Source: Haliotis rubra (taxonomy: Eukaryota). Taken from it: DNA of 64,000 nucleotides. This document shows positions 1-64,000 of this stretch, piece by piece. How positions within the stretch are numbered: the first letter of the stretch is position 1; each line of letters opens with the position of its first letter. The notes below the pieces were generated by a model. It was not told where the DNA came from. It was given only the letters and a program-made list of their open reading frames with translations, and ran no database searches. The position numbers and the translations under genes were made by a program. Where the stretch lies: assembly GCF_003918875.1 (NCBI RefSeq), contig NW_025765303.1, positions 868,001 through 932,000 of the forward strand. Direction: 5' to 3'.

Positions 1-3000
1 TTAATTTATATTATTTATTCAACACTTTCAAATATATTTAAAAATCCTTCTTTTTTCATTGAAATTGTACCAGCCAATGCAACACTGCTTAACATGTGCT
101 AACAGGAATCCTTGCCAAAAGACAGCCTACATGTTCAAAGGAATTTTACAGTTTCCTAAATCCTTTATTTACCAAATATGTATCCCTTTCAGAGCCTTGA
201 CACACTGCAGTACAACTGTTGTCACCCACGTTCTCAAGTGAAGACAGTGATCACATGTTTGTCTTCGCTCCAGTGATTACACTCTCAACATCATATAATT
301 CCATAACATCATGTCACATTGAACACACAGCAGCTGGGAGAGCTCTCTATTGTGTGCCACCAAGCCATTATTTTATACATCCCCTCGAACTATATCCAGG
401 AATGTTCACTATTCAACCTCTCCTTTGAACGTAATACCTCCTTTTAAGTATCACAAACATCATCGTCAACTCTGATAAGATCATCGGCTGAAACCTGTCT
501 TGCTTTAATTAAACTGTATCATTCCACGACATCAAAGGATGGATTTTATTTTTTTCCTTTTTGAACCCATTGCCACAATCTCCATTATACTGAAATGTAT
601 TGAGCAAATGGATTAATTGAATAACCCGGGACTGTAGAAATTAAAATGAATTTAAACATTTAAAGTGGATAGGTTACACATTTTAATTATTTAGAGGTTT
701 GGATGGTGTTTGATGCATAATACAGACTGACTCAGTGACAGCTGCTACCCTGGACCACGCCCAAACGCCCCCATCCTATACTTGATGTAGTCATCACCTG
801 CCTGTCTCCCAACTCTCATTTTTTATCCATTAGATACGACAATCTCCAAATTCATCCTGACCTGGTTCTTTATACATGGGCTTCCAAGCTGAACACCTAT
901 TAAGTATTTCCACAGGGCATAACCAACAATGTGAGATCACTCTACGTTGAAACAAACATGGGCAGAAGCTCCATACATGTGTTTGATCCAACCTGTCTCA
1001 TAAATACACAAACTACTGGCTTCTCACAACAAATATTCATATTCACTAAAAATACAAAAATAAGGTGAAATAAAGTGAACGAAATTTAATTCTTAACAAC
1101 TCATTCAACTCATGAATTTTGTTTCACAAGCCATCATATTAAACTTGATGCTGTCATTTCAAAATCAGATTAACTTCGTATTATGTAAATATATTCTGAA
1201 CACATGCATCTTTTAGCCATAGAAAACCTTTTTCATCTAAATCTAGTAATCATCAAAGCTACAATATATTCACTAATAGAAATATTGAAAATTATGCAGT
1301 ATTAAATATGATTAAACCCTAAACATCTATACATGAATTCATTTCCATTTTTGTATCTATCAAATGCAAATCAAGCAGTCACTTGTTTTATATGTTCTCC
1401 AAATATCTGCACAATAGCAAGATTGTCTTACTGAAGCCCTGTTATAACAGATTTAACATGTATCCTACTCATAACCCCAGGACATACCCCTTGATTTGTT
1501 AACACACCAATCTTTCAAAGTGTCACCATAACTTGAGGGTTGAGTTAAAAAATCCTTGGGAAATTTAAATAGTCGCCTTTCTATCTTAATCGACTGCTCA
1601 CACTTGCAAAACTGTTAACTCTTAACCTCAACTAAAATCTTGAGAAATAGGCAATCAAACTGACAATTCTATTGCAACATACCTGTAGATTATACATGTA
1701 TACTGAAAATGGATAAATTAATTTCAAATCCATCAGTTAACACTGAAATCAGTAAGCCTTCAAAATCAAGCATTAATGATCTTTTCAAATTTTCAATTGG
1801 AAAGTACTTATTTTGAATACCTTTACTACTTGAACAAACCTTTTTCTTGAAACTGCAAACCTTTTTCACTATTGACATTCTTTACATTCCAATCTAATCC
1901 ATGTTTCCAGCCAATACAACAATGTTCACCAAAACACAGATTCACACACAGTCAAACAGGACGAGTGAAACTGACAATCTACTTGAATACCGTATACAAC
2001 AAACAATATCTGAATCCACATTGTTAAAAAACAGTACATGACCTGAACTCCCACGTCTTACAAAATACCAGTTTTTAAGTGCACTATCTCAACATCAAGT
2101 TGTTTGAGGAGGTCATCCAATGAAAGTCTAAGCCTCACGTTCACTCACCAGTGTTAGATCTCTGATGCACCTACTGGTATATAAAAATGAATTTGGACAG
2201 AAACAGCTTACGCAGCAGAATCAGAAATTTAATAGGGCTTGGGAGTCCTTGAGGCGTTCTGCTTTGCATGTATGGGACATCTGAATCATCAGGTTCTGAC
2301 ATAAGGGTTACGACAAGGATACCATGACTTGCTTATATTACCAACATTACAAATAAAGCATTATCCTAAGATTTTCCACTCTAGTATTATACTCAACTTA
2401 TCTAATTATAAACAGGCTTGTTCTGAGCATTAATGTATTTTGAATTTTCTGTGTAATTCCAATAAAACATTTTCAGAACTTTTAACATGAAGACACAATA
2501 GAGATTCTATTTATAAGTTACTTTTAATTACATCCCCCAAGATCCAATTAGTAATAATCCTCAACATTATCAGCTTAACACTGATCAATACCTTTGAAAT
2601 TCAGAATGAAACCTCAATGGGTCTGAGCCATATAACATTAAAAATTAATGACTGTAAGGGGCCCTGGAGTTAGATAGAAACCCTAAACCTATGACCCAAT
2701 TGATGTGCAACAATGTTTCAATTCAATCCATCAGATATAATTCACACAAAGTCCAAAAAATCAGCAGTAATCTCTTTTCACCACTATGCTGAAATGAGAA
2801 TCCAAAAGATCTGGTACATCATAGGATGTTTTAAAAATCATTTCAAAAGACCCTTTTTGTCGATCTATCACTGGTCCTTACATTGCTACTTCTGAGGGCT
2901 AAACACTGACTACCTGAGAGCAGGCTAAAGCTCTCTGACACAGATATTCCTCGTTCCAGGTTATAAGCTCTAGTCACGCGAGAAGGTATTTCACAACAGT

Positions 3001-6000
3001 TTTCTAAGATCCAGTGAGCTTGCCGAGAGTGAGCTGGGCAAAGAATGCTGGAGTTTATACATCACTGATCAGATGCCTGGTTGCCTAACGGGGTCAAACT
3101 GAAGGCATGCTTTCTTGTGTAGGGCCAGTCCAAAATTTACCTGACTCATGATTACAGACAAGAAGTTTGATTGCGTCCGTTACATTTTGCTGATTTAAAA
3201 CAAAATAGCCTCAGGCAGATTTATGTTGAATTCAAACACTGTGTTCATGAAGAGTCAAGTCTTTGACAAGAATACATCCATCTAGTAGTATCAACTCACA
3301 TTAGTATCTCTTCGCAATTTCACTTAACAAATATGTTTACCATTCAAATTTTCAAGAAACAATTCCATCAGAGGGTTTACGATTCATCCAATTTAGGAAG
3401 AGTAATGTTTTCTCAGAAAGATCAATACTATTAAAACCAGTTTCTTTATACCAGTTTATGCTAATATTATTCCTCTGTGTAAAGATTAGGAATATTTATG
3501 GCATACATTTGAACCCAGATGGTGACAATACAATACAGCTGAGAAAGCCTTGAAATAGCAATATCTGGAGGCCTTTATCTGTGCTCAAAATGGCTGCCCT
3601 CCACAAAGATCGCCAGGTGGTTATACGAGTTGAAATAATAGGCAAAATATTCAACCTTGAATACTATGACAAATACCATTATTACTGGCCATTGTGATAA
3701 GGCGAAAAGAGGCTTATTTCAGTGTAATCTTTCTCCCATGTCATACAAGGGCTGCCCAATAAGCACGCCTTCATCAGTGTCCATATCATCATTACCATAA
3801 AATCAATCTCCTGAGTATTCGGCTATATGAATCAAGACTGACGAACTAGGACTAATTATTTGGGAGTCATTAAGATTCAGATGGATGGCTTTCATGCTGC
3901 TTTCCTAGTGCTGTACCTAATTGCCAGGGAACTCAATGGTTGTTTGGGTCATAATTTCAGATCGGTCATTGTGTCCACCATGGTCAGAGTATATCACCTT
4001 TGTGGTCAGTTGTGGGTGGGGTGGCCATTGTGATCACACAGCGAGGGTCTATCGCCTTTGTGGTCAGTTGTGGGTTTTGCGTCAACTGCATCAAGGTACA
4101 TCACTCTGTTGTCTTGCTCAATGTTGGAAGTCATTTGGAAAGTGGTCAGTCAGCAGGTGGGGGTCACTCCAAGTGAATACCTTCTTTGGCCAGCTGGGAA
4201 GGGGTGGGTCGGGGTGGATCAGAGTGAAGGAAGAAGAATAGAGGGTTGAGAACAAAGGTCTGTTGGGAGGACAAACCAGCATTGTTTGGTGATCTGAGGA
4301 TAAACAGCCAAAATTGGTAAAATCTTGAAAAGATAATGCAGTTGTTTTGACATAAGCTGAAAGGGTGGAAAGACTGAAGATTAACTAGCATGGGCTGGAC
4401 AGAGGGTAATGGGATAAAGGGCATCAGGTCAATGCAAGGGTTGGGGACAAAGGATTGGAGATAACAGCCCTGGTTTCCACAACTGGGATTACAATTTAAT
4501 ATGGCAAAGTGGATTGTGAGAGCTAATTCTTTAATATGGAGGAAAGGTGTTCAGTAGTAAAGTCAGAGGTGCATTCTAGAATGGGATTCTTCAGATGGGT
4601 GTTTCTGACAGAATTCAAGTCTGTTCAAGGAATGACAGAATAACAAATAATAATTCAATATATATATGACCTTGACACTGGATTAGGATTTTTAGAAATT
4701 CTACACAAATATCAGTAGTTAAAAGTGAGCATGAAAGTCATAAAGCCCTTTTCACTGGCCATATGTAAAGCAATCAAGATTTAATAGTCCCTTGATCCAA
4801 ATATCACACTATAACGAGAACCCCCTTAATTTCAAAACACTGTATACAGGTTGAGTAAGAAAATTCAGACACCTTGAATTTAGCCAAGGGCTAAAGCTTG
4901 GATGTTGACCTGACTACAGTTGTCACAGAGTATGGAGTGCACAACACAAAGAACTGAAGGTTTTGGAGTTACCTTACAGAACTTTACACAATGACATGAT
5001 ACAAGTAGTAACACAGGTAATACGTCATCCGTTTGGGACATTAACTCCAGGCCAAGTCCTGAAGGCAAGCCAGGGGGTATGTCCAAGTCATGATCACAAT
5101 GGGTAAGGGGCTACAAACCTTGAGGGTTGTTGTGTTGAAGACAGTCAGACAATGGTGTGACTATCACCCCGGCCATCTAGCTGAACAGGGGAGCTACTTG
5201 GCCGTTTCTCAGACACTGCTAATCATCGAGACCTCACTTACAGAACGTAGTCTACATCGCTGTGGTGATCAGTTCAGTTTGACAGGCCCTTAGTCATACA
5301 TTTCTTCTCAGTTACTAATACAGGTTCATGATCTAGGGCAGGTCCTTTGTCAGTTTTGATAGTTAAACCTTCCACAAAAACTCCTTATTGCAAAACATTT
5401 ACTTTCTAATCCTAGCACTGTATTTTAATTAAGGTAAAATATCAACCTTAATTAACACTGTTTAACGAGAATATTCAACAAACATTTCAGTATTATAAAC
5501 ACGCTAGCTAATTTCATCCAGCAAACTTCGTAAAAGTAAACTACCTTCTTTATCCTCATTAAGAGTAAACTTACACAAAAACCAAGTTGAAAATTAAATA
5601 TTTCTATGGTTAGATGTGAATAAGACACATGCCATTCCTCTGGTTCTTGTAATAATCCACAGATGTGGCCCCTACAAATCAAGAAGACGACAGCGGAACA
5701 ATTAGCAAGTGCAATAAATCTTAACTAAGCAGGGCTTCTAATGCTAGGTTCCAATCCACAATGTTCCAGGAATCAAAGACTGAGGGCGGGGTGTAATCGG
5801 TGGGCCCCACCAGGCACTGTAGGAAGACAGATTGTGATTTACACCTGTCTAGCCCCTGTGTTCTGGGAACCTCACCTCATTAGCATCTCGTTAGCCTCCT
5901 TCGTTAGCCTCAGTCCACCTCAAGCCATCGTCAAATCCATTTCTGATTTCTCCGGAATCCTTCCTCAGCTCCCCACTGAAGCAACTGCTACTTTATCATT

Positions 6001-6831
6001 AAAGAATCAGATGTTACTTACTACATAATTTAAAAATGCACGCACTCTATTGTCAGATAATGTGAGCAGTTAATAATTATCAATTCATTAAATTATTAAA
6101 CTTTTGAAAACTAATTTTGTGGCTTTTGGGGGAATTTCCAAGCATTCTCTTTGTTAAGTAAAACATTCTCTTTACATATAAACCAAAAATGTATCACTTC
6201 CAAATTAGGAAAATTTAGAAAAATATTCACACAGAACATTAACAATAAAAATATGAAACTGTCCTTATTTGACAAACGTGTGATTGATTGAAATAGCTCG
6301 GAAGACAAGCCCTTTTAGTCACGGATGTCATGAGTCACAATGTATAATGATATGTACATGAAATAAATTATGTCTATTTCATAAGGAAATTCATCATCAT
6401 CAGTCAGTAAAGCCATGCTCATGATATGACCTTATAAAGCATCAATAACAAAGAGAATGTTTTTGTATCTGACATGAAACAAACAAAATAAAAACATCAT
6501 TACAAACAAAATGTTCATACTTACATAAAGGATGGTATTAGGGCTAAAATTGTAAATTTTGAAAACATGAAAATACTTTTTTCTAAGCAAAATGGTCATT
6601 CTGAAGCAAACTTTGAACTTATAAATGTCTAAGAGACTGCTCAATGCAATTGTACTGACAATAAAGGTGCACAAAAGAATTAGCTGCAGTGCAAACAACA
6701 GAAAAGCAAGGACAAGCAGCATAGCTGAGATATTTGACTTAGTAGCCAAGACAAGAGAGCTGTGGGGAGCCCGAGGTTTTTGCAGAGAACGATTGTTGAA
6801 TGACGATAAATGTTGGTTAATAAGCTCTGTA

Positions 6832-6892
6832 GACATCTTTACCTGACAGTATTAGAGTAGTGGAAACCAGTCTAATGCTGTTAGGTAAGATG
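6832..6892 (-). ncRNA. mir-8: pre-miRNA mir-8 (miR-8/miR-200/141/429 family)
   Basis: Reverse complement of 6832-6854 is TAATACTGTCAGGTAAAGATGTC (mature miR-8-3p). Reverse complement of 6871-6892 is CATCTTACCTAACAGCATTAGA (5p arm). The arms pair around a 16-nt loop and the stem extends into the flanks (TCTG/CAGA). Confidence 0.97.
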
Positions 6893-7415
6893 GCGCCAGA
6901 ACCTAGACTGTTCTCACCATTCCTGCCGCGACGGGCATCTCCGAGTGCGTATGCGTAGCGGTGACATACGTACGTAGCCAGGCGAAAGTGAACACGTACG
7001 AAAGTTGATGTGCTGTTCTGTTAGGCGTGAGGAAGGCCACGAGTGCAAAGCTTGAGTTTATCTCCAGCAACAAATATTTAAGCAGTGGTCGAAGTAGTAT
7101 ACACTAAATTCTCAATGGCAGTATCCCTGTATGAGATCCCTGAACAGACTGCGAGACAAAGGACACAAACTACGTTGATCTGGGATAATCATGTCGAGTA
7201 GCTTTCCTCTACAGCGCTCACCGTCATCCATGTGTGACCGAACAAAGGAGAAGTCCAACACAACTTCCTCGGGAAAAAATCAATCTTCAAATTCAAATGT
7301 AACTCCCTAGAAAAATGTCACTGGCAACAACACAACTCCCAAGCCAAGCAAATCCTCGCTTGAATACCAATCTAACCCAACGACAGGGGAACGACCAACA
7401 TAGCCAACATGTTCT

Positions 7416-7450
7416 AACTGACGTATCCCGATCCGCTTTCTAAATTTATA
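7416..7450 (-). promoter_or_regulatory. Candidate core promoter of pri-mir-8: TATA box plus Initiator
   Basis: Minus strand reads TATAAA (7450-7445) and TCAGTT (7421-7416, +1 A at 7419), so the TATA is at -31. It lies about 530 bp upstream of the hairpin in a CpG-rich block. Confidence 0.65.
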
Positions 7451-10374
7451 CCCAAGAGGCCGTTAATGACAGCTTCCATACGACTAAAAACTGGTTTGTG
7501 AGGGCAGTCGACTCTCCCATGTCTCAGTGCATTGCGCGGGCCACTGGGCTCCTATCCCGACCTTCCGACTCGCGACACATCGACCAGAATAACCACAAGT
7601 CATTGTGTGGATGCTTAAATCCTGGAACGTAGCGGCCCTCTTTCGCCAATCCCTACTGAACCGCACCTTTAGAGGGTAGTCAAACCAACACTCTCTCACA
7701 TGAAAAGGAAAACCGGGAGCTATTCGCTCGCTCATCCATTGACTGTTGACAAAGCCTGGCCAAGCAACTCAATCAGCGAGTGGCCTGACCTTTCTATAGT
7801 CTGCCTTTACAAAGTTTACAGCCTTGTTCCCTTGAAGGGTCGCTCAACCTGCTTGATGAGCCAAAACCTGTTCCACAGGGACGTGCCTGAATGCCTTAAT
7901 GCTACTCTTCAGTAGATCACTAGCCACGTAGGTAAAAAAAGTTGTAAAAGGTCACATTGCATAGCGGTCACAAGGATTCAGTAACCAGCTAGCAGTGTAT
8001 GCCTTTCTGTTCGTCAATATTTGCCAGCCATCTAATCTGGCCTCGTCTGCCTGCAAAGCCAGTGTCCCGACTACTAGTGTTACCTTCCCCCGACCACATG
8101 CCCTCCACCGCACAGAAACGCTGTGTCAGATCAGCCCTACGTCAACCCACCATCAAGCCAGCAGACCTAATTTACACAACTACTACACATTCCAATATGA
8201 ACGGTTACCCAAGTCTCCGGGATGTGCACCTATCACGCCAATAAAGGCTGGATTTATAATGGCTGTTACCTGGTTACAGGGATAAACTTTGCTCTGACGA
8301 TACGATGTGATGGCACTGGTTTCCATAGGAACCATATAAACGGGAGGAGGCATTTGGGGCCATTCCGTTCACTTTTTATCTCTAACACTGAAGCATGGCA
8401 GCCTTTTTCAATTAGTCGGCACATGAAACTCTCTGCACTCATCAAGCAAACTCTATAGAATTACAAACTTTTTTAAGTCGGTATTTTGTTTTGACATTTA
8501 ACAACCCTTCAGTTATCCCCTGAAGCTAATCATTAATCTTCTCTCCATTTTAATAAACTATTATTAGCATGTATCAAGCATTTATGGCCCTAAACTCCAG
8601 CTTTCACAAAATATGCTATTAAAATATATTACACCAAGCCAAACAAAATAACACCAAGACTGATAATTTAACATGACTTAATTACCATGTGAATGATCAT
8701 ACCTTCCAATACCAACACCAAACAATATCTGGACTCACGCCAAAACGTCTTTCTTAACGAAATAGTTCATAAATCAAATTTAACCAAGGTATGTCAAAAT
8801 AATATCAGTTAATTAACCATTATGTCATGCACGTATCTGCAAACAAGATTAAAACAGCCACAAGAGAATATTCTTACCAGCTTCCTAATGAAAAGCTAAA
8901 TCTTTAATGGTTCCCACTATGTAAAAACTGTATTGACGATATAAAGAAAGATGGCCTCGTCACATTCCCAGAATAAGCACATTCCGCAAGATCCAATAAA
9001 TCACATTAATCAATGAAGCACCTGCGCTGCTATGTGTTAACAATGTATGAGACACCAAGTTCCCGACTTGGAGTCGACACCAGCTAAGCCACAATATCAG
9101 ACAAGAATGCATATGTCAATGTATTCAGTTCAATACACGAATCAAGCCTACTTAATTCTCCTCAGCCACTGAGATAAATAAATCTGTTTGTTTATCCTGC
9201 TTTGATAAGTCATGAATTGAAAACAGCTTTGATAGCAATCAAATTTGCTTTGGGCTTTGCAAGCTTATTGCCAAGGGCCTGTGCTCTATCTTATCATACA
9301 AAATCTGATCAACACTCAATGTGCCTCAATAATTTAAACTTGATTATATATATATGACATTTTTTTCTCGTTCTCCTCTGGAGAGTTAATCAGTTAAAGT
9401 GCTTCATTTCTTTGATTACAAAACAAGCCTTGAACAAAATGTAATGCATTTTAATCTAGCTTGAAATGTTTAATGTCAGATTTTTCTACAACATTTTATG
9501 CTAGTGTTTCAGACAAGTAAACTAAGACACCTTGAATGAACTTTGTCGGTAAATATTAATTTTATAGAAAAATACAACCATAAAACTGGAACATTTTTAA
9601 CATATTGTTAGGGACTGTCTCATGCAACTTTATTATTAATGATGCTACACATTTCACAGTGACCTTCAAAGTATCCTCACTAAGCTGTCTCCTACTAGGA
9701 GATAAGAAGAGGATTAAGTAATGGTAATAAATTATGATCTATCGTTATCACTCAAAACCAAACAGATACAAAGGAATTGCCACAATGGTAAGATAAACCC
9801 TTACTGTAGGTTAAATCTAGGCTGACTTGAAACAGCATTTATCCCAGACACATTGGAATTACTATGTGAATGGATTTGCTGTATGCTTTTCGAATCAGTT
9901 ATATCTCATGTATGTCAAATTGTAAGTGGATAACTAATGTCAAATCCTAAAATGTTTTTTCAATATGTTATGCTTCACACAAAACTAATGAGCTGTATAT
10001 TATATGTAAAGTCAAATTACAGTTGATGACTGTAATCTTCATGAGGACTTAATGAAAATATTGTGATAAATTAATACATGTATACAAATGTAACATTTTT
10101 ACAATTAACATATTTAGGTGTCCTTATTACAGGTAATGACTGTATGTCATAATTTTATGACAGAGATGAATTGTAAATGCTTTCCAATCAGAAATGGTGG
10201 GGAATTATTTTGTTGAATTTGGGTTATAAGAATGCCTACAATGCTTTCTAAAATAAGTGTGAAAATGAAAGAATGTGAATCCGGTTATGGGACACATTCA
10301 TACAGGTCAACTACGTGGAATTGAAAGGTCTACCTCTCATGTCGAACACTCAAGTTTCTCATACACGTTCTTAC

Positions 10375-10545
10375 CTGTCGATCTTTTTGAAATTTTAAGA
10401 AGGCTTCTTGAAGGCTTGTTTGTTTTGGTTCCCCCCAGTCTATGACGAATGCATTAGAACGTTTTGAAAGTGTAGACTTTTTCTTTGAGTCATTAGGCAT
10501 GGTTGGTGGTAAAATGTCACATGTCTTACTCTTAGGTTCAGCCAT
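10375..10545 (-). CDS. Probable first coding exon (57 codons) of an unidentified gene that hosts mir-8 in its intron
   Basis: AAAATGG start context. Encodes MAEPKSKTCDILPPTMPNDSKKKSTLSKRSNAFVIDWGEPKQTSLQEAFLKFQKDRQ and ends at a perfect phase-0 donor CAG|GTAAG. SLQEAFxKF resembles the start of ALMS-motif helices. Downstream DNA is CpG-depleted like a methylated gene body. Further exons were not identified. Confidence 0.55.
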
Positions 10546-13146
10546 TTTGTCAACATCAGTGACAACTGGTGAGATTTCTCTGGATCGTGTTAGATCTAGA
10601 CGCATATTCACATGCAAGGTTGTGTCCACTCTGTTGGACCAAGTCAATGTCTGCGTCATCACATTCCATAGATTTATCAGTAGAGTGTGTTATGATTGAG
10701 TGAATATCATTGACAGAATATACACCGGGAAGTGCTTTGTTTTGAAGCTGAGCGCCTTGGAAATATGTAAACACTAAGTATGGCGTCGGTTTTTTGTAAA
10801 CTGGGTCTCCATTGGTTAAAACGTTGAACCATCAGCCAATCATATATCATATGTTATATCTAGTTTACATTGGTTACAGAACTCCCACTTTGACAATGTT
10901 CCAAAAGCCTCTTGAATATTTAATCATTGATAGGTGATCAATCGGATATGATCAGTGATCCATGCCATGATCAAAGGATATAAATACCGACTAGACTCAA
11001 CATGACGTAGCAAGAATCTGAAGCACAAATAGAATTCTCCTTGCACATAACGATTGCTTTCCAATATTCCAAAGAAAATAGTTCACTGGGTCTGTAATTA
11101 TAATTATTACTATTTTATTGCAATTAATTTATAACAGACAATGGTTGATAATACCACATAGCAAGACGACAACATTAGTTCCATTTAACCAAGAATGGGT
11201 CCCGGTGAATGATCACAGCGAACAAAATTAATCAATAACTGAAACGCGACCCGTGAGCAATGGATGGGAGATAACTCCGTAGGGCATGTTACCAAAGCCC
11301 AGTTGAAGCATGTTCAGCGTAAATTATGGACACCTTGTCACATTCGCTCTAAATATCAAGTACTCCCAGCAATATAATACTGCTATTCGGAATGTCAATG
11401 GAAAAGATTAATTTTGCAGCAAATATAAAACATAACCTATGAATTACCAGCGAAAACACCCATATGGACCTCAAGTTCTCCAGAAATGTCGATTGGCTTT
11501 TATTTTTCATTTTGACCCGACAACGAACATTGTGATGTTCACAGGATATAAGACAATCACATACATGTGAAAACTCGTTCGCCAGGTAAAGCCACGAGAC
11601 AAAAGCATTTCTAAAGTAATAAATGTTAGATGATATAGTATTAAACTAATGTAAGTTTCAACGTTGTGAATGGAATCACTACATTGTACAGAAAACAGCA
11701 CTACTCCTGGTCTAACATACATGGATATTCAAAGTGCGATATTAAACAACAACCATTCCGACGCTATCTAAAACAGATTCACACGCACAACGTATTTGGA
11801 GGCTAGCTGTTTCGGTTTGGTATTCAGCACTTCTCACACTGAGTGCCAAATCGAAACTCACGTCGTGCATCTTCCAAATATTTATCCGCATATATCTGTA
11901 CTTAGATAACGTACGGATTGTGTTAAGCGTATATCAAATGAAAAATACTCCATAAACGAAAAATCATTTATTTCTACCGTTACTAAGCCAAATTATACTG
12001 TTTCTATATACTTTACAACTCCAACGTCATTTACTTGACCCGAAACCCACATCCCAACCTCCCATACACCCATGGTCACCTAAAGATGACGATGCATTGC
12101 CTCCTTCCTCAGCTCCATCCTTTAAGTTATGTCGTTGCTTCAACACGGATTACATTACCACCGTTCTATGTTTGTTCAAATAAACTTAAAACCTTGATTC
12201 GTTATAATGATATACCCAACTCGCAAAAAACACTAACAGAAGTATCAACTTACCTTTTAAGTGACGTTAAATAGTTATATTTTCAGGACAATTTTAATTA
12301 GTCATCAACTTTAAAATAGATTTCTGAATTCCTCCTACACGTACTCAGACAGAAGAATGTGAATGTAATTAGAATAGATAATTCTTCTCTAATCCCCATC
12401 AACGTCAACCCCTCCCTTGAATTCCATCCGGAATGATTCCACCCATATGTGCTAAACGCTTAACAATATATCACACCTATGACAGAAATGCCCCACTTAA
12501 ATTTACCACTGGTCAAAGCTAATGGAAAGAATGTATTAATGACTTGAGGCACACCATTCGTGGTTTTCAAAGTTCAAAACAGATTTCCTCAATAATCACG
12601 TGACTTGTCCACACCGAAACGTGTCAATTTCACGATCACTGTCTCTTTCAAGCCTCGGAAGCCACGCCCACTGTTTCATTAGGAACATCCTGTTATGGCG
12701 ACGGCCGGTCGTGTCTGAAATGTACAACGTATGTCACTTAGTGATGGTGTGAAAGGTGTTAATTTCACAAAACAACGGGAACTCTGTTTGGTCATAAATA
12801 AGACCATGAATGGAACCCATCCCCATGGTACCAACCAGTACACTCGGAAATAGTCACACTTGAACCTGGGTTTGTAACCAGTTGTGAAATCACAAATAAG
12901 TGATTCATATAACACAACGGTTACGTTCATGGCAGTAAAACTATTCATAAGTATATATAAACTTCAATATTAAAAGTACCTTTTTATCATCCATACACGA
13001 ATGCTTACATTGACATGTTCAGATGAACTGTACTTTTCTCTAAAATATGAGTTGGCACATTTTATCATAATCGTCGTCGTCGTCATCATCATCATCATGT
13101 TTTACTCACATGAAACTAAACAGTCCTACATATAATGTAACACCGT

Positions 13147-13217
13147 ATGAGATTTACAACTTCTTTATTATTTACAACACTATGTTTCTGGGCTACTTCT
13201 TTCCCCTTCATCAGCTT
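13147..13217 (-). mobile_element. Degenerate Penelope-like end with decayed hammerhead (CUGAUGA core)
   Basis: Minus strand CTGATGA-A-GGG...CCC-A-GAAA-CATA followed by AATAAAGAAGTTGTAAATC, the same terminal motif as the other copies. Confidence 0.45.
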
Positions 13218-15404
13218 AAATCAACACCACACGTTGTTATGTTACCATCCGACTTCTAAATGCCCATCACGCATCTGATACATATAACGCGTCACATGTG
13301 TATATATTCAATAAGTATACACGTGAGTTAGCATAGGTAACATAGTTTGGAACAAACACCTCCCCTAGTTACACTCTTGCTTGGTCGACATGCTGCACAT
13401 TTGGGAGGTTATGGTGAGTTTACGTGGGTGCTTCAAAATTTAATCATCTCTTGGCAAATGGTCAGATTGGTTCCCTTGTACAACATATAAGCAAGAAGCA
13501 TGAAGGGTTGTTACACTCCCCACTATAATCATCATCATCAAATGAATTTAATTAAAACTTCTCTGAATACGCATCGGCGGCTAACATTTACTAAATATAC
13601 AACATAAAGACTGACATGTATTTTGATTAAGGGTACTGGAGTTTCCGACCTGGAGAGATATTATTTGTAGATCAGATCATAATGTTGGTTGAAATATAAT
13701 GTTAAGATTATACTTTTTTTGTTTGAGATAATCTTTCTGTGCAAGGGGTGTGTTATGATGCGTTGAGAACAGTTGTTTCTAAAATTTCATTTTCAAGTTT
13801 TTAAATCGCAGTGTTCTATGAAACAGACTCTTATTCTGAACATCATATCACAGTGAACACTCGCCGCTAAGTGAGTAGCAAATGTCTTACTACAGTTATC
13901 ATGCACATGTACCATACATGCTGTATTAAATCAGACATATAATAATACATGGAAAGGTGTATCTTTTATATCATCAGGAAGACTTCGCTCTTTTCTCAGT
14001 GTTGGTTGAAAAATGCAATTATCATACACATATAACCAATTATCAGTGATTAAATCTAATTTATAATGGTTCATTAAATAGAGTATGATTCCAAATTTAC
14101 CACAAAACGTATATGATTATCATAAAACCTATTAAAATATAGATTTATTGCTAAAATTTAAACATGGCTATATGAAACTAGCTATGGCTTTCTTAAACAG
14201 TAATCATTTTAATTTTCACAAGTTATATACAGAATATCTCAGCTCAAAAACTACACCACGTAGTTGAACATATATGTTATTAGAGGTGTTCAGGGGTTTG
14301 AATTCCATTTCAACAGTTTGAATTTTAAATTTAGTATTCTCCAGAAACTTCTATGTCGACAGGTGGAGTGCGCCGGCCACTTTGTACCAAACAAGCCCCA
14401 CCCACCATTCCATTCAAGTTAAGCATGTGGCTATTCATAATATAGCCTCTGGCATGTATTCAAATTATGGCAATTTTACAATAAAGGCCCACAGCGGGAG
14501 ACTGTCTATGGTTAAATATAACCATGAAACATATTGCAGAGCTTGCTGCTTTTAGTGGTACTCATTGTGGGTTTTTCAATAAACGGACGTTATAGCGAGG
14601 AGGCTATGTGACCTGACATGGTTCCCCGTTATAAAGAATATTTCTTCGGTTAAACAGGTTTAAACGACTATTTCAATGGTAACAATTTATATGGTTATGA
14701 AGCGATTTAAACGAGTTAGACATGAACGGGCTTAGTCGACACATGGCAGACATGAGACGGAATATGCCGAGGATTAAGGTTGTGTTATTTTAACCGAAAA
14801 GCACTCATCTGCTCAACACGATCGAGCCTTATAGCCTTAATGTGATCTAAAATAATAACTTGTACTGTCGTTTCAATTTCTCTAATCTACGTTTATGATA
14901 CAGAAATAACGGCTAAAGGAGTTAAGTGAAAGTGAAAGGCTTAGTTAATTCAGGCAGAAATTCGCTAGTTAAGTTCTGTCTAAATAAATCACGTGTACAG
15001 CTAAAGCACATATGTGTTTTAGTTCTACATGTGTTAACAATCTGAAAGGTATATGTAAAATGCAAGCAAATTAAATATAACCTCTGTGTCGAACAAAACA
15101 GCAGTATACTTCGTAAAAGAAGTTACATTTTACCATGCTTTGCAATAGTGGCAATAATGGCAAATGGCAATTAAAATTCAATAAAATGCATGATTTTCTC
15201 GGAAAATATTTTTCCTGAAATTAATACGAATGTTTCTACATTTAATAATTTACTTTACAGCAAATGGGAAAAGACGACACTTAATGTATAGGACTGTCAC
15301 AAAGCATCTACAATATCTGGGGTATCGACACGTTAGAGGCACTGTGACGTACATGGGATACAACCCCTAAAATATACATACGAAACATTTTAACATGTGA
15401 GTAC

Positions 15405-15760
15405 TATCAGGTAAGTAGTGTGTCTGACTATAGTGGCCCAGCCGATGTCTACCTGAGCGAGATATGTCACCACCATCAAACGGAACATATTCTACCTGTA
15501 ATTACAGGTAACTGCTGATGCTCAACTAGCTCTAAGAATATCAGCCTGCCTGTCAGTGTAAAGTCAGCACCTACCTAATCACAGTCCAGAGAGGGTACAC
15601 CGCGTAACATGCATGTCCGCCACCCAACTTTCACCTGTATGCGAAAGCTCTCTCACCTGGGATGCGCGTCCATATGACAGAAGGAATTTGATTGGTCACA
15701 ATCTTTCTCTGGCCGCGAGCGTTTTGGCGCGGATATTATTCTATATAGAACCGAGCTGCG
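15405..15760. promoter_or_regulatory. Cluster of CAGGT(A/G) E-boxes with CCAAT and CpG-rich segment (candidate enhancer or promoter)
   Basis: Six CAGGTA/CAGGTG matches on either strand in about 250 bp, followed by GATTGG and CGCG-rich sequence. Confidence 0.35.
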
Positions 15761-17210
15761 CGCGCTGACTATGACTGTTATCAAATACAAAAGTGTTGAA
15801 ATTATACATGTTTTCTGTTTTGAAAGATTGCTCGATGTAAGATGGGGTGCGGTGTGCAGCCAATCAGGAGGTTTACAAAAGCATCAGCGTCTCGTACAGT
15901 CTTTGTTTATGAAATGGTCTGATGGTTGCTAAGTAGCCAGCCGCATCATGTATTTGTTAAAAACGACGTTTGTTCTTAAGGAAAAACGTTGAACATATTC
16001 AGCGGATGCTTTAGTACTTGATGAAACCAGTCTGACGGGTCTTTAAAGGCGGTGTTTTAACTCTTATACATTAAACTCGTATTGAAACCACCCAATAGTA
16101 ATATGCTCGTATGGGTCCTGTCATGTCACGGTACAAGTAATGCATTTATTCGACTCTTTTCTGATGTAGATACGAGAGCTCAGGGTGGATTTTCTTATAA
16201 ATTTGAAATGAAAGTTTTCAGAAAGAACTAAAATAAATAGGTACATAATCAAGACCCATGGGTTAGAAAACTTTTTATCTGAAATTCGCATATTTGCCAT
16301 CAACAGCATGTTTCCAAACGTGATTGTGGCTCTTTATTGTCAATTGTCCCTCCCAGAAAATACCTTTTCGGATACGTACGTCCAAAAATATTTACAGTAA
16401 ATTTAAGCTTACCAAGTCTTAAAAACGTAATATTTGTGACTTTATATTATGGCTAAGTTTGACTACAATCGCCAGCGAATGAAGGGATGATATCAACCCA
16501 GCCAGGGTACTCTAAGTCCCTATTATGGTGATCTACCTTTAGTTGCTGGCTATCTACAGTTTTATATTGTATTCCTCTGTTTACAAAGCCACTTTTAGAG
16601 ACAGATGCTAGTTTCAAATTCTGGTTCTGCGATATTCTAAGTCGTTATTACTGTCCTTTGTCGACAGGTTTTTACAATTTAAACATTTTTATCATGCATT
16701 CAGAACTTGTTGAATGTCAAGATATGGCTGAAATACTGCCGATGCGACTTTAACTTTTAACTCACTCACTCACTCACTCCCAGAAAACACAGCATTGAAT
16801 ATAACACAAATAACTCTCTTTGAACACATCGAATAAGTAAATTACGCCTGTGTTTTTATATAAAAAATATATATATAATTCAAAAGCAGCACCTTTATAA
16901 TGAAACGCTGAATCGTTGAAACTAAATCGTTATCACGGGGCAGATAACGAAAGGCATATTCTAAAGATGGAAATTTACCTGTCATATCTAAGTTACCTGG
17001 TTACCTGAAGCCACATCGTTCCGTATCTCGTGATGGGGGAATCTCAGAACTCGAGGGATACATCCGTTACAACAATTAGTCGAAGTTGTCATATAGCGCA
17101 AACATACGTCGTCTAAATTTATAGCTGGGCAATATCATGAATATATTCTCTGAATATATTTCATTATGTCTCAAGGTATATACAACATTATATGGAGTGA
17201 ATTAATCAAT

Positions 17211-17321
17211 CAGGGGACCGATTTTCAAAGCTCTGTTAGTGCTAAGATAGTCGTAAGTTAATGTTAATGTATGGCACTTAGCTATCTTAACGCTAAGAGA
17301 GCTTCGAAAATCTAGGCCCAG
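17211..17321. mobile_element. Palindromic MITE
   Basis: Imperfect fold-back CAGGGGACCGATTTTCAAAGCTCT...AGAGCTTCGAAAATCTAGGCCCAG. Core GTCGTAAGTTAATGTTAATGTATGG is shared with 50278-50600 and 58815-59064. Confidence 0.6.
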
Positions 17322-18173
17322 AAATGTATATTTAGATTCCTTCATAACCTGGACTAAATTTATGGAAAATGAAAAAAATCCTAACTGAAACTGAATTCTC
17401 CTAAGTCTCAAAACGTAGGTTTGGTTCCGAGTAATACTGAGTGTTTCTGAAATCACACTTGTTGTGTTGACATAAGTATATTAGGACCTGCTTTGTACTT
17501 TGTATTTAGTATAGCGACGTTACAGGGTTATCTGCCCTTGAAATACTGCGAAAATCATACCCACGAATAATTTTCTTAATTGGAACCAAGACACTATTGA
17601 GAGAATAACCGACGTATGAGAAATTAAGATTATGAAACGTGGAAAAACAAACTATCGTCAATTGTTTACTTTGTAACTTTGTGACAATTGATGCTTTCAT
17701 ATCGTTTTGTTCTAAACAATACTATCAGTGAAATTGCTGAAACGCACACAGGCATACACACCAGGTCCAAGATTTTCGAAATGGTCTGTACCTCAAGATT
17801 ATCGTACAGTTACCGAAGAGAATTTGTAGTCCGAAACTACCGCAGCCCCGAGACACCATAAGAATGTCGTAAATCTTAGAACGTTTCATACTTGTCCTAA
17901 GTATATTCTTTCTTCATCATCAAAGATGGCGGCATATTTTGCCAGAGATATTGTTTTCAAAGAAATATTCTGTTTTACGTTGAAACATTTGATTTTGTTA
18001 AATTTTGGGATTCATCCGAATATTCTTCATGTTTTATTCGATTCCATTTCAATAAAGCAATCGACACTTCATTTGGTAATATGACGGCATTGGCCTGAGC
18101 TGTATTTTAACAATAAGTTTTAGTCAGGGAACATGACATAGATCTAATCTGCCTCAACAACTTAACAGGGTTA

Positions 18174-18337
18174 NNNNNNNNNNNNNNNNNNNNNNNNNNN
18201 NNNNNNNNNNNNNNNNNNNNNNNNNNNNNNNNNNNNNNNNNNNNNNNNNNNNNNNNNNNNNNNNNNNNNNNNNNNNNNNNNNNNNNNNNNNNNNNNNNNN
18301 NNNNNNNNNNNNNNNNNNNNNNNNNNNNNNNNNNNNN
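18174..18337. other. Assembly gap (164 N)
   Basis: Run of N bases. Confidence 1.
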
Positions 18338-18391
18338 TCGCAGCAGTAGTAGTACATAAGTCTCCCCCCACCCCACCCCCGATCCGCCAAT

Positions 18392-18490
18392 GTAGTAGTA
18401 GTAGTAGAAGTAGTTGCAGAAGCAGACGTAGTACTAGTGGTGGTAGTAATCGTCGTCGTTGTAGTAGTAGTAGTAGTAGTAGTAGTAGCA
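18392..18490. repeat. (GTA)n-rich microsatellite
   Basis: Interrupted GTA/GTC triplet runs. Confidence 0.85.
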
Positions 18491-19151
18491 GGTTTGTCAT
18501 CGCGACCTAAACGCAAAATTCTTATTTCTTTCATAATGTCACTGACACCTAACTGAAAATACACACACAACGCACATCTCGACCGTTTCCGTGACCATTC
18601 AGCTTGTTTCGGACTGACCTGAGTACTCACGAATGATGAGTTTGAAATGAACACATACCCACCCATTTCCTGTCCGCCAGTTGAAAGACGCAACGAGTCA
18701 GGCTGGTTGTGCGTCTGTGTCCGAATGTAATGTCGTTATCAACAAAACGACAGCTACAACATCGTCACGCGCCAGTGACCTACCACTGTCTGGGAATCCC
18801 AGTGTGAGTTTCCACAAGGATGGCTTCGAATACGCGCCATAAAACGAGAACATGGCGTGACGACTGCCAATGGGGTATGTAGTGCTGCTGGTGGCGCGGC
18901 ATCAAACTTAAGTGCAAGTTTAATTTTTTTTATTTATTCGAATTTGACGCCTCAGACGACGATGACGACCACGAAGCTGAACGTTTTACCTTGTTTCATG
19001 CTATTGCCTATGGCAGTATAATTGTTTGGCCTTGGTGTAATTGTAAAACCAGTCATCACTCATATCATCATTATCGTCATCCCAGACATACTCGTATTAC
19101 CGCCATCATGATTTATCATAATTACCTTCATCGTTAATAATCAGGTTCATT

Positions 19152-19300
19152 AGGGAAGGTGGGGTAGCCAAGTGGCTAAATTGTTAGTTCATCAGGACGA
19201 AGGATTGGGTTCGATTCTCTATTGTAAACAAGGGCGCAACCTGAAGAGCCAGGTCTTGGTGTGGTGTTAATTAGAACGGCCATTGGTTAAATCGGCGTAA
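19152..19300 (+). mobile_element. tRNA-headed SINE family A, degenerate copy
   Basis: GGTGGGGTAGCCAAGTGG...GGGTTCGATTC...CGGCGTAAAA. Confidence 0.6.
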
Positions 19301-19359
19301 AAGTATTTCCCTTCATTCTCTCATTACAAATGGTCATTTCTATACCATATTAAAGGAGT

Positions 19360-19597
19360 ACCCGTGAAGATCCGGGTTAGAATTGACCTTCAGCAACCCA
19401 TGCTTGTCGTTAGAGGCGACTAAGGGCATCGGGTGGTCAGGGTCGCTGACGTTGTTAAGACAAGTCATTGTATCCCAATTGCGTACAGTGAGGTTCAAAC
19501 TGTTGACCACTGGATTGACTGGGTCCAGACTCGTTTATTTTCAGATCGCCGCGATATAGCTGGAATATTGTTGAGTGCGGCGTAAAACAACAAACAC
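19360..19597 (+). mobile_element. Short retroelement family B (structured non-tRNA head)
   Basis: ACCCGTGAAGATCCGGGTTAGAATTG...GTCGTTAGAGGCGACTAA...ATAGCTGGAATATTGTTGAGTGCGGCGTAAAAC; matches other copies in the window. Confidence 0.85.
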
Positions 19598-20593
19598 AAT
19601 ACAAGGAGTACATATATCTTTTCTATATCGAATTTACTATTAGGGGTAAAACCTGTGATACACCGAAGACATTACTTTGAGATAACATTGTTTATTATAT
19701 CTGGAATATTTTAACACTATATTTATCTGAAATTATGAAATCGAGATGAGAGGAAAGTCCGTGTCAGAACAATATTGACCGTCACACGTTCTCGGAGTAG
19801 CATTCGCTAAAACGCAACCGGAAAATATGATTTCAAGAGTATTACGCGAAATACAATGTAGACCAATCTCCTTCATGCGGTAGATGCGCCCATATATTAC
19901 ATCAGTATGCAACTAGGTTATACAGGTGTAATGTTGGTGTCGTTTTAAGGTCAGAGGACAAAAAACTGAGGACGAGACTGAAACGTTCACTGCCCACAGT
20001 TAATGGAACATCATTACTAATGGAACGACCTACTGGAGACAGAACGACTTTCATTCATAATTATGTATCAACTGAAAACAACTCCCGGTTAGGATGTGCT
20101 TCGATTAAAGTAACAAATAAAAATTGAGAACAGTTGTCTTTTTCTCTCCATACTGCTGACATTCGATAAAATTGGTCAAACACAGAAGGGTGGTACACGT
20201 GTCCTGACTGGTTCTCTTTGCGATGTGCGCATCATCCTAGATCAGAACCCAGTTTACTTTGGCTGTACGGACATCGTGGGGTACCTCGCGTATTGAAAAT
20301 AAGTACCACAAGCGTATTAAAAACATTTATTTATGAAAGTTTTCAGAGGAGGAAAATATCAATAATGCCATTTGCATTCATCATTATTGTGAAATGCAAA
20401 TATCATCGTCATCGTCCTTATTATTCAACGCAACTCCGTCATTACAAGAATAAGAATTGGAACAGCATTACTGCCTAAGAAACCCTCACAGATGGCCAAA
20501 AAATCGTTTTGGCTATGCCTGATGCATGCTCATCTTCAGAATTGATTGACAAGCGTATATGTACATTAACACTCTGTGCACAGGTTCAGCATT

Positions 20594-20667
20594 CACCTGA
20601 TGAAGGAGCAAGCATTAGCTCTGAAACGTCGTATAAAGAATTTAATAGAAGTTGTTATCCATAAAAC
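20594..20667 (+). ncRNA. Minimal type I hammerhead ribozyme (canonical core) in a Penelope-like element end
   Basis: AC-CTGATGA-A-GGAGC-AAGCATTA-GCTCT-GAAA-CGTC-GT: intact core, helix II, loop-less palindromic ACGT helix III, GUC cleavage triplet. Followed by AATAGAAGTTGTTATCCATAA. Confidence 0.75.
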
Positions 20668-21189
20668 GTGTCCTGTATTCAAACGTATATGTGTTCAGTG
20701 GCTCTTGTCAGAATTTTCGACTGTAATTGATCCGATTTCTAATTGATTCACTCCTAATTTAGGGAACGTACGATATCTTTCATTATTGATTTGCTTGGTA
20801 GAAGGTCAGCGAAGCCTGACCGAGAGTGCACTTGCTGACTGGGCTGGAACACAGGGCAAGCGTTGTTGGAACACGTGAACATCTACACGACATGTCTCAC
20901 TGTCTTGTCTGAGAAGTGGGACGCCCTAGTCCGTGCCACAACCTGTGACATACCCTGACATATGAAACATGTGAAACATTACGTGAAATGCATGTTTATT
21001 TGCAACCGACAGTCGGAAGCGATTTAGAATTGTTGCTATCAGGTGAATGTATTAAATATCGCGTTCAAGATTATTGCACATTTGTAGTGAAATGCATGCA
21101 CGTGTATGTGCATGGCTGCTTGTAATGGTCCGAATCACGATACTTTATTTGTGGCAGCCCCTGCTGTGCAAAACTACATCAACGTCAAC

Positions 21190-21515
21190 TGTCTTGTCGA
21201 CTGTTCAGACCATGTCGGTTGTCTCGACATGTCTGTAAAAATAAGTTCCGTCTATCTCGAAGTGTAAAGTAAAACATGTTAGATACAGGCTACGTCTTTT
21301 GTCTCGACGTGTAATGTCGTAATAGTACGTATAGTCTCCGTCGGTTTTGTCGACTTGTAGTCAATAATATAAATAGTCTCCGTCGTTTGTCCGGGCGTGT
21401 AATGTCGATAATAATACACATAATCTGAGTCGGTTTGGGCAACTTTTAAAGTCAATATTTTAAAATAAAATCTACGTCGTTTGTCTCAATGTGTAATGCC
21501 CATAATAATTTGTAT
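21190..21515. repeat. Degenerate ~45-bp tandem repeat with alternating unit types
   Basis: Recurrent GTCTCCGTCG(G)TTTGTC...GTAATGTC/GTCAATA units. Confidence 0.65.
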
Positions 21516-22768
21516 ACTTACCAAAAAAAGAATTAAAAAACAAGTGCCAGGAAGGTACTTTCTTGTTTCGGTCACGTGGACATACTAACTAGCTATTGCT
21601 CCTATGCCTAAAATGCTTTATGTAAAACGCTACATTTTTTAAACAATTGTTATAATTAATGACTGCCGATTAAGTGCATTTCAGTTTGGCACACCTGTTG
21701 CGCTCTTATTGACCTGTGTATTACTATCCATTTGTAAAACTGTGACTTGATCTATCTGAATATTTTGAAATATTTTTTTATTATTTATTTCGATACATTA
21801 TCCCATTTCCAGTGCCACGGAACAGTAAATTCCAAAATAAAATACGTGATCATTGATCAAATATAAAACCACAGCATTTGAGATCAGAACCAGATCAGAT
21901 TATATCAGAGTACTATTTTCCCATGAAATTGATAACTGTGCTGCGAACCAAATAACAAGACGAACAAGTCAAAGCCAGGCTGGTATCGAAGGTGTAAGCA
22001 CGTTCGAGGGAAATCTACCAACCTGTCAACTGACAACATTCAATCAAAGTCAAAACTTCGGGTGGCTCTCGGCGAACACGTACCAGTAACATTGCATGGC
22101 AGAGTCGACTCTTTACTTTATGAAATTGATTAGTAAAACGTGACTCTGACATTGAGTGACAGGCTTCATGACATGTAGCAACGTAACTGCACACTGAGAC
22201 CGTCAATGAAATACATGTTTCTTTCACTGGTTGCATGTCGCGGGATCTGTCGACATCTTTGATGGACCGGGATATTACAATGTTCACACGCTCCTGAAGG
22301 GCTGGCCTCCATGTTTTTTTACAAATCGATATGAATTTTTGATTAGGTAAAGATTCGTATTTGAAACGAATACAAGTGATTCTTTTTTAACGAATAATAT
22401 TCAGCTCTGATAACAGCCCACGGGTACTGTAAGTACATAACAATATTTACTTTTCATATATTATTTCAATTTTGTTATCGTTTGTTTCTACCCGTGCTAT
22501 TTTTGCGCCTAACAAGCTATTAAGTACGTTTCCATTTTATTTTGCCTTTTTTCATGTCAATGAAATACGAAGAGTTCATGTAAACAGAAATCTGAAAAGA
22601 ACCCAGAGCTGGAAAGACATGCAAACGTCCATCACAGTGCCAATTTATGTCTGCGCAACCACCAGTAATAATGTTTGTGTTGAGGGTATTTCATATGATT
22701 TAATCAATAAACGCCTAGTGATCACTTGTAAATTATACTATTGACAATAATATTGACTTAATTGCAAT

Positions 22769-22997
22769 CGTAAGAGGCGACTAACAGGATTGGGTGGTCA
22801 GGCTCGCTGACTTGGTTGACACATGTCATTTTTCTCAATTGCGTAGATCGATGCTCATGCTTTTGGTCACTGGATTGTCTGGTCCAGACTCGATTATTTA
22901 CAGACCGCTGCCATATAGCAGGAATATTGCTGAGTGCTGCGAGCATGGCAAGCATGGGTTGCTGAAGACCAATTCTAAATCGGATCTTCACGGGTCT
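22769..22997. mobile_element. Family B copy with body (+, 22769-22939) and head (-, 22951-22997) in opposite orientation
   Basis: TCGTAAGAGGCGAC...GCTGAGTGC on +, followed by the reverse complement of the head, AGCATGGGTTGCTGAAGACCAATTCTAAATCGGATCTTCACGGGT. Confidence 0.8.
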
Positions 22998-24558
22998 ATT
23001 GTAACAATTACAATGACTGACTGGGTGGTACAAGCAAGCTTGATTACATGATCCTGTTAGTCGCCCCTCGCTCTTACTCTGAAAACACGGGCTCGATTCC
23101 AATGTGGAAACAATATGAGAAGTCCATTAATGGTGTTCTTTGCCATTATGCAAGGCAGGTCAAACGAAAGTGTTTAAACAAATACCTACAAACGTTACCA
23201 ACACGTTGTTTGGCTGAAAACAATCACCGAAACATTGTAAAACACTACTATGATACCTTATAAAACAAATCACAGTCGAATAACCACTACTTGTGTGTTT
23301 CGGCTTGAGCCACCATCTCAGATGTATGAGGACTTTCTTCTGCCCAGCTGTTTAAGTCTAGTTCATAACCATTAAAGTTGTTTCATTTACACACACTAAT
23401 AAAGCTTAAACACTGGCATGTATAACCTGCCGTAAGGTTTATGATAGATGCATACCTCACTAGCTGGCTTATCTCAATGTATGGTTATCGCCACGATGTG
23501 TACCAACAAACAAGTTAACATCAATAACAACCTCATTAAAACCAGATCTTTTCCTCCCAAACAACATGAAAGGTCTTAACGCGGAGACTTTAAAGGGACT
23601 GCAAAAATAATAAACCTGTGTATTTACGACATTAATTCATAATAAATTATCGAGGAGGTTGACACAGGGGGAAAATGCAGCATTTAGATCAACTTCGTTT
23701 TTCAACGTAATGCTCTTGGCTGTACGTTAAATGTTGAGACCTGTCGTTGAATAAATGTGCATGATGTTTCACGTGAAAGTATAAATGTATTCTCTTTGAG
23801 ATATCCCAATAGCAATAAATTGTGACGTTCATGTTATTTAGAACTGTACGTACATGATCCCAGTGTAGGTTTGCTGTTGGGAAACACATCGGCCAAAATT
23901 TTCCTTGAAACTGAATGAGGAAGTACATAGAAGAATAGGGTTGGAGGAAGAGCGAGTGAACACAATAAAAATCGGTTTAAGTTTTTTTAAATAACGAGAT
24001 GCCACGTTTTAATGTAATTTATACCATTTACATGTATGTTCTTTAAACGACTGATGTTAGAATTACATTTTTAAGAGTCTAACAAAAACAAATTGCATCC
24101 GTAAAGATATTTTCCTGTCAGTGATCGACTATAACACGTGGCATGATGTCACCTCAGAAACAAAGACGCCTGCACACATCTGTCTCATAGTATTTGCATA
24201 GTAACGTGTAACAGACACGCCCATGTATGCATCGGAAACGTGGGTAGCAGCCATTTGATTGGTCCATATAAACCATGCTATTGCATTTGTAAACAATATT
24301 GTACATGGGTCACATACAAGAAATAAAGGACCTTTCCATGTTTGACACAAAGTACATTTTAACCGGATCCATTCAAATGCATCTCTTACCGTAAAGAATA
24401 CCGCTGAAGAACCTGCAACAGGCTTTCAAATGCAAGCTTACAGGACCCTGGGATGACAATTACAGAGTTGACAGCTTTTGATCTAGGTTTATACAATGTT
24501 ACGGATGTAATATGGTGACCTGTTATGAAATAAAGCTAACGTCGTGTTCAAGATCTTT

Positions 24559-25010
24559 GCACCTATACAGCGGAGTGTATGTTTGTTCGTGCATGCATGA
24601 ATGTGTGATTGCACCTATACGTCGAAGTGTATGTTTGTTCGTGCATGCATGAATGTGTGATTGCACCTATACGTCGAAGTGTATGTTTGTTCGTGCATGC
24701 ATGAATATGTGATTGCACCTATACGTCGAAGTGTATGTTTGTTCGTGCATGCATGAATGTGTGATACACCTATACGTCGAAGTGTATGTTTGTGCGTGCA
24801 TGCATGAATGTGTGATGCACCTATATGTCGAAGTGTATGTTTGTTCGTGCATGCATGAATGTGTGATTGCACCTATACGTCGAAGTGTATGTTTGTTCGT
24901 GCATGCATGAATGTGTGATTGCACCTATACGTCGAAGTGTATGTTTGTTCGTGCATGCGTGAATATGTGATACACCTATGCAGCGAAGTGTATGTTTGTA
25001 CGTGAATGTA
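24559..25010. repeat. 52-bp minisatellite, about 8.5 copies
   Basis: Unit GCACCTATACGTCGAAGTGTATGTTTGTTCGTGCATGCATGAATGTGTGATT. Confidence 0.95.
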
Positions 25011-25030
25011 TGGCTGCTTGTACTGGATAC

Positions 25031-25036
25031 TGATGC

Positions 25037-25081
<45 letters not shown>

Positions 25082-25420
25082 CTTTGAGATATAACCTGCG
25101 CTTTCCGACATAATGCGGGCCCACCAGGCCATTTAGTGTTTCACCGAAAGATATGGCAACTTAAAGGGGGCGTTAGGGTTGCATAATTGCATGCTTGTAC
25201 TCGTCCAATCGAATGGTTTCATGGTGCAAGCTCACCGAGTTACCATTCTGCAGTTTAACATGGATATCCAAGTCAGACACTGTACAGTGGCCTTGTTTGA
25301 ACCCTAAATCCCGAACGCCAGCCATGGTAACAACAAGTACCATCCGTTTACGTAGTTTACCACTGACTTCACCCTTTCCGGTCAGACGCTCCACCCACTT
25401 GACAACGGCGTCGGTCAGCA
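25031..25420 (-). mobile_element. Degenerate SINE-like element ending in a (CAT)n tail
   Basis: The (GAT)n run at 25031-25081 is clear. The minus strand begins with A-box-like GTCAAGTGGGTGGAGCGTCTGACC. The assignment is tentative. Confidence 0.35.
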
Positions 25421-25776
25421 TGATGGATATATTGATACAAAACACCTAAATATTTAAAGCAAAACCTCTGATGGAACCCCGACAGGCCCTTAAATATCGC
25501 CTTCCGACGATGCTAGAAACGACAACATCTATATCTACACCCATACTAAGCTGCACCTCTGACACACTTCTACTGATATTTATAAACCAAGAGGACTTCT
25601 CTGTGGACAGTTCCGTCCGGATCTAGAGGGGTTTCTATGTTGTTGTTGTTGAGTTAGATGCTTTGGAGGTCGCCTTCGCCGGTTGGCATGTCGGCAGACC
25701 TATCCCTCCTTGAGATGCGTGGGGAGGTTTCTATGTACTCATGCACTGTATATATAGCCTCGGTTGTCCCCAAACA

Positions 25777-25955
25777 GGGAGATGGGGTAGCCTAGTGGTT
25801 AAAGCGTTCGCTCGTCACGCCGAAGATCCGGGTTCGATTCCCCACAAGGGTACAATGTGTGAAGCCCATTTCTGGTGTCTCCTCCGTGATATTGCTGGAA
25901 TATTGCTGGAATATTGCTAAAAGCGGTGTAAAACTTAAAACGCATGATCACTCAC
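25777..25955 (+). mobile_element. tRNA-headed SINE family A
   Basis: A box TAGCCTAGTGG, B box GGTTCGATTCC, tail GCTGGAATATTGCTAAAAGCGG(T)GTAAAAC; TSD TGT(C/T)CCCAAACA. Confidence 0.9.
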
Positions 25956-26024
25956 TGTTCCCAAACATTTGTTTTTCATTGTCTTAATCTCTAAGAAGAT
26001 GCAATGGGTCCGGGTTGTGCCACA

Positions 26025-26159
26025 TTTAGCAATATTCAAGCAATATGGTCTTGGGGGATACCCTAAATGGGCTTCACACATTGTACCAAAGTGTGGAATC
26101 ACACTAGGACCTTCGGTGTGACGAGTAAAACTTTAACCACCAAACTCACCTATCGCCTC
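26025..26159 (-). mobile_element. SINE family A, degenerate copy
   Basis: Reverse-complement match AAATGGGCTTCACACATTGTACC...CTTTAACCAC. Confidence 0.75.
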
Positions 26160-26789
26160 AGGACCTATGATTAGTCACGTGACTTGTACTCCCCGGTCCC
26201 AGTGTCACGAAGATTCGGTAATAGGAACACCATATCTATCTAATCTCCACCTGATAATCATCGTTATGATTCGATTGAATAACGAACTTCGAATATTTCA
26301 TTGGGTTGGAATCCATTTTAAACCCACGATCATAGTCAAAAGTTTCTATTTTTATCGTTAAAAGAATAACTAACCTCACAATTATGAACTGAATGTGTGT
26401 TTCGTTTCAGTACCTTTCAACATCCTTCTTGCTTTTGACAGCTGGGGCGTATAAAACTGGTTGTGTATTACAGATGCCTTGGTTTCACACTCGATAACTA
26501 AATGCGCTTAAGGTTGTCTTACCAGTTTTACAACATTGAAGACTTTGCCGGGGATGCACTTGCAGAGTAGGTCCAATTAAAACGAAACCCATATTTGGCA
26601 AGCAACCGAAAATTGTTTTCAGGAATTAATTATGTCCATACAAAAATGTATGTTCAAACTCGGACTACCCTCACCACCAACCTCCCCAACTAAACCAGCG
26701 TTGTTTCATTTTTTCTTGTAAAGTCTACATTACAAACTGACTGCTAAAGTAAAGGGTTAGTATATTTTACACTCCTTTAACACAATGCA

Positions 26790-27120
26790 GCCCATCACAT
26801 GCAGGTGTATAAAAATGTAACTAATTTCATTAAAAGTGCATTGTCTATCGATGTCACCTGCACAAGTACATAATGCCACTCAAACAAGTTACAGGTATAT
26901 ACAGTTGCACATTTCACTCTCCGTTAGAAAGTTTCAAATGCAGTCCAGCTTACCTGTGCATGTCTGTCACTTGGTCTCTCCTGCCCGTTATCATCATCAC
27001 ACCTGACACAGGTAAATTATAATCCAGGTAGATGCGCGTCCCGACCTTTTCCTCCCAGCGTCTTAAGTAAATCCCCGCCTACGCGGAACCGTGAAGGCTT
27101 TCATGCAAACCGGTTCCTAA
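26790..27120. promoter_or_regulatory. E-box (CAGGTA/G), AACCGGTT and CCGTTA motif cluster (candidate epithelial enhancer)
   Basis: Seven CAGGTR matches in about 230 bp, two CCGTTA, and a perfect AACCGGTT near 27108. Confidence 0.4.
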
Positions 27121-27613
27121 CTGCACTAATGGCGTCATGGTCTGTGTCTCACAAAGAGGTTGTGGGGTTTTCAGCTTGAGCAAAGCTGCAGCCCTCTGTT
27201 CACTTGAAGCTGGCTGATAGGGGGTTATAATTAAACCTGTAGTGGTTATGTAAGTCGGGGTCATAATGTCAACACTTCCAGACCCCGAGGAGACAGTTAT
27301 TTCTCCGATAAGTCTCTCAATGGTTTTATTGTACAATGCTGAAGAGCTGCATGTTAGGGTGCCGCGATGGGAATATGGTAGAATTAAGTCATTAACTTTG
27401 GACGAATGCTACTAAACAATGTTACAATAAACTGGATAATGTTTGGGTTGGCTGATAACCGATAACTAACTACCCATAAAATAATATATATATGTTTTGC
27501 ATTTTAATCTGTAACAACTACACAGCAACACTGTGAAACGCGTACAATAATTCAAAATGAATTTACTGTTGAACTGTTTGAGAGGCATTTTAGAAGTTGT
27601 AAGCAATAGGAAC

Positions 27614-27732
27614 GACAAGTCTTGATGGATGATCAACTTCTTTATAGTGGTGTGCTTGAAAACAGTATAAGTATCTATACCGAAACGTCGCCATTGTACA
27701 ATACAGAAGTTGATCATCCATAAACACTTGTC
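27614..27732 (+). mobile_element. Fold-back Penelope-like remnant with U3-A8 hammerhead
   Basis: Inverted ends ATGGATGATCAACTTCT/AGAAGTTGATCATCCAT enclose GC-TTGAAAA-C-AGTATA-AGTATC-TATACC-GAAA-CGTC-GC (27654-27691). Confidence 0.65.
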
Positions 27733-29431
27733 ACTCCTATGGCATTACTGGTGCTCTGTTTAAAGGTGCACATAATGCCAAGGGTGCTTTTGGGTAGCCT
27801 AATGGTTAAAGCGTCCGCTCATCACACTCGGATTCATTTGCGTTAAGGCGTTTTCTCTTCACGAATTCCACAAAAGATTACATATTAAGTATGAGTAAGC
27901 ATTTCTGAACCAGTTTAACTGCAAACGGAAAGAGATGTCATTATGTATTGTCGTCTCATACTCGTTTGCATTTTATCACATCTTACAACAATATACACAA
28001 TGTAGGGCTGTTTGGACTGTGTGTAAAATGTCTTGTCATCCCATTGTGTTATATGCGAGAAAAATACATTCAGCATTAACACCGCCCTCCAAAAATGTCG
28101 AATGGTTGGTCCTAAATCCAGTAAAAGATTGGATGTTGTTTACTTCGATGAGAATAGTTTAATACTCTGTGCTCAGTCAAGTATGTCGACGTACAATAGG
28201 CGTGGTTAACTGCATACACCTTAAAGATCTCATAATTATATTGGTGGTTAAATGACAAGCATAGATTATTATGTTAGACTGTGTAGAAAATGGACATGTA
28301 CAGTGCAGTTATTTTATGAACACACGCCCACCACTCGTGAACACCTTTACAACAGATAAAGATTCTTAACTTTGGACGTATTCCTTAGCCACCTCCGTGT
28401 AAGGGAATACTGCTCCTTAAAGGATTATTTTCTCGAGAACTTAATGGCGACACTTTATTGTGAAAGCCCTTGTCTAAGCTGGCATTTAATCCCGTTATGC
28501 TTTAAGATGCTATTGACAAGGTCCATCTGACAACGATGGTCGGTCGGATGAGTATGACCACACAAAAACGATTACGTGTTCTAAAATCTCCTCGTGTGAC
28601 CCACATTGGCCATAACAATGGATGAACGTCCGTTCCTGAGGCGAACACTATTTTAACAGTAACTTTGCTCTAGGCGAGTGTTGTCGCCTGGCATGACATA
28701 ATGTATCTTATATAATTTGTAGTTGTATAACTCTATCAGGGTCAATATTGGTACTAATAGCATAGTATCCTTTTGGTGCTAAACGATTTTTTGTGCAGGG
28801 AAAAGTACATGTTTTAAAGCGATATCCTTGAGCAAAAAGGTGGTTTTGTCTTTTAACAAGAGGGATTTAGAATATTTATCCTGATCAAGATCTAATATCT
28901 TATGAAAACTATATCATGTATAACTATACAAGTGAATAAAGTCACTATTATACGCGTTTGCTAGATTATGACATAATTTATGTGTAAAACATATCATATA
29001 GTTTAACCCTAGGGCGTACAACTTGAATCATTCGACAGGGTATGAATCAATACCATATAAGGAGATTGATTATGTGGTGTGAATAAAACAAGTGGGTTAA
29101 ATTCGAGATAATACAAATTTACAGATCGTGTTGTTTTAAACGAACGAGAGAGTTTAATCACTGATTACATAAGTGTATAGATCATTGTGTAAATCCCCAA
29201 AACGATTATTCTTATATTGTGAAACATAACATTCCTCAGACTTCCATATCTTTTTGCACCAGCATCTACAAAATGTACGTCATTCGCCATTCTACAAACC
29301 GGAAATAACGCTGTCTGTGTTTCGGTTGTAATTTTAACTCCCGATCCAACTATCTGCAACAGCCCAAAGATGTTCGGTAACTTCTTTGAGTGTCATTTCT
29401 AGTGGCATTTTACAAGCTGGGAAGAACAATA

Positions 29432-30095
29432 TAGACAAACTTTATGGATAACAACTTCTTTATTTCATCAGTGCCACGTTTCGATACAGATTCGTGTACC
29501 GTTGTCAAGCAGGAATGTGAGTGAATTTAGTTTTACGCCACACTCAACAATATTCCAGCTATTTGGCGGCGGTCTGTAAATAATCGAGTCTGGACCAGAC
29601 AATCCAGTAATCAACAGCATGAGCATCGATCTGCGCAACTGGGAACCGATGACATGTGTCAACCAAAACAGCGAGTCTGACCACCCGATCCCGTTAGTCG
29701 CCTCCTACGACCTAGCATGGGTTACTGAAGTTCAATTCTAGCTCGGACCTTCACGGGTCAGCAGGAATGTAACATGAAGTGGAGGCAAAGTATATATATT
29801 GAGTTTGACAAAGAAAACATGACAATTCACAAAGTATATGTACTTTGCTTCTACTTCATGTTGCATTCCTGCTTGACAACGGTACAAGAATCTGTATGGA
29901 AATGTTTGTCAATCTTGTTCTTTGAGTGGCATTTTGTGAAGTTGGGAAGTACTGACAAGTTTTTGGATAACAACTTCTTTTATTTTGTGAGTGCGATGTT
30001 TCGAAACAGACTGTCTGTTCAACAACGGTACAAGAATCTGTATCGAAAAGTCGCACTCTCAAAATAAAAGAAGTTGTTATCCATAAACATGTCTG
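29432..30095. mobile_element. Inverted (fold-back) Penelope-like remnants with U3-A8 hammerheads, interrupted by a family B insertion
   Basis: Minus-strand TGC-TTGACAA-C-GGTACA-CGAATC-TGTATC-GAAA-CGTG-GCA at 29472-29511; plus-strand copies at about 29870-29905 and 30020-30056; terminal AATAAAAGAAGTTGTTATCCATAA motifs point outward. Confidence 0.7.
29519..29758 (-). mobile_element. Short retroelement family B, full length
   Basis: Full head-to-tail match; TSD AGCAGGAATGT on both sides. Confidence 0.9.
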
Positions 30096-30623
30096 TATTA
30101 AAGATACTGGGTTACTAGACTTTCTTCAGGTCGTCATACGATAAAACGCTGGACGTAAAATACCTTAAGCCTGCTTACATGAAAGCTTAGGAACTGCATG
30201 AACCTGAGGCCCTGGTAATAACATTAACACATAATAACCATCTAGCCCACAGGTCACGTGACGCTGACCTTGAGGCTGTTAGTGTCGTGTTTGAAGCTGT
30301 CTGTGAGGTGGTAACTGTTTGATAAACAATGGCTACAATTCTGAGCCATGTAATTAAATCCCATTTATTAATTCCTCTAAATACGTAAGATCGGTACGTA
30401 TTCATTTGAGCCACTCTTAACGACATCCTTTTCTGACAACTGAGGCTTCAATTTAGGTTTCACCATCAAAGGTTAGGTCATTCTCGAAATTTTATAGTAT
30501 TTATTTAGAGTAATCTATTCAATATGGCGCTGGGTTGGTAAACACGATGTCGTCTCATGCTATGACCGTTGCATGAAGTTTCACACGTACTATAACTTCT
30601 AATTCTTAGTCTCTGAATATAAA

Positions 30624-30864
30624 ACCCGTGAAGATCCGGGGTAGAATAGGTCTTCAGCAACCCATTCCATAAAAGGCGACTACTTGTCGTAAGAGGCGAC
30701 TAACGGGACGCTGACTTGGTTGACACATGTCATCGGTTCCCAATTGCGCAGATCGATGCTCATGCTGTTGATCAGTGGATTGTCTCTCGATTATTTACAG
30801 ACCGCCGCCATATAGCTGGAATATTGCTGAGTGCGGCGTAAAACTAAACTCACTCACTCACTCA
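30624..30864 (+). mobile_element. Short retroelement family B
   Basis: Head ACCCGTGAAGATCC, (ACTC)n tail, TSD CTCTGAATATAAAA; small internal duplication and deletions. Confidence 0.9.
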
Positions 30865-31167
30865 CTCTGAATATAAAAAGTTTTGACAGAAACAAATAAT
30901 TCCTTAGAGACGGAGACCCATTGAGATGGGGATTCAGAACCGATGGAAATCAAGACTTGCTTCATTTGCTGCTTTAGCATTGCAGACATGGCAGGAGGGA
31001 GAATTAGGCGGTTTAGGGACTGTTAGACAGACTATCTAACTGGCACTCTTTTTAGGTCATGACAACTTTGGTGGGTGCCTCGGGTATCGAAGGAGATTCT
31101 TACTATTTTTGCGAACACCTGGTGCTCAAAGATCTATTCATACCCGTGTTTTCTTATCATATTGCAG

Positions 31168-31409
31168 TGAGTGACTGAGTCAGTTTAGTTTTACGCCGCA
31201 CTCAGCAATATTACAGCTATCTGTAAATAAACGTGTCTGGACCAAACAATCTAGTGATCAACACCATGAGCATCGATCTACGGAATTGGGAACCGATGAC
31301 ATGTGTCAACCAAGTCAGCGAGCCTGACCACCCGATCCCGCTAGTCGCCTCTTTAATACGACCTAGCATGGGTTACTGAAGATCAATTCTAACCCGGATC
31401 TTCGCGGGT
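31168..31409 (-). mobile_element. Short retroelement family B, full length
   Basis: TSD TCTTATCATATTGCAG; head variant ACCCGCGAAG...TAGCGGG. Confidence 0.9.
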
Positions 31410-31871
31410 CTTATCATATTGCAGACTGATTATTCTCTTGCGAAAGAACAATAGGAACTCACTAAAACTAAAACATATTAATATACACACACTTTCTGCG
31501 AACACCTGGTGTCATCAGTATTTACTAAGCGATTCATAAATACGTACCTATGACAGTGGGAATTGAACTATCGATTCTGCTTTTAGCAGATATGTCATAT
31601 GAGTTTGGGAAGAGTTTTATCGCTTTCAGTTGACCACAAACAGACTGAACTAACCACTAAGTATTTAATACGAAGATTTCAAACTAGCACAAGTTTTGAC
31701 AGCTGAAGGACATATCAATAGGTAATTATAACATTAACTGCCTGGTGCAAGGAAATATACAACCATGTATGACTGTGGATAATATATAACTGTAAATAAA
31801 ATATATGACTGAAGATATAAGGGCAGTATATCTATGTCTTGGATCTTACGTTTGTGAAGTCAGATCTATCA

Positions 31872-32000
31872 ACCTACCTACCTACCTACCTACCTACCTA
31901 CCTACCCACCCACCCATCCATCCATCCATCTGTCTATTATTGCTAAAAGCGGCGTAAAACTAAACTCAGTCAGTCAGTCAGTCTATCTATCGATCTATCT
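31872..32000. repeat. (CCTA)n/(CCAT)n microsatellite plus SINE tail fragment
   Basis: ACCT repeats, then TGCTAAAAGCGGCGTAAAACTAAACTCAGTCAGTC. Confidence 0.8.
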
Positions 32001-32099
32001 ATGCTGAAACTATTACATACATTTATCAATTATTTTAGGTCGAACGCAAATTCGTTTTACACAAGTGAATTTTATGTGTAAAGTTCTGTGTTCTAAAAC

Positions 32100-32254
32100 G
32101 GGGGCGGTTGGGTATCCTAGTGGTTAAAGCCTCCGCTCGTCACGCCGAAGGCCCGGGTTCGATTCCCCACATGTGTGAAGCCCATTTCTGGTGTTCCCCG
32201 CTGTGATATTGCTGGAATATTACTGAAAGCGGCGTAAAACAAAACTCACTCACT
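32100..32254 (+). mobile_element. SINE family A
   Basis: A/B boxes, conserved body and tail. Confidence 0.9.
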
Positions 32255-32381
32255 TACTATTTTACCGCATTTGTCTACTTTTATCCGGACGTAAACTTTA
32301 TTCTTTTGTTTAAACAACATCCTTATCATCGAGAAAACGGAACCGTTAGATCACAGAGTAATATATTGGCTTTATAATTTG

Positions 32382-32754
32382 TAGGGGTGGGTATTGCAGA
32401 GAATTTTCATATTACGATATATTGCGATGCGAAAGCATATATTGCGATATGTATTGCAATATATTGCCTGAAGTATTTTTAAGCAAAAAACTACTTATAA
32501 TCGAGTTAATTGTTGCTTTATAAAGTAAGACCACAACAAAATTACTATGCTTGATTAAGCTCTAATAACAACTATAAATCGTGACAAAATAAAGTGTAAT
32601 TATATTTGACACAAATAAAACAAGGAAATATTCGAGATTTCCGAGTGTTACAATTTTTTCTAAATGCTAGTCAAAATACCGGTTTTCGATCAACGTATCG
32701 TTTTCATGTTTGAACCGGTAAATACCAGTAAACCGGTTATATTACGCAGCCCTA
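32382..32754. mobile_element. Non-autonomous hAT-type DNA transposon (MITE)
   Basis: Termini TAGGGGTG...CAGCCCTA flanked by a perfect 8-bp TSD ATAATTTG; subterminal repeats ATATTGCGAT and AACCGGT. Confidence 0.85.
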
Positions 32755-33060
32755 ATAATTTGTAGTATAAATCACCGACGAACTCGGAGCAAGTGTGTAT
32801 CGACAATTGTCGAAATTAAAACTACAACTTCTAACGAGAAAAACGAGGTGAACGAGGAACTACTTACAGAAACGAGTCACTTTAATGTAATTATGTTGAA
32901 AACAATACCACCAAATAATTCAGTTAAAATAAATAATAGTAAGATATCTTTACGTATCAACATTATTCGCATGTTTCAAAAGGGGTGTGGTGACAGACGA
33001 GCAACACCCCCACCCCTCAGCAGGATCTGCGAATGTGATATCAACATAATGGTGTGTGTA

Positions 33061-33601
33061 TGTAGCGATCTCAACGCTGACAAACACAGCCGACATATAT
33101 CAGAGAGAGCAGATTGTTTGTGTGGCCACCCTAATGAAGATGCACGTCATTATTTCTTTGTATGTCCCAGATTTGTTGCTGTAAGAAAAAATAAATTTTA
33201 TTATTCCAATGGCTTTTCATTAGAAACAATTTTATACGGAACGTCTTCCATGGACCCACAAATTCAATCACATATCTTAAAATCAGTCCATCTATTTATA
33301 ATTGAAACTAGGCGCTTTAACTGAGCAAGTCATACACTAAAACCTATAATTCTCAAAGCTATACTACTATGGATCCCGACTGCAGATGCCATGAATGTAT
33401 ACAACCATCATGATTTTAAGTTTCCGACTACATGTCTTACCATCTACTTTCATTTTAGATATCATCTTTTCTTGTCATGATACTGTTTTATATATCTATG
33501 TATATTGGAGCGGTCTTCATATAAGTTCTTGCGAGCTTGTTGACCAATCCAGTTCATGAAAATTCTGTCTTTGCTTTTTCATGAAATAAATATGTTTAAA
33601 C
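33061..33601 (+). mobile_element. 5'-truncated LINE (CR1/L2-group-like): ORF2 C-terminus plus 3' UTR
   Basis: Frame encodes CSDLNAD...CLCGHPNEDARHYFFVCPRF...ILYG...VHLFIIETRRFN* (C-terminal CCHC finger typical of non-LTR ORF2); ends AATAAATATGTTTAAAC; perfect 16-bp TSD CATAATGGTGTGTGTA. Confidence 0.85.
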
Positions 33602-35527
33602 CATAATGGTGTGTGTATCTACAGGCGACGATATCTAAGACATCACATAACACTTCGCATGACACCTCTGTTTGTGACTTGTCTACGTTCTTTACATAGT
33701 TATTTCCTGTTAGCGCATGTCGATTTCATATCAATTGAAACTGACAAACCCCAAGTCGTGTCTGTTTCATTCATACGCCAGGGGCGTAGTTTGGTTCACT
33801 GCTCTTCTAGTTACAGGTAAACTAGATATCGCGCGACACAATTCAAAGTGAAAAACCCTTTCATTAGTTTTCAGTTACAAAACCACCATATTCGTTGCAT
33901 TGATATATTTTCTGTAGGCATGGCTGCTGATATTCGCTGTGTCATAGAATTTATTGTTTAGTTTGCAAGGTTGACATAATTTATGATGAGACTATAAAAT
34001 TGTGAAATGACCCCATGATCCTTGAGTAGGTGGGTCTTCTTAAAGGGTCACGTTGACCTCGGAATAAAGACGATTTAAGGTGTGTATGAACGAAGACTGG
34101 CTCAGTTTTGTAGACATGGAGGTCCATAAAAATATCACATTTGATATAGTACAAGCACTTACATGTAATACATCCTCATAACTTTCTGTCGTTTTAAACA
34201 TTTTACGATTGTGCATTATCGAGATTACGACCCGGGAAGTGAAATAAACATGACAATCACGTATATTATTCAAGAGCATACAAATTCATGTCTCAGCTGA
34301 TTACAAGAAAGATGGGACTGGGATTTTATCGAAACAAATAATCCTGAAAACCAACCCCGAAAATGCTCGTAAAAAAAGATAATTATGCCGAAGACATTTG
34401 AAACTTTTGGCCAGAAAAGCTAAAATGTTGTATACATAGAAATTATATAAGATGCACTTTCTATGTGGGCATTCACAGGCCAGGAGAGGTGTACTCAACG
34501 TAATAAGGATACCCTTTGTTTAAAACGCATTGTTTATTACGATGGAATTTTACAGTACATTTTCTAACATAAGATCCATTGTTCAATGATTAAGACGAAA
34601 ACAATATTTACTCTTGCAAGAGTTGTGCTCTATATGTTCAATATTCATGCAAAACAATAAATTAAAACCGGAGCATGTGCACATTATTTATATTTAAGTA
34701 TGTTATTGGTATGTTGGCCTAAAGAAAAATGAAAGACTGTCATTGTCATGGAAACGATTCTGTCCAGTTGATGTCTACATGTTAGGCCATTCACTTATAT
34801 TCTCTGATTCCCATATGGAATAGTTTTACCAAACTCTTTCATCATAATGCTACGTTGGTTAAATTCAAGAATATTAACTGACAGAGATCAAAATATGAAA
34901 AGCACCTTAAACATGAAAGCCCTTGATACAAATATGAAATGAAACTTTAACACAAAACAGCTGGATACTTTTCATCCATTTCACTGTTGAGTTCGATAAA
35001 TACGTCAACGAAATACTCTGGCCCCATTAAAAATAGATAACTATGTGACTCAATGTTGTTCTCACTGAAGCTTTGAATTTAATTTATAGATGAATATACA
35101 TCGGTATTTCCAAATGCATCATTAACCTTTTTGTCGATTCTTGGAACTTGTAATTCGTTTTCTTTTCCAGACTAAAACACGTTTCCTGAAGCCCTGGAAC
35201 GAAACATTTGGTTGTTTAGTAAGTGTATTTTCACCATGACGACAACCAAATATTTAGCTTTAGTCAAACAAGATACAATAAGCGACATTGCGTTTATTTG
35301 TTTATTACTATGGCAATCTGCTAATTCCTCCACGTGTATCTGAGACATCAAACAAATGTAGGTTAAAAGAGGAAGCAAATCAATGACTCCAATTTTGTGT
35401 TGCGTCATGCACAGACATATTCAAAAGTGTCCCTTAGGAGATTCAAAATTGACATTTCATAAAATATTACGTTACATATTGTATGTTTTGTACGGAATCA
35501 ATGGGCATCTGCTTGTGAACCCGTGAA

Positions 35528-35704
35528 GTAAGTGAGTTTACTTTTCCGTCGCTTTAGCAATATTCCAATATCACGGCGGCGGGGGTTGGAGGGGGTGTGT
35601 GGCACCAGAAATGGACTTCACGCATTGTACCCGTGTGGGGAATCGAACCCGGGTCTTCTGCGTGACGAGCGAACGCTTTAACCACCAGGCTACTCCACCG
35701 TCCC
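35528..35704 (-). mobile_element. SINE family A
   Basis: Reverse-complement match; TSD TGAACCCGTGAA. Confidence 0.9.
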
Positions 35705-36475
35705 TGAACCCGTGAAAACGGGACCTGATTTTCGTATAACTTCACACATAAAATTACTGTAATTGGTTGTACATGCTTGATTTGACCAAAATATTCCAAA
35801 TAATTGTGGACTTATTACAACGAAAAACCCAATCGTAAGATCCACAAACACATCTACGATAATCATATTTATTATATCACCATTGAATAACCATTTTAAC
35901 ATGACTGCACACTTCCTTTAGCCAGACACTTCATAAAAGCTGTTGTGCACCGTCTTGTAGGACATCAAAGGATTCCTGTGATTCAGTAAAACTTTGTATA
36001 TACATATACATATCAGTGTAAAAGAATACCCAGTCTTGACTATCCCCAGAAACAAAATCCGTTTGGTGTAAAGGAAAATATAGCTGTGAACATTTTATAC
36101 GAATGGATCACTGAACATCACTGATAACACCAGGTGTTCGCGAAGTAAAGCAGATATTGTCATTTTCATTCCACGTAATTACTCCATGTTTGTCTCTACC
36201 TTAATTAATTCTGTTTATACAGCTTTTAACTGCTTCAGATTTACTTTTTTAATGTTGCAAGGAATTATGATTACTAATAACCAACAATTTTGACTGTGAC
36301 AAATTTGATGAAAAAATTCTTCTTGTTTCAGAACACATCCTTTTATGTTATGGCATTTTATCTCGCATTTTTAAAACATCATCTAACTCAATATGTCTTC
36401 CATGGCGGCCATATTGTAACTGGCATGCTGGCTACCGGTTATCAATATATCTATTGTATCATTCAATAGTTAGTG

Positions 36476-36562
36476 TTCTGGTGTACCCCGCCGTGATATT
36501 GCTGGAATATTGCTAAAAGCGGCGTCAAACAACACTGACTGACTGCCTGACTCACTCACCCA
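36476..36562 (+). mobile_element. SINE family A, 3' half
   Basis: TTCTGGTGTACCCCGCCGTGATATTGCTGGAATATTGCTAAAAGCGGCGT. Confidence 0.8.
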
Positions 36563-37004
36563 CTCTGTCTGTAACCTACACCCTCGATTAGCCAGTTTAT
36601 TTTCCCCATGCAATTGTGGTAATGCCAGACAAATCACTTGCGAAACATCGGAGTGATACGATTTCAAAATAAACTAGGACGCAATTCTACTTTGACCTCG
36701 CTTAACTTATTTGCACCGATTTCAATCATTTTGACCACCCCATCACCACTCCAGTAGACTTTAACGGACACCATTTGGCTTTGCAAAGAGCAATTCCTTG
36801 CTGTAACATACAAGACGAACGGCTCATTGTTTTTGTGGGTTCATGTGTCAGCTGGCAGAGAGTCATGTACAGCGGAGATAACCTGTCAGGGACAGCTGGA
36901 GGTAGAGATATGGATATACCGAACCTGTTGCTCAGTGTGCAACTGCTGCAGTTGTTACTACCGCTATGTTGTTACTACTGCTTCACTTCTGCTTCAACTA
37001 CTGT

Positions 37005-37390
37005 TGTTACTAGTATGCCTCTACTACTAATGACTAGTATGCCTCTACTACTAATTACTAGTATGCCTCTACTACTAGTTACTAGTATGCCTCTACTACT
37101 AATTACTAGTATGCCTCTACTACTAATTACTAGTATGCCTCTACTACTAATGACTAGTATGCCTCTACTACTAATGACTAGTATGCCTCTACTACTAATG
37201 ACTAGTATGCCTCTACTACTAATGACTAGTATGCCTCTACTACTAATGACTAGTATGCCTCTACTACTAATGACCAGTATGCCTCTACTACTAATTACTA
37301 GTATGCCTCTACTACTAGTTACTAGTATGCCTCTACTACTAGTTACTAGTATGCCTCTACTACTAGTTACTACTATGCCTTGCTACTAGT
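37005..37390. repeat. 24-bp minisatellite, about 15 copies
   Basis: Unit ACTAGTATGCCTCTACTACTA(ATG/ATT/GTT). Confidence 0.95.
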
Positions 37391-40300
37391 ATATCACTAC
37401 CACTGTTACTACTACTACTATGTTGTTGCTGCTACTCGCTACCACCGTTGTTACTACTGTTGTTGCTACCGCTACCACTGTTACTACTATATTGTTACCA
37501 CCGCTACCACTGTTACTACTATATTGTTGCTACCGCTACCACTGTTACTACTATATTGTTGCTACCGCTACCACTGTTACTACTATATTGTTGCTACCGC
37601 TACCACTGTTACTACTATATTGTTACTACCGCTACCACTGTTACTACTATGTTGTTGCTACCGCTACCACTGTTACTACTATATTGTTGCTACCGCTACC
37701 ACTGTTACTACTGTATATTGTTACCACTGCCACTGTTACAACACTACTATTGTTGCTACCGCTACCACTGTTACTACTATGTTGTTGCTACACCACTGTT
37801 ACTACTGTCACATATATTGTTGCTACCACTGTTACCACTGTTACTACTGTGTTGTTGCTACCACTACCACTGTTACTACTATATTGTTGCTACCGCTACC
37901 ACTGTTACTACTATATTGTTGCTACCGCTACCACTGTTACTACTGTGTTGTTGCTACCGCTACCACTGTTACTACTATATTGTTGCTACCGCTACCACTG
38001 TTGTTGCTACCGCTACCACTGTTACTACTATTGTTGTTACCACCGCTACCACTGTTACTACTACTACTATATTGTTGCTGCTACCACTACCACTGTTACC
38101 ACTGTTACTACTACGCTACCACCACTGTTACTACTATATTGTTGCTACAGCTACCACTGTTACTACTGTGTTGTTGCTACCGCTACCACTGTTACTACTG
38201 TGTTGTTCCTACGGCTACCACTGTTACTACTATATTGTTGCTACCGCTACCACTGTTACTACTACTACTGCTGTTGTTACCACCGCTACCACTGTTACTA
38301 CTATATTGTTGTTGCTACCGCTACCACTGTTACTACTGTGTTGTTGCTACCTGCTACCACTGTTACTACCACTGTTACTACTATATTGTTGCTACACCGT
38401 TACCACTGTTACTACTATATTGTTACCACCGCTACCACTGCCACCACTGTTACTACTATGTTGTTGCTACCGGCACACCACTTGCTACTATGTTGTTGCC
38501 ACCACTGTTTGTTTGCTACCGCTACCACTGTTACTACTATATTGTTACCACCGCTACCACTGTTACTACTATGTTGTTGCTACCGCTACCACTGTTACTA
38601 CTATATTGTTGCCACCGCCACCACCACTGTTACTACTTATATTGTTGCTACCGCTACCACTGTTACTACTTATGTTGTTACTACCGCTACCACTGTTACT
38701 ACTATATTGTTACCACCGCTACCACTGTTACTACTATGTTGTTGCCTTCACGCCACCACTGTTACTACTATGTTGTTACTGTTACTACTATATTGTTACT
38801 ACCGCTACCACTGTTACTACTATATTGTTACCACCGCCACCACTGTTACTACTGTGTTGTTACCACCGCCACCACTGTTGCTGTACTATATTGTTGCTAC
38901 CGCTACCACTGTTGTTACACTGTGTATTGTTCACCACCGCTACCACTGTTACTACTACTGTACTGTTACCACCGCTACCACTGTTACTACTATGTTGTTA
39001 CCACCGCTACCACTGTTACTACTATATTGTTACCACTGGCTACCACTGTTACTACTATATTGTTAAGTACCGCTACCACTGTTACTACTGTGTTGTTACT
39101 ACTACCACTACTACTATTGTTACCACCGCTACCACTGTTACTACTATGTTGTTACCACCGCTACCACTGTTACTACTTATATTGTTACCACCGCTACCAC
39201 TGTTACTACTATGTTGTTACTACCGCTACCACTGTTACTATGTTGTTACCACTGTTACTGTTACTACTACTTGCCACTGTTACCACTGTTACTACTGTTA
39301 CTACTTGTTGCCACCACTGTTACTACTGTGTTGTTGCCACCGCTACCACTGTTACTACTATGTTGTTGCTACCGCTACCACTGTTACTACTATATTGTTA
39401 CCACTGCCGCTGTTACTACTGTTGTTACTACTGTTACTACTTTACCACTGTTACTACTGTGTTGCCACCACCACTGCACTGTTACTACTATATTGTTAAC
39501 ACTGCTACCACTGTTACTACTATGTTGTTGCTACCGCTACCACTGTTACTACTGTGTTTGTTAAGTACCGCTACCACTGTTACTACTATATATTGTTACT
39601 ACCACCGCTGCTACCACTGTTACTACTATATTGTTACTACTGTTACCACTGTTACTACTGTGTTGTTACTACCACTACCACTGTTACTACTATATTGTTG
39701 CCACCACTGCTACCACTGTTTACTACTGTTGTTACTACCGCTACCACTGTTACTACTATATTGTTGCCACCGCTACCACTGTTACTACTATATTGTTACT
39801 ACTACTGCTACCACTGTTACTTACTACTATATTGTTACTACTCACCACTGCTACCACTGTTACTACTACTACTGTTGTTGCTACTACTACCACTGTTACT
39901 ACTATATTGTTACTACCGCTACTACCACTGTTACTACTATATTGTTACCACTGCTACCACTGTTACTACTATATTGTTGCCACCGCTACCACTGTTACTA
40001 CTACTATATTGTTGCTACCGCTGCCACCACTGTTACTACTATTGTTATTGTACCACTACCACTGTTACTACTATATTGTTACTACTGCTACCACCACTGT
40101 TACTACTTATATTGTTACTACCACTGTTACTACTATACTGTTACTACTATATTGTTGCTACTATATTGTTGTACCACCACTGTTACTACTATATTGTTAC
40201 TACCAATACCACTGTTACTACTTTGCTTACTACTATATTGTTACCACCACTGTACTGCTACCACTGTTACTACTATATTGTTACCACCGCTACCACTGTT

Positions 40301-41245
40301 ACTACTATATTGTTACCACCGCTACCACTGTTACTACTATGTTGTTGCTACCGCTACCACTGTTACTACTATATTGTTGCCACCGCTACCACTGTTACTA
40401 CTATGTTGTTGCTACCGCTACCACTGTTACTACTATATTGTTACCACCGCTACCACTGTTACTACTATATTGTTACCACCGCTACCACTGTTACTACTAT
40501 ATTGTTACTACCGCTACCACTGTTACTACTATATTGTTGCTACCGCTACCACTGTTACTACTATATTGTTGTTGCTACCACTGTTACTACTTTCATTGTT
40601 ACTACTATATTGTTACTACTATACCCGCTACCACTGTTACTACTATATTGTTACCACCGCTACCACTGTTACTACTATATTGTTACCACCGCTACCACTG
40701 TTACTACTATATTGTTACTACCGCTACCACTGTTACTACTATATTGTTACCACCGCTACCACTGTTACTACTATATTGTTACCGCTACCACTGTTACTAC
40801 TATGTTGTTACCACCGCTACCACTGTTACTACTATATTGTTACCACCGCTACCACTGTTACTACTATATTGTTACTATACCGTTACCACCGCTACCACTG
40901 TTACTACTATATTGTTGCTACCGCTACCACTGTTACTACTATATTGTTGCTACCGCTACCACTGTTACTACTATATTGTTGCCACCGCTACCACTGTTAC
41001 TACTATATTGTTACCACCGCTACCACTGTTACTACTATATTGTTACCACCGCTACCACTGTTACTACTATATTGTTACCACCGCTACCACTGTTACTACT
41101 ATATTGTTACCACCGCTACCACTGTTACTACCACTGTTACTACTATATTGTTACCACCGCTACCACTGTTACTACTATATTGTTGCTACCGCTACCACTG
41201 TTACTACTATATTGTTGCTACCGCTGCCACTGTTACTACCAGTAC
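37391..41245. repeat. 32-bp satellite array (~3.8 kb)
   Basis: Unit ACCGCTACCACTGTTACTACTATATTGTT(G/A)C(T/C); homogeneous at both ends, degenerate in the middle. Confidence 0.97.
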
Positions 41246-42271
41246 TGCTTCACCAGCTGCTAATGTTACAGCTAGTCTGTGATGGTTGCTATCAAGAAGA
41301 CAGGCTCAGCGGGAGGAGTAGGGATATTTACCTTGATACTGAAAGCCCGTGAACATTTAAACCGGAAAGTTATAATCGTTCTGCAATTATTACATTTAAA
41401 TAGCGAATAACTCTTTTAAATTACAATTTTATGATGGTAGTTATGCATTTCGCCTTTACATTGGACACATTGACATGTTTCTTTTTACAGCAGCGCAATG
41501 TATTCAACTACACACATGTGCTTGCTCAATATAGTATAACCCTGGCCGCCATCTTGCACCCAGTGCCCCCGTCTGTTGTATGGGTGTACATGTTGGTACT
41601 GTGTTGGGACATGTCTTCTGCATGTCGGCAGGGACAGGGCGTGGGAGAAAGACGGTGTTTGTTGACACTGTCAACGTTCATGCTCCTCGGAACCTGACGA
41701 CGTTAGCGCGTGTATACACGTTTAAACATTGATGAGCTTGGCAACGTCACGATGGCAGGCCAGATTGCTGTGAGAGAAGTTTTGAAGATGTGTCCTAGCG
41801 TGTGCGTGCGCGTGTGAGTGTGCGTGTGCGTGTGATGTCTGAGTGAGTGAGTGAGTGAGTGAGAGAGAACGCGTTCAACGCTGCTTTGAACAGTATTCCT
41901 GATATAAGACCATGTCAGCTGAATATGAGAGGAAAGCATGACATGACGCATGTCATGATCGAAGGCAAACCGGGTATAGGTTCCTGGCGTCCTAAAGGGA
42001 CGCAATTCTGCGTACCAAATGCGGGGTCTTAGACATCTGGCCTGAGTGAATAATTCAAGTTGTTTTGGTGTCATGTAAAATATCAGAATTTATGTTATTA
42101 TCTTTGTTTCGACTAAAATAGATCTTTAAAAATGGAGATAACCGCTTCAATGTTCTATCATGTGCTTTTAGACAACTACATGTACATCATTAAACTCTGA
42201 AGCTATACAAATGCAAACCAGCCCACTGAACGGAGTTTCTAAAATTCACACATAACTGTCGCTATCGGTGA

Positions 42272-42433
42272 GTGAGTGAGTTAGGTTTTACACCGCTTTT
42301 AGCAATATTCCAGCAATATCACGGAGGGGGACACCAGAAATGGGCTTCACACATTGTACCCACGTGGGGAATCGAACCCGGGTCTTCTGCGTGACGAGCG
42401 AACGCTTTAACCACGAGGCTATCCCACCGCCCC
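42272..42433 (-). mobile_element. SINE family A
   Basis: Near-consensus copy; TSD CTATCGGTGA. Confidence 0.92.
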
Positions 42434-43154
42434 CTATCGGTGAATGAACGTTATAACCGTTATTATAAACATGTAGTCAAAAAAACTTTGTACAAGCAGT
42501 GTTTTATTATTATGTTACTATATTGTAGTTATGGAGTGGTTACTTTAAGTTCCGCAAATAATAATGAAGAATACTCAAAAAGCAGTTTTATAGCATTTAC
42601 TATTTAATCTCAAACCATTGTTATTATCGTTAAGGTCACTTCAATGACCAGTTGAAATGATCTCTTTCACTTTTTATGTGGATAACGATAAAATCACGGT
42701 AACATAATACCACAGAACACAGATAGCCAAAGCGGAATACCGTTATGGTTTAGGTACCCACGTGTATAATTTCGTTTCAGTTTACTTTGCGTTCGTAAAT
42801 CGACTTAATAAAATACCACTGATTTTGTAAATGAAATATTTTTTTAATAAACGAGCATAAAAATGGTATGAATCAATCTCTGCAGTGAAGTTTCAGTCCA
42901 ATGGAATACAATCTTCATGATCTTGGCCAAAATTACCAAACGCATAATTTATAGAATTAAAATAATTCTGTTGATCTTATGGATAGGAACATACCTCCCT
43001 ACACAACCGGGCAAAAGAACATATACACACGCACTCTGGATTTGACTGATTTCTAACACTGAAACATCACAAACTGAAAAAAAAGTCAATGAAACATTCC
43101 AAGCTTAAAGGTTAAAACACAACTATGATACTTTGGTTCCTTCCTTGTTTTCAG

Positions 43155-43318
43155 GGGACGGTAGGGTAGCCCACTGGTTAAAGCGTTCGCTCGTCACGCT
43201 GAAGATCCGGGTTCGATTCCCAACATGGGTACGATGTGTGAGGCCCATTTCTGGTGTCCCCCGCCGTGATAAATATTGTTGTAATATTGCTAAAAGCGGC
43301 GTAAAACTAAACTCACTC
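43155..43318 (+). mobile_element. SINE family A
   Basis: A/B boxes and tail; TSD approximately CTTGTTTTCAG. Confidence 0.9.
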
Positions 43319-43507
43319 CTTCTTGTTTTCAGCCTCTGTCAAACTTTGTGTAATTATTTCAGACTGCTTCTCCTCGGGTGTTCGTAACTGCGAATGCTAT
43401 TTGTGTTCTTTATTCGAGACATAGAAAAAGGGTTTCTTACATGATCATTCGTTTTGTGTTTTATCCACCGTGATATAGCTGGAATACAGCTAAAAGCTGC
43501 GTATATA

Positions 43508-45873
43508 TAGTTTGGCATGAAATGCATGTGGACCCGGTTTTTTGTAAATATCTCTTCATCCAATGACCCAATCGATCTCAAACTGTGCAAGTGGATGTTT
43601 TGTCAGACAACCTAATCACATTGTAAATCACCGATTTTATGCATTTGTATTAAAGAATCTGTCTATGTAACTGTCAACAAAATAAACAGCAGAACGCAGA
43701 CTGCTTGCAGAGGGAGGGAGCCAATGACCTGTAACAGCGGCAGTGTTGGGTCATAAAGGTCAACGTTCGTCAATGTAGGTCAGCTATGCACGTGACAGGT
43801 ATGAAGAGGTGTCACAGGTCGTGAATAGGGTAAGGTGGGTGCCAACTGTTAACCATCATACGGAGTTTGTTTGTCTGAGTTGTTCAACATGAACCACAAA
43901 ACCCATTAGTGAGAATTATTCTGTAGGTTAAAATCTTTAAATTTGTAATGTTAATGTCATATTTTGTTTATGCAGTACCTAAGTGGAAATGCATTTAAAG
44001 AACACAGAAAGTATATTTACACTAAATCATTAATCGGACCACCTATGGTAAGAACTCAACAACTGTTAAAGCCCCGTTCCCTCGGACACAAGCACACACA
44101 ATCATGCACACTCATTGAAGAAAAGATAGAATGAAGACAAAAGTGTTATGTTTTGATGTCGTTCACATTCCAAATTAAGCAATGCATTTCTAATAGCTTT
44201 AAGCATATAGATAGTTAATATTTATATTTTCATGATAATTTTATGTGAAATGCGTGTTTCATGTTACACTATAAGTCGTTGGAATTAGTCAGTGCTGTCA
44301 TTGTTAAAAGAATGTTATATTTCTTTGAGCATATCTGGCTGGATACTATTATTATCTGTAAATATAATAACAGAATTAAACTTCATCAAGTTCACTCCAT
44401 TCTTCCACAGAGGAGTCATCAGTGTCCAGACGAATGACAACTGGATTAACTGTTTGCTCCTTCAAGCCATCTTTGAGCCAGTACTCTTTCTCCACCTTCT
44501 TGACATGTTCAACACATGCATGCCAGCGTGCAATGCCAGCATGCCTACGTGTTCGGCGTAGCATGTTGTCAATGTTGTATGTGGGTGGAGGTTTGTTAGG
44601 TTTAATCAAAGAGTACAACTGTGGTTTAGTGGCCTTAATTGAAAATTGTATATTGTTATTTTTAGCCATTGCTGCATATCTGACTTCTTTGTATTGGAAG
44701 TTTGGCACCTATTGTTTGGATCTCGAACACTGTGATAGGGAGCATTGTCCATGACAACAAGACTTTTGTAAGGCAGAGCTGGCAACAATTGTTCCTCAAC
44801 ATACTGTGTGAAAACCGTTGAGTTCATTTCTGTATGATCGTCCCTACCATCTGTGCTCTTTGACCGAAATACCAGATCACACCCAGGTAGGAATCCACGG
44901 TGGTAACCAGCATGAAGAACGATTAAACGTTCACCTTTGCCTGTTGGTATTTTCCTACCATCACTGGGATCAGTGGGTAGCCACTGTCTGGCAGCAGTAT
45001 GGTTTGCATTGACCCAGGTCTCATCCAGATATATGGGTTCGAACCCATCCTCTTGCCTGCTTAATTTCTCTCAGATAGTTACACCTTATTTTCACAATAT
45101 CAGATCTCTCACACATTACAAGTTTCTGGTTTGCTACCTTCTTGTACTTGTATCCAAATTTGAGCAGTAGTTTGCTTAGCATAAACCTAGAAACATTAAT
45201 GTCGTGATCCTCTGCAAGGATGTGTTTTAACTTTCTTGTGGACAGGTGTTCATTTCTAGCAAATAGCCGGCGAATGACATCTCTGATGACCCTGATGTCA
45301 AAAGAATCTAACTTTGGATGCCTACCTATTTGTACAAGGTTTTGTTTATTGGTTGTTGGTTTATTTTTCACAATTTTTAGCACGATGTTCTTTTTCATGC
45401 CAAGAGCAAAAGTTGTACGTTTCATGTAATCCGACACGTTATAAATCGGTTTGCTACGTTTGCTCTCTTTTAAAAAAAAATTCAACACATTTCTAATTAA
45501 ACGTTTAGCATCATCTGAATAAGCTATCATGATGACAGCTAGAAGTAGTCAATGTGAATGATCCAAACGGTCTATCACTGTACAGTGCACAGGTAACTAT
45601 CATGAACTGCACGTGCATTTACCTTTATGACCCAACACTGCCGCTGTTACAGGTCATTGGCTCCCTCCCTCTGCAAGCAGTCTGCGTTCTGCTGTTTATT
45701 TTGTTGACAGTTACATAGACAGATTCTTTAATACAAATGTATAAAATCGGTGATTTACAATGTGATTAGGTTGTCTGACAAAACATCCAATTGCACAGTT
45801 TGAGATCGATTGGGTCATTGGATGAAGAGATATTTACAAAAAACCGGGTCCACATGCATTTCATGCCAAACTA
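43508..45873 (-). mobile_element. IS630-Tc1-mariner DNA transposon (DD82E/Sailor-like), 2.37 kb with 253-bp TIRs
   Basis: TIRs 43508-43760 and 45621-45873 (TAGTTTGGCATGAAATGC...) with only 2 mismatches seen. Inserted at the TA of a SINE tail (GCG-TA|AAACC). Encodes a DDE transposase remnant. Confidence 0.93.
44376..45530 (-). pseudogene. Disrupted DDE transposase
   Basis: HTH-like N-terminus (MIAYSDDAK...LLKFGYKYKK), then IYLDETWVNANHT...GKGERLIVLHAG...EMNSTVF...VVMDNAPYHS. Frameshifts near 45053 and 44660. The segment with the catalytic E (LPPYHxxLNPIE-type) is missing near 44550. Confidence 0.9.
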
Positions 45874-46289
45874 TAAAACCAATCTCACTCACTCGGTACT
45901 GTGCTTAAATCGCAGATGCCTATCTGCCGATATATATACACAATGCTGATAACATACCCCAGCTACCACCTGTCATTTCGTTTCATAGATCAACCCGATG
46001 AAACAAAACTACACAGACATGTTATACAGTACGGGAGAAATCAATGGGTGATGACGCCATGTGTCGAGATCATTTCACGTAGAACTGACTCTATGTGTGA
46101 CACCTGGCATGGTTGTTGCATCTGTGTCACCAGGCGTATGTCCGGCGGCATATTGAAACGAGACATACTATACGTTAAAAATGTGCCATTTCCAGATACA
46201 TATACCGACAGCCGCGGACAAAATTCATTTAAAGCTGTTCTATGAATGACCATACATTCAAAATTTTCATTTTAGGTTTACAATGTGAC

Positions 46290-46410
46290 TGAGCGTGAAT
46301 GCGCCGCCTTCAGCAATATTCTGGCAATATTATTGTTGGTGCACTAGAAATTGGATTCACATATTGTACCCATGTGCGGAACTGAACACGCATCTTCGGC
46401 TTGATGAACA
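46290..46410 (-). mobile_element. SINE family A, degenerate
   Basis: CGCCGCCTTCAGCAATATT...ATTGTACCCATGTG. Confidence 0.65.
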
Positions 46411-47041
46411 GGGAACAGGAAAACTATAGATATGCATATTCATATACATGTATAAACGAACCCGTCATGCATGGATTCCCATCATTACAGTCACGACACC
46501 AGGTGTTCAAGAAATCAATAAAAACACGACCGCATTCCAGACAACCTTGGTAAAGATGATCGTATGTTCTAAACCTTACGCCTTAGTTGAGATGACATAA
46601 TGTTCCACGAATCAACCTTAACTGAGCTTAACCTTATGTCACGAAAAAGCTAAATACTGAATGTATGCTTTATTTAAATTATGAACAATCGACAAAGACA
46701 AACGACCTGTCAAAAAATCTGTGATGATTATACTGAGAAACTGTTGAGGTATGTTTCGTTTCGTTTTTGTCTTGAGATTCTTTACGTTCATGGATTCACA
46801 TTTTGGTAGTTCAAGGGAGTTACTCTAACTTTACTTTATTTATTACCTACGAGGGCGAAAATATCGGAGTTCATATTTTTCATATGATGCTAGGGCAAAA
46901 TATCACTTTGTCATAGTGACGTGACGTGACGACGTTTCTTCTGTGACTTTGCGTTCTACATGCGACGACGGCGGGTAGCAAGCATATGTTTGAAAGTAGA
47001 TTTGGGTTTATTTTCCTCAATTTGACGACTTTGGTAATAAA

Positions 47042-47164
47042 CAGGCTAGCTATTCTCGGAACGTTCGTAGCCCTACGAACTTCTTAAGCCCATTCTCAAC
47101 ACATTGGCTACGATCAAAGTTAAGAATTCTAAGGGCTACGAACGTTTCGAGAATAAGGGCCCTG
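47042..47164. mobile_element. Palindromic MITE
   Basis: TATTCTCGGAACGTTCGTAGCCCT...AGGGCTACGAACGTTTCGAGAATA inverted arms. Confidence 0.7.
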
Positions 47165-47167
47165 AAT

Positions 47168-47305
47168 ATTATATTCGTGCCCATATCATACTATGTTTGC
47201 AACACAAGTGCCTAAATATCGGTATATCCCTCGCTCTCGCTCGGGAAATACCAACATTTAGGCACTCGTGTCGTAAACATAGTACGACATGGGCACTCAT
47301 ATAAT
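47168..47305. repeat. ~140-bp fold-back hairpin, likely the end of a non-autonomous DNA element
   Basis: ATTATAT..GTGCCCAT..TACTATGTTT..AGTGCCTAAAT / ATTTAGGCACT..AAACATAGTA..ATGGGCAC..ATATAAT around a CTCGCTCTCGCTC loop. Confidence 0.75.
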
Positions 47306-48057
47306 GTCCTCTATATGATATATCTACTCAGAAAATGTCTGTATGTCTTTGTCTAGGATTTACTAGCTCTTAATCACATGTTTTCATGAATATCAAATAC
47401 AACGTCAACATGCAATTAAAGTGGGTTGCACTGAAATGGATGTGAGAAGTAGTTTCGTAATTTTCAGAAATACATTTGACGATTGCAAACAATCGGTTCT
47501 CACGAAATACTTTACTACCTTTAGACATGGGACATAACTTCCTAAACTGTCGTGCATTTAGCAATGTTTTACACACAAAAAAACCAAAACAATTCAGTTG
47601 ATAATCTCATTTTGTCTAACGATTGCAACCTGATCTCTAAGGCCGGTACACGTAATAAAGACTGAACCAAGGTTTTCTTTATGAAAGACAGAAACCAGTG
47701 TTAATGTTCACTGAGTTAACCATATTCCAACCTTCGTTGAGGTCGTTTTGTGGACCTGTGCCCGATAAACTCAATTAGGTTAATGGGGCAAATAGACCCG
47801 GGGCACGTAAATTATCATACAATATTATCTATCTTCAACGGTATCTTATAAGAATGAACCTGTTATTGTCGATATGGACCTCGTTACATATCATCATGGA
47901 GACCACGGTTGTGCGATCAACCGCTGAAGAGAATCTTTTGATTTAGCAAAGGATCGTGTTTTCGTGATTTACTTTAACATGTCAACTGAGGGGCATTATC
48001 TGGGTGTGATTATGATTTTGGGTAGTACTAAAGATAACAGTTTACATGGCATACAAA

Positions 48058-48310
48058 CATTTATAACCTAAGTAAAAACACATGCATTTAGAACCTAGAT
48101 GTTACATCTATGCATTTATAACCTAGGCAAACACAGATCTATGCATTTAGAACCTAGGTAAAAACACATGCATTTAGAACCTAGATGTTACGTATATGCA
48201 TTTATAACCTAGGCAAACACAGATCTATGCATTTACAACCTAGGTAAAACACATGCATTTAGAACCAAGATGTTACATATACCGTATATATGCATTTACA
48301 ACCAAGCTTA
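48058..48310. repeat. ~30-bp tandem repeat with 3-unit higher-order period
   Basis: Recurrent ATGCATTTA(G/T/C)AACCTAG with three alternating spacers. Confidence 0.85.
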
Positions 48311-50277
48311 AAGAAATACCATACAATCATTTAACACCTGGATATAGTGAATTTCATACACACATTTAGAAACTTGATGTGGCATAGATTCATTCAGAAT
48401 CATTTGTAATGTAGATACAACACGGAAGTATCAGAACGTTGATATGACATGCATGCATTTTTAATCTGTATGGAATTAAGAGCTCTTGAATCTGATTATG
48501 ATATTCAAGCATATAAAACTTGATATTATATATCTGCATTTAGAATTTACATGTTGTGTACATGCTTTTGTATGAAGCCGTTTTGAACAGTATTCCAGTT
48601 ATTTCACGGCCTGTCGGATTAATGTGGAAGTAAAGCCCACAGTGATGTAGGTTTACAGAAACCAAACCCAGAACTTGAGAAGCAGGGATATTGCACACAC
48701 ACACACACGTAGATGAGCGCAGAGCATTCTGTGTGTACTTTAGAACCTGTTCGTGGCCATGTTTTCATGACGGACTGACTTAAATGAAATGAGTGGGCTT
48801 GGTTTAACGCTAGTTTGAACAATATGTCAGCTATTATCTATCGCACTGTCCAGTATACCCATTTTAGAACAGACACTGAAAACACTGCCTGTGTACATTC
48901 GCGCCTTTGATGTATGGAACTGCTCAATTAGCACGGGTAATTCATCAGGTGAGATGAAAGAACGCCGTGTTTTATTACCATACCTGTTTGATTCGCTGTC
49001 AGGTGCGTCCAGACCTATCTCCTCGGTCAACACAAGAGCAATGACCACTAAGCTACAGCCTAAACACATTCGGACGACAAATCCTCGTTAAGGGTCAATC
49101 TCGCAATCATATTGGCCCTAAATCTGAATAATTTGTATTCGGGGTTGGTAAAACGTTATTGTTATCTTTCACCGAGAAACACATATTTCTGTCATAACAT
49201 ATAATATTGTAACACATCTCATAAAATCTCACCACATGTCGCTGACCGTGGCAATGGAGAGTTTGCAACAGTGCGTGTTAATAGTGGAGGGATTAATGGG
49301 AATAGCCATTAGGTCACGATAACCAAAGGGCACGTAAAGGTTTATTGCACGTTAACACTTTGTATCGAACAATTTCTCAACAAACGAATTGGTGAACCGT
49401 TGTTTCGTTTTCGAGGTCTGATTGAATGGGAAATGATGGATTTGGATATTGCACATAAACCTTTAACTAAATATTTTCAAAGATCAAAACAGCGAAAGAA
49501 TGACACAAGTAGATTTGGCGAGATGTAAAGAGAGATTAGAGCACGAGTAAAGTGAAGATTGGGAGGTAAAATCTGAATTATTTTGTGTCATCCATCAGCT
49601 TTATCTAACCCAGGCTCATTTTCATACCAATTTTCAGCCAACTGTCATATAACCTAACACAACATTCGCTCTACCTGCAAGATGTTAATTGTACAATTTG
49701 AACTGATATATTCAGATCTGTGTTAAAACTAAGAATTTAGGTGAGATGAAGAAGTACTTAAAGTGAGAAAATAATAAACATGGCTCTTTTCCTTTGGAGA
49801 AAAGGTTTACTGCTCTGAATTAAATATTTAGCTCTACTTTATCATGTAGCGTTGTATCTGAAACTCACTTACATAGTCTCGTTGTATATGAATACTTTGT
49901 CAATCAGTAGGATTTTGTCCAGTCTACTTGTTTAGTGTCGCTTGTTTACATGAACTACATGAACACAAACCCTTTGAATGAACTAAATTATCCATAAATT
50001 TCAAATGTAAACGCTTGCTTAAACGCCCCTTATGACTCAGGACGATGCAGTTCAAATATATTCAAGGGCGCAGTGCAAATACTATGTTACTTAATCCATT
50101 GGAAGCGCGCCATTCACGGGGTTGGGGGATGGGAGGAGCTCTTGTTTAGACTGGAGGCAAAATGAGATGAAGGATACCATAGAGCGATATTCAAAGACCG
50201 GAACACCTAGATTATCGTCGCCAGACCTTAATTCATATTCAGCACAGACACCAGTGTTAAGGCTACGACCACGATAT

Positions 50278-50600
50278 CAGGGTCCCGTTGCACAAAGCTG
50301 TCTTAGCGCTAAGGTGATCGTAACTCCCATACTTTAACATAGACTTACGATCATCGTAACGCTGAGGTGATCGTAACTCCCATACTTTAACATAGACTTA
50401 CGATCATCGTAACGCTAAGGTGATCGTAACTCCCATACTTTAACATAGACTTACGATCATCGTAACGCTAAGGTGATCGTAACTCCCATACTTTAACATA
50501 GACTTACGATCATCGTAACGCTGAGGTGATCGTAACTCCCATACTTTAACATAGACTTACGATCATCGTAACGCTGAGGTGATCGTAACTCCCATACTTT
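50278..50600 (+). repeat. 53-bp tandem array (~5.5 copies) grown from a MITE interior
   Basis: Starts with MITE end CAGGGTCCCGTTGCACAAAGCT; unit AGGTGATCGTAACTCCCATACTTTAACATAGACTTACGATCATCGTAACGCT(A/G). Confidence 0.9.
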
Positions 50601-51000
50601 TGTTGTTGTTCTTGTTGTTGTTGGTTGGTTGGTTTAGGATAGTGTCGGTCGGGTAACCGGAAACGGACATATATTTTTTTGGCCTAATCAGATATTAGCA
50701 TGACGTTCGGGGAGCTGTGATGAGTCTTTCGTGTGGGAGTACATTTACATCCTGATGATTCACGAGTTCAGTATCTCAATTGAAGCAGAATCCAAACCAT
50801 ATTTTTCATACTTGCACATGCAACACGCAATCCCATAAACGGAATACTCTATATCTCTTGATCTACTGACGATCACCCATTGGACATAATCATTTAGCCG
50901 TGCTTTAACTCATATTTTATTTGTTTGTATAAATCCATCGTATGAGTTGAATAAAAGCGAAACTAAATTCCCATAATCTTACGAAATCTGCTGAAGACAG

Positions 51001-51162
51001 AGTGAGTGAGTATGGTTTTATGCCGTTTTCAGCGATATTCCAGCAATATCACGGCGGGGACACCAGAAATGGGCTTCACAAATTGTACCCATGTGGTGAA
51101 TCGAACCCTGGTCTTAGGCGTGACGAGCGAACGCTTTAACCACTAGGCTACACCACCGCCCC
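51001..51162 (-). mobile_element. SINE family A
   Basis: Near-consensus reverse copy. Confidence 0.9.
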
Positions 51163-52637
51163 GCATAAATCAGAATCCACTGTGCGATTCCGAATGCATC
51201 ATGAATATGTGTTCCCGAAAAGGTGAGCACTCCTCCTGTTTCACCCGTCATAAACACTCGCAAAGTCAAGTAAAACAAATATCTGTTTGTACAGTTTTCA
51301 CATGTGTCTTATGCCTAAGAAGCAATTTTTCACCGGAAAATACATGAGAACTAATGTTGAAAGTAAAATGAGGAATTGAATCGGACATATTTTTTGTCAC
51401 TGATGAGTCAATTTCACATGTCAACTAAAACAACTGACTGAAAGCTTTAAATGGGCATTGTATGATGCAAACCTGATAAAAAGTTGTTTGTTTTAAATCT
51501 TTGCTCGAATGTACCTCAAATGTTGCAGACACAAAAGGCTGGAGCTGAGAGTTTTGTTTTGTTGTTTAACGCTGCACTCAGCAATATTCCAGCTATATGG
51601 CGGGGAGCTGAGGGAATATTGGTCACGATTATAACGCAAAATAATGGTACGGTCGGTTGGTTATGTCGGTGCAAAGTACAATGGTTGGAAAACTTAGAAT
51701 ACGTTCTAATTTTAATGCGGTCTTAACGAGTACTGTTTTGTTGGGATTTTTGGTTGTCAAATTGAATCATTGGTTAAATATTATTTTTCTGTCTCACGAA
51801 TTATCACAGGGTAATAATAACAATATTATGAAAAAAAACATAATTACAGTTTTAGGTCATACGGCATTAGGAATTTTATGGACTGAATGATTAATGATTT
51901 TCGATAAGTTGATCAAATGCTACAACTGTATGCCTAAAATGTGATTCGACACTGCCCTTTGAAGTTCAATAATTAACAAACGTCATAATTGCAAATTCGA
52001 GTATCGTCTCATCGTTGTTATAAATAGCATCAAAGAAAGAAAACGTTATGTTGTATTTATTTTGTATCTTGGTGATCCGTGAACTTAATTCACCATCATG
52101 CTCCGCCACTCCTCTTATCAACCTGTTCTTTGTACTGCCGAGCGCTAAGAACTGTGTATATAGACTGATGAAACCAGTCCATTTACTGGGCCCAGTCCGC
52201 TACCTCTTGGTAAATAGTAAAACTAGCAATTAGACTTAATACGGATTGGAGGGGTATAGATACAATTTAAGGAATTTGAATAGATCTTCGGACATATACT
52301 ACACTTTATATAAAACGGTTGGAATGTAAGGAATTTTGAACATCTGATCAGTCTTAGGCTACTGACATACTAACATTAGTCACTGCCTGATTTGTGTCCG
52401 AAATCTATTTGTGGCATTTTAACCATAATTTCGTGCTAAATCTTTCTAGAAGTTCATTTTAACCATGATAAAAATATCTTTAAGGCGGGATTGTGCAAAA
52501 AAGATGATCAAACATGAATCAGCGACCGATGCTTGTAAGGTACGACGAGTAAAGTGGAAGACTGGGAGGTAAAATCTGAATAATTTTGTGTCATCCATCA
52601 GCTTTGTTTAACTCAGACTCATTTTCAGACCAACCAA

Positions 52638-52820
52638 TGAAGATCCGGGTTAGAATTGGTCTTCAGCAACCCATGCTTGTCGTAAGAGGCCACAAACGGG
52701 ATCGGTCGTCAGGTCGCTGATTTGGTAGATTCATGAGGTATATGCACCCATTGCGGTGGTATATATTCCTGTCAATCACTTGAATGTCTGGTCCATACTG
52801 TAGTCTGTCATGCAGACCCT
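52638..52820 (+). mobile_element. Family B, degenerate 3' part
   Basis: TGAAGATCCGGGTTAGAATTGGTCTTCAGCAACCCATGCTTGTCGTAAGAGG. Confidence 0.8.
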
Positions 52821-53258
52821 GAAACAGATATATCCATGAAAGCCAATGCAAGTCTAGAATATATGGCAAGTGTAGATTTCTACAGTTTCAGTTTCTGAGA
52901 ATGTATAAAGTCTCTGGGTTCCTCTTCATTATGTAGTATGATTATTTTTTTATGAAGAGTATTTTTCTGTAAAATATGTTCATTTCCTGATTACATGTTA
53001 GTCTAAGACCAGTGTAAAATATTGCTGAGTGAAGCGTTAACCGACATTTATATTTAATGCTGGGGTTCTTGTATATCTAGTTTCGTCATGTGCTACAGAC
53101 AAAGTGAATTATTTAAAAACAATCTGCATTGTGATATTTAACAATTACAATATCATGAAATAGTGTAGATGGATGATACACTCCCCAATGATATCTTCAA
53201 CCTGTTAATCTACCAAGAGAAATTTGCAACCAAAATTTCAATATTTACATATCAGACA

Positions 53259-53396
53259 GGGGCGGTAGCGTAGCCAAGTGGTTAAAGCGGTTGCTTCTTA
53301 CACCGAAAACTCGGGTTCGATTCCAAATGGATAGACTGTATGAAAAACCAATTGCTGGTGTGATATTGCTGGAATATTGCTAAAAGCTAACTCACT
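53259..53396 (+). mobile_element. SINE family A, degenerate
   Basis: GGGGCGGTAGCGTAGCCAAGTGGTTAAAGCG...GGGTTCGATTCC...GCTGGAATATTGCTAAAAGC. Confidence 0.75.
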
Positions 53397-53954
53397 AACA
53401 CAAATCAGCCAACCACTTACTATCATACATTCACAGCTACCCCGTCATCCACAATAGTAGACAAAATGCTCTCTCTCGTTGCCAAGCGACCCCACTGAAA
53501 TATTTACTTTATCGAATTTATTGAATTCCCAAGCAAATATCTGCAACTCGTTGTGCTGAGCGTTCAGAAGAAGCAGTGAATTATTATATCAATTTTTAGG
53601 AGCTACTTAGAATTTATATATGCTTGTTTTCATGGTTCTTAGGCGTTATGTTTACCACATCAGTGTGTGTGTGTATGCCCCCAAGCCAATCAAACCTGTA
53701 TCAACTTGCCCAACGATAAAGCGTCAGTATGCGATCTTCTGAAGTAAGTAATTAACAAATAGCTGCATCATGTTTATAAATATTTATACAACACCTAGGA
53801 TATATTGGTGCAAGTGCAGTATTGTGAAAAAGCTGTTGTAAAATCGATGTATACAATATCCGAGAGGAGAAGGGCATTGGGTTTGAGCGCGTGATGATTG
53901 TGAGCTGTTGTCGAAATTGTTGCTGTCAGATGGTGTGTAAGGTCATGATCACTT

Positions 53955-54149
53955 GACGTGGGGTAGCCTAGTGGTTAAAGCGTTTGCTCGTCAAGCTGAA
54001 GACCCGGGTTCAATTCCCCACACGGGTACAATGTGTGAAGCCAACTTCTGGTGTCCTCCGCCATGATATTGCTGGAATATTGCTAAAAGTGGCGCAAAAC
54101 TAAACTCACTCCTTGTTTTCAGCCACTGTCTCTCATTCACTCACTCACT
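53955..54149 (+). mobile_element. SINE family A with extra 3' segment and second tail
   Basis: Standard body, then CCTTGTTTTCAGCCACTGTC, then a new TCATTCACTCACTCAC tail. Confidence 0.85.
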
Positions 54150-54680
54150 TCTTCTAAGTGTGATCGCTTTCGTTGATAACGTTTGACAGTACTATAACAT
54201 ATTTGTTCATACGATCACGCTGAACTTGGGTACTTTCGGTTCGTTGATAACTAAACAGTTTGAAAACCAAATCCTCAGTATAACATAAAACGCTTAATTC
54301 ATTAACATCATATTCAACCATGATGAGAAAGATGAATAGTGAGCAAGTATAGATAAAACAGAAGTCTGAATACGACTTTCTACAGTCAGTAGCTGAGTGA
54401 GTGAATGGGATTTAATGCCGCATTTGAATAGGATACACTTAAAACCACGGTTTTACAAATGAATACAGCTTAAGCTGACCGATCTGCTACTCATGCGAAC
54501 CCGTGATGACGCTTGGATACAGCAAGCGGATACTGTAACGTCAAAGGGAGGCAATTCTAACATCCTCTGATCAATCCGCGCCCTCAAAAGGTCTTAATAG
54601 CTGTACAGATCAACCAAAAGTTACTTCTTAAGAAAGTGTCGCTGGTGGCCCAATAGCTTAATGTGTCTCAGTTGACAGTG

Positions 54681-55147
54681 ACCCGTGAAGATCCGGGTTA
54701 GAATTGGTCTTCAGTAACCAATACTTATCGTAAGAGGCGACTAACGGGATCTGCTGGCAAGACTCGCTGACTTGATTAACACATATCATCGTTGAATGAG
54801 GACAATTTTTTCAAAAGCAAGTGGAACAATAGATGAGGGTTGTATAAATATCTCATGTATATAATCACCCAAATTACTTCTCATGTACCACTTGCTTGAC
54901 AACGACATTAGAATCTATGTCGAAATGTCGCATATACAGAATAAAGAAGTTGTATATCCATAAAAATTCTTCATCTCCTCAACTTCTTGAATGGCAATCA
55001 AAGACAACATGTCATTGTATCCCAACTGCGTAAATCGATGCTTGTGAAGTCATCACTGGATTGACTGGCCCAGACTCCATTAGTTACAGACCACCGCCAT
55101 ATAGATGGAATATTGCATTGTGCGGCGTTATAAACAACAAACAAACA
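54681..55147 (+). mobile_element. Family B copy split by a Penelope-like insertion
   Basis: Head at 54681-54792; body resumes near 55007 with a duplicated ACAT(A/G)TCAT(C/T)GT. Confidence 0.8.
54893..54965 (+). ncRNA. Minimal hammerhead, U3-A8 variant, in a Penelope-like end
   Basis: TGC-TTGACAA-C-GACAT-TAGAATCT-ATGTC-GAAA-TGTC-GCA, then AATAAAGAAGTTGTATATCCATAA. Confidence 0.65.
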
Positions 55148-56441
55148 ATTTACAGTTCCTTGGGTCTCAACCATGATTCTAGTGTCGCCTGGATCATGAC
55201 CCATCATGCTCGTGGTGGTCACCATGGGCTGAGCTTCTGAGATATGTATCACTTTCTAAATAATCCCAAATAAACCATTTTCACAGGAAATGAAGTGCAG
55301 CGTACCTACTGCTTCAAGACTCCCCGGTGACCCTGGCACCGTGACACAGCACTTTCACCACCGATAATCATTCCATGAAATCAATAAGTCTGAGGCAATA
55401 CTACTGTTGGTTGGATGTCAGAAACACAGACCTATGACAGAGGCAAAGCAACGAGTTTCGAATTGATCCGCACGATACCTCAGAATCATTGAATTTTTGT
55501 TTAACCACAATGCATTTTTCTTTAACCGGAAGTGAGACGAACCATGACTGACACATCCAACGTATTTCATAAGTAGTAATCGATACCATATTGGTATTGC
55601 ACAATGTAGATTTTTTTCATAATTTTCGAGTAATATCCGTACAATTTCACTTAACGTTCTATTTCAAAAGGCTGTGTTTCATCGAAAAGGACGTGTGAAT
55701 ATGTTAGTTAAGGGTTCGGCGATGCGTAGCGTTCGTAACTAAAGCAAGGAGAAGGCATTGAGGTACCGGGCGTAACTATGCAATACAATTATCCCTTAGA
55801 CAAGGTAGCATTATAAACATCATCGGTTGTCGATCCTTTCTTTGAGTCTAACGGGTTCCATTTGAGTGACTATTCGATTGGCGCTACAGTTTACAGGTGT
55901 TAACGTATCATTGCAATAAATGGTAAATGATAAATGCCAGCTATGTACGTCAATGCCTATTACTTGCAGAGACTGATATGGTACGCTTGAGGTAACATCA
56001 TGACATGGTAGAGTAAACGATTCTTGACAGCGAAGGGTAGTTTTTGTCAGTCGGTGCAAGATCATTCTGATTGATTCTTTGGCGGAGAAACATTGATTTT
56101 CCGTCTTTGCTAATTTTACGATTCAAGGAAGCGTTCACGATTATTAAACTTACGGGTTGGATTAAGTAATACTCTAACACCATTAAAACACAACTTTGGC
56201 GTGAAATGTTGGTCTGGAGAAAAAAAGGTTGAGAGAAAGACATGCGGATACTTATGAAGAAGAAGACGATGAATAGGTTGACGATGGTTATCAAAACCAT
56301 TGTAATGTGAGAATAATGTTGACGAAATTTAGACGCTGTACAAAACTCCGACTATTCTTATTCCATTCTCCACAGTGACAATTCCGTTTCAAACCCATTC
56401 CGGCGTAAAACCGCCATGACGTCCCATCCGACTTGTTGTCT

Positions 56442-56455
56442 GTTGCCATGGCGAC
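56442..56455. promoter_or_regulatory. RFX X-box-like palindrome
   Basis: GTTGCCATGGCGAC; a second variant GTTGCTGTGACGAC lies near 56556. Confidence 0.4.
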
Positions 56456-57529
56456 ACGCATGACACGACTGTTGTCTCATGTGTACACCTGTCGCTAGGC
56501 GGATGATGCTTTTGAGTGGTCCAGAAGCATTTAAATCAATTCCAGTTCAATCCCCGTTGCTGTGACGACCATACTAACACACTTCTCGCATTATACCAAG
56601 GGTTAGAGACAATATTTGGACAAGATAGCAAATGAATAAGCTATCATATGCGCTCCATCTTTGCGACACGTCTTCTGAAATATTCATATGACATCAATTT
56701 TTAGAAGCTTGATAATTTGTTCGCGGGACAATGTTTGACAAAAGTTCTAAGCTCAAGCGCGTGGCAAACAAACTGAATGTAAACAGTCGCTTCGCCATCA
56801 ATGGAAGAGACAGGATATTCTTTAATCTACCTCCAATGGTCGGGATAATGAGACCATTATGATGGTTTGGACAAAGCATCCCAAAGAAACGCTTCGGGAT
56901 CTAGCATTCATCTCAAGAAGGAAATGAATTGAAATGTGTCTGTTTTAAATACCATACGTAAACCCATCGACAGTTAAGGTTAGGGTCAAATCGAAATGGA
57001 GGGAAAACGACGCATTATTTTGGTGAGGATCACCTCATAGGGATATAATTCGACATCGTGAAAATTATTTTTCAATTTTGACGTCTTCGCACCAGGAAAG
57101 GGTATCCTAAATAACGATAGGATTAGGGGAAGAAGGGGAAACATTCCTTTCTTCGAGGATTGCGGGTGTTTGGTTTTTTTGTTGTTTTTGTTTTAAAATT
57201 TAATTATCTAAATATCATCGTGTTACTAGCACTAAATTAACAATGCGACAATTGAGCGTCGAAGAAACTAGGAAAGTATTATTCTAACCAAATTTCATTT
57301 CAAGGATGAATCGTCGTTAAGATCAAGCTTCGCGGATCGATTACTCAGTATTGACATATTCACAAGAAACGTTCCCATTTAAACATTTACAATGCAACCT
57401 GAACATTGAGATATATCAAATAAATATCGTTTCAGCTGCATCGAGTTTCAAAACAGAGACATGCGTATGCGATGAAGGGGTGTACGCATCTCAAGAAGCG
57501 AACTGGACTCTCCTTGAAATTCTAACACT

Positions 57530-57730
57530 GCTCTCAAAAATACCTAGCTGCCTTACGGTGGTCTGTAAATTAGCTAGTGTGGACCAGACAATCCAGGGAT
57601 TGGCATCATGGGCAGACAGGTGCGTTAATCAAGCCGGCGACTCAGATAAACCAATCCGGTTGGTCACCTCTTAAGATAAGCATGCATAGGTACGTTGCTG
57701 ATGACCAAAACTTGAAACAGACCTTCAGGG
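57530..57730 (-). mobile_element. Family B, highly degenerate
   Basis: GGTCTGTAAAT...GGACCAGACAATCCAG...ACCTTCAGGG. Confidence 0.55.
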
Positions 57731-57851
57731 AGGGCCTGGCTTAAAGACTTCCAGTTGATATAAGAAACTTTATAAGCCCAATATTAATCAGGTCATGCCG
57801 TTGAGGTATAATAATTTGTTATTTTGGCATTGCTTTTTAGACACTAGTCGA

Positions 57852-57999
57852 GAGTGAGTGAGTGAGTTTAGTTTTACGAGCTTTTTGCAATATTCCAGCA
57901 ATATGAAGGCGGGGGACCCCAGAAATGGGCTTCACACATTGTACCCATGTGGGGAATCGAACCTGGGTCTTCAGCGTCACGAGCGAACGCTTTAACCAT
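57852..57999 (-). mobile_element. SINE family A
   Basis: Reverse copy with (GAGT)n tail. Confidence 0.88.
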
Positions 58000-58814
58000 T
58001 GAGCAGTCTGCCACTACAAAGAGAGGCAGATGTCAGAGTTATCCCTAACACAAGACAGGTTTGTTCACCAATATATATATTTCTGCTTTTTGGAGATCAG
58101 AATAAGTTTTATACAAATACACCCCATACATTAAAACAACAACAGTTGGTTTCTTAGTAAACATTGTCCATATTGACAGCTCGTCTCTTTGATGTTTTAT
58201 ATCTTCTCTGTTGTTTTACTCTACACACGTGCTGAGTTTGTTTTGAATAGCCGCTAAGTACATCGATGAAATCTTTATACACGCCACGCTTTGGACACAC
58301 TGGACAAAAGGATGTCGGTGACCCCAATCTGATCTCCTTGCGCGCTCTCCTTTCCTGTAATTCCAGAGAGTTCCGGTCAGCGCCTGTCCATGCCAATCAG
58401 ATGGACACTGGTCACGTGGTATTGACTTCGGGATCAATTACATGATTCTACCTGCGTATTAATTTGCAAGGTTAGTATGATGGCCAGGACTGATTGGACG
58501 GGTTTGGAAATCTTTGACACGTCTAGGCTTCTCCGGTAGTATTAATGTTGTGTTGTATCGTGCAGGTGGACATAAAATCAGTCAATTAACTATATCATGA
58601 CCTGGATTAAACACGACACGAACGTCCCCAAGAATGTTTATTTTTTGAGTAAACAAAACATAAACGTAAACACCTTGAAACGTCTACAAGATAATAAAAA
58701 CGTAGAAATTACACATCAGCTCTGTTTGCAAACAAATTAACGGCAACTGCCAATGAAACATCTGATATCATAATCTGAGAATGGAATTACATATCGGAAT
58801 CATCGACACATATA

Positions 58815-59064
58815 CTGTCGTAAGTCTATGTTACAGAAAGGGCGGTGGGGTAGCTTAATGGTTAAGGCGTTCGCTCGTAGCGCCGATGACCCGGGCTCGA
58901 TTCCACACACGGGTACAACGTGTGCAGCCCATTTCTGGTGTTCCCCGCCGTGATATTGCTGGAACATTGCTTTAAAGCAGCGTAAAACAAAACTCACACA
59001 CTGTGTTACATTATAGGAGGTACGACAGTCATGGCTTACGATAGCTTTGTGAAACGGGGCCCAG
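58815..59064. mobile_element. Palindromic MITE interrupted by a SINE family A copy (58840-59001, +)
   Basis: GTCGTAAGTCTATGTTACA [SINE, TSD TGTTACA] TTATAGGAGGTACGAC...GCTTTGTGAAACGGGGCCCAG. Confidence 0.8.
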
Positions 59065-60089
59065 TCCTCAAGCTCATGATGGTATCACTGGGATTAAAGG
59101 GTCCGTGTGGTGCTTCTTTTGATGGAAGGTACCTCGGACAAATCCAGACGAGAATATTTCAACACAGTGGAAGCACAAATCAGAGGATGCCCGTATGTCC
59201 AATGACGGACAGTCACTTAGACTAACTAACACTTAGCCCCTAAATATATAAATAATTTTGATAGTAACAAATAAACACATTTAAATTGAAAAGGGGCCTC
59301 AGTGTGTTTGGGAAGTAGGGAAAATAATGTGGTTCAGGGACTGTGAGACAGACTAACACTCACCGTATATGCCTGTCCCTTGGATTTCATCCCTATCGCC
59401 TGGCTGAATCACACATAAGAAAGTGGTCAGTATGAACGATATTTAACGTTTTCTAAATCTTTGTTGTTTCACCTAACTGTCCAAATGATTTCAGAACAAC
59501 AGAATCTGGTTAGTCCAGCACGTATTGAATCAGGCGCATTTTGAAACTATTGCCTCAAATTCAAACATGACTACAAGGCAAACAAGAAACCTTTCTATCT
59601 ATTCGCAAACAAGTATAATCTATAAAATTTAGCTTTTTTCTCAGCATATATCCACTTACAGTGTTACTACGTTTTTGTTTTGTTTTAAAAGGAACATCCT
59701 CATACCAAGATGGTAATGAGCGTTTTTGTCATAAATAAACAAACACATAAATCAAGAAAATAGTGGTCGGTTGTGTTTACATAATTCCGTAATTCATGAG
59801 CTAACCGGGTCCCTGTTCAGCGCTATGCTTGTGACGTTACTAACAGTGACGTTCTATTTGTGACGTCAAACAATACTATGACGTTACTTTAGAGATTACA
59901 AAGTACGTTGCGGCACTGATCTCACAGCTCGTTCCCGACTCCTTGTGTGCGTTGCAGCCTTATACTGCCCCACGCTAATGACTTAGCATTACTCAGCTGT
60001 CATATTTTAGCAGAAAATTTACATACACGTATTAAAACCCCAGCAACCCCAGAACCAAACCAGTCCCGTACAATCAGACCAAAAATAGC

Positions 60090-60251
60090 GTGAGTGATTG
60101 TGTTTTACGCCGCTTTTAGCAATATTTCAGCAATATCGCAGCGATGGACACCACAAATGGGCTTCACACATTGTACCCACGGGGTGATTCGAACCCGGGT
60201 CTTCGGCGTGACGAGCGAACGTTTTAACAACTAGGCTACCCCATCGCCCCC
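60090..60251 (-). mobile_element. SINE family A
   Basis: Reverse copy with A/B boxes. Confidence 0.88.
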
Positions 60252-60755
60252 CACACAAAATAAATAAACAAACAAACAAACTCACCTTTATTAAACTCAG
60301 TGCGATGCTGTTTAATGGGTTTGCTTTCCAGTTTGTTCAGCAAAATTTAAAATGAAAATATCATTTTTATGGCAACATATCAAAGTGACCCAGCGCAAGC
60401 TATCCGAAGGGATTCGGTACATTCACGTGGAACACATTATGCCGTTCTCACATGTATGACAGTTTGTGTTGTGCAGTGATTACAAAATCACATTATCAAT
60501 AATTACTTTTAATCGATGTGTTTCAAAGTATGGGCGTGATGAATAAAAGATTTGACTGAAAGTTTGTTGTAGGTTAATATCCTATAATTTGGAACCTGAT
60601 TCTTCTATGTTATGAAGGATTGGGACTAACCACTGAGCTTATCTACCAACACTGAAGTTCACTATTATTCTGCATTTCAGCATAATATATACAGTGGGCA
60701 GCCTTTTGGAGAATTGTATAACTTTCCGAGAACAATTTACTTGCTTTTACTTGTA

Positions 60756-61101
60756 TGAAGTGAAGTGAAGTGAAATGGGGTTTGACGTCGTACTTAAAAT
60801 ATTTTCGCGCATATGACGACGTTCAAGCGTGTGTCGCTGCTTGTACTAGCCCAGACTAATGTTAGTTTTATAGTGCTAGCTCACTGAGATACCATGCCGC
60901 AATTAAGCATGAATACCCCACTCAGACACATTATGCTGACTCTGAGCCGACCAGTCATTCTTGTACCCATTAATGCCGAGCGCCAGGCAGGGACCAACAA
61001 GTACCATATTTTAACGTCTTTTGGTATGACGGGGCAGGGATCGAACCCGCGACCTTCCGCCCTCCGGACGGACGCTCTAACCACTACACCACGGAGGCGG
61101 G
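60756..61101 (-). mobile_element. tRNA-headed SINE family C (Meta/Deu-domain-like body)
   Basis: Minus strand: GTGGTGTAGTGGTTAGAGCG...GGTTCGATCCC, GTCATACCAAAAGACGTTAAAATATGGTAC...CCTGCCTGGCGCTCGGCATTAA...CAGTGAGCTAGCACTATAAAA, (TTCAC)n tail. Domain naming is from recall and was not searched. Confidence 0.8.
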
Positions 61102-61187
61102 TTTTTTTAAAGGAAATCCCAGAGTTGGTAATATAAGTCATTCTTCGATGAGAGTCACTTTGGAAATACGGAAATTCGGGGCATGTT

Positions 61188-61427
61188 AGGGCGGTGGTGT
61201 ACCCTAGTGGTTTAAACGTTCGCACGTCACACCGAAAAACACCGTGTCCAAAATACGTCGGAAAGCGCACGTTAAATTCCGAATCATCATCATCACCGAA
61301 AAACAGGGTTCGATTCCCCATATGGGTACATTGTATGGAGCCCATTTCTGATGTCTCCTGTCGTGATGTTGGTGGGATTGTGCTAAAACCGGCGAAACCC
61401 TACACTCAGTAACACACTCACTCACTC
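61188..61427 (+). mobile_element. SINE family A with internal insertion
   Basis: Head split by about 50 bp flanked by duplicated TCACCGAAAAACA. Confidence 0.75.
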
Positions 61428-61581
61428 GAGGCTTATTTATGATTACAAATAAGTATGTATATTCAGCACTAACTAGGCCTTGTTGAAAGATATATTTTGA
61501 GTCATACACCGATGTGTAGCATTGTGTTTCATGTCTTTGAGTGGCATTCAGGAAGCTGGTATGATGAACAGGGACGATTTT

Positions 61582-61655
61582 ATTATGGATAGACAACTTC
61601 TGTATTACAATAGATGCAACATTTCGGTGTGGATGATAACACCGTTATCAAGCAT
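61582..61655 (-). ncRNA. Minimal hammerhead, U3-A8 variant, in a Penelope-like end
   Basis: Minus strand ATGC-TTGATAA-C-GGTGT-TATCATCC-ACACC-GAAA-TGTT-GCAT, then AATACAGAAGTTGTCTATCCATAA. The matching inverted end AAGTTGTCTATCCATAA is near 62043. Confidence 0.65.
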
Positions 61656-61797
61656 TTGATACACAACATTATGCACAAGGAGAACATGCACATGAAGGGT
61701 ATTTGAGTTCATACAATTGAAGAGGTTGATGTACAGTGTGGTGGCATTACTGATAGTTGTTGTGATAATAAATAATGGTATAAAGCCAGATAGACAA

Positions 61798-62034
61798 AAT
61801 AATAATAATAGTACGCTTATATGGCGCTCATATCCAGGCACATTGCCTGCTCACGGCGCTACGTACATTGCTATCCCCGGTCATAGGACACAATCGTACT
61901 TCCGATACTTGTTCAACTCCCTGGGGATCAGGCGCAATGAACTAAACACTCACGTTGCCAGCACATCCACACGGGTCCCATTTTACAGCTGGGTAAACTG
62001 TGACAAGGTGGATCTAAGTATCTTGTCCAAAGGG
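61798..62034 (-). mobile_element. CORE-SINE-like remnant with L2-type tail
   Basis: Minus strand TTGGACAAGATACTTA...CAGTTTACCCAGCTGTAAAATGGG (CORE-like), ending GCGCCATATAAG...TATTATTATT. Confidence 0.65.
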
Positions 62035-62794
62035 TAGTCTATAAGTTGTCTATCCATAAAAAACCGTTCATGTTCATTAAAAATAATGAGAATATTTATA
62101 ACACGCCTTTCCCATGCTGGATATCCTGCTCAAGGCCCACAGTTTTCATTGTTTCATTGACGTGGTCATATTTATTTAATGAAGGAGAAACATGATATAA
62201 CTGAGTTTTCATAAATTTCTTTCTTTCTTAAATCTCGAAAAGATGTTATGAATTTATCAATGCATGTGACCCTTCACGAATTGTGTACTCCCTGACGTTT
62301 AACCACTGCGTTCGGTTGCCATGGCGATTGGAATAAGTCACCAACTGCCTGTATATGGTCATCATTGGTTATGGGTTTGTCTAGGGCTTTATACGGACGG
62401 CTGCTGTTGTTTGGATCCCACGGTGAGACAGTAGAACAAGGCAGTTTCTCATCATTGTAATTGCACCACACGGATCGATGAATTATTTATCGATGAGGAA
62501 ACATCCCCCATCGCCCCGTGTGCTACCTGTATCACGTGACAGGCGCCTGACACGCGTCACGTGACCCATACAAAGGTGAATGCCGCCATCTTTATTGATG
62601 TGAGGTGTAAATCTGTTTGTTCACTGGAGTGTTGAAGGTTAAAGGAGAGGGGATAAACGGATGGTACAAACAAGTGTTGCGGTGGGAACAACATTACGTT
62701 GGTTTTCCAGTTTATTCCATATGTTCATAAATCACGAACTGTTTTAAGATAATACGCCAGTATGGTCAGAAAGAGACTCGTTCGTACATATCAT

Positions 62795-62958
62795 GAGTGA
62801 GTGAGTATGATTTTACGCCGCTTTTAGCAATATTCCAGCAATATCACGAAGGGGGACACCAGAAATGGGCTTCACATATTGTACCCATGTGGGGAATCGA
62901 ACCTGGGTCTTCAACACGACGACCTGACGCTTTAACCACTAGGCTACCCCACCGCCCC
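62795..62958 (-). mobile_element. SINE family A
   Basis: Reverse copy; TSD TCGTACA(T/C)ATCAT. Confidence 0.9.
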
Positions 62959-63259
62959 TCGTACACATCATACGTTATGCAACTTAAAATACGTTGATAA
63001 AATGCGACGTAAGCCAAATATGATAGTTTCTCGAACCAAGTTCGACAATGTCTGATATCATATTCGATAGTCTCTGTAAGCCATAAGCGATAGTATCTGT
63101 AAACCATAAGCGATAGTCTCTGTATACCATAAGCTATAGTCTCTGAATACCAGGTGCAGTAATGTCTGTATACCACATGCAATAGTTTCTGTGAACAAAC
63201 GTGCGAAAGAGCCATTATCTCATATTAAATACTCTCGGCTCGGAGCCATTTGGGATAGT

Positions 63260-63572
63260 ACCGGTGAAGATCCAGCTTCAGTCTGGGCTAGTACAAGCAG
63301 CCGCACATTACACACGCATGCACGTCGTCATATGAATTAGTCTTAAATCCAGTTTCACCTCACCTCATGCTTGTCGTAAGAGGCGACTGCTTGTCGTAAC
63401 GGGATCGGGCGGTCAGACTCGCTGACTTGGTTGACACATGTCATCGTGTCCCAGTTGTGTAGATCGATGCCCATGATGTTGATCACTGGGTTGTCTGGTC
63501 CAGACTCGATTATTTACTGACCGCCGTCATACGCCTGGAATGTTGCTTAGTGCGGCTCTAAACCAACCAACC
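63260..63572 (+). mobile_element. Family B copy with a family C 3' fragment nested in its head
   Basis: ACCGGTGAAGATCC, then AGTCTGGGCTAGTACAAGCAG...CGTCGTCATATG...(TCACC)n, then CATGCTTGTCGTAAGAGGCGAC and the normal body. Confidence 0.8.
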
Positions 63573-63823
63573 ATATGCGATAGGTTTTGTATAACAACTT
63601 TTCGAGTGGTTGTCTCTGAATACCACGTTCGATGGCATCTATATATCTGCTGTGGTCTACACAAAATGCAGTGTTGGTTATATATGAAGAATTATATCAC
63701 AGGCATGGACGAAGAGGTACTTGTCACACAGAGGTGAACGGTGAACACGACCCATGAGATGGACTGGAGTAGTGTATGAGTGAGTGGATGAGTTTAACGC
63801 TGCTTTGAAATTAAGAAGTTAAA

Positions 63824-64000
63824 ACACGTTACATGTGGGGGTGAGGACACGTTATGTGTTATGGCTAGAACACGTTATGTGTGATGGTTAGAACACGTTA
63901 TGGGTGATGGCTAGAACACGTTATGTGTGGTGGTGGTGATTAGATTACGTATGGGTGATGATACAACACGTTATGTGTTATGATTAGAACACGTTATGTG
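63824..64000. repeat. ~23-bp minisatellite running off the window end
   Basis: Unit AGAACACGTTATGTGTGATGG(T/C)T. Confidence 0.85.

What the first reader, a model, noticed from the sequence alone, without database searches (positions are those of the whole stretch)
13147..62060. Family of Penelope-like ends carrying minimal hammerheads with a natural C3-G8 to U3-A8 core swap and covarying helix II
Seen: canonical cores CUGAUGA at 20597 (+) and 13214 (-); variant cores UUGA(C/A/U)AA at 27656 (+), 29508 (-), 29873 (+), 54896 (+) and 61651 (-). Almost all are followed by the same AATAAAGAAGTTG(N)3ATCCATAA end. Helix II changes sequence but keeps pairing (GGAGC/GCUCU, GGUACA/UGUAUC, GUAUA/UAUAC, GACAU/AUGUC, GGUGU/ACACC). 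One extra nucleotide always follows A9, and helix III is loop-less (GAAA-C/U-GUH). Established: positions 3 and 8 form a Watson-Crick pair in the active hammerhead, and Penelope-like elements carry minimal type I hammerheads with palindromic helix III thought to cleave as dimers. Inference: a successful lineage of U3-A8 ribozymes exists here that standard CUGANGA searches would miss.
Basis: partly seen in the sequence, partly recalled or inferred. Interest (0 to 1): 0.8.

Follow-up and report, generated by a model that had tools for sequence, protein, structure and literature searches.

The report
Penelope-type mini hammerhead relics, U3-A8 core
The flagged motifs are real: short, mostly decayed insertions left by Penelope-like retrotransposons, each carrying a minimal hammerhead ribozyme, most with a U3-A8 pair in place of C3-G8. 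That variant was published in 2014, so this is a new example of a known thing.

Summary
A core-to-GAAAYGT pattern hits 6 times against 0.04 expected. Positions 3 and 8 are complementary in all 9 copies (7 U-A, 2 C-G). Helix II is paired in 84% of cells, with two-sided changes in 4 of its 6 pairs.

The copies belong to six insertion events with Penelope-like scars:
- target-site duplications (13 and 15 bp well supported; others about 9 and 17 bp);
- variable 5' truncation;
- head-to-head inverted copies;
- two alternative 3' ends, 45-55 nt or 74-91 nt after the cut site.

ATCCATAA is therefore an internal 3' module, not the end.

Most copies look dead. The CpG at 15.2/16.2 survives in only 3 of 9, one of which has G17, and two others have broken cores. 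The window holds no RT/GIY-YIG ORF and no head-to-tail pair.

Loop-less helix III, the extra base after A9, the U3-A8 covariation and opposite-strand pairs are all described by Cervera & De la Peña 2014 (PMC4209133). This scan reached the same reading on other DNA of this genome (s1-329446).

Cleavage activity and the autonomous parent could not be tested. The assembly gap (18174-18337) touches no copy.

The parts
13136..13278 (-). Insertion 1: leader, decayed C3-G8 min-HHR (13181-13214) and short tail (13136-13180). Flanked by the candidate 9-bp duplication TTATATGTA (13279-13287 and 13127-13135).
   Evidence: (70.5 bits). Helix II has only 3 bp and helix III reads GAAAC-AUA (the CpG has decayed to CpA).
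20563..20679 (+). Insertion 2: a simple 117-nt insert made of a 34-nt leader, a C3-G8 min-HHR (20597-20630, GAAAC-GUC intact) and a 49-nt short tail. The 13-bp target-site duplication lies at 20550-20562 and 20680-20692 (12 of 13 identical).
   Evidence: (84.1 bits).
27574..27744 (+). Insertion 3: a fold-back. It consists of the reverse complement of a long tail (27574 to about 27647), about 8 nt of leader, a U3-A8 min-HHR (27656-27689, UUGAAAA, GAAAC-GUC) and a short tail (27690-27744). Candidate duplication TTACTGNTG at 27563-27571 and 27745-27753.
   Evidence: arm alignment score 60 against a null maximum of 23. folds it as a hairpin with the hammerhead at the tip, z -6.2.
29384..30099 (.). 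Insertion 4: a composite of four copies in alternating orientation.
- A(-): HHR 29475-29508, G17, long tail down to 29384.
- B(+): HHR 29873-29906, no tail.
- C(-): deleted HHR 29995-30022, long tail down to 29920.
- D(+): broken core 30018-30052, short tail to 30099.

A later SINE insertion lies at 29518-29760. The candidate 17-bp duplication is at 29366-29382 and 30100-30116 (13 of 17 identical).
   Evidence: C/D arms score 72 against a null maximum of 25.
54793..55003 (+). Insertion 5: a 211-nt insert inside a SINE copy, made of a 103-nt 5' part that folds on itself, a U3-A8 min-HHR (54896-54929, UUGACAA, GAAAU-GUC) and a 74-nt long tail. The roughly 15-bp target-site duplication lies at 54779-54792 and 55004-55018.
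   Evidence: alignment with three intact SINE copies fixes both borders; 91.6 bits.
61535..61663 (-). Insertion 6: a U3-A8 min-HHR (61618-61651, UUGAUAA, GAAAU-GUU) with a long tail (61535-61617). The 5' border was not determined.
   Evidence: (83.8 bits).
61800..62077 (+). An unrelated SINE-like repeat that ends in the same 3' module (AAGTTGTCTATCCATAAAA...CATT) but has no hammerhead.
   Evidence: (15.4 bits, tail only).

Best explanation
These are old, short 3'-terminal pieces of Penelope-like retroelements, or of short passengers copied by the same reverse transcriptase.

Shown here:
- Each piece holds a leader, a 34-nt minimal type I hammerhead and a conserved 3' module.
- The hammerhead has core boxes, a 5-6 bp helix II, one unpaired base after A9, and helix III reduced to A15.1-N15.2 / N16.2-U16.1 with no loop.
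- The 3' module reads ...AAAGAAGUUG-N2-3-AUCCAUAA...
- Two core types occur at homologous positions, C3-G8 and U3-A8.
- The U3-A8 type has split into at least four diverged sublineages. Their helix II sequences differ but still pair, so the source elements stayed under selection for the fold.
- The insertions carry target-site duplications, variable 5' truncation, head-to-head inverted copies, and either a short or a 25-40 nt longer 3' end.

Inferred from published work:
- In the transcribed source elements, two hammerheads pair through the palindromic ACGU to build helix III, then cut after H17.
- U3-A8 replaces the C3-G8 tertiary Watson-Crick pair isosterically.
- The PLE reverse transcriptase starts at one of two internal sites in the 3' module, which gives the short and long ends.

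The copies in this window are relics, not working ribozymes.
For: Real, not chance: 6 pattern hits against 0.04 expected. Nine copies score 29-92 bits on the family model, and nothing else in the 64 kb scores above 18.4 bits.

Hammerhead fold:
- Pair 3-8 is U-A in 7 copies and C-G in 2, with none discordant.
- Helix II has 83.7% of cells paired and 4 of 6 pairs changed on both sides. No shuffle out of 500 reaches the covariation score, and slid controls pair in 20-57% of cells.
- RNAalifold recovers helix II de novo.

PLE-type insertion:
- Target-site duplications of 13 bp (20597) and about 15 bp (54896, fixed by the SINE alignment).
- Inverted arms are significant for 27656 and for C/D.
- There are two classes of 3' end.
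- All of this matches the published PLE hallmarks: 5' truncation, an adjacent inverted copy, and a 30-40 bp tail at one end (PMC8557442; PMC3846280; two reverse transcription start sites in PMC11167929).

The motif matches the published min-HHR description point by point, U3-A8 included (PMC4209133).

Related sequence is abundant: summed depth in a DNA run of the same organism is about 10^3-10^4 times that of single-copy flanks. It also occurs in contigs of three probable RNA runs.
Against: - The window has no RT or GIY-YIG ORF, so the link to an autonomous PLE rests on insertion scars and on the literature.
- No cleavage evidence: only contigs were available, with no read ends.
- Published PLE min-HHRs cleave poorly even as dimers. 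For one PLE, cleavage was not needed for insertion in vitro and no RNA-seq reads ended at the cut site.
- Helix I is weak, with 2-4 contiguous bp.
- The 3/8 swap is a single event on the family tree, so independence of the two positions is barely tested with 9 copies.
- Decay is heavy. The CpG at 15.2/16.2 is intact in 3 of 9 copies, G10.1-C11.1 in 4 of 8, one copy has G17 and two have broken cores.
Confidence: 0.82

Rival explanations
1. The conserved leader, stem-loop and tail act as a recognition and priming module for the element's reverse transcriptase. The hammerhead-like core is kept for protein binding or is vestigial, and no self-cleavage occurs in this family.
For: The same 3' module ends a SINE-like repeat that has no hammerhead (61800-62077). 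Published PLE min-HHRs show very low activity. In the PAc element, unprocessed RNA was the dominant substrate and no reads ended at the cut site. Naiad PLEs thrive without hammerheads.
Against: Both core boxes sit at exact hammerhead spacing. The extra base after A9 and the A15.1-U16.1 pair are kept. Above all, the concerted change at positions 3 and 8 is what the hammerhead tertiary pair predicts, and a protein-binding site would not obviously need it.
Confidence: 0.2
2. U3-A8 is not a selected variant. It is decay of dead C3-G8 copies by C-to-T and G-to-A transitions.
For: Both changes are transitions. The window is CpG-poor and TpG-rich (CpG o/e 0.80, TpG 1.29). The copies are old, with arms about 71% identical in 27656.
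Against: Neither C3 (followed by U4) nor G8 (preceded by U7 in the C3-G8 copies) lies in a CpG. All U3 copies have A8 and none is half-changed. The U-A state is shared by four sublineages only 62-76% identical over the 34 nt, and their helix II changed by compensatory pairs. So the swap predates their spread, and the elements kept multiplying afterwards.
Confidence: 0.05
3. The repeats are miniature inverted-repeat DNA transposons (MITEs) or non-LTR retrozyme arrays rather than Penelope-type retro-insertions.
For: Three loci are fold-backs flanked by short duplications. Animal retrozymes also carry type I hammerheads and are thought to derive from PLE pLTRs.
Against: The duplications vary from 9 to 17 bp. 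The 20597 insert has no inverted arm at all. 5' ends vary while 3' ends fall into two fixed classes, which indicates reverse transcription from the 3' end. There is no head-to-tail tandem array: the model finds only isolated or alternating-orientation copies.
Confidence: 0.05

Closest known systems
Minimal hammerheads (min-HHR) of metazoan Penelope-like elements, including the U3-A8 variant of the Schistosoma mansoni Cercyon family (Cervera & De la Peña 2014, PMC4209133)
   Same: - Type I topology, with helix III reduced to the conserved A15.1-U16.1 and a palindromic 15.2/16.2 with no loop.
- One unpaired base between A9 and 10.1.
- G10.1-C11.1 preferred.
- High sequence variety with compensatory changes.
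- U3-A8 in place of C3-G8.
- Mostly single dispersed motifs, some in pairs on opposite strands 100-700 bp apart.
   Different: - The host is a mollusc according to the scan's notes. The only held paper that names U3-A8 reports it in a flatworm.
- Helix II here is 5-6 bp rather than 7-8 bp.
- The 3' module AAAGAAGUUG..AUCCAUAA is family-specific.
- No link to an RT/EN ORF is seen in this window.
Canonical EN+ Penelope-like elements (Penelope/Poseidon, Neptune, Nematis, Hydra clades) and their insertion structures (PMC8557442, PMC3846280, PMC11167929)
   Same: Heavy 5' truncation, an adjacent inverted 5'-truncated copy, composite tandem/inverted insertions, short target-site duplications, an optional extension of about 30 bp at one end only, and a hammerhead near the 3' end.
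   Different: No coding part is present. The longest piece has only about 100 nt upstream of the hammerhead. The duplications seen here (9-17 bp) are somewhat longer than the 8-10 bp reported for rotifer PLEs.
Animal non-LTR retrozymes (Cervera & De la Peña 2020, PMC7229834; Li et al. 2026 preprint, 10.64898/2026.07.22.740005)
   Same: Non-coding repeats with type I hammerheads that need a second copy to form helix III. They are thought to derive from PLE pLTRs.
   Different: Retrozymes are head-to-tail tandem arrays that yield circular RNAs. Here the copies are isolated or in alternating orientation, and no array is present.
Rfam Hammerhead_1 (RF00163) and the other Rfam hammerhead models
   Same: The same catalytic core boxes and type I order of helices.
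   Different: No copy reaches even E = 10 against any Rfam hammerhead model. This holds for both CUGAUGA copies too, so the U3-A8 swap cannot be the only cause. I take the missing helix III stem-loop to be the main one, but did not test that.

Membership tests
PLE-type minimal hammerhead (min-HHR) | Core boxes Y3-U4-G5-A6-N7-R8-A9 and G12-A13-A14 in type I order | tested here: met
   Intact in 7 of 9 copies at a constant 34-nt span. C has an internal deletion and D has lost G5.
PLE-type minimal hammerhead (min-HHR) | Positions 3 and 8 are Watson-Crick complementary (C-G, or U-A in the published variant) | tested here: met
   U-A in 7 copies, C-G in 2, none discordant. This amounts to only one inferred swap event.
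PLE-type minimal hammerhead (min-HHR) | Helix II supported by covariation, closed by G10.1-C11.1 | tested here: met
   83.7% of cells are paired and 4 of 6 pairs changed on both sides. Slid controls pair in 20-57%. The closing pair 10.1-11.1 is G-C in 4 copies, G-U in 1 and unpaired in 3.
PLE-type minimal hammerhead (min-HHR) | One unpaired nucleotide between A9 and 10.1 | tested here: met
   C in the U3-A8 copies and A in the C3-G8 copies, 8 of 8 with that region present.
PLE-type minimal hammerhead (min-HHR) | Loop-less helix III: A15.1-U16.1 plus a palindromic 15.2/16.2 that allows a dimer; H17 is not G | tested here: inconclusive
   A15.1-U16.1 is present in 9 of 9 copies. The 15.2/16.2 pair is C-G in 3, U-G in 3 and unpaired in 3, a pattern of CpG decay. 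H17 is C, U or A in 8 copies and G in copy A.
PLE-type minimal hammerhead (min-HHR) | Self-cleavage after H17, as a dimer | not testable with these tools
   Only assembled contigs of public runs were available, with no read ends. Thermodynamic folds do not decide it.
Penelope-like element (insertion) | ORF with an RT and a GIY-YIG endonuclease between pseudo-LTRs | tested here: not met
   No such ORF in the window. The ten ORFs scanned from the lists (six of 150 aa or more, four of 106-134 aa) give no RT or GIY-YIG Pfam hit. The 1300-aa ORF is a 32-bp minisatellite. The pieces are therefore truncated ends or passengers, and a parent elsewhere in the genome could not be searched for.
Penelope-like element (insertion) | Variable 5' truncation with an adjacent inverted 5'-truncated copy (head-to-head) | tested here: met
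   Leaders range from 0 to about 100 nt. Inverted arms are significant for 27656 and C/D, and A/B meet head-to-head. This was not seen for 20597.
Penelope-like element (insertion) | [quoted passage not shown] | tested here: met
   Short ends at +45..55 (13214, 20597, D, right arm of 27656). Long ends at +74..91 (A, C, 54896, 61651, left arm of 27656). The two fold-back or composite insertions have one end of each kind.
Penelope-like element (insertion) | Short target-site duplication | tested here: met
   13 bp with 12 of 13 identical at 20597. About 15 bp at 54896, fixed by alignment to intact SINE copies. Weaker candidates at the other loci.
Non-LTR retrozyme | Head-to-tail tandem repeats, each with a type I hammerhead | tested here: not met
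   The covariance-model search with filters off finds only isolated copies or copies in alternating orientation.
Rfam hammerhead families | Match to a curated covariance model | tested here: not met
   No hammerhead hit at the gathering score or at E up to 10.

The most novel reading that the evidence does not exclude
The U3-A8 hammerhead may really cut in vivo and leave footprints in the genome.

Copy B (29873+) loses homology to the family exactly at position 16.1/17. Several other internal junctions of the composite insertions also sit at hammerhead borders. If a genome-wide tally showed an excess of insertion ends at H17, the template RNA must have been ribozyme-cleaved. That would be the first in vivo evidence that a natural U3-A8 minimal hammerhead works and feeds Penelope-type retrotransposition.
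Probability: 0.12. Interest if true: 0.55.

Novelty: new member of a known kind. Interest (0 to 1): 0.25.

Why it matters
In the literature I could search, U3-A8 as a natural hammerhead variant is named in one paper, for a flatworm. Finding it in diverged, structurally constrained sublineages of a second animal phylum shows one of two things: the isosteric swap is tolerated repeatedly, or it is old within Penelope-like elements. The practical point is that genome annotation with Rfam models misses this whole class. The result does not change what is known about how these ribozymes or elements work.

Tried and rejected
- **Rfam.** Searches at the gathering score and at E up to 10 gave no hammerhead hit.
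- **Public collections.** Scans for the hammerhead-plus-tail pattern gave three metagenome contigs, all chance matches without a hammerhead, and nothing in viral contigs.
- **Sequencing runs.** Only Logan contigs were available, so no information on RNA ends, strand or cleavage.
- **Parent element.** No RT/GIY-YIG ORF in the window. The big ORF at 37.4-41.3 kb is a minisatellite. I had no PLE protein from a tool to seed a protein search, so none was run.
- **'Every copy is a fold-back'.** Rejected. Only 27656 and C/D (and A/B by BLAST) have significant inverted arms. 20597, 54896, 61651 and 13214 do not pair with their own tails.
- **'The inverted arm of 27656 starts at the cleavage site'.** Rejected. 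The alignment starts at +9, and the inner GTGGTGT is a leader shared with 13214.
- **'The abundant tRNA-SINE of the window uses the same tail'.** Rejected. It ends in CACTCACT.
- **MITE and retrozyme readings.** Rejected; see the rival explanations.
- **Literature gaps.** Lünse, Weinberg & Breaker (PMC5785218) is not held, so I used the summary in PMC6765202. The biochemical rescue of C3/G8 mutants by the double change is from my own memory (Martick & Scott 2006; Przybilski & Hammann 2007). I could not check it in the library.

Full report
**Observation**

I read all seven sites and scanned the window with a loose hammerhead descriptor.
- CUGAUGA lies at 20597(+) and 13214(-).
- UUGANAA lies at 27656(+), 29508(-), 29873(+), 54896(+) and 61651(-).
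- In each copy the span from position 3 to position 17 is exactly 34 nt.

The fixed-spacing pattern YTGANRA-N19-GAAAYGT occurs 6 times against 0.04 expected from dinucleotide shuffles. Although the pattern lets positions 3 and 8 vary freely, all six hits are concordant. The tail motif occurs 4 times at up to 3 mismatches against 0.00 expected.

Two more copies lie in the 29.4-30.1 kb cluster: C (-, hammerhead with an internal deletion) and D (+, G5 lost). A covariance model built from the nine copies and run without filters finds no other full copy in the 64 kb.

Rfam finds no hammerhead here, even at E = 10. The assembly gap at 18174-18337 is 2.2 kb from the nearest copy and plays no part.

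**Structure of the motif**

On the nine-copy alignment A1 the 3-8 pair is U-A in seven rows and C-G in two, never discordant.

Helix II evidence:
- 83.7% of cells are paired.
- Four of the six pairs changed on both sides (10 cells).
- No shuffle out of 500 reaches the covariation score.
- Sliding the partner by 1-3 columns drops pairing to 20-57%.
- RNAalifold recovers the helix without being told.

One unpaired base follows A9 in every copy. A15.1-U16.1 is invariant. Helix I is weak, with 2-4 contiguous pairs next to the core. Copies that have a leader show a further ACUUCU/AGAAGU pairing with the conserved tail; I saw this by eye and did not test it.

Positions 15.2/16.2 form a CpG in the DNA. 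It is intact in three copies, TpG in three, CpA in two and ApG in one. The window as a whole is CpG-poor and TpG-rich.

**What the repeats are**

BLAST of each copy against the window shows that homology between copies is short, about 70-130 nt. The surrounding repeats are unrelated SINEs.

Two insertions have firm borders.
- The 54896 copy sits inside a SINE. Alignment with three intact SINE copies shows a 211-nt insert (54793-55003) flanked by a duplication of about 15 bp.
- The 20597 copy is a 117-nt insert between 13-bp repeats, 12 of 13 identical.

Weaker candidate duplications flank 13214 (9 bp), 27656 (9 bp) and the whole A-B-C-D cluster (17 bp, 13 identical).

The tails end in two classes.
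- Short, 45-55 nt after the cut site: 13214, 20597, D and the right arm of 27656.
- Long, 74-91 nt, ending ...AATGCCACTCAAAG: A, C, 54896, 61651 and the left arm of 27656.

So ATCCATAA is an internal module, not the end.

Orientation and truncation:
- Inverted arms are significant for 27656 (score 60 against a null maximum of 23) and for C/D (72 against 25), but not for the other loci.
- A and B meet head-to-head.
- The 27656 insert folds as one long hairpin with the hammerhead at its tip (z -6.2).
- 5' ends vary from 0 to about 100 nt of leader.

These traits are variable 5' truncation, an adjacent inverted copy, composite tandem/inverted inserts, short duplications and an optional extension at one end only. 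They are the published hallmarks of Penelope-like insertions (PMC8557442; PMC3846280). The two 3' ends fit the two internal reverse-transcription start sites shown for a lizard PLE (PMC11167929).

The window has no RT or GIY-YIG ORF. The 1300-codon ORF at 37.4-41.3 kb is a 32-bp minisatellite.

**Activity**

I could not test cleavage. The run search returned only assembled contigs. Laid at 80% likeness, they show two things:
- Family-like sequence is present in three probable RNA data sets.
- In a DNA data set it reaches summed depths about 10^3-10^4 times the single-copy flanks. This is not a copy number, and part of it may come from other repeats that share the tail.

There is no information on RNA ends.

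In this window most copies are dead: one has G17, two have broken cores, six have lost the CpG of helix III, and no two intact copies lie head-to-tail.

The case for function therefore rests on the source elements. The U3-A8 state is shared by about four sublineages that are only 62-76% identical over the 34 nt. Those sublineages changed helix II by compensatory pairs. So the elements went on multiplying under structural constraint after the swap. Neither C3 nor G8 lies in a CpG, so hypermutable decay does not explain the double change.

**Comparison with what is known**

Cervera and De la Peña (2014, PMC4209133) defined exactly this motif in the flanking repeats of metazoan PLEs:
- no helix III loop, and presumed action as dimers;
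- a conserved extra base between 9 and 10.1;
- G10.1-C11.1, and a palindromic 15.2/16.2;
- extreme variety with compensatory changes;
- mostly single dispersed motifs, with some pairs on opposite strands 100-700 bp apart.

They also reported the U3-A8 covariation in the Schistosoma mansoni Cercyon family, with about 1,300 hits for a U3-A8 descriptor. Activity in vitro was low even for dimers.

A full-text search finds that paper alone for 'U3-A8' with 'hammerhead', and none linking hammerheads, PLEs and Haliotis.

Earlier notes of this scan call the genome blacklip abalone. I did not verify the species myself. One followed-up note on other DNA of the genome reached the same reading (s1-329446). 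Other notes describe a SINE with a Penelope-type tail. The SINE-like repeat at 61800-62077, which ends in the same module without a hammerhead, is consistent with that.

**Verdict**

What stays open is whether U3-A8 minimal hammerheads cut in vivo. One small oddity bears on that. Copy B loses homology exactly at the cleavage position, and other internal junctions sit at hammerhead borders (note). With about six junctions examined this is roughly a one-in-ten coincidence, so I make no claim. A genome-wide tally would settle it.

Noticed in passing
window 6829-6897 (-): A mir-8/mir-200 family precursor, 60.2 bits against a gathering score of 47. This marks the window as bilaterian animal DNA.
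   Followed up: no
window 37007-41241 (+): A large minisatellite: a 24-bp unit x16 (37007-37388), then a 32-bp unit x about 115 (37437-41131). It has strong C-over-G and T-over-A strand skew. It produces stop-free frames of up to 1300 codons with no Pfam match.
   Followed up: partly
window 61800-62077 (+): A SINE-like repeat, single in this window, that ends in the same 3' module as the hammerhead elements (AAGTTGTCTATCCATAAAA...CATT, short-end form) but has no hammerhead. It may be a passenger of the same reverse transcriptase.
   Followed up: partly
window, e.g. 25776-25907, 32100-32253, 43164-43318, 53957-54111, 58839-59001 (+); 42268-42435, 51003-51161, 60091-60249, 62797-62957 (-): At least ten copies of a tRNA-derived SINE of about 155 nt that ends ...GCGGCGTAAAACTAAACTCACTCACT. 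One head scores as a tRNA in Rfam (30.7 bits), but ARAGORN calls no tRNA gene. Its tail differs from the Penelope-type module.
   Followed up: partly
window 29518-29760 (-), also 19360-19588, 22768-22936, 30624-30857, 31176-31410, 52638-52799, 63366-63556: A second SINE family of about 240 nt that shares its 3' part with the tRNA-SINE. One copy inserted into the A/B hammerhead pair, duplicating CAGGAATGT (29510-29518 and 29761-29769). Another copy (54679-54791 plus 55007-55128) is the host of the 54896 hammerhead insert. The two families were therefore active over overlapping periods.
   Followed up: partly
window 29873-29919 (+): Copy B stops matching the family exactly at hammerhead position 16.1/17. 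It is followed by 13 nt of filler that contains the reverse complement of its own core box, so the core can pair with the filler in an alternative hairpin.
   Followed up: partly
window 54793-54895 (+): The 103-nt part of the 54896 insert that lies 5' of the hammerhead has no relative in the window. It folds on itself: GCAAGTGG pairs with CCACTTGC just upstream of the core (whole-insert z -3.5). It looks like the reverse complement of the leader plus the start of a core box.
   Followed up: partly
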